Origin: an uncultured virus (IMG/VR IMGVR_UViG_3300045945_000056)
Taxonomy: Duplodnaviria > Heunggongvirae > Uroviricota > Caudoviricetes
IMG/VR virus record: IMGVR_UViG_3300045945_000056
Direction: 5' to 3' (one strand)
DNA length: 64,000 nucleotides
Numbering within the stretch: position 1 is the stretch's first letter; each line of letters opens with the position of its first letter. The notes below the pieces were generated by a model that made no database searches, had not been told where the DNA came from, and worked only from the letters and a program-made list of their open reading frames with translations. Shown one piece after another: positions 1 through 64,000 of this stretch. The translations under genes and the position numbers were made by a program.

Positions 1-107
1 TCCCTTCGCGCAGGGAAAAGGCGCCACCCTTCGGAAGAAAAACGACCGCGCTGGTAGTACAGAGAGCAGCTGGTGGCAGGCAGCGCACGTTGTGCTTCGG
101 TTGTGCG

Positions 108-329
108 TTACGGTTGACTTTTAACCAAAGCATTTTTATCCTCCATTATCTGCCGGTAACTCACCCGCTTTGATAGCACCGCTATTATAAACAAGTCACC
201 AAACTCATCTAGCATGACGACTGTGTCGTCTACGAGTGCACCAAAGAAGCGTTTCATTAGCCCGTACTCTAGATGATCCTTCAGCTTACAATACTGTTCA
301 TCAGTTACCTCAAAGGTTATGCGTCGCAT
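108..329 (-). CDS. Small putative DNA-binding protein (ribbon-helix-helix-like), genome A
   Basis: ATG 329 preceded by AAGGAG. N-terminal RRITFEVTDEQY resembles an RHH beta-strand plus helix. Paralogue at 44554-44805. Confidence 0.5.
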   Translation of the reverse strand: MRRITFEVTDEQYCKLKDHLEYGLMKRFFGALVDDTVVMLDEFGDLFIIAVLSKRVSYRQIMEDKNALVKSQP

Positions 330-381
330 AGTAGCCGCGCTCCTTAAAGGAGGAAGCCGCAGCCTCCTCCTCAAAGCTAAC

Positions 382-918
382 TTACTGACCTCTTACCCAC
401 CGAGTAACCTCATTCGAGTCACCATATTTAGGATCACTTCTTACTCCTAATATCGCCCAGCCTTCCTTACCGACCCAATCATTAGTATCATTTGCTGCTG
501 TCTTGTCGATCTCAAATGCTTCGCAGAATCCACTAAGAAACTGTTTCAGCATGAACACTCTCTTGTCATTCATACTCGCCTTAGGGAAGTGGCATTGCCA
601 GTACACTTCCTTCACGTTAGGTTCATCAGCTACATCCAACCGTATCTGTAGCATCTCATCACCATTACGATCTGGCTTGATGCTAACGTCAAGTATCCTC
701 AGTTTCGCCTCAGTGCCGGCGGGCAGTATCTTCAGTTCTGGCAGATCGTCTAGTCCCATGTCTGAGAAATCAATAATAGGCATGACTTTTCCTTCAGAAA
801 AGTGGTTCGGTTTAATTACTCTGGTTTCTTCGGCAGTTTTCTCCATAAGCAATGGAGGCTTACTTGAATCCCAACGAAAATCATCGTCTGTGGGTTTAGC
901 ACTTCTCTTCCGTGGCAT
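382..918 (-). CDS. DUF669-like putative ssDNA-binding protein
   Basis: LPAGTEAKLRILDV, WVGKEG and YG..NEV pattern. Follows the Sak4-like ATPase. Paralogue at 44864-45364. Confidence 0.6.
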   Translation of the reverse strand: MPRKRSAKPTDDDFRWDSSKPPLLMEKTAEETRVIKPNHFSEGKVMPIIDFSDMGLDDLPELKILPAGTEAKLRILDVSIKPDRNGDEMLQIRLDVADEPNVKEVYWQCHFPKASMNDKRVFMLKQFLSGFCEAFEIDKTAANDTNDWVGKEGWAILGVRSDPKYGDSNEVTRWVRGQ

Positions 919-1360
919 TACTCTTATTCCTTGTTAACATTTCCTTTCGACACTTTCGGCACTTGCGTTGTACTCCATTTCGACCGCACCATTTAGAGTA
1001 TATTATATTCTCCTCTGTAAATTCGTGACCATTTTTGCAGTGTGTTTTGGCGCTGTTATAGTTCTCCTTTCTAATAGATGCACGTGATTGGTTATCTGCT
1101 CCATTTACCTGCTGTAAATGATCTGGATTAACGCAGTGTTTAACTGAGCAGATATGATCTACCTGATTATTAGCAGTTATTTCTCCAACGTAGTGTTCAT
1201 AGGATAGTCTATGAGCATAATGCAACCTGGATTTCCCAGAACTATTATCCCACAGTAATGGATATCCAGTTCCATTTGTTGCTCCCGTCCACTCCCAGCA
1301 CTCAGTAAGTTTATTGATACTCACTTTTTTCAGAAAGAGAAATAATCGCTTCTCAGTCAT
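896..1360 (-). CDS. HNH homing endonuclease
   Basis: CWEWTG, AHRLSY, DHIC...CVNPDHL and a C-terminal THCKNGH zinc finger. Absent at the syntenic site in B. Confidence 0.9.
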   Translation of the reverse strand: MTEKRLFLFLKKVSINKLTECWEWTGATNGTGYPLLWDNSSGKSRLHYAHRLSYEHYVGEITANNQVDHICSVKHCVNPDHLQQVNGADNQSRASIRKENYNSAKTHCKNGHEFTEENIIYSKWCGRNGVQRKCRKCRKEMLTRNKSNATEEKC

Positions 1361-1403
1361 AGGAAGTCCTGGTCAGTTGGTTTTGCACTACGTTTGCGAG
1401 GCA

Positions 1404-2201
1404 TTACTTACTCCCGAACAGCGACGGCTTATCTTTGATGTCCATACCACATTTCTTGAGTATTGCCTTAATATCTGGCGGCTCGTAAGTATCGAGCTTG
1501 CCAGCAGACAGGCGACTACTTGCCATGTACCTACCAGTTCGTTGCGTGATTATTCTATACTCAATTCCTTTCGAGGATTGTGTTGTATCTGCTACCCACA
1601 CCTCAGTAAACTGCAGCGGTATGATGACCGTGCCTTTACCAGTGGTGGAATATCGGTACTCTATACTGCCTAACACATCATCCTTCATTGGCTCTAGGTG
1701 ACCTGTAACGATAACATCACAGGGAAGTGCCAGTACCTTCTTTAGCCAGTTATGAATAAGTACCTTTTGTGGTACGTAATCTTTTGTGAAGAGTGGTGCA
1801 GTGCCGGCGCGTCCATCCTTCGCTAGGATGAGGTTCATTATGTTCTCGGCCCATACCGTACTTGAATCAAGTACATATGTACCGAAGTTATCGAAGTACT
1901 TTGCTCGCACCTTCTCTTCAAAGTCTCGAGTCCACTGCTCGAACATAGTAGGTTTGAGTGGATCTTCTTTCTCGTACTTAGTTTCAGCGAGAATATCACC
2001 TTTCTTCTTAGCTTCGCGTAAGCACAGTGTGCCGCCAGGATCGAAAGAATCAATATACACTGGCAGACGTGCAGTACGTGCTAGGTACGTCTTACCTACT
2101 CCTTTCTCGCCCAGCAATAACAAATTGTAGCGATCTTGATTCTCGTCTTCAAGGTACAACTTTCTTAAGCGTTCGTTCTCGAGTCGTGCATCAAGAGGCA
2201 T
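1404..2201 (-). CDS. Sak4-like AAA ATPase (recombination / ssDNA annealing)
   Basis: Walker A GEKGVGKT, Walker B VLDS, VIVTGH motif. Context nuclease-ATPase-SSB. Confidence 0.8.
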   Translation of the reverse strand: MPLDARLENERLRKLYLEDENQDRYNLLLLGEKGVGKTYLARTARLPVYIDSFDPGGTLCLREAKKKGDILAETKYEKEDPLKPTMFEQWTRDFEEKVRAKYFDNFGTYVLDSSTVWAENIMNLILAKDGRAGTAPLFTKDYVPQKVLIHNWLKKVLALPCDVIVTGHLEPMKDDVLGSIEYRYSTTGKGTVIIPLQFTEVWVADTTQSSKGIEYRIITQRTGRYMASSRLSAGKLDTYEPPDIKAILKKCGMDIKDKPSLFGSK

Positions 2202-2205
2202 TTAA

Positions 2206-2367
2206 TCACCCTCCAATCTCAGCTTCGTTGAAGCCGGCCTTAATACGCTTCTCGTAACAGCTCGGACACTCTCTAGAAATCTCACCAGTAATATCACTGC
2301 ACCAATCTCGCTCGCATTGCCAATCGTTACCACAATCAGCGCAGAAATGAGCGTGTAATTTAGGCAT
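2206..2367 (-). CDS. Small Cys-rich protein (53 aa, not in ORF track)
   Basis: MPKLHAHFCADCG...CPSCY. Fills the gap between neighbouring genes; two CxxC motifs. Confidence 0.55.
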   Translation of the reverse strand: MPKLHAHFCADCGNDWQCERDWCSDITGEISRECPSCYEKRIKAGFNEAEIGG

Positions 2368-3340
2368 TAGTTGTTTGCTCCTTTGTTAAGTCAACAAATG
2401 TTTTAGCGCCACTATCTACTCGTGGGTCCCACACCTCGTGTACGAAGCCTATTGGAGGCCGCTCGCAGCGTTGGAGTGGATTCGACCAGCTCATGCAGAA
2501 GTCGAAGTATGGACACTTTCTATTGTAGTCAAAGCATGCCTTCTCATTCATTGGGAAGGATTTCATTACCTGCGAATTGGAGTCATCAGCAGTAAGTAGA
2601 TATTCCATGTCGTACTTGAGTGCGTCATACCAACTAGCTTGACTGACGAGCCATGCCTGCATCTGACTTAAATTCTTCTCAACAATAGCCTCATCGAACT
2701 CAGATGGTCTAGCTTTGTAAAAGAAGGAACATCTTACCCTAATACCCCCTACTGAATTATCCTCGCCGAATAAACAGTATAGTACATGTAGGTACGTGAG
2801 CATCTGCGTACTGAGTAGCCACTGTTCTTGCCAGTTGCTCATTCGACGCTGCGAAGTTTTGTGGTCAAGACAAATTACTTTATTATCTCTTCTCCTCTGC
2901 AATAGTGCATCAAGCTTGAAGAACATTGGGGAGTCTGGCGCTATCAGTACTGTGCCACCTATTTCTGTGGCTAGTACTAGATAGTCTTGAGCATCCGTGC
3001 GGAATCGCTGTGCATATTCAACGAGAGTCTTGCGAGCATTCTGTGGATCCTTCGGAGCGAAGAGTCCATCAGATTCACTATCTAACTTAAGCCGGTAGGA
3101 TTGATAGAACAACTCGCATGCCTCTTCAACAGCTTCTTTAGAGTACTGCTTGTTCAGTAAGTGTTCAACTGCCAGATGCCAACATGAGCCGAAGTGTAAA
3201 TGGTTATTTACGTAATCTTCACGCCATTGTAGTACCTGTTCGTAGAAGTAACGACGCGGGCATGACATATACACTGACAACTTGGAGGGATCTATTACAC
3301 TCCATGTATCCTGTTCAGGAATTAAGTCCAACAATTTCAC
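2360..3340 (-). CDS. Cas4-like PD-(D/E)XK exonuclease
   Basis: SCPRRY, KLDALL...DHKT, Q..Y and C-terminal C..C..C cluster. Paralogue at 46174-47151. Confidence 0.85.
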   Translation of the reverse strand: MKLLDLIPEQDTWSVIDPSKLSVYMSCPRRYFYEQVLQWREDYVNNHLHFGSCWHLAVEHLLNKQYSKEAVEEACELFYQSYRLKLDSESDGLFAPKDPQNARKTLVEYAQRFRTDAQDYLVLATEIGGTVLIAPDSPMFFKLDALLQRRRDNKVICLDHKTSQRRMSNWQEQWLLSTQMLTYLHVLYCLFGEDNSVGGIRVRCSFFYKARPSEFDEAIVEKNLSQMQAWLVSQASWYDALKYDMEYLLTADDSNSQVMKSFPMNEKACFDYNRKCPYFDFCMSWSNPLQRCERPPIGFVHEVWDPRVDSGAKTFVDLTKEQTTNA

Positions 3341-3659
3341 TTTCTTTTTCCTCTCTAAGGATTACAGTTCGTTTAATATACTTTGACGATGCCGCGTCGA
3401 ATAACAGCAGGTTTAATCTACCGTGCTTCAACACGAACAGTGAGCACGCTAGTGAACACATCACTGATAGGCCAGTGATTACGATGTAGTCTTCTGAATC
3501 GCTCTCCTCAATAAAAGGTTCAAAGGTACGGATCATGTTCGATACTGCGGCGCGGCTGAATGGTTCATTGCTCATGAATACTAGCTCGCCATACCTCGCT
3601 GCAGCTTCCCAGTTATGATAGCCCTTAGCAGGAATGAATACTTTATGTTTCTCACTCAC
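3315..3659 (-). CDS. Hypothetical protein
   Basis: ORF with AGGAG RBS, coupled to the nuclease gene. Confidence 0.65.
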   Translation of the reverse strand: MSEKHKVFIPAKGYHNWEAAARYGELVFMSNEPFSRAAVSNMIRTFEPFIEESDSEDYIVITGLSVMCSLACSLFVLKHGRLNLLLFDAASSKYIKRTVILREEKESEIVGLNS

Positions 3660-3709
3660 TTAGACTCCTAAAGGAGCCAGTGTTTGCTGGCTCCCTTTGT
3701 TAATGTTAG

Positions 3710-4240
3710 TTAGCGATTACGCCGACGGCCTTCCGCTGCCTGTTCTGCGGGTGTAGGTTCCGGAGCTGATTCTCCTCCGTTAACTCCAGCAGTGACAGCT
3801 GCGATCTCTTCCTCAGTAGGCTCAGATGAACCATTCTCGGCAGCAACAGGAGCTGCCTGACCACGTTTTGCGAAACGCTCCTGGATCAGGCGGTAGATTT
3901 CTTCCTGTCGCTCAGGAGTCCAGTCATCGAAGTTCTCAGCGATCACCTTGGCTGCATCAACTGTTTTAGTTGAGGCACGAGTGCTAAGCGATACGCCTGG
4001 CTTCCAATTATCCATCTCCATTTGGATACGTTCTGCAGTGAAGCCAGCAGAAAGCATCTTACGAGCCGCAGCCTGCGCGTTAATAGTAAGTGCACGCTTA
4101 AATAGCTCGTGCACATTCTGCTCATTTTGATCCTGGCGATCAAACATCTGAATAGCTTCAGTAATATTCTCACTGAAATTGTAAGAGAACTTTACTTCGG
4201 GGCGGCCTGCGGTAGCTACAGAAACTTCTTCACGAATCAT
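3710..4240 (-). CDS. Hypothetical protein with acidic C-terminal tail
   Basis: Has its own sigma70-type promoter. Paralogue at 47643-48176 (shared AQAAAR/AQAAGR..L.AG..KP). Confidence 0.75.
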   Translation of the reverse strand: MIREEVSVATAGRPEVKFSYNFSENITEAIQMFDRQDQNEQNVHELFKRALTINAQAAARKMLSAGFTAERIQMEMDNWKPGVSLSTRASTKTVDAAKVIAENFDDWTPERQEEIYRLIQERFAKRGQAAPVAAENGSSEPTEEEIAAVTAGVNGGESAPEPTPAEQAAEGRRRNR

Positions 4241-4307
4241 GGTACAATCTCCACTTGTGGAATAAAGTTGGTTTCACGAAGCAACACGCTTCGTTGACTC
4301 TGTTGTA

Positions 4308-4336
4308 ATTGTAACACGGAATTTGTAAGCTGTCAA
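4308..4336 (-). promoter_or_regulatory. Sigma70-type promoter
   Basis: TTGACA-17-TACAAT on the minus strand. Equivalent promoter in B at 48283-48311. Confidence 0.8.
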
Positions 4337-4352
4337 CCATTATTTTGCATAC

Positions 4353-4613
4353 TCAGAAATTTTTAGTCTCTAGGTACTCCTTATACAATGCAGCTCGTGT
4401 AACTAACGCATCACAACCAGCTGCGGCCTCTAAGTGGGATAAGTCCTGGTACTCAACCATTACTAGCGAACCATTCTGAAAGTAAGCCTCCTTTCCATAA
4501 GTACGCAGTGCACGTATGGCATAACAACGTGCGCATAACAGCATATTGTCAAGTACGAATACTGGATTAGTGAAGCAATCATGCTTGCTCAATCGTCTAA
4601 TCCTTTCCAGCAT
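4353..4613 (-). CDS. Hypothetical protein
   Basis: ORF overlapping the upstream gene; start codon uncertain. Confidence 0.45.
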   Translation of the reverse strand: MLERIRRLSKHDCFTNPVFVLDNMLLCARCYAIRALRTYGKEAYFQNGSLVMVEYQDLSHLEAAAGCDALVTRAALYKEYLETKNF

Positions 4614-4794
4614 ACTTTGCGAGTAATGGACAGTATACTGTTTGGTCCTCGTCATGCACAAAGTAACTCACGTCATGCGACGTAATTAAGTAAACTGGCT
4701 GACTGCAATGTGGGCACGTAAAGGAATCGCCAGGCGATTCTTGCAGCTCGAATGCCAGCACTGATCGGCCATCAGCATTCAATGCACGTATCAT
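4597..4794 (-). CDS. Zinc-ribbon protein (CoiA N-terminal-like)
   Basis: MIRAL...FTCPHC..PV...YFVH...C pattern. Confidence 0.5.
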   Translation of the reverse strand: MIRALNADGRSVLAFELQESPGDSFTCPHCSQPVYLITSHDVSYFVHDEDQTVYCPLLAKYAGKD

Positions 4795-5191
4795 AATTAC
4801 TCCTTGAAATAGGTTGTACAATAGTCATGCCAAAATTACCGTGTATTATCTCTTCCATCATTTCAGGAGAAAGAGAACGCCTCCATATTCTGTAGCGTTC
4901 TTTATTGGGAATCACCCAGTGCCCAATTTGATTCGTACATCTAAACAAGTAACATTCTAATAGGTATGCTTCCTCCCTTCCTACAGTAGGGTGTGTCCAT
5001 ACCACTTCCCCAAATCCGTATCTCATAATAGATCTAGCAGCACTCTCTTTCATCTCTTGATGCTCACGTACTCGACGAAGTAAGTTCGAAGTACTTCCTA
5101 TATAGTGCCCATCTTTGTACCTTAGTCTTATAACGTATACCCAACAGTACGATTGTAGTTTGCTAAGGTAATACGTACTTATAGAGCGCAT
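4772..5191 (-). CDS. GIY-YIG nuclease
   Basis: VYVI...YIGSTSNLLRRVREH...E motif. Confidence 0.8.
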   Translation of the reverse strand: MRSISTYYLSKLQSYCWVYVIRLRYKDGHYIGSTSNLLRRVREHQEMKESAARSIMRYGFGEVVWTHPTVGREEAYLLECYLFRCTNQIGHWVIPNKERYRIWRRSLSPEMMEEIIHGNFGMTIVQPISRSNYDTCIEC

Positions 5192-5215
5192 TTAATTACC
5201 CACTTCGGTTAAACT

Positions 5216-5620
5216 TTAACCATTGCGGCCAAGCTTAGCTGCAATCATTGCTAGTACTGACTCTAGTTGATCATCTGGCACTTGATCTGTGATGCTAACG
5301 CGCGGGTCAGCCGCCCTCGGCTGAGCGGACATTTTATGAGTTTTCTTGTTCGCCTTAGGTTGCAGTGGCTTCTTATACTCGCGGCCTTTCCAAGTAAGTG
5401 CACCAGCCTGCGAGAACTTCTCGTATGCATGTAGCATGATTGCATCATGCTTCTCTTTCAGGTGTGGAATGTGACATGCCTGGCAGCGACTCACATTGCA
5501 ACACTTTATTAGACTCGTAGAGTCCTCGCATCTATGACCACCTTTGGCCATGTAAGTGATAGCACGCCGCTCGTTCGCTGGCAGTTCGTTAAGCATCTTA
5601 ACTAACAACTCACGGTCCAT
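5216..5620 (-). CDS. Zn-binding hypothetical protein
   Basis: C..C..C..CH..HL.EKH. Paralogue at 50716-51108. Promoter TTGACT-17-TATAAT at 5650-5678. Confidence 0.7.
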   Translation of the reverse strand: MDRELLVKMLNELPANERRAITYMAKGGHRCEDSTSLIKCCNVSRCQACHIPHLKEKHDAIMLHAYEKFSQAGALTWKGREYKKPLQPKANKKTHKMSAQPRAADPRVSITDQVPDDQLESVLAMIAAKLGRNG

Positions 5621-5696
5621 AAGAAACTCCTTGCTTAGATTATGGTACTATTATAACATATTTCCACAGCAAAGTCAAGTCATCTTGTTATTTTGG

Positions 5697-6077
5697 CTAG
5701 ATTCCTTCCAGTACCTCAGTGAGTGGTGCGTCATCAGCATACTCGTACATTGCCATTTGATTGCAGATGCAGTGTACGTAGATTGTGAAACTGCATCCTA
5801 CATGCTCATTACCATAGGCATCTTTGCGCTTAGCAAAGGTTTCACCTTGCACTTCACAGGTAAATTCATCACGGCAATGATCTTCGTGTTCATTGATGAA
5901 GTCAGATACATCTTGCTCAAATTCTAACTCGAACTCAGTGAGGCTGTCGGTGCACGCTGAACAGAATAGATTGAATTGAACAGTACCTTCAACTTCAGTT
6001 GCACTGCAAAAGTCAATATCTGAGTCTGACCATTCACCGTCGATCTCGAGCTCTTCGTGGCAGAGTGGGCATAACAT
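5697..6077 (-). CDS. Acidic Cys-rich hypothetical protein
   Basis: ORF with CPLC and CSAC motifs; very acidic. Confidence 0.65.
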   Translation of the reverse strand: MLCPLCHEELEIDGEWSDSDIDFCSATEVEGTVQFNLFCSACTDSLTEFELEFEQDVSDFINEHEDHCRDEFTCEVQGETFAKRKDAYGNEHVGCSFTIYVHCICNQMAMYEYADDAPLTEVLEGI

Positions 6078-6394
6078 CGCTGATGTTCCTTTCAGTTAAT
6101 TGCCTGTTACTTCGGCGCGGGACGTGCGCTTGCCGCGCCCAGATAAGTTAAATGAAATTACTCTTACTGAACTCAGTTCAGTCATTAAACTCCAGTAAAC
6201 GCAGCTGCATAAAGCAGTCAGCACAGCGCTTTGCAGTGTGGGGCTCACTACAGAAGCACTCAAACGCTTCATGACAATCGGTGCACACATGCACGTGAGA
6301 GAAGGTGATCTGGTAATTCATACTCGCTCCTTAAGGCTAGAGATTGCTAGTTGCCTTGTGCAACATTCATACGTAATTGTACCACACGAAACGG

Positions 6395-6601
6395 TCAGTT
6401 GTCAAGTAAAGGGTATATTTTTTCTCCTGTAGATAAGTCAAAGATTGAAGCCTCAGGAAAGTGAGTGTTAAGCCAGCGTATGAGATTCTCTTTAGGTTGT
6501 CTGGAGAATACACGCAGTACTGGTGCAATACTCGTAATGTATCCGCTTGGATTAACCGTAACTAAGCAAGTGAAATTGTTAGTAGATATTTGTAGGTCCA
6601 T
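6395..6601 (-). CDS. Hypothetical protein
   Basis: AGGAG RBS directly after hairpin element H1. Confidence 0.6.
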   Translation of the reverse strand: MDLQISTNNFTCLVTVNPSGYITSIAPVLRVFSRQPKENLIRWLNTHFPEASIFDLSTGEKIYPLLDN

Positions 6602-6604
6602 TAA

Positions 6605-6850
6605 AGTATACTCCTATTTGCCTTCGGATGCTATTTCCCTAGCAGGGCTACTGATTATGCGCTACTGAGGTTGCTCCTTCTGTCAATGGAAAACTTGGAA
6701 AAACCACCCAAGTTTTCCAGTGACAGCGCAACCTCATCCGCTAAGAAGGTAATTCGCCCTGCCTGGGAAAATGCATCTGCGGCCTGGAAGTGTGGGTCAG
6801 AGACAGTAGGGTCGCGTTGCTCCAGGTTTGTTACGGTTACATTCTAACCA
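6605..6850 (-). repeat. Palindrome-linker-long hairpin element H1
   Basis: TGGTTAGAATGTAACCG, GCAACGCG, then an imperfect hairpin at 6627-6777 containing TTGACA..CATAAT. Confidence 0.8.
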
Positions 6851-6856
6851 CAGTGA

Positions 6857-7189
6857 TTAATCAGTTCTGTTAATAGAGGCCTCAGAGCTGAAGGCTGTTC
6901 CATATCTTGTACTAAGCTTAGCTAGGTTGCCTTCTGCAATGTCATCCAGAGTGATGCCAAGTGCTGTACAGCACTCTGCAATATACCAGAGAACATCGCC
7001 TAATTCAGACGCTAGATTGTCTAACGCCAGTTGATGGCCGTGATAGAGCCACTTCTTGATAATGTCAGCTACTTCACCCGCTTCACCATTGAGGCCTAAG
7101 GTTGCCATAGTAATATTGCCGCGATAATCTGGATACTTTGCAAACCGTGAAGTTTGGTGAGCTAGTTCTTGATAGGTATTTAGATCCAC
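6857..7189 (-). CDS. MazG-like nucleotide pyrophosphohydrolase
   Basis: LGLNGEAGEVADIIKK...ELGDVLWY...N.AKL..RY motif. Confidence 0.9.
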   Translation of the reverse strand: MDLNTYQELAHQTSRFAKYPDYRGNITMATLGLNGEAGEVADIIKKWLYHGHQLALDNLASELGDVLWYIAECCTALGITLDDIAEGNLAKLSTRYGTAFSSEASINRTD

Positions 7190-7205
7190 TTGTTTTGTAC
7201 TCCAA

Positions 7206-7454
7206 TGGTTAAAGTTTAACCAAAGCAGGTATTTGGTACGTGTATGACCGAAGGCAAAACTTGCCGCCTTGGGACTACAGATGCCCCGTTGGTGCTTAGG
7301 CGCCGTTTAGATTTTTTTCCGGAGGAGCCTGTTCCTGCTTTTAGCGAAGTGAGCAGGTTGTCAAGGCGCCTCCAGGCCGCTAGGCCCCTTGACAAGCAGC
7401 GCAACAAGCGTCATAATCTCCCAGGCTCCGTAGGAAAAATCTAAGCTAGCCTAA
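7206..7454 (+). repeat. Element H2
   Basis: TGGTTAAAGTTTAACCA plus hairpin at 7296-7454 with TTGACA-17-CATAAT (7389-7417). Confidence 0.8.
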
Positions 7455-7807
7455 TAACGTTTGTACATTGTGTAGTTTGCAAAGTCTTCTACACTTTTCT
7501 TTCTGTCATTCTGTGCTTGTGCAATTAATTGCTTAGTATCATTCACGCCTCCACTTTTTGGTAATATTGATTTACCATATCTACGATAGTACCATTTTAG
7601 GTATCTTTCCAATAGTAATGCATCCGCTCTTGACTCACACGGATAACATTCTACTATCGATTTAAAGGTGTATTTTCCAGTAATGTATGAGCCTCTCCAC
7701 CCACCTTTGTGCTCATGCACTCTCGTCATTAGGTTACGTGTGCTTCCTATATACAGCACTTCAATTTCTACTATATCTAGGACGTACGTCCAAAAGTAAC
7801 GTATCAT
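7451..7807 (-). CDS. GIY-YIG nuclease
   Basis: TYVL...YIGSTRNLMTRVHEH...LERYLK. Confidence 0.8.
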   Translation of the reverse strand: MIRYFWTYVLDIVEIEVLYIGSTRNLMTRVHEHKGGWRGSYITGKYTFKSIVECYPCESRADALLLERYLKWYYRRYGKSILPKSGGVNDTKQLIAQAQNDRKKSVEDFANYTMYKRY

Positions 7808-8003
7808 GTCCTTTCCTTTTAGCGACGATATTCAAAGAATCTTTCATAGACTATAGAACGAAGTTCCCTTTCAAACTCTATTTGTTCGTAGAGTCTACGC
7901 TCTTCCATTTGCTCTAATGTGAGTAGTGTTTGATTGTTTCTAATTAGTCGTACATAACCCTCTAGCTGTGGATTCTGGTCAGAAGTCAAGCCGCACCTCC
8001 TGG

Positions 8004-8258
8004 CTAGTCTATGGAACGTAATTTATTCAACTCTTCTCTTAACTGAGTATCACAACTCTGCGTCGAAGACGCATTATCTAGTAACGTATTTTGTTGTAGG
8101 TAATGAATGTACACGTTGTGTACTTCGTCTAGAATGTCACGTAGAGTAAGCTCTGGTCGTGCGCTTGATATATCAGCTAGGGATCGTAGATCCCTTTCTA
8201 GGCGTGATCGTACTAATGCACGAAGGTCCAGCAGCCTCTCGTCATTAGATTTAGTCAT
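8004..8258 (-). CDS. Hypothetical protein
   Basis: Translationally coupled ORF. Confidence 0.55.
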   Translation of the reverse strand: MTKSNDERLLDLRALVRSRLERDLRSLADISSARPELTLRDILDEVHNVYIHYLQQNTLLDNASSTQSCDTQLREELNKLRSID

Positions 8259-8704
8259 TTACTATCTCCTTGACCATTATTTTCCTTTAGCAATTTTTGT
8301 ATGTTGGGATACTTGAGAGCCTTTTCAGCTGCTTGCATCATTCTGGCATCGTCAGATGCCGTCCATTCAGGTTGTTTACCACGTTGTTTTGGGTATTTAT
8401 TAAATTCCTCCATTTCACCGAACGAATCTTGCTGTAAATTGCGTAGCAATTGTTTGGCTTTCCTTTCACCAGGATTAAGTGAGGCTCTGAACATATGCTG
8501 TAGTATTTCAGTTGCTTCGTGTGTTGATTCTATAGGCGGTACTCCTTGCTTATTTAGCCATTCGTCGAATACATCTACTATTATTCGTATCATCTCACTT
8601 AAACTTCTTAGATGTGTGCCAGATTCTTGTATATGCCTTGCGGCTCTGGCTAGTTTTGTGCGTTCTATTGTTGAGTATACTACTGCGTCTGATTCTTTTA
8701 GCAA
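8255..8704 (-). CDS. Hypothetical protein
   Basis: Paralogue at 51430-51897 (LA.AAR....L..MS..IR). Confidence 0.7.
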   Translation of the reverse strand: MLKESDAVVYSTIERTKLARAARHIQESGTHLRSLSEMIRIIVDVFDEWLNKQGVPPIESTHEATEILQHMFRASLNPGERKAKQLLRNLQQDSFGEMEEFNKYPKQRGKQPEWTASDDARMMQAAEKALKYPNIQKLLKENNGQGDSK

Positions 8705-8997
8705 TTTAATTCCTCCTCATCCCACCAGTAATGGAATAGCATTTCTGAACAGAACGCTTCTATTACACTTTCATCTATGTACTTACTAATTTGGTGACAG
8801 AAATGCTCTGTCCAAAATGCTGATTTTCTGTTGGGCGTTATTATTACGCCGCATAAATTACCCTTTACACCTGGTGCTAATTGTCCGTAACGTAAATGTT
8901 CTTTTATTCTCCTCTCTAAATTGTTAGTAGATCCGATGTATAGACGAGATGTTTGCTTGTATTTAGTTCTTATAAAGTATACGTATGCTTTGTTCAT
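8698..8997 (-). CDS. GIY-YIG nuclease
   Basis: VYFI...LYIGSTNNLERRIKEH. Confidence 0.8.
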   Translation of the reverse strand: MNKAYVYFIRTKYKQTSRLYIGSTNNLERRIKEHLRYGQLAPGVKGNLCGVIITPNRKSAFWTEHFCHQISKYIDESVIEAFCSEMLFHYWWDEEELNC

Positions 8998-9220
8998 GAG
9001 TTCACCAGTTCATGTAATCAGCCTATTGACCGGCGGTGGTTGTTACGTATGTTCTATTACTTACATTCTGCTTCTTTCTCTATCTTCTATGTATTATTAC
9101 TAATATATATTTAGTATATATATAATACTTATTAGAGAACTAACGGAGATAGTATAATATCACTACTAACATCACCCCCCCGGTCACCATGCATAGCGCA
9201 TGAATGGCTGAACACATGAA
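8993..9220. repeat. Long imperfect inverted repeat with AT-rich core (origin candidate)
   Basis: TTCATG/CATGAA, TGACCGG/CCGGTCA and GGTGGTTGTTA/TAACATCACC arms around a TA-rich centre. Confidence 0.6.
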
Positions 9221-9372
9221 ATTATATCAGAAATAAATTGGGTTGTCAAGTATACTCAAAATTTTAAGCCTAATCATCATGCTATGGTTAAAATACTACC
9301 AAAATATGCTATTTAGCATGTAACTTACGCTCAAATCCGTGACTTGACATTTCATTCAGAGTATGATATAAT
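9221..9372. promoter_or_regulatory. Divergent consensus sigma70 promoters
   Basis: Minus-strand TTGACA-17-TATAAT (9221-9249) and plus-strand TTGACA-17-TATAAT (9344-9372), both with an extended TG. Confidence 0.85.
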
Positions 9373-9430
9373 CTACATGATTCGAGTATCGTCTATGAGA
9401 TTGTATTACATTTGTATTACAAACTAAGGA

Positions 9431-9799
9431 GTGTGCTGTATGTTTTTAGATCGTCTATTAGCTAAAATTTCCCCCCAACGCCCCCGCGTGAGTAACGAAT
9501 ATAAGTATGTCTATGCATCCTGTGATCCGTCTAAGTGTTATTATTGTAGCCTACCAGCAAAAGCTATGGATCACGTGCTACCAGTCTCGCTAGCGCGTCT
9601 AATGCCTTATTTTGAGTTCTCTAGTGAACTCCTGCAACTAGTTCCCTGTTGCACACGCTGCAATTCCATAGCCGGCAATAAGTTCTTCGCGTCTATATCT
9701 GCCAAGCGAAAGTATATTCTCGAGCGTATCTGTGAACTGCGCGTGCGAGCTCAATATGCTGAGGTGCTGTCTAAGTTAGATAAGTTACTCTCTAATTGA
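9431..9799 (+). CDS. HNH endonuclease (CxxC-type)
   Basis: CYYC..DHVLP...CTRCN. Paralogue at 48521-48898. Confidence 0.85.
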   Translation: MCCMFLDRLLAKISPQRPRVSNEYKYVYASCDPSKCYYCSLPAKAMDHVLPVSLARLMPYFEFSSELLQLVPCCTRCNSIAGNKFFASISAKRKYILERICELRVRAQYAEVLSKLDKLLSN

Positions 9800-9804
9800 G
9801 CTGG

Positions 9805-9860
9805 TATTCATTGGCGGATATTCATTGGCGGATATTCATTGGCGGATATTCATTTATGGA
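9805..9860. repeat. 14-bp tandem repeat
   Basis: TATTCATTGGCGGA x3 plus a degenerate fourth copy. Confidence 0.9.
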
Positions 9861-9882
9861 TACTGCTTACGTGTGTAGGCGC

Positions 9883-9909
9883 AAAAAAAGGGCTGGTCTC
9901 AGCCAGCCC
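9883..9909 (-). terminator. Rho-independent terminator of the early operon
   Basis: GGGCTGG/CCAGCCC stem followed by T7 on the minus strand. Confidence 0.8.
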
Positions 9910-10044
9910 ATTATTCTAGTATCCTAGTCTATACTGTGCTATCATGCCTAGTAGGCAAATAGCAAAGAACATAATTATCAATACCCAGCTGTCATCCATG
10001 AGTGTTCCTTTGAGGCGAGTTCACATCCTCGCCCCGCGTGTGAG

Positions 10045-10323
10045 TTATCTACCGTGCTGATACCATGCGTCAGTCACGAAATTAGCCTCAAGATATGCCA
10101 CAATTGGCAACAGATGATTAGACTCAGCGAATATCTCCCTGCACTCTTCAAAGGACTTGCCTATAGCCAGCATAAGTCCTATAGAATTGTACCAGCCGTA
10201 TACCCAGTTGTCAGGATCAACTTCCTGTCCTAGGTATGCGCAGAGCTCTTCATCAATCAGTGTTAATTGAACTGGACCAGCTTCCAGTTCAGTTTTGCGA
10301 GTGAGAGTAAAACAGTTAGGCAT
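10045..10323 (-). CDS. Hypothetical early protein
   Basis: ORF with RBS, bounded by repeated hairpins. Confidence 0.7.
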   Translation of the reverse strand: MPNCFTLTRKTELEAGPVQLTLIDEELCAYLGQEVDPDNWVYGWYNSIGLMLAIGKSFEECREIFAESNHLLPIVAYLEANFVTDAWYQHGR

Positions 10324-10555
10324 AACGGTTCCTTTCTGCGCTGGTGCTCATCCCAGCGCGATTGCTAGTTATTCTTCTACGCTGTTTGGCGCGAACTCTT
10401 CAAACAATTCCTCATAACACTGCGGGCATAATGCAGTGTTTTCGTCGACTAGAATTAAATCACTGTATACATGCGAGCAACACATAGTACAGTATCCAGA
10501 CATTTCTTGTTCACCTTATGAGTTGGGCTAGTGCTCATCCTAGCCCGGTTAGTTG

Positions 10556-10777
10556 TTACCTACGCGCCTTCAGCTCAGTCTGCACCTCATGACGCATCGC
10601 GGCCAGATGATTCTTTATGATATTGAGCATAGACAGATCAGCATGTTTATCGCTCAGCCTTACCAGGTCTTTTAGTGCCTCAATATCATGTCTCAGAATG
10701 TTGGCAATGGCTTGTGCCACCATTGCATCACGGTCATCGACCTGCTCGTCCAAATAATCGTCAGCATGATAGGACAT
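10556..10777 (-). CDS. Hypothetical early protein
   Basis: ORF with GAGG RBS. Confidence 0.65.
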   Translation of the reverse strand: MSYHADDYLDEQVDDRDAMVAQAIANILRHDIEALKDLVRLSDKHADLSMLNIIKNHLAAMRHEVQTELKARR

Positions 10778-10907
10778 TTCTTATTCCTCTTGTCAATGAG
10801 TTGTGCATTGGAACTCGCACCATGCGAGTAGCTCTCACGCCACGTCAAGGCTGCACTAGTTTGTGAGAGTTAGGCTAGTTCTCATCCTAGCCCGTTCTTG
10901 TTACACC

Positions 10908-11297
10908 TTATTTTTTGCCCTTTACCTTCTGAGTTTTTGGTTCATCCTCGGCAATTGCTGCCATTTCTTGTGCTGCCTTGGCTTGCATTTTAGCCTGCAG
11001 CATGGCAAACAACGCCTCAGTCTCAGCGTCAGACATTGCGGATACCTTGTCCTCAAGAGTCTGAGTGTACTTGCCATCCTCGTCTACTAATACTCGCCTA
11101 CCTGTAGGAAACTTTCCGTCTCGTGCCTTAGTTTGCAGTGTACGCTTGACGGATTCACCGCCACGTTCCAGCAGTTTGCTGAGGCTAGAGAACAAAACGG
11201 TTGCTTGGTACTTCACAATCGGCTTGTTCTTGTTACCCTCAACATGGCACTCGAAGTCAATGTTTACCTTCAGGTCAGCTGCGTCATAAGTAGGCAT
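10908..11297 (-). CDS. First early gene, hypothetical protein
   Basis: Start MPTYDAAD with AGGAG. Positional and sequence counterpart of 53424-53822. Confidence 0.7.
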   Translation of the reverse strand: MPTYDAADLKVNIDFECHVEGNKNKPIVKYQATVLFSSLSKLLERGGESVKRTLQTKARDGKFPTGRRVLVDEDGKYTQTLEDKVSAMSDAETEALFAMLQAKMQAKAAQEMAAIAEDEPKTQKVKGKK

Positions 11298-11396
11298 AAT
11301 CCAGCTCCTACGCGCACTGCCCGCATGCACTCGCATGAGCAAGTGCGCTATCTGAAAGAACGCTGTGTGCAGCGACCATCGCTGCCTCACACTAAC

Positions 11397-11491
11397 ATTG
11401 TACCTAGCGGCACTCACCTTGTCAAGGCCGCCTTGCGAGTGGCGTTTGCCGCTCACACTTATATTGTTGCACATCCAAACGCGGTTGTCAA
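11397..11491 (-). promoter_or_regulatory. Tandem duplicated early promoters
   Basis: TTGACA-17-TACAAT (11397-11425) and TTGACA-17-AACAAT (11463-11491) with duplicated flanks. Confidence 0.7.
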
Positions 11492-11665
11492 GGCCAGATC
11501 GCATTTTGAGCAGCAATAGGCAGATACATCTCGCGCTCGCGTGTGAAGACTCGCGTGCCTGTCTTCGCGCGCACCCGACCATGGGGGGAGCAAATTCGCG
11601 CCGCTTGGGGAGAGCCTCCTCTCTTGTGCTGCAATTTCAAATCATGCTCCTTACATTTACAAGCT

Positions 11666-11810
11666 ATTATATCAGAAAATTATTCAAATGTCAAGTTAGC
11701 ATTCAATTTTTAGCTATGGTTAGATATTGTAACTTTCAAAATACATTTTTGCACAAACTACGTTATTTAAGCTAAAATCCCTTGACAAACTGACTGTAAT
11801 CTGATACAAT
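11666..11810. promoter_or_regulatory. Divergent early/late promoters
   Basis: Minus-strand TTGACA-17-TATAAT (11666-11694) and plus-strand TTGACA-17-TACAAT (11782-11810). Confidence 0.85.
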
Positions 11811-11887
11811 AGTAAACAGAATACAGGCTTGTTGAGCGACATGCGCGCTCACAAGCAGCTCTTCAAGCTGCAACAAAGGAGTAATTA

Positions 11888-12379
11888 ATGTCTGAGGACA
11901 AATACAAATACGACCGTAGGTTCGTTCCAAAGCGAGTCTACGAAATCAAGTCCCTCTGGGCCAACCATGAGCAAATGCTTCGCATGGTGGCTCTTGGACA
12001 CTCCAACGAACATGTCGCTGCGACATGCGGAGTGACAGCACAAACTGTATCTAACGTCCGCAATTCACCTATTGCTCAAGCAAAATTGCGGCAATTTCGC
12101 CAGGAACTCGATGCCGAGGCAATAGACATTGGTGCTAGAATCACTGAATTCGCACCGCAAGCGCTGAGACTTCTGGAGGAAGTCATCTCTGGCGAAATTG
12201 AAGCACCCATTGCCATTCGTGCAAAGTACGCTTCAGTACATCTAGGTCGCGCCGGCTTTGGTGAGGTGCACAAAGTAGCCTCTATCAACACCCATCTCTC
12301 ACGCGACGACATTGAGGCAATCAAGATGCGTGCACTTAATGCGGCATCTGACGCCGGACTCCTCGCAAGCGAGGAATAA
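11888..12379 (+). CDS. Putative terminase small subunit (HTH)
   Basis: HTH-like segment (VAATCGVTAQTVSNV) upstream of TerL. Paralogue at 54377-54832. Confidence 0.65.
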   Translation: MSEDKYKYDRRFVPKRVYEIKSLWANHEQMLRMVALGHSNEHVAATCGVTAQTVSNVRNSPIAQAKLRQFRQELDAEAIDIGARITEFAPQALRLLEEVISGEIEAPIAIRAKYASVHLGRAGFGEVHKVASINTHLSRDDIEAIKMRALNAASDAGLLASEE

Positions 12380-12477
12380 TAACTTGTAAATGTTAGCTCG
12401 GTCGAGGGCGACCGACGGGCCCGCAAGTAACGATAAATCGCTATGGTTAAACTTTAACCACAACACGGAAACTCTGT

Positions 12478-13992
12478 ATGCCACTAGCGACACTTACACC
12501 TGACTTAGCAGACATCCTGGCACTCTGCTACCAAAACATCGGCGTGTTCTGCAAGACGTTGCTTCCAGAAGCATTCAACACGCCCTGGTCGACGCTTCAC
12601 GCGTCAATCCTCGATGCTATAGACTCACCTCATCAGCGTATATGCATAGCTGCACCGCGAGGCTTAGGCAAAACTTCACTGGCCCGTGCGTTAGTAGAAA
12701 AGTCAATCCTATTCCGTGAATACGAATTCGTCACGTACATCTCCAACAGCGAGACAATCGCTACTATGCAAACGGAGAACATAAAACGTGAGCTTCTTAC
12801 TAATCGAGAAATTCGACGGATATTTGGTAACGTACAAATTAACGCAGATGATCCCGAGCTGGATGAGTCCTTCAGCAAACAGTCCTGGGTGGCGTTTGGA
12901 AGTACACTCGTCATGCCCCGCGGCGCTGGTCAGCAAGTTCGGGGACTATTATATAAGAACTATCGCCCTCAACTAATAATAGTAGACGACCTTGAAAAGA
13001 AAGAGGAGTTAGAGAACTCCGAGAATCGCCGTAAACTCAAAGAGTGGTTCAACTCCGACTTACTCAAGTGTGTAGATCGCTATAGCGACAAGTGGCGTGT
13101 TATCTACATAGACACTCTCAAACATTACGACTCGCTTCTTCAAGAACTCCTAACCAGTGATGAATGGCACTCAATGCGCCTGGATCTATGCAATGATTCT
13201 TACGAATCACTGGCACCACACTTAATCTCTACCGATGAACTCCGCCGCGAAGTAGAATCGCACCGCAACAAAGGACTACTCGACGTATTCTACATGGAAT
13301 ATCGTAACTTACCTATCTCAAAAGAAGACGCAACATTCCGTCAAGAATACTTCAAGTACTACGAAGAACGCGAGCTAGATTCTGCGAATCTCGAGAATGT
13401 AATCATAGTTGATCCTGCCAAAACTGCTAATATGCACTCAGCAGACAGTGCAATCGTTGGCATTGGCATTGACTACAGCCACAACGCTATATACGTCAGA
13501 GACGTAGTCAGCGGCAAGTTCTTCCCTAACGACTTGTACGATGAAATGTTTGCTATGCGTCGCCGCCTTAACGCACACGTAGTGGGCATAGAGGTAACAG
13601 GACTTGAGGAATTTATTAAGCAACCTATCACTAACGAAATGCTACGACGCGGTCCCGCTGACTCTTTTGAAGCTGTATGGCTTAAGGCTAGAGGTGGAGC
13701 TCCTGATGGCGAGAAAGGTAAGATTAAGCGCATTGGTGCGCTTTCGCCTTATTACAGACAGGGCTGGATCTACCACAACAAAACTAATTGCAGTAAGCTC
13801 GAAGCACAATTACTGTCATTTCCACGTAGCGGTCTCGTGGACGTTGCCGATGCGACAGCCTACGTCATTGAGCTACTTGAATTAGGCGGCAGGTACTTCA
13901 CCACTCCTGATGCTGACGCATCACAAGATGCCGACGAGTTCGCATCACTCGAATACGATCCACCTCTAGACGACGACTGGAGGCTCGTGTAA
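12478..13992 (+). CDS. terL: Terminase large subunit
   Basis: APRGLGKT Walker A, IIVDD Walker B, VDPA and DVAD nuclease motifs. Confidence 0.92.
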   Translation: MPLATLTPDLADILALCYQNIGVFCKTLLPEAFNTPWSTLHASILDAIDSPHQRICIAAPRGLGKTSLARALVEKSILFREYEFVTYISNSETIATMQTENIKRELLTNREIRRIFGNVQINADDPELDESFSKQSWVAFGSTLVMPRGAGQQVRGLLYKNYRPQLIIVDDLEKKEELENSENRRKLKEWFNSDLLKCVDRYSDKWRVIYIDTLKHYDSLLQELLTSDEWHSMRLDLCNDSYESLAPHLISTDELRREVESHRNKGLLDVFYMEYRNLPISKEDATFRQEYFKYYEERELDSANLENVIIVDPAKTANMHSADSAIVGIGIDYSHNAIYVRDVVSGKFFPNDLYDEMFAMRRRLNAHVVGIEVTGLEEFIKQPITNEMLRRGPADSFEAVWLKARGGAPDGEKGKIKRIGALSPYYRQGWIYHNKTNCSKLEAQLLSFPRSGLVDVADATAYVIELLELGGRYFTTPDADASQDADEFASLEYDPPLDDDWRLV

Positions 13993-15956
13993 TGCCGTAC
14001 CAACTGACGAACCCAGATTCGCTCATTAACATGGGTGATACTGAAAAGTACGACTACAAGTACGATTATCCTGAAGACATGAACCTAAAGCCAGGTGGCG
14101 AGCTTCATCAACGTTTGCTTTCACGCTTACTTCGCTACGGTTGGGAATCAGCTAAAGTGCAATCAGCTCGCAGACCTGCGTGGGATGCAACTAACGAAAC
14201 ACTCACCGCGTACATTTCACTCAGTGACAAAGAACGCTTAATCAAGCGCAAGGACCCCCGCAAGCCAGTCAGCATCGTATTTCCATACTCTTATGCAATC
14301 CTGGAAACTTTAGTCTCGTATCTCGTCGCAGCATTCTTTCCTAATCCAATGTTTCGTTACGAAGGCGCGTCACCAGAAGATGTCGCCGGCGCAATACTTA
14401 TGGAAAAAGTAATAGACCTTCAGTGCACGCGCAACAAGGTAGCACTTTCACTGCACACAATGTTCCGTGATGCTTGTGCCTATGGCTTCGGCGCCGTGTC
14501 ACCCTATTGGCTCACTCGCTATGGCAAAAAACAGTCTCGCTCGCCACGAGGCTTTTATGACGGTGATGGTGAGTTCACTCAAACAGGATTCGCTCGCACC
14601 TTGCGCGAGAATGCTATTCTCTTTGAGGGAAACGCTATCACCAATATAGATCCGTACAACTATCTACCAGACCCTAATTACTCCATTCACGACGTACAGA
14701 AAGGTGAGTACGTAGGCTGGCTAGATCGCTCAAACTACATGGATCTGCTCAGTGAGGAACAGGATGATCCTACACTCTTCAATGTTCGTTATCTACGTCA
14801 TACTCCTAATAAAGCTAGCGGTATTCTCGGTACTGACACGCGCACTTCTCGCACTCGCGCACTTCGTGGTGACGCTACTTCATTCGACCGGAACATTTCT
14901 CAGCCAGTTGATCAGTTTCATGTTTACGTCAAACTTATTCCGAGTATGTGGAAACTTGGTAAATCAGATATACCTGAGAAGTGGCTATTCACTGTCGCAA
15001 ATGACGCTATTATCATACGTGCTAATCCTCTTGATCTTGATCACGATATGTTTCCAGTTGGGATTTGTGCTCCAGATTTCGACGGCTATTCACCCGTAGC
15101 ATACAGCCGCCTCGAAATACTTAGCGGCATGCAAACAGTAATCGACTGGCTCTTCAACTCGCACGTGGCAAATGTCCGTAAAGCTATCAACGACATGCTC
15201 ATTGTCGATCCATACCTACTTAACATAGAAGACTTGCGTGATCCCGAACCAGGTGGACTCATACGCTTACGTCGTCCTGCCTGGGGTCGTGGTGTTGAGA
15301 ATGCAGTTAAGCAACTAGCAGTAACTGACATCACTCGCACCAACCTTCAGGACGTGGCCTTCATAGTAGAATACATGCAGACTATGACTGGCACTGACAA
15401 CGCAGTAATGGGCAATCTCCGTAAAGGTGGTCCTGAGCGTTTAAGCGCACGTGAGTTTCAAGGTACTGCGCAAGGTGCAGTAAACCGTCTTGAGCGCATA
15501 GCCAAAATAGTAGGTCTGCAGGCTATGCAGGACATCGGGTACATGTTCGCCTACCACGCGCAACAGTTCATGTCACAGGAAGTGTATGTTAAATCCGTCG
15601 GTGAATGGCCAGCATCAATTCAACGCCAGTTCAACATTACTGACCAGCGAGTGCTCGTCAGTCCTATGGACATCCTAGTAGACTACGACTTGATTGTACG
15701 CGACGGCTCCATCCCGGGCGGCAATTTCAGTGACATCTGGACTCAGCTGTTTCAGATAATAGGTAGCAACGAACAACTCATGCAATCATTCGATGTGGTC
15801 AACATCTTCAAGTACATAGCTACATCGCTTGGTGCTAAGAATGTTGACGCATTCGAGAGGCAGCAGCCAGCAGCACAAGTAGCAGCTGCGCCTGATGAGC
15901 AGGTCATGAATCAAGTGGCGAACGGTGAGCTGGTTTCATTGCTTGAACAGGGATGA
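13992..15956 (+). CDS. Portal protein
   Basis: 654 aa, directly after TerL, podovirus portal-like pattern. Paralogue at 57653-59584. Confidence 0.85.
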   Translation: MPYQLTNPDSLINMGDTEKYDYKYDYPEDMNLKPGGELHQRLLSRLLRYGWESAKVQSARRPAWDATNETLTAYISLSDKERLIKRKDPRKPVSIVFPYSYAILETLVSYLVAAFFPNPMFRYEGASPEDVAGAILMEKVIDLQCTRNKVALSLHTMFRDACAYGFGAVSPYWLTRYGKKQSRSPRGFYDGDGEFTQTGFARTLRENAILFEGNAITNIDPYNYLPDPNYSIHDVQKGEYVGWLDRSNYMDLLSEEQDDPTLFNVRYLRHTPNKASGILGTDTRTSRTRALRGDATSFDRNISQPVDQFHVYVKLIPSMWKLGKSDIPEKWLFTVANDAIIIRANPLDLDHDMFPVGICAPDFDGYSPVAYSRLEILSGMQTVIDWLFNSHVANVRKAINDMLIVDPYLLNIEDLRDPEPGGLIRLRRPAWGRGVENAVKQLAVTDITRTNLQDVAFIVEYMQTMTGTDNAVMGNLRKGGPERLSAREFQGTAQGAVNRLERIAKIVGLQAMQDIGYMFAYHAQQFMSQEVYVKSVGEWPASIQRQFNITDQRVLVSPMDILVDYDLIVRDGSIPGGNFSDIWTQLFQIIGSNEQLMQSFDVVNIFKYIATSLGAKNVDAFERQQPAAQVAAAPDEQVMNQVANGELVSLLEQG

Positions 15957-15959
15957 CTA

Positions 15960-16198
15960 TGGTTAAAGTTTAACCGTAAGATTGGCGAGCAGCAACGCGC
16001 GAAGCCCTTATGGGACCGATGCTTCTCGCGCCCGATGCATTTTCCCGCAGGAGGCGAATTTCTCCCTTCACGAAAGGGCACGCAGTCACCCAAAGGGGCG
16101 GAACGAAGTGGAGCACGCGAAGCGTTGACTGCACTAGTGCCCTGTAGTGATATAATCTCTAGCCTCCTGCAGGGATAAATGCAACGAAGGTGCACAGT
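15960..16198 (+). repeat. Element H3
   Basis: TGGTTAAAGTTTAACCG, GCAACGCG and a hairpin at 16036-16183 with TTGACT-20-TATAAT. Confidence 0.8.
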
Positions 16199-16447
16199 AT
16201 GGCTGAACAAAACTTTCATGCAACACTTAGTGAATTTCACGCACTTATTGAGAGCGTAGCCTGGCGTGATATGCGTAGCGAAGTTGATACCTGGCTTCAG
16301 GAGATACGTAATAAACTAGAAGTTGAAGACGACATAGGTGAAATTAAACGCTTTCAGGGCATCGCTGAAGCATGTAGACACTTTATAAATCTACCTCAAA
16401 GCATTTGCGATGCAATCGAGGAGAATGTAAATGGCAGAGAATTTTGA
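16199..16447 (+). CDS. Small conserved head-module protein
   Basis: WRD...LE...I.R.QG pattern. Paralogue at 59584-59826. Confidence 0.75.
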   Translation: MAEQNFHATLSEFHALIESVAWRDMRSEVDTWLQEIRNKLEVEDDIGEIKRFQGIAEACRHFINLPQSICDAIEENVNGREF

Positions 16448-17147
16448 CTTATTAGATTTCGGACCTGGTTCTAGCGAACCAAATGAGCCTGAACCTGAGC
16501 CTGAGCCGGCGATCCAAAGTGATGAACCAGTTTCTACTGAATCTTCGCCTGAACCTGAAGAAGGCGATCACGAGTCTGCATTACTTGCTCGGCTTGAAGA
16601 AGAGACTGGTCGTCGCCTGCAATTGGAAAGGGAGCTGCCACCCGAACCTGATGCAGCTGGCGATCAGCCCGCTGATCCAGATTTCTTGGAAGGGCTCGAT
16701 ATTGATGAAGTACTTAGTTCTAGCGAGAATCTTAATCGACTTTTACTTGCTGTATACAATCGTGGTGTTGGCGAAGCGATGCGTAGAGCTTCAGACAACG
16801 TGCTTGGCTCTGTGCAAGACCTTGTATCACGATACGTTCGCGAGCAGCTCACAATGAGTGAAATGGTAAAGGAGTTCTATGACGCTAATCCAGACCTGCG
16901 GCAATTCCGTCGCACTGTAGCTGCATATGCAAAGGATATATCTAAGGAGAATCCTGAACTCAAGCCACAGGAGGTATTCGCAAAAACTGCCACTCACGTT
17001 CGCACCGCGCTGAAACTTAAGAAACTAGATTCTCCCGCGCCGAAGCAAACTAATAGAAGCTTCGCACCACAGCGTGGTCGCAAAGTAGAAGTTGAGCCTG
17101 AACTAACGGGCTTAGAGAAAGAGATCATGGATTTAGTGGAGTTATAA
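16431..17147 (+). CDS. Putative capsid scaffolding protein
   Basis: Acidic/Pro-rich N-terminus, helical body, located before the capsid gene. Confidence 0.7.
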   Translation: MAENFDLLDFGPGSSEPNEPEPEPEPAIQSDEPVSTESSPEPEEGDHESALLARLEEETGRRLQLERELPPEPDAAGDQPADPDFLEGLDIDEVLSSSENLNRLLLAVYNRGVGEAMRRASDNVLGSVQDLVSRYVREQLTMSEMVKEFYDANPDLRQFRRTVAAYAKDISKENPELKPQEVFAKTATHVRTALKLKKLDSPAPKQTNRSFAPQRGRKVEVEPELTGLEKEIMDLVEL

Positions 17148-17149
17148 CT

Positions 17150-17338
17150 ATGGAAATCACCTATTTGAGCACCTATGATAGACACTGTTTAGACAAGCTA
17201 ATTGGTACATCAACTGAAGATCGTTTGCGTGCAGAGGGGCACGTATTCACTCTTACGGATGGAACTGAATACGAACGTGAGGGTAAGATATTATTCTTGC
17301 TTGCGGCTGATGCGCCTACTGATGGAGTGAATCCTTAA
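17150..17338 (+). CDS. Hypothetical protein
   Basis: Short ORF with GGAG RBS. Confidence 0.55.
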   Translation: MEITYLSTYDRHCLDKLIGTSTEDRLRAEGHVFTLTDGTEYEREGKILFLLAADAPTDGVNP

Positions 17339-17393
17339 TTAACTTTCTGGAGTAAGTGCTGGGCTTCAGAGCCAACTACAGAAAGGTATTATC

Positions 17394-18686
17394 ATGGCTT
17401 TCATGGGAATGCGTGGTACTGGTGACTGGGCAACTGACGAGCGTCCAAAGAACTGGCGGCAAGGAATACTTTACCTTTACCCGAACGGAATGGCGCCACT
17501 TACGGGCTTATTGAGTAAGATGGGAGAAGAAGTAGTTACTGACCCTGAATTTGCGTGGTGGACAAAGAACCTCGCGACTCAAGGCGGAACTATCACTGAC
17601 ATTTATACTGACTCAGGAATGACAGCTGCACTCGCTGCCGGCGGTACTGCAGCTGGCGTCACACTCTACGTGAAGGTAGCTCAGGCGCTTGCCACTGAAT
17701 TTCGTGTCGGCCATCAGGTTCTATTGCGGGTATCTACCAACCTTAACGTAGACGTAAACGCTAAAGTAGTTGGCGTAACTCTCGCCGGTGCTGATTCTAA
17801 GATAGATGTTAAACTCTTAGAGGCTGACGATAATGGTGGAGCAACAAACCTGTCTACTGCAGATACCATTCTTATTATCGGTAACATTAACTCTGAAGGT
17901 GCGCCAATTCCTAATGCTGTTGCCTATGATCCTGTGAAGTGGTTCAACTACACTCAGATTTTCCGTACTCCTTTGGACATTACTCGTACCGCGCGTAAAA
18001 CTACGCTGCGTACCGAGGACGCGTACAAAGAAGCAAAACGTGAATCTCTCGAACTTCACTCTATTGAGATGGAGAAAGCATTCTTCTGGGGCATTCGCAC
18101 GGAGAACGTTGGCACTAACGGCAAGCCTGAACGCACTACTATGGGTGTCATTCAGGCAATCAAAACAGGTGCACCTAGCAACTCATTTACATACACCACC
18201 GATGCAAGTGTTCCGGCGAGTACTACTTGGCTTGAAGGTGGTGAAGAATGGCTAGATAGATCACTTGAAGTAATCTTCCGTTATGGCTCAAGTGATAAAA
18301 TGGCCTTTGCTGGTAGTGGTGCGTTGCTTGGCATTAATCGCATTGCAAAAGCAGCTGGTCAGATTAACCTCACACCCACGGCTACTTCATACGGTCTCAA
18401 GGTTACGCAATGGATTACACCATTTGGTACACTTAACCTAATGACGCACCCATTGTTCAGTTACGATGCAACTACGCGTAATCTACTGGTTATACTAGAG
18501 CCACAAATGCTCAAGTACCGCTACATTGATGATACTACATTCATGAGTATGGACACGACTAAAGTATCACCATCGCACGAGCGGCTCGACGGTACTAAAG
18601 AAGAGTGGCTAACTGAGTGCGGTCTTGAGTATCATCACCCAACGAAGTTTGGTTTGCTGAATGATGTAGGTAAAGATAAGCCGTAA
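17394..18686 (+). CDS. Major capsid protein (intron-less allele)
   Basis: 430 aa with NYTQIFR...E.EKAF.G...RTT.G motifs typical of podovirus capsid proteins. Confidence 0.88.
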   Translation: MAFMGMRGTGDWATDERPKNWRQGILYLYPNGMAPLTGLLSKMGEEVVTDPEFAWWTKNLATQGGTITDIYTDSGMTAALAAGGTAAGVTLYVKVAQALATEFRVGHQVLLRVSTNLNVDVNAKVVGVTLAGADSKIDVKLLEADDNGGATNLSTADTILIIGNINSEGAPIPNAVAYDPVKWFNYTQIFRTPLDITRTARKTTLRTEDAYKEAKRESLELHSIEMEKAFFWGIRTENVGTNGKPERTTMGVIQAIKTGAPSNSFTYTTDASVPASTTWLEGGEEWLDRSLEVIFRYGSSDKMAFAGSGALLGINRIAKAAGQINLTPTATSYGLKVTQWITPFGTLNLMTHPLFSYDATTRNLLVILEPQMLKYRYIDDTTFMSMDTTKVSPSHERLDGTKEEWLTECGLEYHHPTKFGLLNDVGKDKP

Positions 18687-18713
18687 TGGTTAAAATCTAA
18701 CCATAGGACCGTT

Positions 18714-19409
18714 ATGACTCTTCTAGAAATACGCACCAAATTTATTGAGCTGAGTGGCCGCTACGATTTGATCACGGATACCGAATCGTACCAGGACTCT
18801 GGTGCGGATTTCTTTATACTTAGCGGCCAGCGGTGGCTAGACCGGACATTCGAAGTACTTAAGTCCACCGCAAACTATTATGCTACCCTTGCCGCCGGTA
18901 ATTGGTACTTACTTATACCTGAGTGCAGAGTTATACGTGAGGTACGGGCAACTAACTTAAGTGGCGTAGTCGTGAAGCTCAAACCTCTCTCGCTTGAGCG
19001 TATGCATCGTACACAAGAGCCAGGTTGTCCGTACCTTTACGCGCCGTGTGCAATTCGCACTCAGCCTGAGATTGCGGGGCAATCCACGGTGCCGCCGAAT
19101 ACTATCGTTATGGAGGACAACTTTCCTTACAATGCTATAGTATTCAACACGGCCTTCAGTGAGCAGACGCAATTACAAGTTGTTGGTTACTTCTACCAGT
19201 CGCCGCTGGTAAATGACACTGACTACAACTTCTGGAGCACACAGCATCCCTGGGTGCTGGTGCTCGCGGCTATGCGTGCAATGGAAGTAGCTCAGCGTAA
19301 CCGTGATGGCGTGGCCGATTGGGAAACAGCTATACGTAGTGAAATGCTTGGACTAGAGTACGATTACGTCGAGCAATTATCACTTCCTATAAAGCAAATG
19401 GAGGGATAG
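18714..19409 (+). CDS. Putative head-tail adaptor
   Basis: MTLLEIR start, located after the capsid gene. Paralogue starts at 63502. Confidence 0.6.
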   Translation: MTLLEIRTKFIELSGRYDLITDTESYQDSGADFFILSGQRWLDRTFEVLKSTANYYATLAAGNWYLLIPECRVIREVRATNLSGVVVKLKPLSLERMHRTQEPGCPYLYAPCAIRTQPEIAGQSTVPPNTIVMEDNFPYNAIVFNTAFSEQTQLQVVGYFYQSPLVNDTDYNFWSTQHPWVLVLAAMRAMEVAQRNRDGVADWETAIRSEMLGLEYDYVEQLSLPIKQMEG

Positions 19410-19419
19410 AATGTGGCTA

Positions 19420-19650
19420 TGGTTAAAGTTTGACCACAGCTGCGCCCAACGAGGCGCCCTTGTGGCTACGTCTCTGCTGCTTCCAGCCGCCCCAGGCATT
19501 TCTCCGTAGGAGGCATCTTGAGACAAATCGCGACTTGCGAGCTGTCAAGGGGTCCCCAGCGAAGCGTCCCTTGACAGTGAAGCAATTAAGCGATTAGGCT
19601 CTCTTGCCTCCGCAGGATAAATGACTGCTGGCGTTTACATGAGGAATAAT
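19420..19650 (+). repeat. Element H4
   Basis: TGGTTAAAGTTTGACCA and a hairpin at ~19491-19632 with CTGTCAAGGG/CCCTTGACAG. Confidence 0.8.
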
Positions 19651-19654
19651 TATA

Positions 19655-19831
19655 ATGCCTTACAAAATACGTAAAAAGGATGGCGATAAGTATGAGGTTA
19701 GCTCACCAAGTGGTGTTCGTGCTAAGGGTACATCTAAGAAAAAGGCCAAGGCTCAGGTGCGTTTACTGAATGCTATAGAGCATGACGAAGACTTCGTTGC
19801 GCGCCGCAAAAAGCGTAATAAGATGAGCTGA
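19655..19831 (+). CDS. Small basic protein (58 aa, not in ORF track)
   Basis: MPYKIRKKDG...TSKKKAKAQVRLLNAIEH with GAGG RBS. Confidence 0.7.
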   Translation: MPYKIRKKDGDKYEVSSPSGVRAKGTSKKKAKAQVRLLNAIEHDEDFVARRKKRNKMS

Positions 19832-19832
19832 T

Positions 19833-20168
19833 ATGGAAATCTTTACAAGAGACGACTTCAATAAATGGGCAGAACGTAATCACGATTATGAATTTGCTCA
19901 TGAAATGGCGTGTTTATTAGTCTACAAGTCGGTAGAAGAGATGTTGCGAATTTTACCAGGCGTCATTCGCAACTTAGTGAAGAGTACTATTATGCTACGT
20001 GACTTAACCGATCGCTTCTATGAGCAGAATAAGGATCTCGTCGCGCACAAGGATGTAGTTGCACGGGTTATTGAGGGCCTCGAATTGAAAGCTCCTGGAA
20101 TTGACCTAGAGCAATTGCTTAAAGAAGCCGCGCCGCTCGCACGCAAGCAGATAAGGATGCGTAAATAA
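19833..20168 (+). CDS. Protein resembling the scaffold C-terminal domain
   Basis: FYEQNKDL versus scaffold FYDANPDL, with a similar downstream pattern. Confidence 0.6.
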   Translation: MEIFTRDDFNKWAERNHDYEFAHEMACLLVYKSVEEMLRILPGVIRNLVKSTIMLRDLTDRFYEQNKDLVAHKDVVARVIEGLELKAPGIDLEQLLKEAAPLARKQIRMRK

Positions 20169-20629
20169 TGCGTGAATATACAGTAACCTACAAAGAAGGC
20201 CTGGCGAAAGGACTTCGCCCTAACGAGCGTAATCCACGCAATTCACAATTCCTTGCGGCGTTGCGCGGTGCGATTCCTTACGACGATGTAATTAGCACGC
20301 TTCGTGCTCTGCCTGATCCTATCAGCGTTCTCAATGCTCAGTGGCCATTCCCGCAGCTATTTCACCTACGCCGCATGACTCTCGTGTGTGATCGCACAGC
20401 AATATACGAGTATAAGGCCGGCGTACTCGATTTGCTGTGCAATACTGTTGCAGGTGACACGTGGAGTCATGCGGATTTTGGTGAGTATATAGTTCTCTCT
20501 AATGGTGCAGCCATTATTGTGCGCGATCCGCAAACAGGAATATTTGCTGAGTACCTTGATTGCAAGATACCTCCGTGCTTGTGTGTATGCGAGATCAACT
20601 CTCAGTTGATCGTTGGAGGTATTCTATGA
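20168..20629 (+). CDS. Tail nozzle/stabilisation protein, N-terminal part (putative)
   Basis: WPFPQLF, WSHADFG..LSNG and LIVGG beta-propeller-like motifs. Confidence 0.5.
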   Translation: MREYTVTYKEGLAKGLRPNERNPRNSQFLAALRGAIPYDDVISTLRALPDPISVLNAQWPFPQLFHLRRMTLVCDRTAIYEYKAGVLDLLCNTVAGDTWSHADFGEYIVLSNGAAIIVRDPQTGIFAEYLDCKIPPCLCVCEINSQLIVGGIL

Positions 20630-21969
20630 CAACCGTAACCTCACCTTCTGGCCGCAAGTCTGGATGGACAATGCTGTACAATGGTAACTGTCCAGGACCA
20701 GGAGAATTACCATTTCGCTTTGTAGACATCAGTGCTGGTCTTGATACGCATATGGCAATAGACAATCGTGGCCGCTTATACACATGGGGAAGTTCTAGCT
20801 GGCAATATGGCGGACAGACTCCGGTGCTTATAGATAGCGGTCCCAATTACTTTAGGCATGAGGCAACGTACCGTCATAGTGATGGTTATCAAGCAATGGT
20901 ATACCCTTATCAGGTAGGTACTAAAAATAACTGGATGAAATGCGACCATCTTGAGTATATTTATGTAGCACTCGATGCTGACGGATATTTATACGCTTGG
21001 GGAGAAGACGATACTTTTGGGCGTGGTGGGTGGGCACTTGCATCGCAGTACAGTGGTTCAGGCAGGCCTCCAAGTAATCCGTTTATTCCTGGCGGTGAGC
21101 AGGCAATCGTGCCGCAGCTTATAAATAACGTAGTATGGAAGGACTTTGCAGCAGGTCAATATCACATGCTTGGTTTGAAAGCTGATGGTACACTGTGGAT
21201 TTGGGGTAAGAATCTAGATGCGCTGACATATGGTGATGCTGGATATGCAGAAGATTATGTATCTAGAACACCAATACAGGTGACTTGGGTACCTGGACCA
21301 ATAAAGTTAATTAGTGCACACTATAGTGTAAATGCCGTGGTGACCGAGAGTAACCAAATTTACACATGGGGTAACTGGTGGAATTCGCACTATCCAGAAG
21401 CCGTACCAACACTGCGGCCACTTAGCTTGCCAGCTGGTGTCTCTATTACGGATATTAAGTGCTCACCATCTGGTATTGTAGTGTTGCTATCTAATGGTCA
21501 GTTGTACGCACAGGGAGATAGAATAGGATTTGCCTCACCCCCTACAGCTGACTCAGCTAATTTTGTGCTGTGTCCTGTTAGCAGAATCTTTGTGCATATT
21601 GATGTTAGTGAAACAGGTGCTGCTGCAGTAGATAATGCGGGCAATATTTGGGCCTGGGGAAATCAAGCATATCTGATATCTAATTCGACTGGCAATGATA
21701 TAAGAGATCCTACAATTCCTGTTATAACCGCTGCTCAAAATGAGGGTGATGGAAACTGGATTAAAGTAGGAATAAACAACTGGAGTCATATGGCACTCGA
21801 TAATCAAGGAAGGATGTTTACGTGGGGCAGCAACGTGTACGGATTGCTCGGTATAGGTGAGTTTCAAAGTGCTCCAACTGTTGATTCTTATTTTCCTGTA
21901 GAATGTTCACCATTCGCAACACTGGACGATGGAACACCAGCAATACCAGGAGTACTTACTCATGCTTAG
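20626..21969 (+). CDS. RCC1/BLIP-II-like repeat beta-propeller protein
   Basis: Repeated H..A.D..G.LY.WG.N units. Confidence 0.8.
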   Translation: MTTVTSPSGRKSGWTMLYNGNCPGPGELPFRFVDISAGLDTHMAIDNRGRLYTWGSSSWQYGGQTPVLIDSGPNYFRHEATYRHSDGYQAMVYPYQVGTKNNWMKCDHLEYIYVALDADGYLYAWGEDDTFGRGGWALASQYSGSGRPPSNPFIPGGEQAIVPQLINNVVWKDFAAGQYHMLGLKADGTLWIWGKNLDALTYGDAGYAEDYVSRTPIQVTWVPGPIKLISAHYSVNAVVTESNQIYTWGNWWNSHYPEAVPTLRPLSLPAGVSITDIKCSPSGIVVLLSNGQLYAQGDRIGFASPPTADSANFVLCPVSRIFVHIDVSETGAAAVDNAGNIWAWGNQAYLISNSTGNDIRDPTIPVITAAQNEGDGNWIKVGINNWSHMALDNQGRMFTWGSNVYGLLGIGEFQSAPTVDSYFPVECSPFATLDDGTPAIPGVLTHA

Positions 21970-23125
21970 TATTTATCCTCCACTGCCACAACTTCGTGCT
22001 CACGATCCTTGCGGCCATTGGCATAAGGGTGGGGGTAATACTGCTCGACTCGAAGAATCATTTGCTGCTAATTGCTGGGAGCCAACTATTGCTACAGATG
22101 GCACGCGTGCATTGTACGTGATATGCGGCAGGCATCGACCTAACGAAATCTATATGCTTAATTATCAGATACCACAAAACACCTGGGGAACATTACTGTT
22201 CCAAGATGACGTACTTCATTCTAACTGGGATGGTGGAGCTGCACTTGCAGGCAATGTATCAGCCTTTCACAATTACGCGTACGATATTTCCGGTGAACAA
22301 TTCCAGGAAATCACCTCGAATCCACGCATGCGCACGTATGTAAACTCAAATATTAAGGATTGGCCCAGCACTATTGAATTGCACGGTCGCAATAAGATTG
22401 CGGTAACTGCTAGCGGTATCGTCTCATGTATTATACGCACTGCCACCGCATGGCAATTGCAGCGCTCAACTGACTACGGTGTTAACTATTCGTTAGCATT
22501 CACACTCACGCCCCCCGTTACGGACGCGGCGGTAGTAATAAATCCAACTGACAGTATTACGTACGTAGCGATTCTCGATGGTCCAGCTAATCAATTACGT
22601 GTTTATGCAGGGCCTACCTACACACTCAAATCAACAACGGCTCTTGTAGGTAATCCTACAGGTCTTCGATTTCACGTAGACACTGGACGCTTCTTTGTGG
22701 CTGCGGGCTCGCAGTTCTATTACAGTACGAATGATTGTACTAGCTTCACGGCGCGCGTGCTTCAAGAGCCAAGTGTTATATTTGCTGCAACTGACACGCT
22801 CTTCTACAATCTTGCAGAATTAACGGATTATCGCACGGATAACTATGAGAATGCGACAATAGTGTGGAATGAAATAACTCAATTTGGTACTTCTCTTGAT
22901 CGCGCGACACTTCACAACGCCGGCCAGATAGCTGTGTACTCACAAGCTAAACTTCGGGTCGATGGCTCAGAAGGTAATATTGTTTCTATTCTGCTATCAC
23001 GTAATTTAGGCGAGCGTTGGATTGAGATTCAAACACCACTTGACTATTACGAAACATTTGAAGAAACACTAAATCTCGGGGATGACCCCCGCTGGCCATT
23101 TACTTCTCAAGGAGCTAAGCTATAA
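21962..23125 (+). CDS. Asp-box (BNR) repeat protein, putative virion component
   Basis: RSTDYGVNY, YSTNDCTSF and LSRNLGERW repeats. Confidence 0.6.
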   Translation: MLSIYPPLPQLRAHDPCGHWHKGGGNTARLEESFAANCWEPTIATDGTRALYVICGRHRPNEIYMLNYQIPQNTWGTLLFQDDVLHSNWDGGAALAGNVSAFHNYAYDISGEQFQEITSNPRMRTYVNSNIKDWPSTIELHGRNKIAVTASGIVSCIIRTATAWQLQRSTDYGVNYSLAFTLTPPVTDAAVVINPTDSITYVAILDGPANQLRVYAGPTYTLKSTTALVGNPTGLRFHVDTGRFFVAAGSQFYYSTNDCTSFTARVLQEPSVIFAATDTLFYNLAELTDYRTDNYENATIVWNEITQFGTSLDRATLHNAGQIAVYSQAKLRVDGSEGNIVSILLSRNLGERWIEIQTPLDYYETFEETLNLGDDPRWPFTSQGAKL

Positions 23126-23126
23126 T

Positions 23127-23546
23127 ATGGCGACACTTCCATCTAATAACTGTAAGTATTTATTGATGACTGCGGGGATCGACTTTGGTGCAGACGTGTT
23201 CAAGATAATACTCATGAAAGCCGGTTATGTTTTCAACCGTGCAACACATAACACGTATGCTGATGTGACTGCAGACGAACTAACAACAGGTAGTGGTTAT
23301 ACAGCTGGTGGTCAAACGCTTGCAGGCGGCACGGTGACTCGCGACGATGGTGCTAACGTAACAGTCGCTACTTGGAATAATCCTAGCTGGCTTGCAACCG
23401 GCGGCGATATTACTGCTCAAGGTGCTATAATCTTGGACGACACTTTAGCAAGCAAGCCAACGGTAGGATTTATTGACTTCGGTGCCGCACTCGTTACATA
23501 TGACAGCGGTACGTTTACTATAGCTAATCCACTGGTAGAACTATGA
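23127..23546 (+). CDS. Virion-associated protein
   Basis: FKIILM...EL.TGSGYTAGG..L motif common in tail modules. Confidence 0.65.
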   Translation: MATLPSNNCKYLLMTAGIDFGADVFKIILMKAGYVFNRATHNTYADVTADELTTGSGYTAGGQTLAGGTVTRDDGANVTVATWNNPSWLATGGDITAQGAIILDDTLASKPTVGFIDFGAALVTYDSGTFTIANPLVEL

Positions 23547-24706
23547 GCGTAGCTGATCCAGCACTAAATGTTACTTTCGAATGCTTGTATCAAGATGGCG
23601 CTATAAGGCTCGAGCCACGCCTTGACGGACACTCGCTTTCTGCAACAATTCCAGTAGAACTGACACGTATTGTTCTATCACTGCGTATTGGCAGCTATAT
23701 ACCTCAAGGCGCTGTCGCACGCGGCAATGTAATCAGCCTTAATTTAGTGTTGCGCGCCGAAGCATTAATTGAATCTTCTCGTAGAAACTGGGTTGGTTGG
23801 AGTAAGATAGGTGAAGCGAGCTTTGTTCTAGATACTGTTAACGATGCCGGATACAGGCCAATGAATTGGCGTGGTGATGTACTTGCCATTAAACAACTAG
23901 GCCGCGGCGCCGTGATTTATGGCAGTAATGGCATTACACTTATGTCGCCGGTCTCAAGTCCAGCACCAACATTCTCTTTTCGTGATCTAGCATATACAGG
24001 ATTACTATCTAAAGACGCCGTGTGTGGAACAGAATTCATTCATTACTTTATTGATGCAAAGTACCAATTATGGAAACTAACGCCTGAGGGTGCAACGTAC
24101 CTGGACTTCAGCGAGCATCTTAAAGTACTTATTAATCCAGTGCTGTTCTATGACGAGTATATAAAGCACGTACTTATCAGCGACAGTGAGCACGGGTTCA
24201 CACTGGCAGAGGACCGTATGGGTGACGGTTACTCTAAGCTGAGCGGGTACGTGTACGAGAGTGGTTCACTACTCGTTAGCTCCCCGCAGCTAATTGAGTA
24301 TGAGCCACTCTCACTTACCACGGATATTCTTGACTTCGGTCGGCGTTCGCAAAAAACATTAACTAACATTCAGGTAGGCACTGATGTTCCAGAGTGGCTA
24401 GAAATAGCCTATGATTACCGCTATGATCTAAAGCAGCCATTCAGATCTACTCGTTGGGTACGTCTTAACATTGAAGGAATTGCTTATCTTGCATGTGCAG
24501 GCATTGACTTTCGCATCAAAGTGCGTGCTCGTAGAGTTGCTAGACTCGACGTCGACTACATTAATATCAGTTTCAAGACTACGGATCAGCGCTTTAGCAG
24601 GAGTGCCTACGTAGGCAATCTTGCTATCAGCGCTTTTGCTGGGAGCGTAAGTCATGATTCTACAACTTCAACCAGACCAGGTGAGCGAGTACTGGGCCAA
24701 GATTAA
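23543..24706 (+). CDS. Tail nozzle/stabilisation protein, C-terminal part (putative)
   Basis: NWVGWSKIG, IKQLG..VIYG.NGI and TDILDFG...K motifs. Confidence 0.55.
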   Translation: MSVADPALNVTFECLYQDGAIRLEPRLDGHSLSATIPVELTRIVLSLRIGSYIPQGAVARGNVISLNLVLRAEALIESSRRNWVGWSKIGEASFVLDTVNDAGYRPMNWRGDVLAIKQLGRGAVIYGSNGITLMSPVSSPAPTFSFRDLAYTGLLSKDAVCGTEFIHYFIDAKYQLWKLTPEGATYLDFSEHLKVLINPVLFYDEYIKHVLISDSEHGFTLAEDRMGDGYSKLSGYVYESGSLLVSSPQLIEYEPLSLTTDILDFGRRSQKTLTNIQVGTDVPEWLEIAYDYRYDLKQPFRSTRWVRLNIEGIAYLACAGIDFRIKVRARRVARLDVDYINISFKTTDQRFSRSAYVGNLAISAFAGSVSHDSTTSTRPGERVLGQD

Positions 24707-25094
24707 GCCGGCGGCAATCGCTGCCATGGAATTAGATCCACTCGACCCGAATACGAGTGAGTACAGTAATAACTTGTTTATATCGCTGCTTAATAGCACG
24801 CATCAAGCCTGGCTCATTATGGATGACGAGCGGGAACTGTACGCAATGGGAATCACGTGCATAGTAGAGGACAACCTAACTGACGTGCGATCACTGCATG
24901 TGGACGCATTCTACAGCTTCCAGACAATGACGGATGAGCTGGCGCGTGATGCAACAGCTAGCATGCGAGAGTATGCATGTACTGTACGGTGCGAGCGGAT
25001 ACATGCACTGACAGGCAATCCGCGTGCAGCACGCTTGCTAGAGCTGGTTGGATTCAAAGCTGGCAAGATGGAGTATTTGCTTTCTTGTGGTTAA
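24654..25094 (+). CDS. GNAT-fold-like virion assembly protein
   Basis: Position before the ejection genes; C-terminal RLLELVGF. Confidence 0.5.
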   Translation: MILQLQPDQVSEYWAKIKPAAIAAMELDPLDPNTSEYSNNLFISLLNSTHQAWLIMDDERELYAMGITCIVEDNLTDVRSLHVDAFYSFQTMTDELARDATASMREYACTVRCERIHALTGNPRAARLLELVGFKAGKMEYLLSCG

Positions 25095-25319
25095 GAATTA
25101 ACCAAAGCACCGATGTGAGCAACGCGAACCCGCTTGCCACAACCGTGCTACAGGCCGCCCCAAGATTTTTCCCGGCAGGGGCGCCTTTGTCTTTTGCAAG
25201 CGAGCAGGTTGTCAAGGAAGCCTCCGCCCGAAGGGCATCCTTGACAAGCAGCGCAGTGCAGCATCATAATCCCTAGCCCCTGCAGGGACAAATCTTGCGA
25301 GGACTGATAGGAGTAAATT
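25088..25319 (+). repeat. Element H5
   Basis: TGGTTAAGAATTAACCA, GCAACGCG, hairpin at 25161-25297 with TTGACA-18-CATAAT, then AGGAG-ATG. Confidence 0.8.
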
Positions 25320-26192
25320 ATGGGTGGTGGTGGTACTCAAACTATACGTTATGCGCCTCACATTGAGCAAGCTCATAAGCGTATTCTCGACGAATCAGGT
25401 GGCGTAGTTCCGCAGCGTGGAGTATTTCGCGTACTTAACGACTTGTTCGATAAGTCTCCATATAAAGAGTACGAAACGTACGATATCGACGATGCTTTTT
25501 TTGGACGCGTACCTGGTAATGATACTACAACATATGAAGTACGAAACTTTCCTTCTTTGTACGATATGTTTGGTAAGTTCATGGCTGGACTTGATGTACA
25601 CACGCTCTGGGGTGACGTGTATGAAGACGTTATTCATGGTCCTGAAATTGCAGCTGCAGTCACAGCTCAGAGTGAGCTGGTGCAAAATGAGATTAATACA
25701 AAGGTTTTACCTTCGTTCCTGGCAGGTATGAGGGATATTAACGCGGTGCAAAGCACCACTTTCGTCATTGGCAAGGCAATTATTGCCGACGGCTACACGC
25801 GTTCAATCAACGAATTCCAGACACGCCTGCGATTAAGCGCGGTTGAATTGAGCGGTCAATTGTGGCGAAGTCATCTCGATTGGGATAAGGCTGTTATTGG
25901 TACGTACATGGAAATGACTAAACTTTATTATGCCACTCGTTTGGACGTTGATAATAGGCAGATGGAATATCTAGCTAAAGATCGCCTCTGGAATATGGAC
26001 TTATTTGATGAACCTCGTGCGATGTTAGGTGCGCTTAATGGTGCCGCAGCAGCAAACCAAAAGAATCGTCCGTCACAAGCAATGAGTGCAATAAGTGGCG
26101 CACTTAGTGGTGCTGCTGCTGGTAGTGCAATTGCTCCTGGATATGGTACTGCTATCGGTGCAGTTCTTGGACTTGGTGCGAGCTTCATTTAG
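25320..26192 (+). CDS. Putative DNA ejection/pilot protein
   Basis: MGGGG start and a C-terminal glycine-zipper hydrophobic segment. Confidence 0.6.
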   Translation: MGGGGTQTIRYAPHIEQAHKRILDESGGVVPQRGVFRVLNDLFDKSPYKEYETYDIDDAFFGRVPGNDTTTYEVRNFPSLYDMFGKFMAGLDVHTLWGDVYEDVIHGPEIAAAVTAQSELVQNEINTKVLPSFLAGMRDINAVQSTTFVIGKAIIADGYTRSINEFQTRLRLSAVELSGQLWRSHLDWDKAVIGTYMEMTKLYYATRLDVDNRQMEYLAKDRLWNMDLFDEPRAMLGALNGAAAANQKNRPSQAMSAISGALSGAAAGSAIAPGYGTAIGAVLGLGASFI

Positions 26193-26205
26193 TAAAGGAT
26201 TTACT

Positions 26206-27660
26206 ATGCAAATCAGCGTACAACCAATGCCCTTATCACCAGAGGTGATTGATGATCGTGTAGCTGTGCTGCTCGATGCTGGCGCTAATATCACTCTTAA
26301 TTATGATGACGCTGCAAACGTTCTTACTATATCGAGTCCTGGTACATTAACCGGTGAATGGATCTTCCGCAACCTCGTTGCGATGGCTGATCCTGGTAGT
26401 GGTAACTTTTGTATGAATGCTACAACTTTTGCGTCAATCACTGCGCTTGCATTCTCGACTACTACAGATGGTGGATTAGATGCAGCTAATGTACTTGGCG
26501 CAATTCAAGCTGGTGATGGTTTGTATCTTCAATCGAAAAGCGATTCTACAATCTGGGCACGATATACTATTGATTCTGTGACTAACAATACAAGCTGGTA
26601 TCAACTAGGTGTAACATTCGTTACAAGTAGTGCTGGAATGATAAGTAATGCTTCACCTGCTATTGTGCAGTTCCAAGGTGCTGGGTCTGGCGGTGGCGGT
26701 GGAGGCTACACAGATGAGCAAGCACAAGACGCCGTAGGCAATATCCTGCAGGATTCAGCAACTATTGATTTCGTGTACAATGATGCTACTCCTTATGTAA
26801 CGGGCCTAGTTAAGGACAATAGCATCACCGAGCCAATGCTTAACTTAAGTGATGTCACTACACAAAATGTAAGTATTACTAAACACGGATTCGTACCTAA
26901 AGCACCAAATAGTGCCGCACAATATCTCGACGGAACTGGAGCGTGGAGTACCCCAGCCGGAGGAACCAGTTATACCGATGAGCAGGCACAAGATGCAGTA
27001 GGAAATATTCTGGTAGATAGTGCAACGGTAAACTTTACGTATAATGATACAACTCCTTCAATTACTGCTGATGTTATATTTCCTACACTTACACCAATTG
27101 GTGCAGAGTATATTACAAGCACAGCTAATGCAACCCTCACTGCAGAACGCGTTCTTACTAATACTGGTACTGTAACGTGGGATTTTGCTACAGTAGGGCA
27201 AGCAAAAGCGAATGCTATTATTCCTACTAGCGCGCCTGTAGATGCGGAGTACGTCACTAGTATTGCTAATACTACTCTTAGTGCTGAGAGAGTACTCACT
27301 GATACTGCTACTGTTACATGGGATAGAACTACTGCTGGACAAATTAAAGCTAATGCCTCGGTGCCCCCTGGCTACACGGACGAACAGGCGCAGGATGCTG
27401 TAGGGACCATACTCACGGATAGTGCCACGATAGATTTCACGTACGACGATGCTACGCCGTCGATTACCGCAAGTTTGCTTAGCAACTCGGTGACTGAAAC
27501 ACATATTCAGTTAAGCGATCTTACTGCGGACAATGCGAGCATCACGCAGCACGGCTTTCTGCCTAAACTTTCTGGTACTAGTACACAGTATTTAGATGGC
27601 ACGGGTGCATGGACGACGCCGCCTGAGTTTGGTTCTCCATTCTTATTGATGGGAGCATAA
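26206..27660 (+). CDS. Tail fibre-like protein with internal repeats
   Basis: YTDEQAQDAVG x3, AEY.TS.AN.TL.AERVLT x2, HGF.PK...YLDGTGAW x2. Confidence 0.75.
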   Translation: MQISVQPMPLSPEVIDDRVAVLLDAGANITLNYDDAANVLTISSPGTLTGEWIFRNLVAMADPGSGNFCMNATTFASITALAFSTTTDGGLDAANVLGAIQAGDGLYLQSKSDSTIWARYTIDSVTNNTSWYQLGVTFVTSSAGMISNASPAIVQFQGAGSGGGGGGYTDEQAQDAVGNILQDSATIDFVYNDATPYVTGLVKDNSITEPMLNLSDVTTQNVSITKHGFVPKAPNSAAQYLDGTGAWSTPAGGTSYTDEQAQDAVGNILVDSATVNFTYNDTTPSITADVIFPTLTPIGAEYITSTANATLTAERVLTNTGTVTWDFATVGQAKANAIIPTSAPVDAEYVTSIANTTLSAERVLTDTATVTWDRTTAGQIKANASVPPGYTDEQAQDAVGTILTDSATIDFTYDDATPSITASLLSNSVTETHIQLSDLTADNASITQHGFLPKLSGTSTQYLDGTGAWTTPPEFGSPFLLMGA

Positions 27661-27661
27661 T

Positions 27662-27991
27662 ATGCCCAGCGCCTACAAACAGCTTTTTGCAAGTGCTCCC
27701 GCAGCAACAACGCTGACTGATGCGTACACCGTTGCTGCTGCAACGCAAGTAATAGTATCGAGTATCAGCGTGTGCAACCGCAGTGCGACGCCAACAACAT
27801 TCAGGCTTGCACATTCTCCTGCTGGTGTTGCCGATGCGAATAGCCACTACATTTATTACGACGCACCACTCGCAGCCAACAGTACGGTGATTATTACTGG
27901 CGGCATTACGCTGGCTGCAACAGATAAGATCCGTGTGTATGCTGGCGCGGCGACTGTAACGTTTATTGGGTGGGGAGAGGAACGGACATGA
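27662..27991 (+). CDS. Small tail-associated protein
   Basis: YTV.A.T..IV.SI.VCN...ITL...D.I.V pattern. Confidence 0.65.
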   Translation: MPSAYKQLFASAPAATTLTDAYTVAAATQVIVSSISVCNRSATPTTFRLAHSPAGVADANSHYIYYDAPLAANSTVIITGGITLAATDKIRVYAGAATVTFIGWGEERT

Positions 27992-28962
27992 GTGTGGCAA
28001 CATATCCGCCTGCAGATACAAGTCTCACGATTCCGCTAGCTATTAGTAACGGAGGAACTGGTGCTACAACTGCGGCTAATGCGCGCACCAATCTTGAGCT
28101 TGGCACCATGGCCACGCAGAACGCCAACGCCGTGGCGATTACGGGCGGAAGCGTCGCGCTTGGCGGTGCAACTAGTGGCTTGGCACAGTTGGTGCTTAGT
28201 AGTAACCAGGGCAACTCAGATAATCCTTTGGCTTGGACAGCACAGCGCGTATATCCGCACTCAGGAAGTGGATCGAATGTAACGATAGCTGGAATTACTA
28301 TAGAAGATCCGACCCTAACAGGTGGCAGTACTTGTGGCGGATACCGTGGTTTTCAAGTTCTGAATCCGACTATTCCTATATCCAATCAATGCTACGCTTT
28401 CCGTGGGTTGATTGCCGCTGGAGCAAATCGTTATAACTGTTATATGGAGGGCACCGCGCCGAATTATTTTGCCGGAACTGTTGGCATGCAGGCCAGTCCA
28501 CTCAGCGCTCGGGCTATCACGGTGGCGTATACCGCCAGCGGGGTGCAGTACGGTATCCAGGTGCAGCCATCGACAGATACCAACGCCAAAGCCCTGTTTT
28601 TCACCAATGCCTCTGGAGCGGAAGTGGGCTCCATCAGTACGACTGCCACAGCGACCGCGTACAGCACCTCCAGCGATATTCGCCTCAAAACCGCCATTAC
28701 CCCCATCACCGGCGCCCTGGAGCGTATAACATCGCTCAATCCAATTCGCTTTTTATGGAAATCTACCGGTGAAGAAGGGCATGGATTTGCCGCGCATGAA
28801 TTACAGCAAGTTGTTCCAGAAGCTGTTACAGGCGAACCTAATGCGCTCAATGAGGATGGCAGTATAAAGCCGCAGCAAGTTGATTTTAGCAAACTCGTAC
28901 CGTGGCTTGTTGGCGCACTACAAGAATTATCTGCTAAGTATGACGCATTATTAACACGCTAG
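27988..28962 (+). CDS. Tail fibre with C-terminal intramolecular chaperone (peptidase S74)
   Basis: TSSDIRLK...L.P..F.W...GF.AHEL..V.PEAV...VDFSKLVP.LV.ALQEL. Confidence 0.88.
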   Translation: MSVATYPPADTSLTIPLAISNGGTGATTAANARTNLELGTMATQNANAVAITGGSVALGGATSGLAQLVLSSNQGNSDNPLAWTAQRVYPHSGSGSNVTIAGITIEDPTLTGGSTCGGYRGFQVLNPTIPISNQCYAFRGLIAAGANRYNCYMEGTAPNYFAGTVGMQASPLSARAITVAYTASGVQYGIQVQPSTDTNAKALFFTNASGAEVGSISTTATATAYSTSSDIRLKTAITPITGALERITSLNPIRFLWKSTGEEGHGFAAHELQQVVPEAVTGEPNALNEDGSIKPQQVDFSKLVPWLVGALQELSAKYDALLTR

Positions 28963-28969
28963 GCTAAAT

Positions 28970-29197
28970 ATGCAGCCTGAACGTACAAGAAATTGGTTAA
29001 GTATTGTGCTCCCAATATTACGTGAGGGCGGGCCTATAGTATCGCTAACATTATTACTTATAGGTACGATAACTGTATGGTGGCTTATCGGAGCGTTAAA
29101 TCGCTCGCAAGAAATATCGCGTGTTTTCTACGAGAAATTAATTACATGTTTAGATAAACAGGTTGATTTAGCACGTAATTGCACTCAGAAGGATTAG
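28970..29197 (+). CDS. Small membrane protein (holin-like)
   Basis: One strongly hydrophobic segment. Confidence 0.45.
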   Translation: MQPERTRNWLSIVLPILREGGPIVSLTLLLIGTITVWWLIGALNRSQEISRVFYEKLITCLDKQVDLARNCTQKD

Positions 29198-29199
29198 TT

Positions 29200-29733
29200 A
29201 TGCCACTTCCGCAGCGCGGGGTAAGTTACTCATTCAATATAAGTTTATTGGATTCAGCGAATCCAGGTAGAATTAAAAAAACACCAACAATTACTGCGGG
29301 CGATTTTAAGATAAGTAAAGATGCTGGTACGTTAGCTAATTTAGCTACGTTACCAAGCGAAGCACCTGCAGGTTCGGGATGTATAACAGTTACACTAAGC
29401 GCAATTGAAATGACTGCAGATAAAATACAAGTTGTGTGGAGTGATCCCGAGTTTGAATGGGGTGATGGCTACGTATTTTTTGATGCACCTGCGAACATGC
29501 TGTTCGCAAGCGATTATCAAAATTTAGGCACAACGCAAATGATCGAAGCATATGCCCCTGACGGGACCGCGCCGACTCGCGACCAAATGTTATTTATGAT
29601 TTATTCTGCAGTGGCTCAATTCATAATTTCAGGTACGACAATAAATGCGAAGAGATTAGATGGTGCTACAGATGCAATGATATTTACTATGGACAGTAGC
29701 ACAACGCCACTCCAACGAATAAGAACGAGCTAA
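29200..29733 (+). CDS. Virion-associated hypothetical protein
   Basis: ORF with ISKDAG and L.A.EM.AD motifs. Confidence 0.6.
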   Translation: MPLPQRGVSYSFNISLLDSANPGRIKKTPTITAGDFKISKDAGTLANLATLPSEAPAGSGCITVTLSAIEMTADKIQVVWSDPEFEWGDGYVFFDAPANMLFASDYQNLGTTQMIEAYAPDGTAPTRDQMLFMIYSAVAQFIISGTTINAKRLDGATDAMIFTMDSSTTPLQRIRTS

Positions 29734-29775
29734 GCTCGGATTTAAAATTTTAACACTGGAAGATACTTTACTTTT

Positions 29776-30246
29776 ATGTTAGCGAATATTGTTACTAAAC
29801 TTGGTGCACCACAGTACATCGTTACACATGGATTTGGCTTTATAGGTACTGCGGTAATAGTTAGCGCAAGTCCAATACGACTTAATTTTACTGTAACTGG
29901 TGTTGGTCAAGTCCAACAACCGAGCATTATTTATGCTTCGCCAATATACTTAGAACTTCATCTTACAGGTGTAGCACAAGTAAGTACACGGAATATTATC
30001 TATGTTGATCCGATTAGATTAAACTTTGAGTTAAATGGTGGAGCACTTGGACATAAAGTATTTTATTTAGACTTCGAGGTATATTTAGATTTCGAGCCGG
30101 AATTATTGGCAAATATTACTACGCAAATTTCTTGTAAAGTTTTACTTAGTTTTGAGCCAGAACTAATTGCTAGAGCAAATTTGGAATTAAGTTTGTCCAC
30201 TATAGTGGACAAAGAAGAGGAGGTAGCAATTGCTCGAATTACGTGA
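29776..30246 (+). CDS. Hypothetical protein with short repeats
   Basis: I.ASPI.L x3; LDFE repeats. Confidence 0.55.
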   Translation: MLANIVTKLGAPQYIVTHGFGFIGTAVIVSASPIRLNFTVTGVGQVQQPSIIYASPIYLELHLTGVAQVSTRNIIYVDPIRLNFELNGGALGHKVFYLDFEVYLDFEPELLANITTQISCKVLLSFEPELIARANLELSLSTIVDKEEEVAIARIT

Positions 30247-30532
30247 GGAAGATGTAGGTGTAGTAATGCGATGGACTATCTATGACGATATAAACATCGC
30301 GGATATTAGTTTAGCTACAGTAAAGGAAGTTAAATTACTTAAACCCGATTTAACTTCTGTAACTAAGCCACTAAGTTTTCAGACTGATGGCAGCGATGGT
30401 CGAGTGTATTATGTAGTGGAAGCAGGAGTGCTTAATATTACCGGAATTTACATTTGGCAACTTTATTTAGAAATACCTCCGTACAAGGGACACTCAGATA
30501 AAGGCGAATTACTTGTAGAAAGTATTATTTAA
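30230..30532 (+). CDS. BppU N-terminal-like small virion protein
   Basis: DIS.AT...KPD...DGRV.Y...G.L...G.Y..Q pattern. Confidence 0.55.
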   Translation: MLELREEDVGVVMRWTIYDDINIADISLATVKEVKLLKPDLTSVTKPLSFQTDGSDGRVYYVVEAGVLNITGIYIWQLYLEIPPYKGHSDKGELLVESII

Positions 30533-30725
30533 TTTAGTTGCGCGTAGCGCCAGTTGGTAAGGTGTAAACGTAGAAAGTTCAATCGTCGCCCCGGCACTTC
30601 GTGCAAGGTGCTCCTCCGGTATATCGGTGCTCGTAGGAATGGGAGGTTATCGCCTGCGGCTCATTGTATCGTATATCGGAGATGTGCCCCCGAATTAAAA
30701 TTTTAACACTGGAAGGAAACTCGCG

Positions 30726-31835
30726 ATGGCATTAGTTACAGTAAATCCAGAAGGTCAACTTATTCCTACCGCGCCACCACCCCAACCAACTCCCGATACT
30801 ACGCCATATTTTTATGAGCAACGTTCATACCCAGATTGGTTGCTAACACCAGAAGGACGGATTAATCCATATTTGATTCAAATGATAGCTGGAATTGGTG
30901 CTGAAATGGATCCGCGTGGCGCAGGCGGAATATTGGGCCGGGCTACGATAAACTACAGTAATGCTCAAGCGGCTGAGCGCGCTTATAACGAACAAATGAA
31001 AAATTACAGTGCGCGTAACGAAGAGTTATTTAGAATACTACGAGGCTGGGGACCAATGGGTCCAAAAGGTGAAATGGGGCCAACTTCGGCACAAGTAAAT
31101 CCAGATCGTAGCGTGACAATTAAAGGAAATTTGGCGAATGATCCAGATCAACCAATTAAACAAACTGATATGCAAGGAAGGCCAGTTAGCACTGGCGAAC
31201 CTGATGTGATGCGAAATAGAATTATGCCACCAATGGAACCTGATATGCCTGCTGGAAGAACAATAACTAATGCAGATCCAGAGCGTGTAGCGCAGTTTCG
31301 CGGACAAACTCGAGGTGTACAACCTACACCACAAATGTACGTACCAACTCAGCCTACACCACCCGTACCAATTCCACTACCTGTACCTGGAATAGAGCCA
31401 GCACCTTTACCACCGCGGCCTAATAATCAAAGATATTATGGTACTGAGGGACCTACTACTGAAGTTAGTCCAACTGGCGCGCCTATTCGACGTATAGCTA
31501 TGCAGACTGAATCGCTACAGGCGCCTACAGATGTTCCGCAAATGTTAGAGCCCGAAGTTGTAACTGCACAGCGCGAACTTTTCCCTGGCGGTGATGCACC
31601 ATTAGGCCCAAGCCAATCACCAATACCCTCACGCATACCAATGCAACAAGCTATAACTGCATTATCTAACCCACCACAACGCCAAGTACCTCAACGTGCA
31701 GAGCGTCCAGTAGAACAGCCGGTAATTAGTGGTGGAGGTGGAATGGTGTTACCGCCAAACGCGCAAGCTTTGTTGCCAACACCGCGCAGACGCTCGCAAA
31801 CTATTCCAGATTTACGAGACGTAATCCCTTTTTAG
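30726..31835 (+). CDS. Pro/Gln-rich putative ejection protein (0-frame)
   Basis: 369 aa ending at slippery CCCTTTTTAG. Confidence 0.7.
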   Translation: MALVTVNPEGQLIPTAPPPQPTPDTTPYFYEQRSYPDWLLTPEGRINPYLIQMIAGIGAEMDPRGAGGILGRATINYSNAQAAERAYNEQMKNYSARNEELFRILRGWGPMGPKGEMGPTSAQVNPDRSVTIKGNLANDPDQPIKQTDMQGRPVSTGEPDVMRNRIMPPMEPDMPAGRTITNADPERVAQFRGQTRGVQPTPQMYVPTQPTPPVPIPLPVPGIEPAPLPPRPNNQRYYGTEGPTTEVSPTGAPIRRIAMQTESLQAPTDVPQMLEPEVVTAQRELFPGGDAPLGPSQSPIPSRIPMQQAITALSNPPQRQVPQRAERPVEQPVISGGGGMVLPPNAQALLPTPRRRSQTIPDLRDVIPF

Positions 31836-32749
31836 CTGGCCCGGGTGCAGGAAGCGTATCTGTAGCCGGGCTTACACCAGAACAAATTAACCAAGTTGCT
31901 TCGCGTGATATAGCGTTAGAACAATTACGCCAGAGGAGCGTGGGTAGTTTGTTTGATGCTGGCGTTAATATGGCACAGATTAATAGGCTCGAAGATGCGG
32001 GATTGCTTGACGAGCAGCAGGCCGAGAGGTTACGCCAGCTTATGCCTGGTGCTGCTGAAGCACAACAAGCTGAAACTGATCTGCGTAATGCTCAAGCGGC
32101 TGAATCTCGGCAAAGAGTTGAACTGGCTAAAATGTTGGGCACCTTGCCTAAAGAGAAACTAGTGGAGGAGATAAATAAATTACGCCAAGATATTGAGCAA
32201 GGTAAAGCCACTATTGAACTAGAAGACGATCAAGGGCGTAAATTCAAAGTACCTTCGACGCAGTATCTCGAAGCGCTAATTCGTTCTCTGGGGTCGCGTG
32301 GTGAGAGTGGTGGATTAACCGAATTCCAGCGCAATCAAATACAGCGACAAGAGCGTGAAGATATACAGCGCGATGAAGATCAGGCGGCTAAAGCGGAGGG
32401 TATAATACAAAATCCTAAAGAGGGGGAAGATGTAACATCACAGGCAAATATATTTAACACTCGCTCAAGGGCGGATTACGCGTACTTACCAAAAGTGGGT
32501 GGGCGTAGCGTATTTAATCCAAATGCGTATAATCCATTTGCTGGACGCGCACCTGGTACTGCTGTAAAAATTCCGTTGCCTAAACTAAAGAAGCCCGGTA
32601 CTGACGCGATAGAGCAGTTAACCGCACGCGAACTAATGATTATGTTTAATAATAGGCAATTGCGTGGCGGGAGAAGTTTTCAGGAGTTTTTACTCCATGT
32701 TTGGGAAGATATGGCCAAGCAACCAGCGCCGAAGGAATTACGCGATTAG
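31826..32749 (+). CDS. -1 frame continuation of the putative ejection protein
   Basis: Frame of ORF 31940-32749 is open back through 31826, with no well-spaced RBS and start. Confidence 0.65.
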   Translation, partial: PFLAGPGAGSVSVAGLTPEQINQVASRDIALEQLRQRSVGSLFDAGVNMAQINRLEDAGLLDEQQAERLRQLMPGAAEAQQAETDLRNAQAAESRQRVELAKMLGTLPKEKLVEEINKLRQDIEQGKATIELEDDQGRKFKVPSTQYLEALIRSLGSRGESGGLTEFQRNQIQRQEREDIQRDEDQAAKAEGIIQNPKEGEDVTSQANIFNTRSRADYAYLPKVGGRSVFNPNAYNPFAGRAPGTAVKIPLPKLKKPGTDAIEQLTARELMIMFNNRQLRGGRSFQEFLLHVWEDMAKQPAPKELRD

Positions 32750-32875
32750 CCTGCATTGATAAAATTTTAATTGCGAGGACTTTATGTGCTTGCACGGCAC
32801 CCCGCCCACGGTGTTCACCTTTGGTGAACAGGTTCCAGTGATAAAATTTTAATTCGCTGATTTTATTCCAGCGTG

Positions 32876-33065
32876 TAGCACTTAGGGGCTCGTAATTTGC
32901 GATGCTTTACAAGCGAGGAAGCGTTAGCGCAAGCACAGTTACGATTGCCAGCTGGGGCGACGATCGAAGGAGGCGCCTTGCTGGCAATATAACTGTGCGA
33001 CTCGCTTGTCAAGCAGCAAAGCAAATTACGGGGGACCCCTTGGTGCGAAACATTAAAAATGTAAG
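32876..33065 (-). repeat. B-type long hairpin element, copy 1
   Basis: Nested arms GTAATTTGC/GCAAATTAC, ACAAGCGAG/CTCGCTTGT and GCACAGTTA/TAACTGTGC. Homologous to 48360-48540. Confidence 0.75.
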
Positions 33066-33073
33066 GTGCTAAT

Positions 33074-36000
33074 ATGGCAACTGTATTTCCAAGTTTAGAA
33101 AGTGTAATATTTGAACGAATGAATAGAAAGACCACCCAACCACCAAGCGTATTTGATGATGAAGAAGCGCAACTTGTAGAGCGAGCTTTATATAATTTAG
33201 AGTTAAATAAAGATATCCAGCTTCCTCAAGCGCCTAAAACTTCGTTTACTGTTCCCCAAGCTATACGTGATATACCAGCCGCAGCTGGTCAAGCAATAAG
33301 TACTGTTTTACCTTCACGCGCGCAACCACTGGGTGCGCTGAGGTTTAATCCGTATGCTGAAGTTGGTGCGCAGGCATTAACTGGTGGTGCTGCATATGTA
33401 GCTGGTAGTGTGGGTAGCGCACTAAGTTATTTAAAACGCTTGTATGATGAAGGCGCACTATCTTTACCCGATACACCCGATATTGCTCCGTTTGAAAATA
33501 TTACGCAACAATATACGTACCAACCGCGTACTAGATTAGGCCAAATTGGATCGGATATAGCACTCGCACCAATTGCGTTAGTTCAAGGCGCGGCAACTGC
33601 TGCATCTAAGAAAGCAATTGATCTTGGCTTTTCGCCTGAAATTGCTGGTGCAGTTGGTGCTGGTGTTGAAATTGCTGCGATGATTCTTACTGATCGTGCG
33701 TTCGGTCGTGTACATAGAGCTAACAGGCGCGCTGCGATTGATTTAATGCAAGCTATGGAGTTAGGTGATAATGTAAGAATACAAGCTAATACTAACGAAC
33801 TTCTTTCTAAAATTAGTCAAGAAGAATTAACTGCAGCTAGGAACCGTTTACTTGGTACATTACGAACTCGGGAACAAAATTTAATCACTGGAAATATTCG
33901 AGCAGATGCTTTAATGGCGGCGCGTGGAATAATTGATCCGCTTTTAGATGAACTTCAGGGTGGCGAGTTGCGTGGAATGCAATTAACACAAAATTTACGC
34001 CAACTTAAAGGTGCAATTTATAACGCTACATCGCCTGGTACTACAGCGGAGAGATTAGCCGAGCTTGGTTATGGTGAAACAACTATTAATTACCTTACCC
34101 CGCGACTCCGTGATATATCAGTAACACGACGCAACGTACCAGACCAGCCTAGGCGTGCTGTACCAACTGTACCTACTGAACCTGAAGTTTTACCGCCAAT
34201 TGAATCTGCGGTACCGCGTGCTCGTCCACCTGGAATGTTCTCTAATTATATTTTAGATGCGTTTGATGTTATGATGGATCCGAATCAACCGCCAAGCGCA
34301 CAGATGAACGCGGCGCGGCGGATAATGCGTGAAGCTAATGTAACTAGTCCAGGAAATTTAGAAGCGGGCCTGCGTGGACTTGGCTTACCCGATGATATTA
34401 TACGTGATTTTGGTCCAATGTTTAATACAGTATTAAATGCGGCTTTAGACTTGCCTGATATTCAACCAATACAAACTGTTACTGGTCGTACTCCTGTGCG
34501 CGGTATGACGGTTGAAGATTTTACTCCGGTAGCTAATCAATTAAATCCTCAGCAATTAGCTGAGCGGATTTATGACCAACGTTACTCTGCACAAGCACGC
34601 CTTGGTGCTATGCGTGAGTTGCAGTTGCGTGCTCAAGAGGCGGGTGGATTAGATAAACTTGGATTAGATGAGGCAATTGTTGCTCGACTTGAACCGCGCA
34701 TGCGGAATATATTACCCAGCGAACGTCCGCCTGAACCACCACCGGAACCTTTACCAGTTGAACCTACACCAACACCTACGCCTACTCCAACTGCGCCAAC
34801 TGGAGCTGCGGCACCTTTAGCTGGTGAGCGCATACCAACCAGAGTGCGTACTCCTGAGCAAGTAGTTAGCGACGCGCTTGATGTTTTACTTAGCAATGAT
34901 AGTACGTTACAAACTCGTGGTGCTGCATTGAGCGATTTAAAACGCGAAGCTCTTCGAGCTGTCCCTGGTAATGTCGAGGCGGGATTGCGTAAGTTAGGCG
35001 TGGAAGAACAATACATAGCTGATTTTTTACCTGCTATGCGTCAAACTGTTGTTGGTAGACCACGGCAAGCTGCACCAACTATACCGCGTACTATAGTTGA
35101 AGAACCTCCTTCCAGGCCCGTGGCTCCGAGTGAACCTGTGTTACCTACACGTCAAGGTGATTTTGCTACACGCGCACGTGATATACTAGACGCATTATTT
35201 AGAAATCCCAATAGTGAAACAGCGCTGGCAGAGGCGCGCAGATTCTTAGATGATACTGCCGCTTCAACTGATCTTGCTGTAAAGACACTTCGTGCGCGGA
35301 TACAAAAGACAGGTTTAGTTGGCCCGGAACTTATAGCGAATAAAATTACTCCTGAACAGCAAGGTGTACTCGATGAAGCAAATAGAATATTGAATGATCC
35401 TAATGCGCCGCTACGTGAACGTAATGATGCGCGCAGTATGATACAAGGTATTGCGGAAAGGTTGAGCGTTAAACCAGAAACTCTACGTTCGGAAATTAGT
35501 GCTCCTGCAACTGAAGCAGTTGTAACTCCTACGCGATTCCAAGAATATCAGCGAAATGCTACGGCTATTAATGGCGTACCTCAACCAGATTTAGTTATAG
35601 CGCGCTTTTTACGCCAAAAGGGAATCGAGTTAACTGAACAACAATTTAATGCTATGAGTGCGGAGTCTAGTAAGATACCGCAAACTCCGGAAGCTCTAGC
35701 AAGCTATGCTCAGAACTATCTGCGTAATCATTCAACCGGGTTGACTGAAGCAACGGCAAAATTAAATGACGGTAACTTGAGCCAACCCAAGGATTTAACT
35801 CAACAGCAACGTGCAGAATATGTTGCTTCAGGCGAGCACGAAACTATCCCATACACTTATGAGCAAATCAAACAGAATTTAGAGAATCGTGTAGATATTA
35901 GCGCGGAGTTGCCGCCTAAACTTGGTGAACTTTACCGCCGAGCTTTAAAGTATCACACTGACCAGATTGAAACACCGAATCGACGCACGTATAACCAAAT

Positions 36001-38260
36001 ACTTCGGTCGATTAAAAATTTAGTCCCCACGCCTGATGAAACTACTCTCGGTGCATTTTATCCTGGTGGTATTGGTCCAGAGCAGCGTATGGCATTTAAT
36101 GAATTGAAGAATGATGCGATTCGATTTGGTAAAGATATAATGCAAATAATTAGGCGCGACCCAAGATTAAATGAAATCCAAAAAGCCATCTATGAGGAGT
36201 ACAATAGATCATCGCAATCACCTCCGCCTAAGCCTTACATGAGCCTAAATAATATGGGCTTCGATAGTGAGGCTTCGCTACGCGGAGACTTTGTTATAAA
36301 GCGTACGAAAGGCGAAGTTGATGGTACGCACAGACCAGAGATTTATTTTAACGATTGGTTTGCGGTAGCTTCGGTAGATGATTTAACTCCGCGAGCACAG
36401 CTAACTAATTTTCAGAAGGTGACTCGGCCTGAAAGTTTCCAGACTTTAGCACGTAAGCTACTTGCCGCTGGTCAGGGTGATATTGTACATGCGTATAGAG
36501 GAGTGGAGCAAAATTTAATTAAGGATCGCGCAGATTATATGAAGGCAATTAAGCGTATCCGACGCCAATTCTCTGAGGAACAACAGCGCGCAATTGGGGC
36601 GGATATGTTCTTGAATGAAGGTTCGATTGATCTTTTAATTGAATCGAATGTAGAACCTCGACCAATTACAGCAAAGGAATTAACTGTTGAAGCATTTGTT
36701 CGGGGTATATTCGACGATTTGTTTGGACGTGCACAGGAAGTGAGATCTAATACCGGTCGAGGTCCGATGGACTATGTAACACACTATATTACTCATATGC
36801 GTGCGACTAATTTAGATGAAGCATTTGGTATAAAAACTAGCATTGTTGAGGACACTGCAGCTTTGCAGAACCAACGCTTCGCAAATTTAAAGAACACCCC
36901 ATTTCCAATGGAGCGTACTAGGCGAGGTGGTGTATTTCCAGCTGAGATGAACGTGTTTGATATACTAGAGAATTATGTAGATTATGCGCTGCGACAAATA
37001 CACTTGGGTCCATTCGTAGCTAAAGTGCACGAATTAATCGACACGCCTATTATTGATCCAACTACGGGTAATACTTGGCGTATGTCGGTGGAGAAGCCTG
37101 AACTGTACAAGGTGATAAGTGAGTGGAATAATCACATCGCAGGTAAGCCTGAACAATCTATTCCATCACCCTGGAACAGTATACTATTCTCAATTGGTCG
37201 AAGTTTAGGTAATTCGCAAATAGCAGGTAATATATCTTCCATAGCTATTCAGCCATTGGGCCTGCTAAACACAGGGCAGCTGTATGGTTATGGTAGAACA
37301 ATCCAAGCTACATTGGGATATATGGCCGATTTAGCTACGCCGGGTCATCCTAAGATGAAATTTAGGCGGGAACATTCTAAAAGTTTGGACGTGCGTAATC
37401 CGGATATATACTTTGATGAAGCTGGCGCGGGAGTATTAGAAAATTTACTCCAGCAGAATAGATTGACTCGACGCGCAGGAGAGGCCGCACAGCGAGCTAG
37501 CACATACCTTGGTGATGTAGGTACACGGGGGCTTAGATTTACTGACCAAATTGCTGCAGATATTAGTTGGGATGTTGGATATGATTTCGCGCTGAAGGCG
37601 GGTAAAACTGGCGAAGCTGCATTTAATATAGCGGACGATGCAGTTACGCTAACTCAAGGCAGTGCACTTCGCGGTGAGCGTGCTCCAATTCAACGTAAGC
37701 AGTGGGGTCGTGCACTAACGCAGTTTCAAACATTTGCGATTAATAATTATGATATGATAACCAGTCAAGTGTTGGGTATAGCTAACAAAAATATGACCAA
37801 TAAACAGGTGGTGGGTAATGTGCTAAAGTTTCTTGGTGCTGGAACTATACTCAACTTCCTAATGGAAGATATGGGCGAGGGTACATCACCTCTGCCAAAT
37901 CCGCCTTTAGCATTTACACGGACATTATTGCGTGGACCTGAGCCGAATCAGAGCGAGTTAAGTTATCTCGTTGAGCTTGGGCTTGGTAGTACGTTGGGTG
38001 AGGCGGCTAAGATTATTCCATTTGCTAGTTCGCTGAAAGTTCGAGGCGGGCAGCTCGGAGGACCAACAGCGGGATTTATTTCGAGTATGGGCCGAGCATT
38101 AATTGGTGAAGAAGGTACAAGTTTACCTAGAACAGTTCTGCGCAGTTTAGTGCCTGGTGGACTGCAAATAGATAAGATGTTCTTCGCGCCAGAGAAGAAG
38201 AACACACAATCGTTTAAATCTAATCGGGATGATCGACCGAGTTTAGGTGGGGTAAGGTAA
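33074..38260 (+). CDS. Large internal virion/ejection protein (1728 aa)
   Basis: Last late gene, very large, helical C-terminus with LTQFQTF. Typical position of a podovirus gp16-like protein. Confidence 0.7.
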   Translation: MATVFPSLESVIFERMNRKTTQPPSVFDDEEAQLVERALYNLELNKDIQLPQAPKTSFTVPQAIRDIPAAAGQAISTVLPSRAQPLGALRFNPYAEVGAQALTGGAAYVAGSVGSALSYLKRLYDEGALSLPDTPDIAPFENITQQYTYQPRTRLGQIGSDIALAPIALVQGAATAASKKAIDLGFSPEIAGAVGAGVEIAAMILTDRAFGRVHRANRRAAIDLMQAMELGDNVRIQANTNELLSKISQEELTAARNRLLGTLRTREQNLITGNIRADALMAARGIIDPLLDELQGGELRGMQLTQNLRQLKGAIYNATSPGTTAERLAELGYGETTINYLTPRLRDISVTRRNVPDQPRRAVPTVPTEPEVLPPIESAVPRARPPGMFSNYILDAFDVMMDPNQPPSAQMNAARRIMREANVTSPGNLEAGLRGLGLPDDIIRDFGPMFNTVLNAALDLPDIQPIQTVTGRTPVRGMTVEDFTPVANQLNPQQLAERIYDQRYSAQARLGAMRELQLRAQEAGGLDKLGLDEAIVARLEPRMRNILPSERPPEPPPEPLPVEPTPTPTPTPTAPTGAAAPLAGERIPTRVRTPEQVVSDALDVLLSNDSTLQTRGAALSDLKREALRAVPGNVEAGLRKLGVEEQYIADFLPAMRQTVVGRPRQAAPTIPRTIVEEPPSRPVAPSEPVLPTRQGDFATRARDILDALFRNPNSETALAEARRFLDDTAASTDLAVKTLRARIQKTGLVGPELIANKITPEQQGVLDEANRILNDPNAPLRERNDARSMIQGIAERLSVKPETLRSEISAPATEAVVTPTRFQEYQRNATAINGVPQPDLVIARFLRQKGIELTEQQFNAMSAESSKIPQTPEALASYAQNYLRNHSTGLTEATAKLNDGNLSQPKDLTQQQRAEYVASGEHETIPYTYEQIKQNLENRVDISAELPPKLGELYRRALKYHTDQIETPNRRTYNQILRSIKNLVPTPDETTLGAFYPGGIGPEQRMAFNELKNDAIRFGKDIMQIIRRDPRLNEIQKAIYEEYNRSSQSPPPKPYMSLNNMGFDSEASLRGDFVIKRTKGEVDGTHRPEIYFNDWFAVASVDDLTPRAQLTNFQKVTRPESFQTLARKLLAAGQGDIVHAYRGVEQNLIKDRADYMKAIKRIRRQFSEEQQRAIGADMFLNEGSIDLLIESNVEPRPITAKELTVEAFVRGIFDDLFGRAQEVRSNTGRGPMDYVTHYITHMRATNLDEAFGIKTSIVEDTAALQNQRFANLKNTPFPMERTRRGGVFPAEMNVFDILENYVDYALRQIHLGPFVAKVHELIDTPIIDPTTGNTWRMSVEKPELYKVISEWNNHIAGKPEQSIPSPWNSILFSIGRSLGNSQIAGNISSIAIQPLGLLNTGQLYGYGRTIQATLGYMADLATPGHPKMKFRREHSKSLDVRNPDIYFDEAGAGVLENLLQQNRLTRRAGEAAQRASTYLGDVGTRGLRFTDQIAADISWDVGYDFALKAGKTGEAAFNIADDAVTLTQGSALRGERAPIQRKQWGRALTQFQTFAINNYDMITSQVLGIANKNMTNKQVVGNVLKFLGAGTILNFLMEDMGEGTSPLPNPPLAFTRTLLRGPEPNQSELSYLVELGLGSTLGEAAKIIPFASSLKVRGGQLGGPTAGFISSMGRALIGEEGTSLPRTVLRSLVPGGLQIDKMFFAPEKKNTQSFKSNRDDRPSLGGVR

Positions 38261-38261
38261 G

Positions 38262-38286
38262 TGGAGGGAAGTTGTTAGCTTCCCTC
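38262..38286. terminator. Hairpin between convergent late and replication operons
   Basis: GGAGGGAAG/CTTCCCTCC stem; no clear U-tract. Confidence 0.5.
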
Positions 38287-38311
38287 CGATTTAAAATTTT
38301 AACACTGGAAC

Positions 38312-39472
38312 CTAATCCGCTAATCTAATCTCCCCTGTATTCTGAAACCAATTTAAGCAACCAGTTTTCTCAAGTGACACCAATATATCATCGAATTCAT
38401 GTGGCATAACATCATCCAAAAATAATCCCAACAACTCGCCGTACTTTATCGAACCAGCGCGCGAAACTACTTCAATTACTCTAGCAATTACAGTTGCATA
38501 CGAGTTTTGTCCAACGCCGCGTAGTGCTTTAGGCATATGTACCTCGGCATGTTCGAGCGTTTTAATTGCCAATGCCAAATCTATATCATCAATAATCATA
38601 CTAGCTTCGCGCGATACGTGCATAATAATAGACAATTTTAACACCATCTCTGGCCGACGTTCGAAATAACCAGCAAATTTATCATCTTGGAATGGTGGAT
38701 TATCTTCCACACTTGTATACCATTTATCCCAAAGTTCATCATATGCTGGTGTAGTAGCGAATGGTCCAGTAAGTAAATGAATCTCCTCAAGTCGCGTCAA
38801 TAATTCTGCTCGAAGTTCACGTTCCAATTCAGTGGTACGAGGATTTGGTACAATTTTACCTTTTCGATTCGCGTAGATAAATATTATTCGAGAGCTTAAC
38901 CCACCCCCAATTGCATCCGGAGGTATGGTTTTCTGTATTAATGCGGGTGTAGTTGCGCCAATCATATTTACCCACACGTTTACGATTGAATCACTCGTAT
39001 CACGCTGTTTCGTTTCATAGTTCCAAATATCGCGGCAATCATACCAATCAGTTAAATCCGAGAACATTTGTGTGGAGCCATTACCGAGGAATACCGCGAG
39101 TTCAGGTGAATAAATTGTTAGACTAGAGTGTGGAGTTTCAAGACCATCTTCATTCCGATAAAACAGTCTAGCATTATTCAAAGATCGAATCAACGCTTCA
39201 CGCGTAGTTGCCTCGGCAGAGAGAACGACTTGCATAGCGGGTTCAGTTAACAATTTAAATCCCACTTTCATACTCGTTCCTTTGCGCGCTTTGCCAGGTG
39301 GCGCGACTAACACGATATAGAGATTTGGATAAATTACCAAATCATCGCTGCGAGGCAAGTATACCTTTCGTTGTAGCACACTGGCCAAACATGAAATGCC
39401 AACCCACCGTCTAAATATTTCTGGCGGTTCAGTGTTGTCGGTTAGGCGTAAATAATCTGTTAGCCAGTCCAT
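38312..39472 (-). CDS. DUF3987-like P-loop replication protein (primase/helicase-associated)
   Basis: TEPPEIF, YIVLVAPPGKARKGT, GATTP and GG..SR motifs. Confidence 0.75.
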   Translation of the reverse strand: MDWLTDYLRLTDNTEPPEIFRRWVGISCLASVLQRKVYLPRSDDLVIYPNLYIVLVAPPGKARKGTSMKVGFKLLTEPAMQVVLSAEATTREALIRSLNNARLFYRNEDGLETPHSSLTIYSPELAVFLGNGSTQMFSDLTDWYDCRDIWNYETKQRDTSDSIVNVWVNMIGATTPALIQKTIPPDAIGGGLSSRIIFIYANRKGKIVPNPRTTELERELRAELLTRLEEIHLLTGPFATTPAYDELWDKWYTSVEDNPPFQDDKFAGYFERRPEMVLKLSIIMHVSREASMIIDDIDLALAIKTLEHAEVHMPKALRGVGQNSYATVIARVIEVVSRAGSIKYGELLGLFLDDVMPHEFDDILVSLEKTGCLNWFQNTGEIRLAD

Positions 39473-39481
39473 GTTTTCTCC

Positions 39482-41959
39482 TTAAGTAAGTTTCATGTGT
39501 GTCTCCTTTAGCGCATACGCCAGTGCATCTATATTCGTATTAATCAAGCTAACTTTCTTCGAATAATTTGAACGTTTATTCAAATTTTTACCCACAACCA
39601 AATCAACTGGAGTATTTATTGTTTGGCTATGCCAAACAAGAGGTGTTTCTAGCGAAGCCTTTATATCTAGAATTACTTTAGCATGATCGATTATTGGCGT
39701 CGATAGGGGCATTTGAAATGCAATTGAATCATGTACTTGAGTCAACAATTCTACCGTTCGGAAGTGCGGGGCCTCGTTGTAATACGTGAAGGCAATGCCG
39801 CGCGAATCAATTACATCCGCACATGTCGATTGTGGAATACTAGAATACGCGTTGTGTAACATTTTATCTCCCCAAGGCATAAGAAACATTATTTGCCGAC
39901 CCAATAAATTTCGAGTTGTTCGATTTGATTTAAGCGAATCTTGTACGTGTTTCCAATAGCCGTGTTCTAAGCGTGGGTAGGCTTTATGGTAGGCAGAGTG
40001 CAACCATTTTGCCTCGTTACCAGGTATTTCATACAGCTGACTCATTCTACGCCATCCCATTCCATAATTAAACGCATGATTACATCGCTTAGCCCAATCG
40101 CGTTCACTTCCATCGCCGTTGCCGATGGAACAAGAGTTTGGTTCATCGCTAATTAACTCGTAGGGCTTATTAAATATCAAGCTCCCGGTCATTCTATGCG
40201 AATCTAAACCCTCCTCAAATACGCGTACCATTTCAGGAATTTGACCAACGTACGCAACAATACGATTTTCATATTGGGATAAATCCATGGAATAAATAAT
40301 GTACCCATCATCAGCAATTAAGTATTCCGCCATTTCAGGCGCAACATTTTGTAGATTTAAACCTGTGCCAAATATATTTTTAGAACTACTTGCTCGGCCA
40401 TACTTGGTGCCAACGGGATTATACGAGCAGCGTATTCTACCATCCGCGTCCACGTTTTCTAAATTTAAATATGTGCCGAGCTGTTTATGTAGTTTACGAT
40501 ATTGGAGTAATATATCGCATTCTTCTACACAATGTCCACTACGTTTTATATGATGGAGTGCCCGAATATTTGTCGTTAGTTTTTGTTCCTCCATATACGG
40601 AGGGACAGCACACTTAACATAGAAATAATCCATTAATTGTTTTGGCGAGTTAATATTAATATCCGCACCAACGTGGGATTTAAATTTTTCTTCTAACATT
40701 TCTAGCTGTTGTTTATTGGTGTCTCGTGCGAGGCTCATACCCTGTAAATCAACTTTAATTCCATGTTCCATCATATAGGTGAATGGCTCAATAACATTTC
40801 TCTTGGAGAAATATGCGCCAATATTTCCCCTGTCATGTAATTCTAAAAATTGGCGTGGGAATGCACTTGCACAACTAAACGAATCGTAGCAGTTATATTC
40901 CCAACCACGCTGATATTCACCTGTACCTTCCAACCAAATTTTACCCTCAGCCTTGTAATATGGAATGTCAGTCCACATCGCGGTAATAAAGTTTAACCCG
41001 ACGCGAAATTCAGGGTACAATATTTTCTGTGCTATCATCGTGTCATCTAAATTAGAAGTACGGATGCCGTACTTCTTCAAAAGGAAATGCGAATCAAATA
41101 TAATATTTTGTCCACCTTTCTTAATTTCAGGATTACCTAGTAAATCAGCTATGTGTTTCATTATTATCATTTCTTGCTCGCTGTCCCAATAATCTCCTTT
41201 CGAATCGACAAATGGTATACACATACACTCGCCATCACTTAAAGTAAAACTTATGCAGGATAACTCTTGTGTTTTAGGTGTAAGTTCAATATCAAACCAT
41301 ATAGTGATACCGCCATAGCCAGCAACCTTACATCGTTGTAAGTAAAGTAATACATCATGGTAATCAGGCTTAGTATGTAGCTTACGTGGAGTGTTGAGTA
41401 TTTCTGGATAATAACTTTCGCGCAGAGCTTTCTTTAAATCAAGTATAATTAAATACTTATTTAAATAGTTCTCTGGTTCGGCGTATAATTTCTCTTGTGT
41501 ATAAGTAGCAGGGTGGAATGTAGGAATAACTTTTCTACCGGGTAGAAGTGTGGATTCTAATATGCTACCACGCCAGTTGGTTATACCAACGCGATTAGTT
41601 AGCGCATATAGTGCCACATTCCCACATGGAATTATTACATTGGCTGAGGTCTGCGCCAATTCTTGGCGCAATTTATTTATATATTCGTATCCCGCAGCAC
41701 TTATTTCAACTTTCTCTTTTTTACCTCCGATTAAAGTGGGGAAATAATATTTAAGTGGATGATCGAAATCTTTTACCACATTAGTTAAGTAACACTTACT
41801 GCGTAATATATCCGCTGCATGTAAGCACTCATTTAAATTTTCTCCTGCTGGACCAACAAATGGCTGACCACGCAGCACTTCTTGTTTACCAGGCTGCTCA
41901 CCAATAATAACGAATTGTGCATCCAGGCGTCCGCTCGGCGGTACAAATGTACTAGGCAT
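39482..41959 (-). CDS. DNA polymerase family A with N-terminal uracil-DNA-glycosylase-like domain
   Basis: GEQPG..E and TFHPA (UDG); FDIE and NIIFD (exonuclease); DLSQYE, KRCNHAFNYG and QVHDS (polymerase motifs A/B/C). Confidence 0.92.
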   Translation of the reverse strand: MPSTFVPPSGRLDAQFVIIGEQPGKQEVLRGQPFVGPAGENLNECLHAADILRSKCYLTNVVKDFDHPLKYYFPTLIGGKKEKVEISAAGYEYINKLRQELAQTSANVIIPCGNVALYALTNRVGITNWRGSILESTLLPGRKVIPTFHPATYTQEKLYAEPENYLNKYLIILDLKKALRESYYPEILNTPRKLHTKPDYHDVLLYLQRCKVAGYGGITIWFDIELTPKTQELSCISFTLSDGECMCIPFVDSKGDYWDSEQEMIIMKHIADLLGNPEIKKGGQNIIFDSHFLLKKYGIRTSNLDDTMIAQKILYPEFRVGLNFITAMWTDIPYYKAEGKIWLEGTGEYQRGWEYNCYDSFSCASAFPRQFLELHDRGNIGAYFSKRNVIEPFTYMMEHGIKVDLQGMSLARDTNKQQLEMLEEKFKSHVGADININSPKQLMDYFYVKCAVPPYMEEQKLTTNIRALHHIKRSGHCVEECDILLQYRKLHKQLGTYLNLENVDADGRIRCSYNPVGTKYGRASSSKNIFGTGLNLQNVAPEMAEYLIADDGYIIYSMDLSQYENRIVAYVGQIPEMVRVFEEGLDSHRMTGSLIFNKPYELISDEPNSCSIGNGDGSERDWAKRCNHAFNYGMGWRRMSQLYEIPGNEAKWLHSAYHKAYPRLEHGYWKHVQDSLKSNRTTRNLLGRQIMFLMPWGDKMLHNAYSSIPQSTCADVIDSRGIAFTYYNEAPHFRTVELLTQVHDSIAFQMPLSTPIIDHAKVILDIKASLETPLVWHSQTINTPVDLVVGKNLNKRSNYSKKVSLINTNIDALAYALKETHMKLT

Positions 41960-42212
41960 AGCAGTTAGTCCTTCCGTATTAGTCTATGATATAAAGTTAA
42001 TAAATCTTCTTCCCTACTAATATCTAAAGTTCGTATCAGTAACATCAATAACTGCCGTACTGTCAGTTCCAAACGGATTATTCTAGCTTCTATATTTTCC
42101 AATTTAACCTCCTTATAATAGTGACATAATATATATCATTATTGCCCAAAAAATAAAGCCCAAAACATAATCCCATAAATTATTTAACATTTTATTCTCC
42201 ATCGTTTAAATT

Positions 42213-42455
42213 TTAATTCGCTCTGTATCTCCGCGGATACGAACCATTTACTACGATTTGGCGAATTTTATTTCGTACTTGCTGTACTACTTCGCGTCGC
42301 CGAGCTATTGTTTCAAGCGCATCACTAAATGTTGGATCTTCTTCAAGCGTCTCCTCTAATAACATAAGCGAAGCATCATGCCATTCAATTGCCTGGACTA
42401 ACTCCGCTAATTCTAACGTGGTAAATGTCAGTCCAACATAACCCCGTCGCTCCAT
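42213..42455 (-). CDS. Hypothetical protein
   Basis: Coupled ORF after MazG. Confidence 0.55.
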   Translation of the reverse strand: MERRGYVGLTFTTLELAELVQAIEWHDASLMLLEETLEEDPTFSDALETIARRREVVQQVRNKIRQIVVNGSYPRRYRAN

Positions 42456-42457
42456 AA

Positions 42458-42793
42458 CTATTCTCCGCGATTTATGCTTCGCTCTGAATCGAAACCATCT
42501 GGATAACGCTTTTCTAATTTCTCTATATTTCTGTAGGCGATAACCTGTAGGTTGAAACTAAGCGCGGAACACATCTCAGATAAATACCAAAGTATATCAC
42601 CTAACTCATCTTCAATATCTGCGCGACTAGTTGGGTGTTGATGATAAAACATTTTTTTAATTCTGTCATTTAATTCGCCAACTTCTCCGCTTAATCCTAG
42701 TGCAGCCATAAGCACGTTTTCTCGCAGGGATTCTCCCACTTTAAATTTGCTTGTACGCCGAGCCAACACTTGGTAATCGCCAAAGTTCATCAT
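42458..42793 (-). CDS. MazG-like nucleotide pyrophosphohydrolase
   Basis: LGLSGEVGEL.D.IKK...ELGDILWY...KL.KRYP. Confidence 0.9.
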   Translation of the reverse strand: MMNFGDYQVLARRTSKFKVGESLRENVLMAALGLSGEVGELNDRIKKMFYHQHPTSRADIEDELGDILWYLSEMCSALSFNLQVIAYRNIEKLEKRYPDGFDSERSINRGE

Positions 42794-44223
42794 TCGCCTA
42801 ACTCCATTTGTGCGTAGTTTTGCATAACCCGCTTAAAGTATCCTGCAAAGAACACTTGAGACAAATCAAATCCGCGTGCACTCATGCCGTAATCATACGC
42901 CGCAAGTATTGTGTTACCACTTCCGGCGAACGGGACTAAAACTCTGTGCCCACCAAAGCAGAATGTTTGTAGAATATCTTTCATTAATGACATGGGTTTC
43001 TCTGTTGGATGAATACGCTGCTGTGGATTAACTGGTGGATGGTCGAATACATCGCTACGTCCTTTGTTATGTAACATTGCACCACCCTTCCGAGCATAAA
43101 TAAATCGCTCGTGGGCATGTCCTAAAATTGTATCAACGTGATTACTGTAGCCTGGATTACCCCCTTTCTTCCATATTCCACCATTATGTGGAACTTTATA
43201 TCCACGTTTAACCAGGAGTTCGCGTATTAATTCACCCCACGAAACTGAGTGCCATATAATTATCCAACTATCCTTCGCCCCTAGCCGCCAACATTCATGC
43301 ACCAATTGCTCCAGAAACTCTGGATAATCCTCTTTTATTGGCTCAACATAATTTTTCATGTCCATTATTTCGTCTGGATCATAGAAGCGATTCTTTGCTA
43401 AGTTAATTCCGTACGGCGGGTCCACTTCGAGAAAATTAAAACTTTCATCGGGAAATTTATTATCAAAGAAATTGCCTCGTATATACGAATCAAGAATCAT
43501 CTTGACTTTAGCCGGCATAGTCTGTGGTATAGGCTCGGCCTGAGTTTGTGCTTTAACCATTTGCGCGGCAACACGAATCTTCTTATCCGCTTCGAAAGCG
43601 TTCTTGGAATTTTGTATGCCAAGTTGCGGCATCGCCTCCATAATTTCAGCGCGCCGAATGGAGTTGGATACAGTTGCTTTACTAACACCTAATAGTTTTG
43701 CGGTATCTGCTTGCGAATGGCCTGGGTCGTCTACACTACGCGCAATTTTCTCGCCTTTCATTTCGACTAAACTTAAATGTAACAGCCTACGCATACTATC
43801 TGTTTCTTGCCAGGTAAAATCTTTTCGCATTGTATTTTCGTAATACTCTATTGCACGAAGTTCCTCGGTGGATTTTTTGGTACAAAATATTCGACACGAA
43901 ATTTCTTCAAGTTCGAGTATTTCACGGCATACCGCGACTCGACGACCTCCAGCCAATACTGTATATGGAGGTAATCCCGACTCTGAGTATACACTTATTG
44001 GATGGATCAATCCATACTTAGCTATATTCAATGCTAAATCGATTAACTCTTTGTGGTCACCGTACTCCTCCCTATAACGTAATTCATATTGACAAATTAA
44101 ATCCTCGAATGGTACAATTTCTAATCTCCCCATATCAACTTTGGGTAATGGACCCATTAGCTGTAACGCATTATGTGCCGCCAATAAATTACGTTTTAAG
44201 TCGGTGTGGTGGCCGAAGTCCAT
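42790..44223 (-). CDS. ParB-like domain fused to an amino-DNA methyltransferase
   Basis: GLIHPI...AGGRR...EN..RKD, an HTH, then DPPY, HPTEKP and PFAGSG. Confidence 0.85.
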   Translation of the reverse strand: MDFGHHTDLKRNLLAAHNALQLMGPLPKVDMGRLEIVPFEDLICQYELRYREEYGDHKELIDLALNIAKYGLIHPISVYSESGLPPYTVLAGGRRVAVCREILELEEISCRIFCTKKSTEELRAIEYYENTMRKDFTWQETDSMRRLLHLSLVEMKGEKIARSVDDPGHSQADTAKLLGVSKATVSNSIRRAEIMEAMPQLGIQNSKNAFEADKKIRVAAQMVKAQTQAEPIPQTMPAKVKMILDSYIRGNFFDNKFPDESFNFLEVDPPYGINLAKNRFYDPDEIMDMKNYVEPIKEDYPEFLEQLVHECWRLGAKDSWIIIWHSVSWGELIRELLVKRGYKVPHNGGIWKKGGNPGYSNHVDTILGHAHERFIYARKGGAMLHNKGRSDVFDHPPVNPQQRIHPTEKPMSLMKDILQTFCFGGHRVLVPFAGSGNTILAAYDYGMSARGFDLSQVFFAGYFKRVMQNYAQMELGE

Positions 44224-44317
44224 ATTCTAATCTCCTAGCGTCGATTAGACGCAATTAAAATTTTAACACTGGAACAGGTTATGCATAGTTCAATCGTAGC
44301 GCGCGGCGCGGAAGCGC

Positions 44318-44542
44318 CTAAGCACGCAACTTATCCAACAACTCTTGTATCTGCTCACGGGTTAAACCACGCAATACAGAATTAGCAGACTTTTTCTGCA
44401 CTTTACGTGCAGAAGGTTCCTTTACTTTTATTTCGCGTGGTAAACTGATTCGTCGTCTCCGCCTTACCTCTAAAATTAACTTCAGGGCAGATTCGTCATT
44501 CAATTCCCCAAAGTTCGGAATGGGTAGGTCGTAGATGTTCAT
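44318..44542 (-). CDS. Hypothetical basic protein
   Basis: ORF with AAGGA RBS. Confidence 0.6.
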   Translation of the reverse strand: MNIYDLPIPNFGELNDESALKLILEVRRRRRISLPREIKVKEPSARKVQKKSANSVLRGLTREQIQELLDKLRA

Positions 44543-44553
44543 GCTTTATCCTT

Positions 44554-44805
44554 TTAGGATACGCTTAGCAGTTCTATAGTCCGCTTCTTACGGTACTGCT
44601 CAAGCAAGGAAAATTGCCTTGATAGAATTGCTAAGATAACATCATGTCCGTAGCGCTCTAGTAAATTGATTAGGTCTTCAATTATAACCCCGAACACTTG
44701 CTTCTGCATACCATATGGAATATGCTCCTTTAGTATATTGTATTGATGCTCCGAAACTTCTACAGTTATTCTAGGTTTCCATGCTTTTGTCATTTTATTC
44801 TCCAA
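44554..44805 (-). CDS. RHH-like small protein, genome B
   Basis: PRITVEVSEHQY...YGM....FG. Paralogue of 108-329. Confidence 0.55.
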   Translation of the reverse strand: MENKMTKAWKPRITVEVSEHQYNILKEHIPYGMQKQVFGVIIEDLINLLERYGHDVILAILSRQFSLLEQYRKKRTIELLSVS

Positions 44806-44863
44806 AACTTATCGTAACCTCGAACTCCGCAGAGTTCGAAGCTACGACAAGCTTAACTATAAA

Positions 44864-45364
44864 TTACCGTGGTCGGCGAAACTCCTTAATGGTGTTACGC
44901 TTACCATACTTAGCATCATCACGTACACCCAATATAACTGTGCCCTCAGCTCCTGGCCAGTCATCCACAGGATTAAATGGCCTGGATATATCCAAATCAA
45001 AGCAGGTGGTATAATCGCGCAAACGCGTTTTTGTTTTATTACGCTGCTTTGCTGTTTGTGCCGAGGCGTGTGGCATATAAATAAAATCTGCCACCTCTTC
45101 AGCGTAATCTTCACCCATAATTTCATGGGTGCAGACATAGTAAATTTGACCATCATCACGCTCTTGGCGCGACACTTGTAAAACCTTTAGCTTTGCCTCA
45201 GTGTTATCTGGCATTACATAGGTTTCGTGGATGTCGTCCATTTCGAGTTCGGTTGGATCAATCATCGGCATTTTAGAACTCCGTTCTAAAGTAGTTGGTG
45301 TTGTACCATTTAGTTTATCACCACGAAAATTTTCTTCATCCGTCATTCGAGGCTTACGCGGCAT
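44864..45364 (-). CDS. DUF669-like putative ssDNA-binding protein, genome B
   Basis: Paralogue of 382-918 (TEAKL, ILGVR.D.KYG..N). Confidence 0.65.
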   Translation of the reverse strand: MPRKPRMTDEENFRGDKLNGTTPTTLERSSKMPMIDPTELEMDDIHETYVMPDNTEAKLKVLQVSRQERDDGQIYYVCTHEIMGEDYAEEVADFIYMPHASAQTAKQRNKTKTRLRDYTTCFDLDISRPFNPVDDWPGAEGTVILGVRDDAKYGKRNTIKEFRRPR

Positions 45365-46181
45365 TCGAATTACCTCCAAGTTTCGGTTTATCTTCCCAAT
45401 CCAAGCCAACTTTAGCCAACAGTTTCTTTATATCCGGCACCTCCTTCATTTCAAATTTGTCTCTACCAATGCGAGTTTTAGCGAGGTATAAATCCCACTT
45501 CTGAGTTAGAATAGAATATCTAACTTTTTGTCCAACTACCTCAGCTAAACTCACCCAAATTTCATCGAACATAAGCGGAATGATAATACTCCCTTGGCCT
45601 GTAGATAGATAGCGATAGCCAGTTAAAACTGGTGTATCTTCACCATCTATTGTTCGGTTCTCATTAACTGGTCGTAAATGTCCGGTAACAATTACATCGC
45701 ATGGTAGATTCATAATTTGGCGCATTGCTTTATGAATCTCTACCTTTTGTGGAATGTAATCTCTATTCCACAGCGGTGCGGTGCCAGGTCTCTTCGCAGC
45801 AAGCAGTACATAATTCATTACTGCCTCGCTCCACATAGTGGATGAATCAAGAAAGTACGTCCCGATTTTATCAAAGTAATGTCGAGAGTTTCTAAACTCG
45901 AACATATCTTTCCATCTTTTAAATTTAGATGGCTTCTCGGGATCTTCATTCTCGTATTCCGAATCAATAATAATATCTCCTTTCTCCTCCAAGTCAAGTA
46001 GATTTTTTGTCCCCCCTGGATCAAACGAATCAATATGGACAGGTCTGCGCGCAGTTCGCGCTAAATGCGTTTTACCCGTACCCGATTCGCCAGTCAAAAG
46101 AATATTGATTTTCTTTTGGCGTACATTCGAACGGTACTCTTTACGTAATCGTTCTGCTTCATCCTCACTGAATTCACTCAC
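45354..46181 (-). CDS. Sak4-like AAA ATPase, genome B
   Basis: GESGTGKT and IDSFDPGGT, shared with the A copy. Confidence 0.8.
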   Translation of the reverse strand: MSEFSEDEAERLRKEYRSNVRQKKINILLTGESGTGKTHLARTARRPVHIDSFDPGGTKNLLDLEEKGDIIIDSEYENEDPEKPSKFKRWKDMFEFRNSRHYFDKIGTYFLDSSTMWSEAVMNYVLLAAKRPGTAPLWNRDYIPQKVEIHKAMRQIMNLPCDVIVTGHLRPVNENRTIDGEDTPVLTGYRYLSTGQGSIIIPLMFDEIWVSLAEVVGQKVRYSILTQKWDLYLAKTRIGRDKFEMKEVPDIKKLLAKVGLDWEDKPKLGGNSNAA

Positions 46182-47151
46182 CCGTTTCTCCCTTCGTTAG
46201 ATCAAATGCTTCACGGATTTTGTCGTCCTTTCTTGGGTCCCAATATTCGACGTGCATAGACATTGGTGGCTCCTCATCTGCGTTACGAAGTGGATTGTTC
46301 CAAGCCGAGCAAACAGTTAAATATGGGCACGGCCGATTGTAATTATAACAACTCAACGTATTCTTGGGGAAACTCAGCATCAATTCTTCTTCGGTGTCAT
46401 CCTCAGTAATACAATCCTCTAAATTAGTCAACAGCGAAATATACCAACTCCTTAGCGAATTCAAGTCTCCTTCTATTTTATGCTCATCTATTGCTGGAAA
46501 TGCTTCAGCGAACTCCGCGGGCTTGCTCTTATAAAAGAACGCACCGCGAATACGCATTTCCTGTGGTTTATTGCCATATAGACAGCGCAGTACGTGCGCG
46601 TAAAACTGCATTTGTGGAGCAGCATCCCACGATTCGGTCCAATTAAAAAACTTGTACTTCGATGTTTTATGATCTAAGCAAACGTACATCCCAGACTGCT
46701 CATCTAATAACAAAGCGTCTAACTTAAAATACATGGGCATGTCTGGTCCAATTAATGCTGCTCCACCAACTTCAGTGTGCAACACACTAAAATTTTGTCT
46801 ATCACTTTGCGAGAAACGCGCAAAGTAAGATTCTAATGCCTTTACGGCATTAGATGGGGATTTTGGATAGAATAACTCATCCGTATGTTCCTCAAATACT
46901 TGACGATATGAGTAGAGGAATAGCATTTGCGCTTCACGTAGTGATTTATCTGTATAACCACTACGCAGCAAATGTTCCGCCGCGAGATGCCACGAACTAC
47001 CGAATACTAAATCGTTACTAGGCGCGCTAGGTGTCCAGCCCAATATATGTCGAAAGAAAAACTTACGTGGGCATGTCATAAATGTAGTTAATTTACTCGA
47101 ATCAATAATACGCCACGATTCGTGCTCTTGAATAATGTCAAGTAACTTCAT
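46174..47151 (-). CDS. Cas4-like PD-(D/E)XK exonuclease, genome B
   Basis: TCPRK, KLDALL..DHKT, C..CPY..C. Confidence 0.85.
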   Translation of the reverse strand: MKLLDIIQEHESWRIIDSSKLTTFMTCPRKFFFRHILGWTPSAPSNDLVFGSSWHLAAEHLLRSGYTDKSLREAQMLFLYSYRQVFEEHTDELFYPKSPSNAVKALESYFARFSQSDRQNFSVLHTEVGGAALIGPDMPMYFKLDALLLDEQSGMYVCLDHKTSKYKFFNWTESWDAAPQMQFYAHVLRCLYGNKPQEMRIRGAFFYKSKPAEFAEAFPAIDEHKIEGDLNSLRSWYISLLTNLEDCITEDDTEEELMLSFPKNTLSCYNYNRPCPYLTVCSAWNNPLRNADEEPPMSMHVEYWDPRKDDKIREAFDLTKGETGE

Positions 47152-47176
47152 TTCAAACCTCCGATTTAAAATTTTA

Positions 47177-47416
47177 TCACTGGAAACGTACCAACATTCG
47201 CTTGTTTGCATTATACAGTGCTGTAAATATTATTTGTACTCGGCGTAGTGTCGTATCCCCTTCTAATAGTTTAATCAATTCGCTTAATTCTCTCCGTGAT
47301 ACAACCAACACACTTCGATCTAATGTCTCCATACATAATCCACAAACGTAATCAGCACGATCACCCGCTCTAATTTCTGCATCACACAACGTACAACGCG
47401 ATTCCAGATTTATCAT
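47177..47416 (-). CDS. Small Cys-rich protein
   Basis: CTLC and CGLC motifs. Confidence 0.55.
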   Translation of the reverse strand: MINLESRCTLCDAEIRAGDRADYVCGLCMETLDRSVLVVSRRELSELIKLLEGDTTLRRVQIIFTALYNANKRMLVRFQ

Positions 47417-47642
47417 GTTAATGTATCTCCGACGACGCAGGGAGTTCGAATAGAGTTAATTGATGCGGATCATCTAATACAAAATGAACCAACGCACACT
47501 TAACACACACTACATAAATTATATTTCCCGAAGCTATTTCTTCTTCACATGCGCTACAATGTAGCGGTTCAGCCCAGATAGGTTGATCCATATAAACTCC
47601 AATAGGGTAGCGGAATAAACACGCTACCCTTTAGAAAGTTAA

Positions 47643-48176
47643 TTAGTCAAAGTTTAGCCGAGGACCACGCTTACGCTGTTGGGCGCGATTAACATTGGTT
47701 GGTGGAGATTCAGTAGGTGCAGGTTGATCCGCATCTTCGTCGTCATCATCACCACCATTTTCATCATCGTCATCATCACCATTTTCAACAGATGGAGCTT
47801 CCTCACCTCTAAGATATGCTTCGAACATAGCAATCATATTTGCCTTTTGTGCAGGCGCCATATTGCTAAATTCTTCACGCAACGAGTCCATATCGGCAAT
47901 ATATTTTACACGACCACGACGCGAACCTTCTTCCGGTTTAAATGCGCTCACCGCAGCTTGTACTTCATCAAGTTTACCCGCTTCAAGTAACGGTCGACCT
48001 GCCGCTTGCGCACCAACGCGGACAGATTTATTAATAAGATTTAAGCAAAGATTCTCGCCATACCACTCCTTTGCTTCATCCAAAGAATCCGCAAATGTGT
48101 ACTGGACAATAGTTTCTTTCCCTGTTGCGCCAGCCTTACCACGAGTTTTAATTTTTACATCCACAGTCTTAGACAT
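47643..48176 (-). CDS. Hypothetical protein with acidic tail, genome B
   Basis: Paralogue of 3710-4240. Promoter TTGACA-17-TACAAT at 48283-48311. Confidence 0.75.
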   Translation of the reverse strand: MSKTVDVKIKTRGKAGATGKETIVQYTFADSLDEAKEWYGENLCLNLINKSVRVGAQAAGRPLLEAGKLDEVQAAVSAFKPEEGSRRGRVKYIADMDSLREEFSNMAPAQKANMIAMFEAYLRGEEAPSVENGDDDDDENGGDDDDEDADQPAPTESPPTNVNRAQQRKRGPRLNFD

Positions 48177-48359
48177 TTTAATTGCTCCGCAATTAAAGGT
48201 TAAATAAAATAGAAATTAGGCACATCCGAGCTGTGCTATAATCACCTCCAGAGTTAAATTGTTTATCTAATTTATACTTAAGATTGTAACACACTCACAA
48301 CCCTGTGTCAAGAAAAAAATATTTAACCAGGGGTTAAATGTATTTAATAAATGATTTTT

Positions 48360-48540
48360 AATTTTAGTGTTTCACACCAAGGGGACCCCCATAAATTACT
48401 TGAGCTTCGCTCAGCACCTGACAACGCGAATTGCTGCGGAACAGAGCTGTGAGGAGCTAAAGCTCCTCGTCGCTCGGAAGCGTGGCAGCAATTCTTTGTG
48501 CGTTGTCAAGTGCCCGTAATTTATGAACCCCTAAGTGTTC
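48360..48540 (+). repeat. B-type long hairpin element, copy 2
   Basis: TGTTTC.CACCAAGGGG.CCCCC.TAA and CCCCTAAGTG shared with the reverse complement of 32876-33065. Confidence 0.75.
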
Positions 48541-48898
48541 CACGAATGAAATGCTTAATATAATTCCTCCTTTCTTCCAAATTAAATATTGGTAAATCAC
48601 CCAATATGGAATTACACGAAGAACAAGCTGGATACAATAATAAATCTAATTCGAAATACCTCATATAAGCTTCAGAGCGCAATAAATTACGCACATAACT
48701 CAGCGGTGGTACATGGTCTATTTGTGTTGCTGCAAAATCACAATAAGAACAATTTAATACTTCGGTAGGAGAATATTTAAATCCTACCGGGTTATAATTA
48801 GCTAGAGCACGTGCTATAACATACTCCAAACTTTGTTCATCTAGCATATCGCGTAATGATAACGCGTGCCTAACCCATTGTTTATCGCCGTGTTTCAT
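48521..48898 (-). CDS. HNH endonuclease (CxxC-type)
   Basis: CSYC..DHVPP...CSSCN. Confidence 0.85.
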   Translation of the reverse strand: MKHGDKQWVRHALSLRDMLDEQSLEYVIARALANYNPVGFKYSPTEVLNCSYCDFAATQIDHVPPLSYVRNLLRSEAYMRYFELDLLLYPACSSCNSILGDLPIFNLEERRNYIKHFIRGTLRGS

Positions 48899-49274
48899 AC
48901 TTAAGATTCTCCATGATAAGCATCAATTCTTCTACGTCCTCAATTACCCATATAGGTACACTATCACCACGTAAACGTACCTGCATAAATTTAATGTACT
49001 CCACGAGTCGGATTTTTAATTCCATATACTTCTCCAATTTAAAATTTAATCAGTGGAACTATGGATGCGTTTTAATAATTAATTCAGCTATGCGTGCGGC
49101 TTGGCTTGAAACTTCGCTTACCATCTTACCTACTAGAAACAGCATTACAGTTTGTATAGTAAAGCCCACAAACATTATGATACCTATAGTGTAATCATTT
49201 CGCATAATCTGCACCTCTCGATCGTAGCCCGCAACCCGGAAATATTAATCCGAGCGGCGGGCCTCGGCTTAAAA

Positions 49275-49616
49275 TTAAAGGGTGTTAGGCGCGTCTGCGC
49301 GAGGATATTTTAACAAACAATCTACCTCAGCCCATGCGATATCAAAATCGCCTAAATCATTCCTATATACCAATTTACTCACACAGTACTCAACAATTTC
49401 GTAAGGAATATTGTAATTATACTTCTCAACCGCAGCTCGAATTGACGCTTCACTAGGAAAGCGGACTTCTTCGTGCTGATCTGCTGGAATAATGTTAGCC
49501 AGGAACATTACTAACGCGCCTCCAACACAGTAATTGCAATCGTCTGCGTGCTTAAATGCAACTGGTGTTGGGTATGCGTCACGAATCTCCTGAACGGTAA
49601 AATTTGGTTTAGACAT
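49275..49616 (-). CDS. Hypothetical protein
   Basis: ORF with GGAGG RBS. Confidence 0.65.
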   Translation of the reverse strand: MSKPNFTVQEIRDAYPTPVAFKHADDCNYCVGGALVMFLANIIPADQHEEVRFPSEASIRAAVEKYNYNIPYEIVEYCVSKLVYRNDLGDFDIAWAEVDCLLKYPRADAPNTL

Positions 49617-50041
49617 TGGGAAATTTCCTCCAGTGGTTAAATTTTAAATCCGAGCGTCGCCCGGGCTAAACTTCGGTAAAGTTGGCCGGGGCGACGATAA
49701 AGTTAATTCGCTGTGCCTCGCAGCAAGTTAGTTTGCTTTATGTGCTTTAAATTGTTCGAGGTGCTCAACTACAAGTAAAGCACACCATACACAAACCACA
49801 ATTTGGCTTTGGTTAGCTAACTCCACTGATAAATAGTTGTTGTCGTCTAAACGTTCTCCGCAAATTACACAGATGGGCATTTGGAAATTCCTTTCATTAA
49901 TGAGTACGGCGAATTAAATCCGTTATCTCAACTAACATTTTTCCTAGTAATAACGTTTCACCTGCTAAAACAATAAACCCTATTATTATTATCGCTAGGG
50001 TTACGCGATCAATTTGCATAAGCTTCTCCATTGTTTAAATT

Positions 50042-50281
50042 TTAATTCGCTGATTTGACTGCTTTGATCATTGCCGCAACAACTTCTTGTTCATCCTCCA
50101 GTAATCTCATCACAGCGTCAATTGCTGCTTCTATATCATATTCCTCGCTAATATCGTACTTTTTATTCAGCGCTTTATTGGCCAACCATTCAAATATTAA
50201 CTCATACGTTGGGTTATAACCTTGGGCTGGTCCGCAGCTAGGGCACATATAATCACCGCACATACAAGGTCCGCGACTCAT
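50042..50281 (-). CDS. Hypothetical protein
   Basis: PCMCGD..CPSCG N-terminus. Confidence 0.65.
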   Translation of the reverse strand: MSRGPCMCGDYMCPSCGPAQGYNPTYELIFEWLANKALNKKYDISEEYDIEAAIDAVMRLLEDEQEVVAAMIKAVKSAN

Positions 50282-50545
50282 TTAGTTTAACCTTTCCAGT
50301 GGTTAAATTTTAATTTGGAAAATTCGAGCGTAGCCCGCGCAGCGTAATTTAAATTCGGAGTGTGGGGCTACGGTTGAATTATGTTCTTACAACATGCGGC
50401 TATTAGTGCTGTTATATCTCCTAAAATTTTACCCATAATTATAGTTTGCACACTTATTAGCGCTAAACAAAGGAATGCTACAACTATTACCACGCGGTCC
50501 CACATTGCGAAATTTACCTCCAGTGGTTAAATTTTAATTCGCTGA

Positions 50546-50716
50546 GCCCATTCCATTTTTTTGGATAGGAAATGTGTACGCCTTGAATCGCGCAGCCGAA
50601 GGCCGCAGCAGCACAGCGTTTGGCCGGGCGGCGAAGCCGGACGGTCTATTCCGTGCTGCAAGGCGATTCAAGGTTAAAGTACACATTTCCAGGCTCCAAA
50701 AAAATGTTTGGGCGCT
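50546..50716. repeat. Long branched hairpin
   Basis: GGAAATGTGTAC/GTACACATTTCC and CCTTGAATCGC/GCGATTCAAGG arms with small side loops. Confidence 0.75.
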
Positions 50717-51108
50717 TATTTTAATATTCTCAGATAATGTTCTACTTCTTCGCGGGTGAGTTGACCAGATTCGACGCGTTGTTTAATTTTATTTAGGTTT
50801 AACTTCTCCTTTTTCGGTTTAATTGGTCGGGGCGACGATTGAATTTTTTGCTCAGGTAAGAATAGCGTGCTTACTTGCGCGAGTTTATCATTAAATACCG
50901 CGGCTTCTAGGCCATGCTTTTCCTCCAAATGTCTATTGTAACACGCATAACACAGTTTTACTTTACATGTACTGCATATTCTCTGTGCTGTGCATACATG
51001 CTTATATTTGGCGAGTGTAGTTTGCCGGCTAACCATAGTGATTAGCTTGCGGAGCTGAGTCGATGTTAAATTTTCCAAATCAATTTGGTCCAAATCTGGT
51101 ATATCCAT
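50716..51108 (-). CDS. Zn-binding hypothetical protein, genome B
   Basis: Paralogue of 5216-5620. Confidence 0.7.
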   Translation of the reverse strand: MDIPDLDQIDLENLTSTQLRKLITMVSRQTTLAKYKHVCTAQRICSTCKVKLCYACYNRHLEEKHGLEAAVFNDKLAQVSTLFLPEQKIQSSPRPIKPKKEKLNLNKIKQRVESGQLTREEVEHYLRILK

Positions 51109-51429
51109 TCGCTGTTCCTTTCTAGATTCAATTTCCATAAACATCTACTTACCCTAAGAGTGTAACAGTTTTACAACCTTGTGTCAAGTACAAAATTTTA
51201 CTCCGTATTTGATGCGGAGCGACTATAGGTTAATATTTCCCAAGCTATATCAAAACAGTGTGCGCAAGTGTAAATCGCTTTAGTTTCGCCTGTTCTAATC
51301 ACAGTAGTTGCGGGCTGATTACAGAAAGTACAGCGCATGATTTGCTCCAGTGGCTAAATTTTAATTGCGAAGTGAGCCGGCGAATAAAGTTTGGTGTTTT
51401 AATCGGCCGGCCCAGGTGTAATTTACTGC

Positions 51430-51897
51430 TTAATCTTCCTTATTTAATGGCGTACCACTGTGTAACAATTCTAGCGCAGCTTGAGCCATTTGGCGTTGCT
51501 GTGGTGTTAACTTAGCTATAGTGTTGTTTTTTAACTTAGTTAATTCCGTAGGTGTAACCACCATATTTTCCTCACTATATGCGCCATGCTCTCGTGCTTC
51601 AGCTATATAATTTTCCTTATCCACACGTCTGTACTTGCTTCTTGGCGTACGTTCAGGCGCAAGTTGTACCGTATTTAATATTTCTATTGCTTCATCAAGT
51701 GATTTAACTTCACATTGCCCACTACGTAGTGCTATCCAATCCTCTATTATACTGCGCACTAATGCACTCATATTCTTTAGCGCACCATAATGTTGGTTTT
51801 GTAGAAATAGTCTGGCTGCCTGGGCTAAATGCCTGGCGTCTACATATGTCTGCACATTTAAATGTTCTAGTTTAACGAATCTAGTAATTTTGGCCAT
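51430..51897 (-). CDS. Hypothetical protein, genome B
   Basis: Paralogue of 8255-8704. Confidence 0.7.
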   Translation of the reverse strand: MAKITRFVKLEHLNVQTYVDARHLAQAARLFLQNQHYGALKNMSALVRSIIEDWIALRSGQCEVKSLDEAIEILNTVQLAPERTPRSKYRRVDKENYIAEAREHGAYSEENMVVTPTELTKLKNNTIAKLTPQQRQMAQAALELLHSGTPLNKED

Positions 51898-51969
51898 TCT
51901 ATTCCCTTCCTACTGTAATTTTCACTACGCTTACCTCATTCCGTAGCGCGGGCCTTTAATTATCTTGGT

Positions 51970-52218
<249 letters not shown>

Positions 52219-52986
52219 ATGAGTATGTGTCAAGAAAAAAGTTTATTCCGAACATGTTCCATTTAATTTATGCTTTCCTAATTTCCATATTTAAATAAAT
52301 TTATTAACGGAAAATTGTAACCAATTATGAAAACCAGTAAAGAAACCCCGACCCCTTTTTCCGAAGCTAAAACTTTTTAAATAATTAAAATGGGCTGGAA
52401 ATGAATCCCAGCCCATTAAATTAGCTATTTATGTTTAAATTTTAGTTTTTCCTTCCTCCTCAATAAAATCTGCAAGCAAATGTTTTTTCGCAAGCAGATC
52501 GACCATTGCAATTAAGCATGTTTTACAAAATCCAATTCCATAAAACTCAATTAGCAATGGCTTTTCACACCGCACGCATAAAACTTTTTCCATTTACGTT
52601 ACTCCTTTGGAATTAAAATTTGAACGTTGGAAATTAATTCGGCTGTTACTTCCGCATACATATCCTCCTTACATTCCGCACAGATGAATATTTTACTCCA
52701 CACACGTAACACCAAAACGTCAACCCTATTCGAGCCGCAAATTTCGCAATAATTCGATTCCAATTTAATTTCCTTTCTCCCTCTTGAAATTAATTACCAT
52801 TTTGTGAACCGCATCTGCACACGAATTGCATATGCAATATGTAAATCCATCTGTTAAATGCAGTACATAAGTATTCTCCATTACCAGGTTAATATTTGCA
52901 TTACACAGATCACAGGCGACAACATTTTTATTTTCCATTTCCGTTCTCCTTGTTGGGCAGGAAATTAATCCTGCCCAGCTAAATGT

Positions 52987-53196
52987 TTACTTATCCCGCC
53001 TGATTGTGTAGGTCCATAGCTCGGCATAAAATACTATTTGCTGACCGACGTTCATACCTTTTATAGCGCGGGTTTTAGATGGCGGCCATTCAATACCGCA
53101 ATCTAACACCAGACTTGTCAATATTTCTGGCAGCGGCTTTGAATAGATATTATTCCCGGGCATTAACAGCGTGTATAACCTGGAATCTTTAGCCAT
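52987..53196 (-). CDS. Hypothetical early protein
   Basis: ORF with GGAG RBS. Confidence 0.6.
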   Translation of the reverse strand: MAKDSRLYTLLMPGNNIYSKPLPEILTSLVLDCGIEWPPSKTRAIKGMNVGQQIVFYAELWTYTIRRDK

Positions 53197-53404
53197 TTTT
53201 ATTCTCCGGTTTAGAAATGGTTTTAACTTTCGGATCCAATAAAAAATGCGTCAATTTGTGATTGCACACCGGGCACAGTCTAATTGTTACTCCCGGCTGA
53301 GTGCTGAGTGTAACTAGGGCGAAAGCATTAGAAAACAATGCTAGTTCGCATATATTGCATTTCATAATGTTCTCCTTAGGACGTGAGTAATTGGGAGGGA
53401 ACAT
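53189..53404 (-). CDS. Small Cys-rich early protein
   Basis: CNIC and CPVC motifs; true start is probably MKC. Confidence 0.5.
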   Translation of the reverse strand: MFPPNYSRPKENIMKCNICELALFSNAFALVTLSTQPGVTIRLCPVCNHKLTHFLLDPKVKTISKPENKNG

Positions 53405-53423
53405 TTGCTCCCTCCCATCTAAT

Positions 53424-53822
53424 TTACTTTAGGTCTTTCAATAGCGCCTGCAGTAACTTCGCTAACTCCTTTTTCTCAGTGGCATCTTTAGTGGCCTTAA
53501 CTGCGGCTGTAAAGTCCGCTACTTTGTCGATGGCCGATTTTGGCGGATAACCCGTGCTATCAACAGTAGTAATACCCGCTTCATGTCCATCAGAGTTAAT
53601 TTTCTTATCCCTAATGGCATGCCCAACAGCGTGTTTTACTTTCTCAATAGCGCGGCGTTTCATATCCGCAAAATCTGCGAATTGAATGTTTATATGGTAC
53701 TGGATTCCAGTTTCGCCCTTAGCAGGGTAGTACATCACTGGAACATTGGCGGCAAATAGGTTAGCTGCCGTCAATTCCACATCAACATCCGCCACTACTA
53801 ATTCTTCAGTCTTGCGCGCCAT
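53424..53822 (-). CDS. First early gene, genome B
   Basis: Counterpart of 10908-11297. Confidence 0.7.
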   Translation of the reverse strand: MARKTEELVVADVDVELTAANLFAANVPVMYYPAKGETGIQYHINIQFADFADMKRRAIEKVKHAVGHAIRDKKINSDGHEAGITTVDSTGYPPKSAIDKVADFTAAVKATKDATEKKELAKLLQALLKDLK

Positions 53823-54184
53823 TGCAATTTCCTTTGCTGAGTATGCCGGCGTATCATGCCGGCTAGGTTAAACCGGTTAGGTACACTTGTGGCACACTGG
53901 ACACAATTGCGGCTAGTGTGGCCGAGCTGTATTTAGTTGTCAAAGACCGAGCTCAGCGCGGGCCCTCAGTCCGCCTGAGTCATGCTATTTACTATTTGAT
54001 TGTGACTATATTATAGCACGCTCTCAGGAAATTGCAAATCGACTCGCTGGCAAATTTTGTTCGATGGGGACGATTTAGCTGCGCTAAATCGGGAGAACAG
54101 CTTTCGTTGTCGCATCACTAAAATCAATTGTGAATTTAAAATAGCGTGTTATCTACAGATTCTTTTCTCTAGTATAACGGAAGC

Positions 54185-54213
54185 TTGACAAAAAATCAAT
54201 AGTGGTCTACAAT
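54185..54213 (+). promoter_or_regulatory. Late promoter, genome B
   Basis: TTGACA-17-TACAAT, syntenic with 11782-11810. Confidence 0.8.
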
Positions 54214-54376
54214 TATAGGCGGATGGCGAAAAGTTTGCTCTATATTGAGCAGATAGATTCGGAGTAATTAACCGATGAATATAGAATTATCGAAACGCGC
54301 AAGGAACGTAAATACTTAGCCAGTAGTAAGCCTGGCTACATTCAATATTTAGAGTTACATATACGGGGATTTAGAC

Positions 54377-54832
54377 ATGGATAAGCGATTCAAAGACGCT
54401 CGCAAATACAATATTAAAAAGCTATGGGAACTCCACGCAAATATAGCACAGCAAGTTAGTTTAGGTAAAACGAATATCGAAATTGCAGACGAGTTGCAGA
54501 TTACTCCGCAGACAGTATCGAATGTACGCAACAGTCCAATTGGTAAACAAAAAGTAGAATTACTTACAGCCGAAATGGACGCGGAAACAGTTGATATAGG
54601 TCGGCGCATACGTGAGTTCGCACCAAAAGCGCTAGAATACCTCGAACGAATAATTGAAGGACGCGAGCCAGGCGCATCGGTAGCACTTCGAGCTAAATAC
54701 GCCGCACAACATCTCGGACGCGCGGGGTATGGTGAAATTACGAAAGTACATTCGCTTAACGCAACCGTTACACGCGAGGACATAGAAGCAATTAAATCTC
54801 GCGCACTTGAAGCGAGGAACATTACCCCATGA
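54377..54832 (+). CDS. Putative terminase small subunit, genome B
   Basis: QTVSNVRNSPI and HLGRAG identical to the A copy. Confidence 0.65.
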   Translation: MDKRFKDARKYNIKKLWELHANIAQQVSLGKTNIEIADELQITPQTVSNVRNSPIGKQKVELLTAEMDAETVDIGRRIREFAPKALEYLERIIEGREPGASVALRAKYAAQHLGRAGYGEITKVHSLNATVTREDIEAIKSRALEARNITP

Positions 54833-55035
54833 AATGCGTATATTGGTCGGATGAACGGAGCTACAGGCTCGATGGCACGCCATACACGCGGCTAACTTTG
54901 CGTATAGGTGAAGAAAAAGAAATATTTGCTAGTTGGCAAAGGCCGCTCGAAGCGATAGATATAGATAAAGTGCGAAGTCTAGTAGAAGATTTTAGCGCAA
55001 AAGGGTATGAGATATATATGCCACGGGTAAATTAG
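54829..55035 (+). CDS. Hypothetical protein
   Basis: ATGA overlap with TerS. Confidence 0.6.
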   Translation: MKCVYWSDERSYRLDGTPYTRLTLRIGEEKEIFASWQRPLEAIDIDKVRSLVEDFSAKGYEIYMPRVN

Positions 55036-55075
55036 TTTCGGCAGTAGCCGACCCCTCGCTTGGAGGAGGAAAAAG

Positions 55076-55270
55076 TTGAAAACAAAAGTTAAACTACCCC
55101 CAGAAGTTGAAGCTATTGCGGAGCGCGTTGATAATTCGTACATGGCACTCAGGAAACTTGTTAGTGAGGCAATACCAAATAACTACGAGAAAACTATAGC
55201 ATTAAATGTTCTAAAGAATAGCGCGAAATGGGCTCAGCGTGCCCTCATCGAATCACGTCCTCGGAATTAA
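55076..55270 (+). CDS. Acb2/Tad1-like helical hairpin protein (putative)
   Basis: GGAGG RBS. EKTIALNVLKNSAKWAQRAL resembles the family motif EKSLA.TKLEEA.MWA..AI. Confidence 0.5.
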   Translation: MKTKVKLPPEVEAIAERVDNSYMALRKLVSEAIPNNYEKTIALNVLKNSAKWAQRALIESRPRN

Positions 55271-55379
55271 AATTTAATCAGTGGGGGAAATTTTGGTAGA
55301 TATATTAGCAAGAGAAGTTGAAGTTGTGTTGAGTACAATATATGCTAAAATTAGACCAAAATATTTTAAGGATAAGACT

Positions 55380-55553
55380 ATGGAAGACCAAGCTACAGTT
55401 GATCTAGCACAGATTGCGTACGAAGTTTATGCCGAGCACCAAAATTGGAAAAATTATGCGGGTCAACCTATTCCGCGATGGGCGGATGTACGCGCAGATA
55501 TAAAATCCGCGTGGATTGCGGCAATAAGTGCAGTATTAGATTTGCGGCATTAG
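55380..55553 (+). CDS. Small conserved phage protein
   Basis: AQIAYEVY...G..IP.W......AW.AA..AV pattern. Confidence 0.6.
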   Translation: MEDQATVDLAQIAYEVYAEHQNWKNYAGQPIPRWADVRADIKSAWIAAISAVLDLRH

Positions 55554-55827
55554 TTTCGCCAGTAGGCGACCCCGCCACTGGAAAAGGATAAGCGAAATGA
55601 TCCTGCAGTGGATAAATTTTAAATTGGAAATTACTCCCAAGAGACCTTCGCTACTGGTACAGCAAGCCGACGACCAACGGGAGGAGGCGATGACCGTAGG
55701 CACCTACCGCGGGTTAGCACCTGGTTATGGTACAGCGCATCTATGCTCCGAGACCACTCGCGGGGCTACGATGATACTGTTGGAACCTCTACTTACTTCC
55801 CAATGCGGAAGCATAATTTGAGGTTAT

Positions 55828-57360
55828 ATGGCAACTTTAACTACTAATTTAAGCCTCGAAGATACACTTGGATTGTGTTACACTGATTTGGGTGTAATGA
55901 GTAAAACGTTCATGCCCCAAGCTTTCTCCGCTAGCTATTCTCCCCTTCATTATTCTGTAATTAAACACCTCGACTCACCCGCTAAGCAAATCGCTATTGC
56001 CGCACCTCGAGGTTTAGGTAAAACTTCCTTCGCTCGTGCTATGGTAATGCGCGCAATTTTATTCCGTCAATATGAGTTTATACTTTATGTCTCGAATAGT
56101 GAAACCGTGGCCGAACTGCAAACAGAGAACATCAAGCGTGAGTTGCGGAGTAATCCCGAAATTAGGAAAATCTTTGGTGATATCGCTATTGCAGCAGACT
56201 CAGACGCGGATTTTTCTGAGACATTTTCTAAGCGCGCTTGGGTTGCTTTCGGTAATACATTGGTACTCCCGCGTGGTTCTGGACAGCAAGTGCGCGGATT
56301 GCTTTATAAACACGCCAGGCCACAGTTAATTATTATTGATGATTTGGAGAAACGTGATGAGTTAGAAAATCCGGAAAATCGACGCAAGTTAAAGGAGTGG
56401 TTTCATAGCGACTTAATGAAATGTATTAATCGGTATGACAATAACTACAAGTTTATCTATTTAGATACGCTAAAACATAGCGATGCTCTTATGGAAGAGT
56501 TACTCAATTCGCCTGAGTGGGTATCAGAGCGGTTGGATATATGTACAGATACTGCAGAGGGTTTAGTATCTAATGTCCCCGAACTAATATCCACTCAGGA
56601 ACTGCGCCGTGAATATGAAATACATAAAGAAAATGGAACCCTAGATATATTTTACAGCGAGTTTCGTAATCTACCAATCGCTACTGAAAATCAAGGCTTT
56701 AGGCAGGAATATTTCCAACATTATTCAGAAAATCAGCTTGAAACTAAAAATCTAGAAAATTATATCATAGTTGATCCCGCGAAATCTGTGAATATGAGTT
56801 CGGCGGATTCAGCCATTGTAGGAATTGGCGTAAATTTCCAAAGCGGCGCGATTTACATTCGTGATGTAGTGTCGCGTAAAATGTTCCCTGATGAATTGTA
56901 TGCAGAAACGTTTGATATGAAGGTAAGACTCAATGCACACCAAATCGGAATTGAGGTTACGGGGCTGGAGGAATTTATTAAACAACCTTTTACCAATTAC
57001 ATGTTGGGACTCGATCCACGATTTAGCTGCGAACTTATTTGGCTCAAAGCTCGTGGCGGAGATCCGGGGGGTGATAAAGGAAAACTCAAACGAATTGGAA
57101 CCTTGGCCCCTTACTACCGAAAAGGCCACATTTATCATAATGCAACATGTACGTCCAAACTTGAAGGCCAATTGCTCAGTTTTCCTAAAGGCAAATTGGT
57201 GGACGTCGCAGACGCTACAGCGTACATCATCGAACTTTTGGAACTCGGAGGTCGATATTTCACTTCGCCTGATGAAGTGATTGATCCTACGGGGGAAGAT
57301 GAATTTGCCCAATTAGATTATGAAGGAACAGGTACACTTTCGCGGTATCAGAGGATTTAA
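55828..57360 (+). CDS. terL: Terminase large subunit, genome B
   Basis: APRGLGKT, IIIDD, VDPA and DVAD. Confidence 0.92.
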   Translation: MATLTTNLSLEDTLGLCYTDLGVMSKTFMPQAFSASYSPLHYSVIKHLDSPAKQIAIAAPRGLGKTSFARAMVMRAILFRQYEFILYVSNSETVAELQTENIKRELRSNPEIRKIFGDIAIAADSDADFSETFSKRAWVAFGNTLVLPRGSGQQVRGLLYKHARPQLIIIDDLEKRDELENPENRRKLKEWFHSDLMKCINRYDNNYKFIYLDTLKHSDALMEELLNSPEWVSERLDICTDTAEGLVSNVPELISTQELRREYEIHKENGTLDIFYSEFRNLPIATENQGFRQEYFQHYSENQLETKNLENYIIVDPAKSVNMSSADSAIVGIGVNFQSGAIYIRDVVSRKMFPDELYAETFDMKVRLNAHQIGIEVTGLEEFIKQPFTNYMLGLDPRFSCELIWLKARGGDPGGDKGKLKRIGTLAPYYRKGHIYHNATCTSKLEGQLLSFPKGKLVDVADATAYIIELLELGGRYFTSPDEVIDPTGEDEFAQLDYEGTGTLSRYQRI

Positions 57361-57440
57361 TTTTATGGGCTGACGCCCCCGCGACTTGAACAGCATATCT
57401 GTTCAGCGAATTAAAATTTTATCGCTGGAGATGAAATTCC

Positions 57441-57656
57441 ATGTGTGATACTCCAGGATATGTTTCTTATATACCGTGTGAATCTGTTATAGAAGACAGA
57501 CCTGCGTATTGGTTAACATATCACATTACGTTTTATAAGTGGCATGAAGCCGAAACTAAAATGTACTTAAATTGTGTAATTACCTCACCTAAGAATTATC
57601 CGACTCCCTTGGAACAGTTATATCGTAGAATGAACGAAATGGATGCGTTATTATGA
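57441..57656 (+). CDS. Hypothetical protein inserted between TerL and portal
   Basis: ATGA overlap with the portal gene; absent in A. Confidence 0.55.
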   Translation: MCDTPGYVSYIPCESVIEDRPAYWLTYHITFYKWHEAETKMYLNCVITSPKNYPTPLEQLYRRMNEMDALL

Positions 57657-59584
57657 GTGACCGAAATTTTAACTACGAATATCCCGGTGGGTTAGATTGG
57701 ACACCTGGCGGTAAGTTACACCAGGACATTATGTCTAGATTAATTCGCTATGCTCAAGACGCAGCGTCTAACATACAAGAGCGCTACTCTAGCTGGCGTG
57801 AAATGGATAAAAAACTTCAAGCGTATATTCAAATTGATAAGAAAGAAAAGAAGGTACTCGAAGATGACCCGCGAAAGCCGGTATCAATTGTTTTTCCTTA
57901 TACCTACGCAATTCTTGAAACATTGGTTTCTTACCTGGTTGCTGCTTTTACTCCTGAGCCGATATTTCGTTATGAAGGTGTATCGCCAGAAGACGTTGCT
58001 GGTGCAACGCTTATGGAGAAGGTAATTAATCTTCAATGTAATAAATCTAAAGTTGTACTCAATCTTCACACGTTCTTTAGAGATTGCAGCGCATACGGAT
58101 TGGGTATAGTTGCACCACAGTGGATAATTAAACGTGGAAAGAAGGTACGAAGTGTTAGAGATGGAATTTACGATGGAAGTGGACAATTTAGAGAGACGCG
58201 TAAATATAAGCGTACGGAATCCACAGTACTTTTCGAAGGTAATGCGTTAGATAATATCGATCCTTATTGCTATTTACCAGATCCGAATGTACCGATTCAC
58301 GAACCGCAGCGGGGAGAATTCGTAGCTTGGATGGATAGCGACGCGTATGTTAATTTACTGTGTGATGAGGAAGTTGATGGCGATTTATTTAATGTAAAAT
58401 ACTTAAAAGATGTATCGTCGAAAAGCACTTCGATTTTTGGTGAAACATCACGCTCGCAAACACGTCGTCGAGATAACTGGACGCGGCAGTTTACCAATAC
58501 AGCATTGCTTGAGCCCATTGATTTACTTAACATTATTGTTAAACTTATACCTAAAGAATGGGATTTGGGTGATTCTACGTATCCTGAGAAATGGCTTTTT
58601 ATGGTGGCGGCGGATAAAGTAATTTGCAAAGCAAAACCCCTTGAATTAAATCACGATATGTTTCCAGTTGCAGTAGCAGCACCTGAGTTCGATGGATATT
58701 CTCCAGTAGCATTTTCTCGGTTAGAAATACTCTCTGGCATGCAAACTGTTGTGGATTGGATGTTTAATAGTCATGTTACAAATGTGCGTAAAGCAATCAA
58801 TGATCTTATTATCGTTGATCCATACTTGCTTAATTTACCTGATCTTGAAAACAGTGAGGCGGGCGGCATTATACGCTTACGACGCCCAGCGTGGGGACGC
58901 GGGGTGGAAAACGCAGCTATGCAGCTTAATGTTGTTGATATTACTCGTAATAATGTTGCGGACGTGGGCTTTGTTATTGATTTTATGCGGCAGATTGCTG
59001 GCACAGACAATCCGTTTATGGGCAATTTACGAGGCGGAGGACCAGAGCGACTTACCGCCAAAGAATTTCAAGGAACTGCCGCCGGAGCAATAAATAGACT
59101 AGAGCGTATCGCTAAAGTTGTTGGTGTTCAGGCTATGCAAGATATTGGTTATATGTTTGCGATGCACCTCCAGCAGTTTATGAGCGAGGATGTTTATGTT
59201 AAAACTGCTGGTGAATGGCCTAGCAAAGTTCTACAGAACTTTGCTGTTAAGGAGGGTCGAGTTAAGGTTAGCCCGTATGATGTGTTGGTTGATTACGATT
59301 TAATTATCCGCGACGGTAGTATTCCTGGTGGCGCTTTTAGTGATGCGTGGATACAACTTTTTCAAATAATTAGCCAAAACCCGTTTTTATTACAGCGATT
59401 TGATGTAGTAAGACTTTTCAAATATATAGCCACAAATTTAGGTGCAAAGAATGTGGACGATTTTGAGTTAAGTATGGAAGCGCGGCCAGATGCGGAAGTT
59501 GAACAAGCAGTACAAAACGGCAGTTTACAGCCACTCAGCTCGGAGGTTACGATGAATGGTGCTATTCCAGGGGGATTAGCCTAG
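57653..59584 (+). CDS. Portal protein, genome B
   Basis: Paralogue of 13992-15956. Confidence 0.85.
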   Translation: MSDRNFNYEYPGGLDWTPGGKLHQDIMSRLIRYAQDAASNIQERYSSWREMDKKLQAYIQIDKKEKKVLEDDPRKPVSIVFPYTYAILETLVSYLVAAFTPEPIFRYEGVSPEDVAGATLMEKVINLQCNKSKVVLNLHTFFRDCSAYGLGIVAPQWIIKRGKKVRSVRDGIYDGSGQFRETRKYKRTESTVLFEGNALDNIDPYCYLPDPNVPIHEPQRGEFVAWMDSDAYVNLLCDEEVDGDLFNVKYLKDVSSKSTSIFGETSRSQTRRRDNWTRQFTNTALLEPIDLLNIIVKLIPKEWDLGDSTYPEKWLFMVAADKVICKAKPLELNHDMFPVAVAAPEFDGYSPVAFSRLEILSGMQTVVDWMFNSHVTNVRKAINDLIIVDPYLLNLPDLENSEAGGIIRLRRPAWGRGVENAAMQLNVVDITRNNVADVGFVIDFMRQIAGTDNPFMGNLRGGGPERLTAKEFQGTAAGAINRLERIAKVVGVQAMQDIGYMFAMHLQQFMSEDVYVKTAGEWPSKVLQNFAVKEGRVKVSPYDVLVDYDLIIRDGSIPGGAFSDAWIQLFQIISQNPFLLQRFDVVRLFKYIATNLGAKNVDDFELSMEARPDAEVEQAVQNGSLQPLSSEVTMNGAIPGGLA

Positions 59585-59826
59585 TGAGTGAGTACAACGC
59601 GACTCCGAGGGAGATGCGCGACTTCATTATATCCGCAATTTGGCGAGATTTACGCGATGAATTGCACCAATGGTTGGAGGACATACGCAATCAATTAGAA
59701 ATAGAAAGTAATGTGGAAATAATTAGACGACTTCAAGGCAATGCTGAAGCGGTTAATAGATTTATTCGTTTACCGGAAGTTATGGTTGAAGCAATGGAGA
59801 TGGATTATGGGCGAAGAGAACTTTGA
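59584..59826 (+). CDS. Small conserved head-module protein, genome B
   Basis: Paralogue of 16199-16447. Confidence 0.75.
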   Translation: MSEYNATPREMRDFIISAIWRDLRDELHQWLEDIRNQLEIESNVEIIRRLQGNAEAVNRFIRLPEVMVEAMEMDYGRREL

Positions 59827-60568
59827 TTTTAGTGAATTGGGAGATAGTGGTGGGGATGTTGCGGGAGAATCGCAACAAGAATTAGCTGAAACAACCAATC
59901 AAGGCATGGTCGAAGAGGCTCCTTCAAGCGGCGAAGCTCGCTCCGAGCCGCAACGTCCTTCCGCTATCTCTAACGAAGAATATACGCCACGCGAACGTGC
60001 GTTACTTGATCGAATCGAACAGCTTACGAATCAAGCGTATCAAAGCCAAAGTTCTCCGCAACAGTCTGCACAATTTGAAGCACAGACGCATAATTTTCTA
60101 GAAGGATTGGATATAGATGAGGTACTTTCGAGCGGTGAAAATTTAAATAAATTGTTGCTCGCCGTTTATAATAAAGGGTTGCAGGAGTCCATGCGTATCG
60201 CGCGGGAGGGTTGGACAGGCGCGGCGCCTGGTATGATTAGAACGCATATAGATCAGCATATGACTATGCGCGAACTCGTAGATAATTTTTATGCATCAAA
60301 CCCTGATTTGGTTAATGCTAGGAAAACAGTTGGCGCAATTGCTAATGAAGTTTCACAGGAGAATAGCGAATTAACTATTGAACAAGTTTTCGCTGAAGCT
60401 GCGAAGCGTACACGCGAGGTATTGGGACTGCCAAGCGTTTCACCTTCTGCAGAAGGTGAACAGCACGAGCGTCCTAATTTACCTCAGCGGCGTCAACCTG
60501 GAAATAGACGAAACGGAACTGCGACGCTTACTGGCGTTGCAAAGGAGATTGATGATTTAATTACATAG
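59807..60568 (+). CDS. Putative scaffolding protein, genome B
   Basis: FLEGLDIDEVLSS.ENLN.LLLAVYN shared with A. Confidence 0.7.
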   Translation: MGEENFDFSELGDSGGDVAGESQQELAETTNQGMVEEAPSSGEARSEPQRPSAISNEEYTPRERALLDRIEQLTNQAYQSQSSPQQSAQFEAQTHNFLEGLDIDEVLSSGENLNKLLLAVYNKGLQESMRIAREGWTGAAPGMIRTHIDQHMTMRELVDNFYASNPDLVNARKTVGAIANEVSQENSELTIEQVFAEAAKRTREVLGLPSVSPSAEGEQHERPNLPQRRQPGNRRNGTATLTGVAKEIDDLIT

Positions 60569-60622
60569 GCGGGGCGACGATTGGACTGCAGCGTTAAAAT
60601 TTTAATTGCGAAGGGGCTCGGA

Positions 60623-60898
60623 ATGTTTGTTACAGGTGACTATGCAATGTTGCCTATAGATACAGTACTCAACGTTAATCCAGATACAGCTTTCGTGGAG
60701 GTAATGTTGCCATATGTTGGTGAAGCAGTGGGTAAGTTTTATTCTATTAACAATGTAGGTACAAGCGGAAATACGGTGCATGTAGTAGATCATGGTGATT
60801 CGACCGGCTTTGTTTCGCCAGACGATTTAACTAGTGGAGGAGCGAGTCTATATTTTAGTAATGGTGTGCAGTGGTTGCTCGTGTATAGTAATGTTTGA
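60623..60898 (+). CDS. Small beta-rich virion/decoration-like protein
   Basis: V.LP...G...I.N......SNG..W pattern; start codon uncertain. Confidence 0.5.
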   Translation: MFVTGDYAMLPIDTVLNVNPDTAFVEVMLPYVGEAVGKFYSINNVGTSGNTVHVVDHGDSTGFVSPDDLTSGGASLYFSNGVQWLLVYSNV

Positions 60899-60914
60899 TT
60901 GAAGAGGATTAATT

Positions 60915-61229
60915 ATGAATTGGCAAGAAGAGATGATTAATCGAATAAATGAGTATGAACGTAATGCAAATACACCGGAAGAATTAGGGCGCGGCTATTT
61001 AACCGAAATGCTTCCACCAGGTGAAATGGAAATTGTTATGGAATTAATTAACGATAGTAATAGTGCAGTGCCTATACTTACGGCTACTGATGCATTTGAA
61101 AAATGGCAAGGATTATCCGAAGAAGGAAAGAAATTATTGAACACGTATACATTAGGTGAAAAAGATGTTAATGCAAAAGGTTTTGGCTGGCATATAGGAG
61201 CACCTTTAGGTATTCCACTAACTAATTAG
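60915..61229 (+). CDS. Hypothetical protein
   Basis: GAGG RBS. Confidence 0.6.
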   Translation: MNWQEEMINRINEYERNANTPEELGRGYLTEMLPPGEMEIVMELINDSNSAVPILTATDAFEKWQGLSEEGKKLLNTYTLGEKDVNAKGFGWHIGAPLGIPLTN

Positions 61230-61239
61230 GAGATTAATT

Positions 61240-63420
61240 ATGGCATTCCAAGGCATGCGTTAATTCTAGCGCATGTAAAACCGCTTAAAATCAGGGGAAG
61301 TCCTATTGGGATAATCCTGAGCCAATCCGATACGGAAGGTGCAACGACTATGAGTGATACGAGCTTTGAGGCGTTAATTACTATGACGATAGCAGCGGAA
61401 GCGTTCAATATAAAAGAAGTCACCGAAGCAATTTACTGGATGATCTTAGGTGATGGCCATGTGGAGAAACCGGAACGAGGTAATTGTAAATTATCCGTTT
61501 CTCATACGGTAGATCACACGGATTATCTTATGTGGAAAGCTGCAATTATTGACCGCTTCACTGGATTTAGTATAAAAGAGCAAAATACGAGCGAATCATC
61601 CTTGAATCACTATGGACGAAAACAGATGTTACGTCTTCGCTCCAGTGCTCATCCGTGGTTTACTAAGATACGAAATAATTTGTATCTTAGCGGACAGAAA
61701 ACGATGAGTAAACACGCTATTTCTATACTAGGTCCAATTGGATTAGCTATACTCTATCAAGATGATGGCACACTTTCTACTACTAATAGTAGAAACCAAG
61801 CCGATAGAAATGTGCTAATTTATACGCTGAACCATAGTATATTTGAGTTGGAAGCTTTTACCAAACATGTGGTGGATAAATTTGGAATTATATTTAGAAT
61901 TAACGCCACTCCCGGTAAGGGCCAAGGATTTCGATTAAGATTGCGAAATAAAGATATTGAAACTTTTTTCGCTTTAATCGAACCATATGTAGTTCCCTCA
62001 ATGCTCTATAAACTCGGAAGAGGCGGCGATAGCGATACGTCTATCGGTAATATAGTCTGGGCTTCTTGGCAACAAGAAGAGGCGAGCAGAAATGACTCGT
62101 CCCCTGCGAGTAAAGGTTGGGAAACTCGTAGGAGTAACAATTCCGGGAACCGGCAACTGGGCACCTGACGAAAGACCTTTGAACTGGCGCCAAGGAATTT
62201 TGTACCTTTATCCAAACGGAAGGGCGCCGTTAACTGGCTTACTTTCGAAGATGGGAGAAGAAACTACTACTGATCCCCAATTTCATTGGTGGACGAAGAA
62301 TTTGGCGCAACAGGGCGGAGCAATTACCGAACTTTATACGGATGCTGCAATGACTACCGCGCTGGCTGCTGGCGGTTCTGCCGCGGGTACACTTTTGTAC
62401 GCAAAAGTTGCGCAATTACTCGCAACTGAATTTCGAATTGGACATCAAGTTTTACTTCGGGTTTCGACAAATCTTAATGTTGATGTAAATGCGAAAGTAA
62501 CTGGAGTTACACTTAATGGTGCAGATTCACAAATTGCGGTGAAATTGCTCGAAGCAGACGATAATGGTGGTGCGACTAACCTTTCGACTGCGGATGTAAT
62601 CTTGATCGTGGGTAATATTAACGCTGAAGGTGCGGCTATTCCAAACGCAATTGCTTACGATCCGATAAAGTATTTGAATTACACACAAATTTTTCGTACT
62701 CCACTCGATATTACTCGCACTGCAAGGAAAACGACACTTCGCACCGAAGACGCGTATAAAGAGGCGAAGCGTGAATCGCTTGAACTTCATTCAATTGAAA
62801 TGGAAAAGGCGTTTTTGTTCGGCATACCAACAGAGAATGTTGGCTCGAATGGTAAACCAGAACGTACTACGGGTGGATTGACTTATGCGGTAAAACAGTT
62901 TGCACCACAAAATGTATCGGATTATAGAGTAGATCCAAACTATGCAACTATGGATTGGCTTACTGGTGGCGAAGCGTGGTTAGATGAGAAATTTGAGCTT
63001 ATTTTTCGATTTGGTTCGATGGATAAAATTGCATTTGTTGGTTCGGGGGCACTTTTGGGTATAAATAAGTTGGCTAAAAACGTGGGCCAATTTAATTTTA
63101 CACCGCAAACTACTTCGTATGGAATTAAAGTGGTAAATTGGGTAACGCCGTTTGGAACTATTAGTCTATGGACACATCCGCTGTTCAGTTATGATGCTAC
63201 AACGCGGAATGCTATGCTTATCTTCGAAGCGAGTATGTTGAAGTATCGGTATATCGATGATACTATGTTTATGGGAATGGATACAAATAAAGTTAGTCCA
63301 TCGCATGAGAGACTTGATGGAACTAAGGAGGAATGGCTTACGGAATGTGGACTAGAATTTCACCATCCGATTAAATTTGGATATTTAAATGGGGTAGGGT
63401 TAGATAATACTTTACCTTAG
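61240..63420 (+). CDS. Major capsid protein, genome B, spliced (exon 1 61240-61260, exon 2 62146-63420)
   Basis: Joined exons read MAFQGMR|GTGNWAPDERP, colinear with A MAFMGMRGTGDWATDERP. AGGAG precedes 61240. Confidence 0.9.
61261..62145 (+). ncRNA. Group I self-splicing intron
   Basis: P1 ATGCGT/GCGCAT with U.G at the 5' splice site. Core-like AAATCAGGGGAA, AATCCTGAGC, GCAACGACT and ATAGTC. Terminal G at 62145. Confidence 0.9.
61350..62168 (+). CDS. Intron-encoded LAGLIDADG homing endonuclease
   Basis: MILGDG and ILYQDDG motifs; ends with PSMLYKL. Confidence 0.88.
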   Translation: MSDTSFEALITMTIAAEAFNIKEVTEAIYWMILGDGHVEKPERGNCKLSVSHTVDHTDYLMWKAAIIDRFTGFSIKEQNTSESSLNHYGRKQMLRLRSSAHPWFTKIRNNLYLSGQKTMSKHAISILGPIGLAILYQDDGTLSTTNSRNQADRNVLIYTLNHSIFELEAFTKHVVDKFGIIFRINATPGKGQGFRLRLRNKDIETFFALIEPYVVPSMLYKLGRGGDSDTSIGNIVWASWQQEEASRNDSSPASKGWETRRSNNSGNRQLGT

Positions 63421-63501
63421 GCCCCCCTGCCCCCCACACGGAATATAATTTCCGTTGGCGCGGCGGAATTAAAATTTAAACGATGGAGGTTAATTTACTT
63501 T

Positions 63502-64000
63502 ATGCCCTTGTTGGATATACGTAAGAGGTTTGTCGAATTTACTGGCCGGTGGGATTTAATTACTGATGATGAGAGCTTTCGCGATAAAGGAGCGAACTTT
63601 CTCATCCAAACCGGCCAGAAGTGGTTAGATCGCCAAGCTGAAGTAGCGTTTGGTGAAGGCAAGAGTTATTTGGATTTACCTGCTAATAGTTGGTTTGCTA
63701 TGTTAAACAATTGCCGGAGCGTGAGATATGTGTTCTTGTCTAACGCTGAGGGAGAGAGGTGGCCCCTATACCGAAAAGATTATCCAGAAATCAGCGAATT
63801 GCGATTGCGTGACCCAACTTTTGTTGAATCCGGATGCCCTAAGTATTACGCGCTTGCGAATATTCATACGCATCCTGAGACAATTGGGACAACTACAATT
63901 GCACGATTTGGACCTACAACGAGTTATACTGCAGCTGGAAATCCGTGGGGTTTTAATGCAATAATCGTTGCCCCAAAACCAAGTGAAAATTTGTTAATTG
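63502..64000 (+). CDS. Head-tail adaptor-like protein, genome B (truncated by window end)
   Basis: MPLLDIRKRFVEFTGRWDLITD matches A MTLLEIRTKFIELSGRYDLITD. Confidence 0.75.
   Translation, partial: MPLLDIRKRFVEFTGRWDLITDDESFRDKGANFLIQTGQKWLDRQAEVAFGEGKSYLDLPANSWFAMLNNCRSVRYVFLSNAEGERWPLYRKDYPEISELRLRDPTFVESGCPKYYALANIHTHPETIGTTTIARFGPTTSYTAAGNPWGFNAIIVAPKPSENLLI

Follow-up and report, generated by a model that had tools for sequence, protein, structure and literature searches.

Cassettes of ~240 bases, each with a sigma70-type promoter inside a long DNA fold-back, recur in a group of uncultured soil phages and have been gained, lost and swapped between relatives. The explanation that we favour, tentatively and with less than even confidence, is a modular promoter cassette that, thanks to its fold-back, host RNA polymerase can read on single-stranded or extruded DNA as well, in the manner of the Frpo and sso elements. 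The window analysed here is a stretch of 64,000 nucleotides in which genome A (~46.8 kb) ends near 28.7 kb, and not at the GC shift near 38 kb. Genome A has ten long copies, four of them outside the window, and the six copies first reported within it are all present. Homologues sought in relatives were found: a covariance model recovered 20 distinct rod copies in five related records, 19 of them in records G001-G005 and the 20th on fragment L020. Because the models used to find the matches derive from the copies of genome A itself, the conservation of the promoter boxes among them is partly ascertainment. The central proposal of the original prediction, a real, structured and repeated intergenic phage device with an embedded sigma70-type promoter, is supported.

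Each cassette couples a short dyad, through a linker, to a rod of 140-160 nt with the sigma70-type promoter in its 3' arm. The first copy (c1, 1-127, minus strand) is cut by the window edge and retains the dyad (111-127), the linker and the first part of the 5' arm of the rod (1-48); the covariance-model match to it covers window 1-48 on the minus strand and is incomplete at its 3' end, while the copy is complete in the near-identical record G001 (locus L016:128-360), which carries three more long copies. In c2 (6590-6850, minus strand) the dyad (6834-6850) lies directly 3' of the MazG stop, and the rod (6623-6780) contains a -35 TTGACA at 6681-6686, a spacer of 21 and a -10 CATAAT at 6654-6659, followed by an SD and an ATG at 6599-6601. 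The arrangement of c3 (7206-7449, plus strand) is 'inverted': its dyad (7206-7222) stands 17 nt upstream of the MazG start, which is on the opposite strand, and the plus strand has no gene downstream of its rod (7305-7449), whose promoter (-35 at 7389-7394, spacer 17, -10 CATAAT at 7412-7417) scores 11/12 by sequence as a duplex promoter. c4 (15960-16201, plus strand) begins with a dyad (15960-15976) 3 nt past the portal stop; its rod (16031-16188) has TTGACT at 16125-16130, a spacer of 20 and TGn with TATAAT at 16151-16156, ahead of an ATG at 16199. On the same strand, c5 (19420-19657) comprises a dyad (19420-19436), a rod (19490-19631) and an ATG at 19655, with the -35 at 19571-19576, a spacer of 18 and a partly paired -10 TAGGCT at 19595-19600, and c6 (25088-25322) comprises a dyad (25088-25104) that overlaps the upstream stop, a rod (25158-25301) and an ATG at 25320, with the -35 at 25241-25246, a spacer of 18 and a -10 CATAAT at 25265-25270. 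The spacings first given for the complete copies (21, 17, 20, 18 and 18) are confirmed, as is the start codon after four of the five, an SD and start following c2, c4, c5 and c6 and none following c3. Across the family, 13 of the 20 copies run from an upstream stop through the element to an SD/RBS and start; seven have no gene after the rod, and five or six are inverted relative to local genes. An expressed gene beyond the 5' arm, with the hairpin strand as its template, as in promoters of the Frpo/ssi type, would suit four or five inverted copies, among them c3 (toward MazG), c9, G003_42319 and G004_19035, but not the 13 copies with their gene after the 3' arm. Cassettes are also found among late (structural) genes.

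The palindrome, originally described as 17 bp long, is a 21-bp dyad, TnTGGTTA(A/G)AnT(T/C)TAACCAnA, present at 11-14 sites per genome at gene borders and often without a rod. Its core, GGTTAANNNTTAACC, occurs with at most one mismatch eight times in the window against 0.13 expected, a number reached in none of 100 shuffles; the c2 core (6834-6850) has two mismatches. To the six sites first listed for the window must be added dyad-only sites at 5207, 12445 and 18688, all unstranded, and a degenerate one at 9286. That at 5207 (5204-5224, a short form) overlaps the stop of the gene at 5216-5620 (minus strand) and precedes the start of a GIY-YIG gene (4772-5191, minus strand) by 15 nt; that at 12445 (12442-12462) lies 17 nt ahead of the large-terminase start (12478); and that at 18688 (18685-18705) is directly 3' of the major-capsid stop (18686), with the next start (18714) 10 nt on. 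Palindrome and hairpin had been taken as one element; with 61 dyads against 19 rods in G001-G005 they are separable. The dyad consists of two conserved half-sites spaced by one helical turn, and across the 61 sites variation in one half is not compensated in the other: positions 0/16 are C:G in one site (about three would be expected if they were independent), positions 6/10 are G:C in one site, and the flanks are T/A at -2/+18 in 56 sites while -1/+17 are unconserved and mostly non-complementary. As variable mirror positions do not covary, the dyad reads as a duplex operator-type site for a dimeric DNA-binding protein and not as a hairpin stem. It stands 142-199 nt upstream of the -35 in 19 of 20 rods, across a semi-conserved linker.

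The rods are predicted to fold far better than chance would allow. DNA folding of three of the five complete copies gave z = -5.7, -6.7 and -9.3, with none of 200 shuffles as good. Among the 20 distinct copies, 86.4% of cells in the covariance-model alignment are paired against 76.1% after shuffling, and 15 of 21 pairs have changed on both sides against 7.3 in shuffles (0/500 as high in either case), figures that come from an alignment fitted to the covariance model and from copies related to each other; slid controls were 41-58% paired. The covariation suspected in the outer stems, whose sequence varies while pairing is retained, is thereby borne out. Within this fold the promoter is paired unevenly: the -35 is paired in 0.9-1.0 of the 20 copies, the -10 hexamer in 0.0-0.45 and the following 3-5 bases in 0.0-0.15, after which pairing is again 0.9-1.0 from about +1 on. 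Nine or ten copies with a TATAAT-, CATAAT- or GACAAT-type -10 have a symmetric bubble of ~11 by 12 nt, and in about eight of the 20 the -10 is weak (TAGGCT, TACCCT and similar) and partly paired, which counts against the fold-back reading. A(-11) and T(-7), positions 2 and 6 of the -10, are kept in all 20 copies, including the seven without a downstream gene; the -35 is TTGACA or TTGACT in 14, TTTACA in five and CTAGCA in one. Spacers range from 17 to 21, and the bases that a longer spacer adds find no partner in the 5' arm (r = 0.85, slope 1.1, n = 20), so that the folded form holds the -35/-10 distance at about 17. In duplex form several copies have TTGACA, 17-18 nt and TATAAT or CATAAT. By sequence the rods look like complete duplex promoters, and the fold-back is therefore not needed to create the promoter.

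The apex of the rod is strand-specific. A motif X-CGNAG-X' stands at a fixed place just 5' of the -35 arm on the promoter strand of 15 of 21 extracted copies and on the other strand of none; in total it occurs 35 times in sense and three times in antisense, against ~4.3 expected per strand. Hairpins of the GCGNAGC type have exceptional stability in DNA but far less in RNA, and are described at the single-strand initiation sites of phage G4 and RSF1010 and in the promoters of the N4 virion polymerase (PMC13037366). The covariance model likewise distinguishes the strands (c6 scores 121 bits in sense and 31 in antisense). The summed fold energy is about equal on either strand (-1381 vs -1312 kcal/mol). 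G.U pairs are rare (~5%) and without strand bias (43/860 in sense, 39/829 in antisense), and isolated differences between the arms comprise eight of the sense-wobble type, eight of the antisense-wobble type and 86 transversions. Judged on these grounds, the rods are without an RNA-type signature.

From the architecture, the conservation, the covariation, the strand-specific tip and the open -10 we infer how polymerase would use the folded form, when the DNA would be single-stranded and what part RNA would play. The rod would be docked beside a clade-wide protein-binding dyad, with a host sigma70-type promoter at the core of a ~150-nt fold-back. In the duplex state it would act as a normal promoter reading into the following gene. 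A second state would arise when the promoter strand becomes single-stranded, at a replication fork, in another intermediate or on extrusion by supercoiling. The C-GNA-G mini-hairpin at the tip would then start folding, and the fold-back would restore the -35 and spacer as duplex while leaving the -10 and discriminator already unpaired, as in an open complex, so that host RNA polymerase could start on the folded form without melting DNA. Transcription in this state would proceed along the 5' arm toward the dyad, and would yield a primer or antisense RNA from 'direct' copies and sense mRNA of the dyad-adjacent gene from 'inverted' ones. A more specific version, possible but doubtful, is that the rods are replication-coupled initiation sites of a tailed dsDNA phage, where host polymerase acts on folded single-stranded or extruded promoters that spread among relatives as modules beside a clade-specific operator. 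They might lay primers on exposed strands, or confine a burst of transcription to the time of DNA copying. Several points count against the fold-back reading: a simple 'lagging-strand template' rule fails for the inverted copies, the phage has no known single-stranded stage, and it carries its own primase/helicase-like gene.

Priming signals that host RNA polymerase reads include the M13 minus-strand origin and the ssoA of rolling-circle plasmids. The Frpo/ssi elements of F and IncI1 plasmids are described as large intergenic stem-loops that rebuild the -35 and -10 on single-stranded DNA (PMC12672017), and the rods resemble them in being large imperfect intergenic stem-loops with a duplex -35 and an imperfectly paired -10, in taking their orientation from the hexamer-bearing strand and in occurring in several copies per replicon. 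As duplex, promoters of the Frpo type are reportedly inactive (PMC12672017), whereas the rods look complete in that form; the rods also differ in belonging to a tailed dsDNA phage without a known single-stranded stage and in that 13 of 20 have their adjacent gene on the wrong side for hairpin-mode expression. That the rods look complete as duplex counts against use of the fold-back, and so does template polarity. By this argument, also made in PMC8708921, polymerase on a folded rod would run away from the gene after the rod, and the RBS and start that follow 13 of the 20 rods would be explained only by the duplex promoter. With the N4 virion RNA polymerase promoters the rods share a C-GNA-G mini-hairpin (GAA, GTA or GGA) on a single strand in the transcription start region, but in N4 the hairpin, with its stem of 5-7 bp and its 3-nt GNA loop, itself serves a phage enzyme as promoter (PMC13037366), while in the rods the motif merely caps a rod with 70-bp arms and host -35/-10 boxes. 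An N4-like polymerase was not found; both giant proteins had 0 matches among PDB sequences, and in Atlas the leads were all weak (<0.9) and pointed to 'LPD' domains of polyvalent proteins. Literature matches for single-stranded-DNA promoters in phage, as far as titles and abstract openings tell, concerned plasmids, conjugation or DNA nanotechnology, which is not proof of absence from print.

The main rival places the function in RNA, as in PeSLs or T7 R sites: the 5' arm would fold in read-through mRNA and stop, process (in an RNase III-type manner) or stabilise the RNA, uncoupling genes, while the duplex promoter drove the next gene. We regard this as unlikely. T7 promoters are paired with RNase III sites, inverted copies would still be workable as RNA because rods fold about equally on either strand, and soil RNA libraries yielded contigs that span c5 (18882-19867) as well as the dyads at 12445 and 18688, although such contigs cannot reveal transcription, strand or ends. 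The PeSLs, promoter-early stem-loop cassettes of the T4-type phages RB49 and phi1, are described as running from a stop through a sigma70 consensus promoter with its stem-loop to an SD and start, the order of 13 of the 20 rods, and like the rods they amount to tens of repeats or fewer per genome and mark points of indel, replacement and shuffling (Arbiol et al., 2010; PMC2839356). Their stems, as characterised there, are small and GC-rich, lie within or beside the promoter, act as terminators and have an AT-rich upstream region, whereas the rod encloses the whole promoter, is GC-rich upstream of the -35, is coupled to a separate dyad and linker, and also occurs among late genes. The rods are followed by no U-tract; their tip has the GNA triloop that is stable in DNA, in place of the GNRA or UNCG loops of RNA, and follows the promoter strand and not the transcript strand. 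The scarcity of G.U without sense bias and the uncompensated spacer insertions further argue against RNA, and the open bubble of 11-12 nt exceeds what avoidance of an antisense promoter would need and would weaken an RNase III substrate. The length of the rod and its central bubble also recall 6S RNA, but a role for read-through rods as decoys that mimic an open promoter and sequester host sigma70 polymerase is highly improbable: what is conserved is the sequence of the DNA promoter hexamers, loop type and rare G.U point to DNA, and a Rfam search of window 1-40000 gave no relevant match at E<=1, 6S included.

Alternatively, the family may be a palindromic DNA element, MITE-like or homing-associated, that is selfish or shuffled passively and carries its outward promoter by chance. 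The rod would then reflect how the element is copied or maintained, for instance by arm-to-arm template switching, in place of a regulatory need; in our estimate this is improbable. In its favour, copy number in related genomes is 10, 6, 2, 1 and 0 (G002 has 0 matches to this rod type), both orientations occur, and the c3, c5 and c6 loci are points of gain, loss or replacement between close relatives. At c5 the entire cassette is missing from G002 and G003, where the genes abut; at c6 G003 has the dyad without the rod; and in G001 the c3 rod is exchanged for a different one within flanks 99-100% identical, adjoining an indel of a GIY-YIG gene. A 36-nt stretch of 3' arm is identical at non-homologous loci, c6 in G001 and a replication-operon copy in G004, and mostly Watson-Crick arms with many transversion mismatches fit homogenisation at the DNA level. 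That close relatives manage without the rod at the same loci counts against the fold-back reading. Correia (CREE) MITEs of Neisseria, too, are imperfect intergenic palindromes of ~150 bp found in either orientation and variably present, with promoters and RNase III-cleaved hairpins; the rods differ in being on phage and tied to the dyad. By eye, neither a target-site duplication at filled versus empty c5 and c6 sites nor a terminal repeat beyond the arms that includes the always-linked asymmetric linker was seen, and no transposase is present. The tip motif, the bubble, the -35, A(-11) and T(-7) are conserved even where no gene follows, which points to selection that acts on polymerase binding in addition to foldability. 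A supercoil-sensitive cruciform switch with a dyad-binding protein, in which extrusion would hide or redirect the promoter and bring the dyad within ~70 bp of the next gene for temporal control, is more doubtful still. The near-constant placing of the dyad, the nearly equal arm stability on both strands and the behaviour of the dyad as a duplex protein site suit it, but the tip motif is on a single strand only, bubbles and bulges make extrusion costlier, most dyads stand alone and no dyad-binding protein was identified. Among the four options first offered, the data lean toward a promoter that works as a hairpin or cruciform at the level of DNA and toward an element that is mobile or modular, and away from a 6S-like RNA and, less strongly, an RNase III stem.

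To call the device undescribed was too strong, since PeSLs (PMC2839356) and Frpo/ssi hairpin promoters (PMC12672017) are known kinds; the rods are a variant that combines a promoter with an enclosing fold-back. Were the folded form used as the favoured reading proposes, lytic dsDNA phages would join conjugative plasmids and filamentous phages as users of single-stranded-DNA promoters, and replication would be physically linked to transcription or priming in a simple way that requires neither a polymerase nor a sigma factor from the phage. Should the rod prove to be no more than an RNA or recombination module, the family still provides 20 natural variants of one promoter in an open-complex-like scaffold together with a conserved operator-like dyad at ~12 sites per genome, and it documents the gain, loss and exchange of regulatory cassettes among phages.

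The six long cassette copies originally predicted in the window, each a dyad, a linker, and a rod hairpin of ~150 nt with a sigma70-type promoter in its 3′ arm, were all confirmed in place at 1-127 (minus strand; c1), 6590-6850 (minus), 7206-7449 (plus; c3), 15960-16201 (plus; c4), 19420-19657 (plus; c5), and 25088-25322 (plus; c6). The core of the repeated palindrome, GGTTAANNNTTAACC, occurs eight times with at most one mismatch, against 0.13 expected, and the rods tested fold as DNA with z-scores of -5.7, -6.7, and -9.3. The related virus record G001 completes c1, adds three long copies, and has another rod in place of c3. Both a 3′-arm profile and a covariance model recovered 20 distinct copies: 10 variants in genome A, the cassette-bearing phage (nine loci, the c3 locus differing between the window and G001), six in the related record G004, two in G005, and one each in G003 and fragment L020. 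The rod census rests on these two methods; a seed-based inverted-repeat scan missed known copies and an RNAfold gap scan was too noisy. By profile and covariance model, no rods of this type occur in records G002 and G006 or in genome B, the related phage in the rest of the window. An exact 16-mer of the promoter arm matched 44 IMG/VR stretches. Only seven hold a rod, every one from a contig of the clade studied here, and the remaining 37 are therefore no copies of it. Rfam returned three weak, irrelevant matches at E≤1 over window 1-40000. The predicted covariation of the outer stems was also seen, with change on both sides in 15 of 21 pairs against 7.3 in shuffles, although the copies are related and their alignment was fitted to the model. 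Paired cells in the same alignment reach 86.4%, compared with 76.1% in shuffles and 41-58% in slid controls. The covariation is support for the fold, not proof of it.

The -35 element in the 3′ arm reads TTGACA or TTGACT in 14 of 20 copies, TTTACA in five, and CTAGCA in one, and is followed by a spacer of 17-21 nt and a -10 element with A at position 2 and T at position 6 in every copy; the choice of hexamer favoured these two bases, yet all hexamers fall in one alignment column. TGn stands ahead of the -10 in all five copies with TATAAT. The fraction of copies paired is 0.9-1.0 at the -35; the spacer is partly paired, and the fraction drops to 0.0-0.45 at the -10 and 0.0-0.15 at the next bases before returning to 0.9-1.0 from about +1. 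Nine or ten copies have a symmetric bubble of ~11 by 12 nt, pyrimidine-rich on its 5′ side, and those without the full bubble keep TAnnnT around a GC-rich, partly paired middle. Surplus spacer bases are unmatched by the 5′ arm (r = 0.85), so that the folded spacing stays at ~17. Of 21 extracted copies, 15 have the motif X-CGNAG-X′ (GCGAAGC, GCGTAGC, GCGGAGC, CCGAAGG, ACGTAGT, and similar) immediately 5′ of the -35 arm, and none of the 21 has it on the opposite strand; in total there are 35 sense and three antisense occurrences against ~4.3 expected. According to a 2026 review, GCGNAGC forms a mini-hairpin that is exceptionally stable as DNA and far weaker as RNA, is bound poorly by SSB, and is listed at G4-type origins, RSF1010 ssiA, and N4 virion-polymerase promoters (PMC13037366). 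G.U pairs make up ~5% of pairs across the 20 copies and are equal by strand (43 versus 39); an apparent bias of 24 versus 12 in 10 copies disappeared in this larger set. Isolated mismatches between the arms are mostly transversions. No U-tracts were seen at the rods, and a role as intrinsic terminator was rejected on that ground.

The dyad, with the 21-bp consensus TnTGGTTA(A/G)AnT(T/C)TAACCAnA, is present at 61 sites across G001-G005 (11-14 per genome, against 0-2 for a reversed-pattern control). It keeps to syntenic gene borders, namely ahead of the terminase, behind the portal and capsid genes, and on both sides of the giant gene. The original prediction treated palindrome and hairpin as one element, but the two are separable. 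Of the rods, 19 of 20 have a dyad 142-199 nt upstream of the -35 across a semi-conserved linker; the dyads mostly stand alone, 8-25 nt ahead of a start codon or right behind a stop. Among the 61 sites the variable mirror positions change without compensation (a single C:G at 0/16 and a single G:C at 6/10); positions -1/+17 show no conservation and for the most part do not complement each other, yet -2/+18 are T/A in 56. Because the mirror variants are uncompensated, the dyad reads as two half-sites for a dimer on duplex DNA rather than as a stem, and an RNA or single-stranded DNA hairpin or an N4-type promoter was rejected. Identification as CtrA, parS, or another named box was also dropped, the spacing being wrong. 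In some of the longer linkers there is a further -10-like box (TGCTATAAT or TATGAT) ~25-30 nt past the dyad, as at L046:9290-9340 (G004 29290-29340) and similarly at G004 ~8094 and G005 ~4282. This box would put the TTAACC of the dyad near a -35 position, a hint at a separate promoter overlapping the dyad itself.

Gene context divides the copies. A Shine-Dalgarno sequence and start codon follow 71-90 nt past the -35 in 13 of 20 rods; of the seven rods without them, one lies at the convergent junction after the giant gene and four or five are inverted. In inverted copies (c3 at MazG, c9, G003_42319, and G004_19035) the dyad, not the rod, abuts the start codon. Cassettes also come and go: that of c5 is absent from G002 and G003, where the two genes abut; G003 has a dyad alone at the c6 locus; c6 shares 36 identical nt of its promoter arm with a G004 copy at another locus; and at c3, next to a GIY-YIG gene indel, the rod of the window is replaced by another in G001. 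Parts of the phage region occur in 14 soil metatranscriptome (RNA-library) runs. Low-depth contigs from four soil RNA-library runs show presence and some bridging, with starts, ends, and strand not readable, and one loose RNA-library contig end, at 7298, has c3 in its G001 form.

The rod is a conserved, strand-specific fold-back that holds the -35 of a host promoter in duplex, leaves the -10 and discriminator open, and is capped by a DNA-type mini-hairpin; it is docked beside an operator-like dyad and is modular between genomes. The leading interpretation, held tentatively and with less than even confidence, is a promoter with two states. As duplex, the cassette would act as a normal promoter reading into the next gene; with the promoter strand single-stranded or extruded, it would offer host polymerase a pre-opened promoter, for which Frpo/ssi is a precedent (PMC12672017). 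Template polarity would direct transcription of the folded form towards the dyad, an argument also made in PMC8708921, and its product would therefore be a primer or antisense RNA at direct copies, where the gene follows the 3′ arm, and sense mRNA at inverted ones. The 13 genes downstream of a rod do not fit this direction, which is the chief weak point of this interpretation.

An RNA stem of the PeSL kind accounts for placement and orientation-independence, but leaves the DNA-type tip, the missing G.U signal, the wide bubble, and the uncompensated spacer bases unexplained, and is considered possible though unlikely. The gain, loss, and swapping of copies would suit a selfish or modular element; this is improbable, and it does not account for the polymerase-contact positions conserved even in copies without a downstream gene. 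Two further options of the original prediction rank lower, a cruciform switch being quite improbable and a 6S-like, promoter-mimicking decoy more so. Frpo/ssi-type hairpin promoters and PeSL cassettes come closest among known kinds, which tempers the earlier description of the device as undescribed; the cassette fails at least one defining feature of each and is a new variant rather than a member.

The window itself appears to join two related tailed phages. Positions 1-7321 and 7826-46408 match G001 (64,399 bp) at 98.9% and 99.97% identity, and 46409-64000 match it only distantly (62-69%). A 46,817-bp IMG/VR contig has a 100% identical major capsid protein, a 91-kb IMG/VR contig carries both capsid types (100% and 77%), the tail-fibre stretch at 28466-28721 recurs as the last 256 bp of G001, and from 29.7 kb an intergenic motif, approximately CCAGTG-TTAAAATTTTAA-CACTGG, replaces the dyad (22 matches at 29741-63479 versus 1.2 expected). 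From these observations we infer that genome A comprises the window from 1 to ~28.7 kb plus G001 46059-64399 (~46.8 kb), and genome B the remainder. The 46,817-bp contig looks like genome A alone. The switch falls in the 256-bp tail-fibre stretch, with the same join in G001 and the 91-kb contig; the joined sequence may be a genuine recombinant, or assembly may have fused two phages at a repeat that they share. A Megablast search of a phage collection with window 1-25000 gave no match.

Genome A genes include Sak4-like, exonuclease, MazG, HNH and GIY-YIG nuclease, large terminase, portal, and major capsid genes, to which the G001-only part adds a ParB-methylase, a family-A DNA polymerase fused to a UDG-like domain, a DUF3987 protein, and an 1845-aa protein. 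The left arm holds, all on the minus strand, an HNH nuclease gene (896-1360) and GIY-YIG genes at 4772-5191 (start 15 nt past a dyad), 7451-7807 (missing from G001 and bordered by the swapped c3 rod), and 8698-8997. No RNA polymerase or sigma family was matched among 51 ORFs against PHROGs or 59 against Pfam. The structural modules finish with giant proteins of 1845 aa (locus L016:6485-12022, minus) and 1728 aa (window 33074-38260, plus). Neither is matched in Pfam or by a PDB sequence; their 11 homologues are all unnamed and limited to this clade, and Atlas language-model leads to LPD domains of ‘polyvalent’ proteins are weak (<0.9). With no PDB hits or named homologues and the LPD leads alone, identity as a virion RNA polymerase is not supported.

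The ordinary early promoters of genome A, which fit the consensus at 12/12 positions and carry TG, are grouped at 9.2-11.8 kb and lack rods. The early control region (9221-11810) reads both ways and contains at least six consensus sigma70 promoters with a TG extension; such promoters lie at 9344+, 9249-, 11694-, 11782+, 11425-, and 5678-. It also holds four or five copies of an iteron-like 14-bp tandem repeat (9800-9869) and a bidirectional terminator-like hairpin (9890-9909). As the lowest-GC part of genome A, it may be the replication origin.

In genome B, examples of the intergenic motif are at 29732-29761, 38281-38310, 50519-50555, and 57402-57430, often just ahead of an RBS. Its TTAAA-N-TTTAA core resembles the genome A dyad, and the motif may belong to the same regulator family with shifted specificity. 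Long rod hairpins at 32884-33046, 48330-48530, and 50540-50720 have neither the genome A promoter arm nor a covariance-model match; one is directly upstream of the 1728-aa gene, and that at 50.5 kb has GCGAAGC and CCGAAGG close to the tip. Unless it is an artefact of assembly, the uninterrupted run of 66 T at 52058-52123 is a highly unusual homopolymer tract.

Both genome B and G002 place other structured modules behind their own motifs. G002 (loci L039-L041) has 12 dyads but lacks rods of this type; at the c4 and c6 loci its dyad and linker lead into a different, multi-hairpin module with GCGAAGC (examples upstream of G002 47228 and 38042), part of which G003 shares at the c4 locus. Because G002 and G003 have this other GCGAAGC-bearing module behind dyad and linker, the cassette family is probably wider than the covariance model captures.
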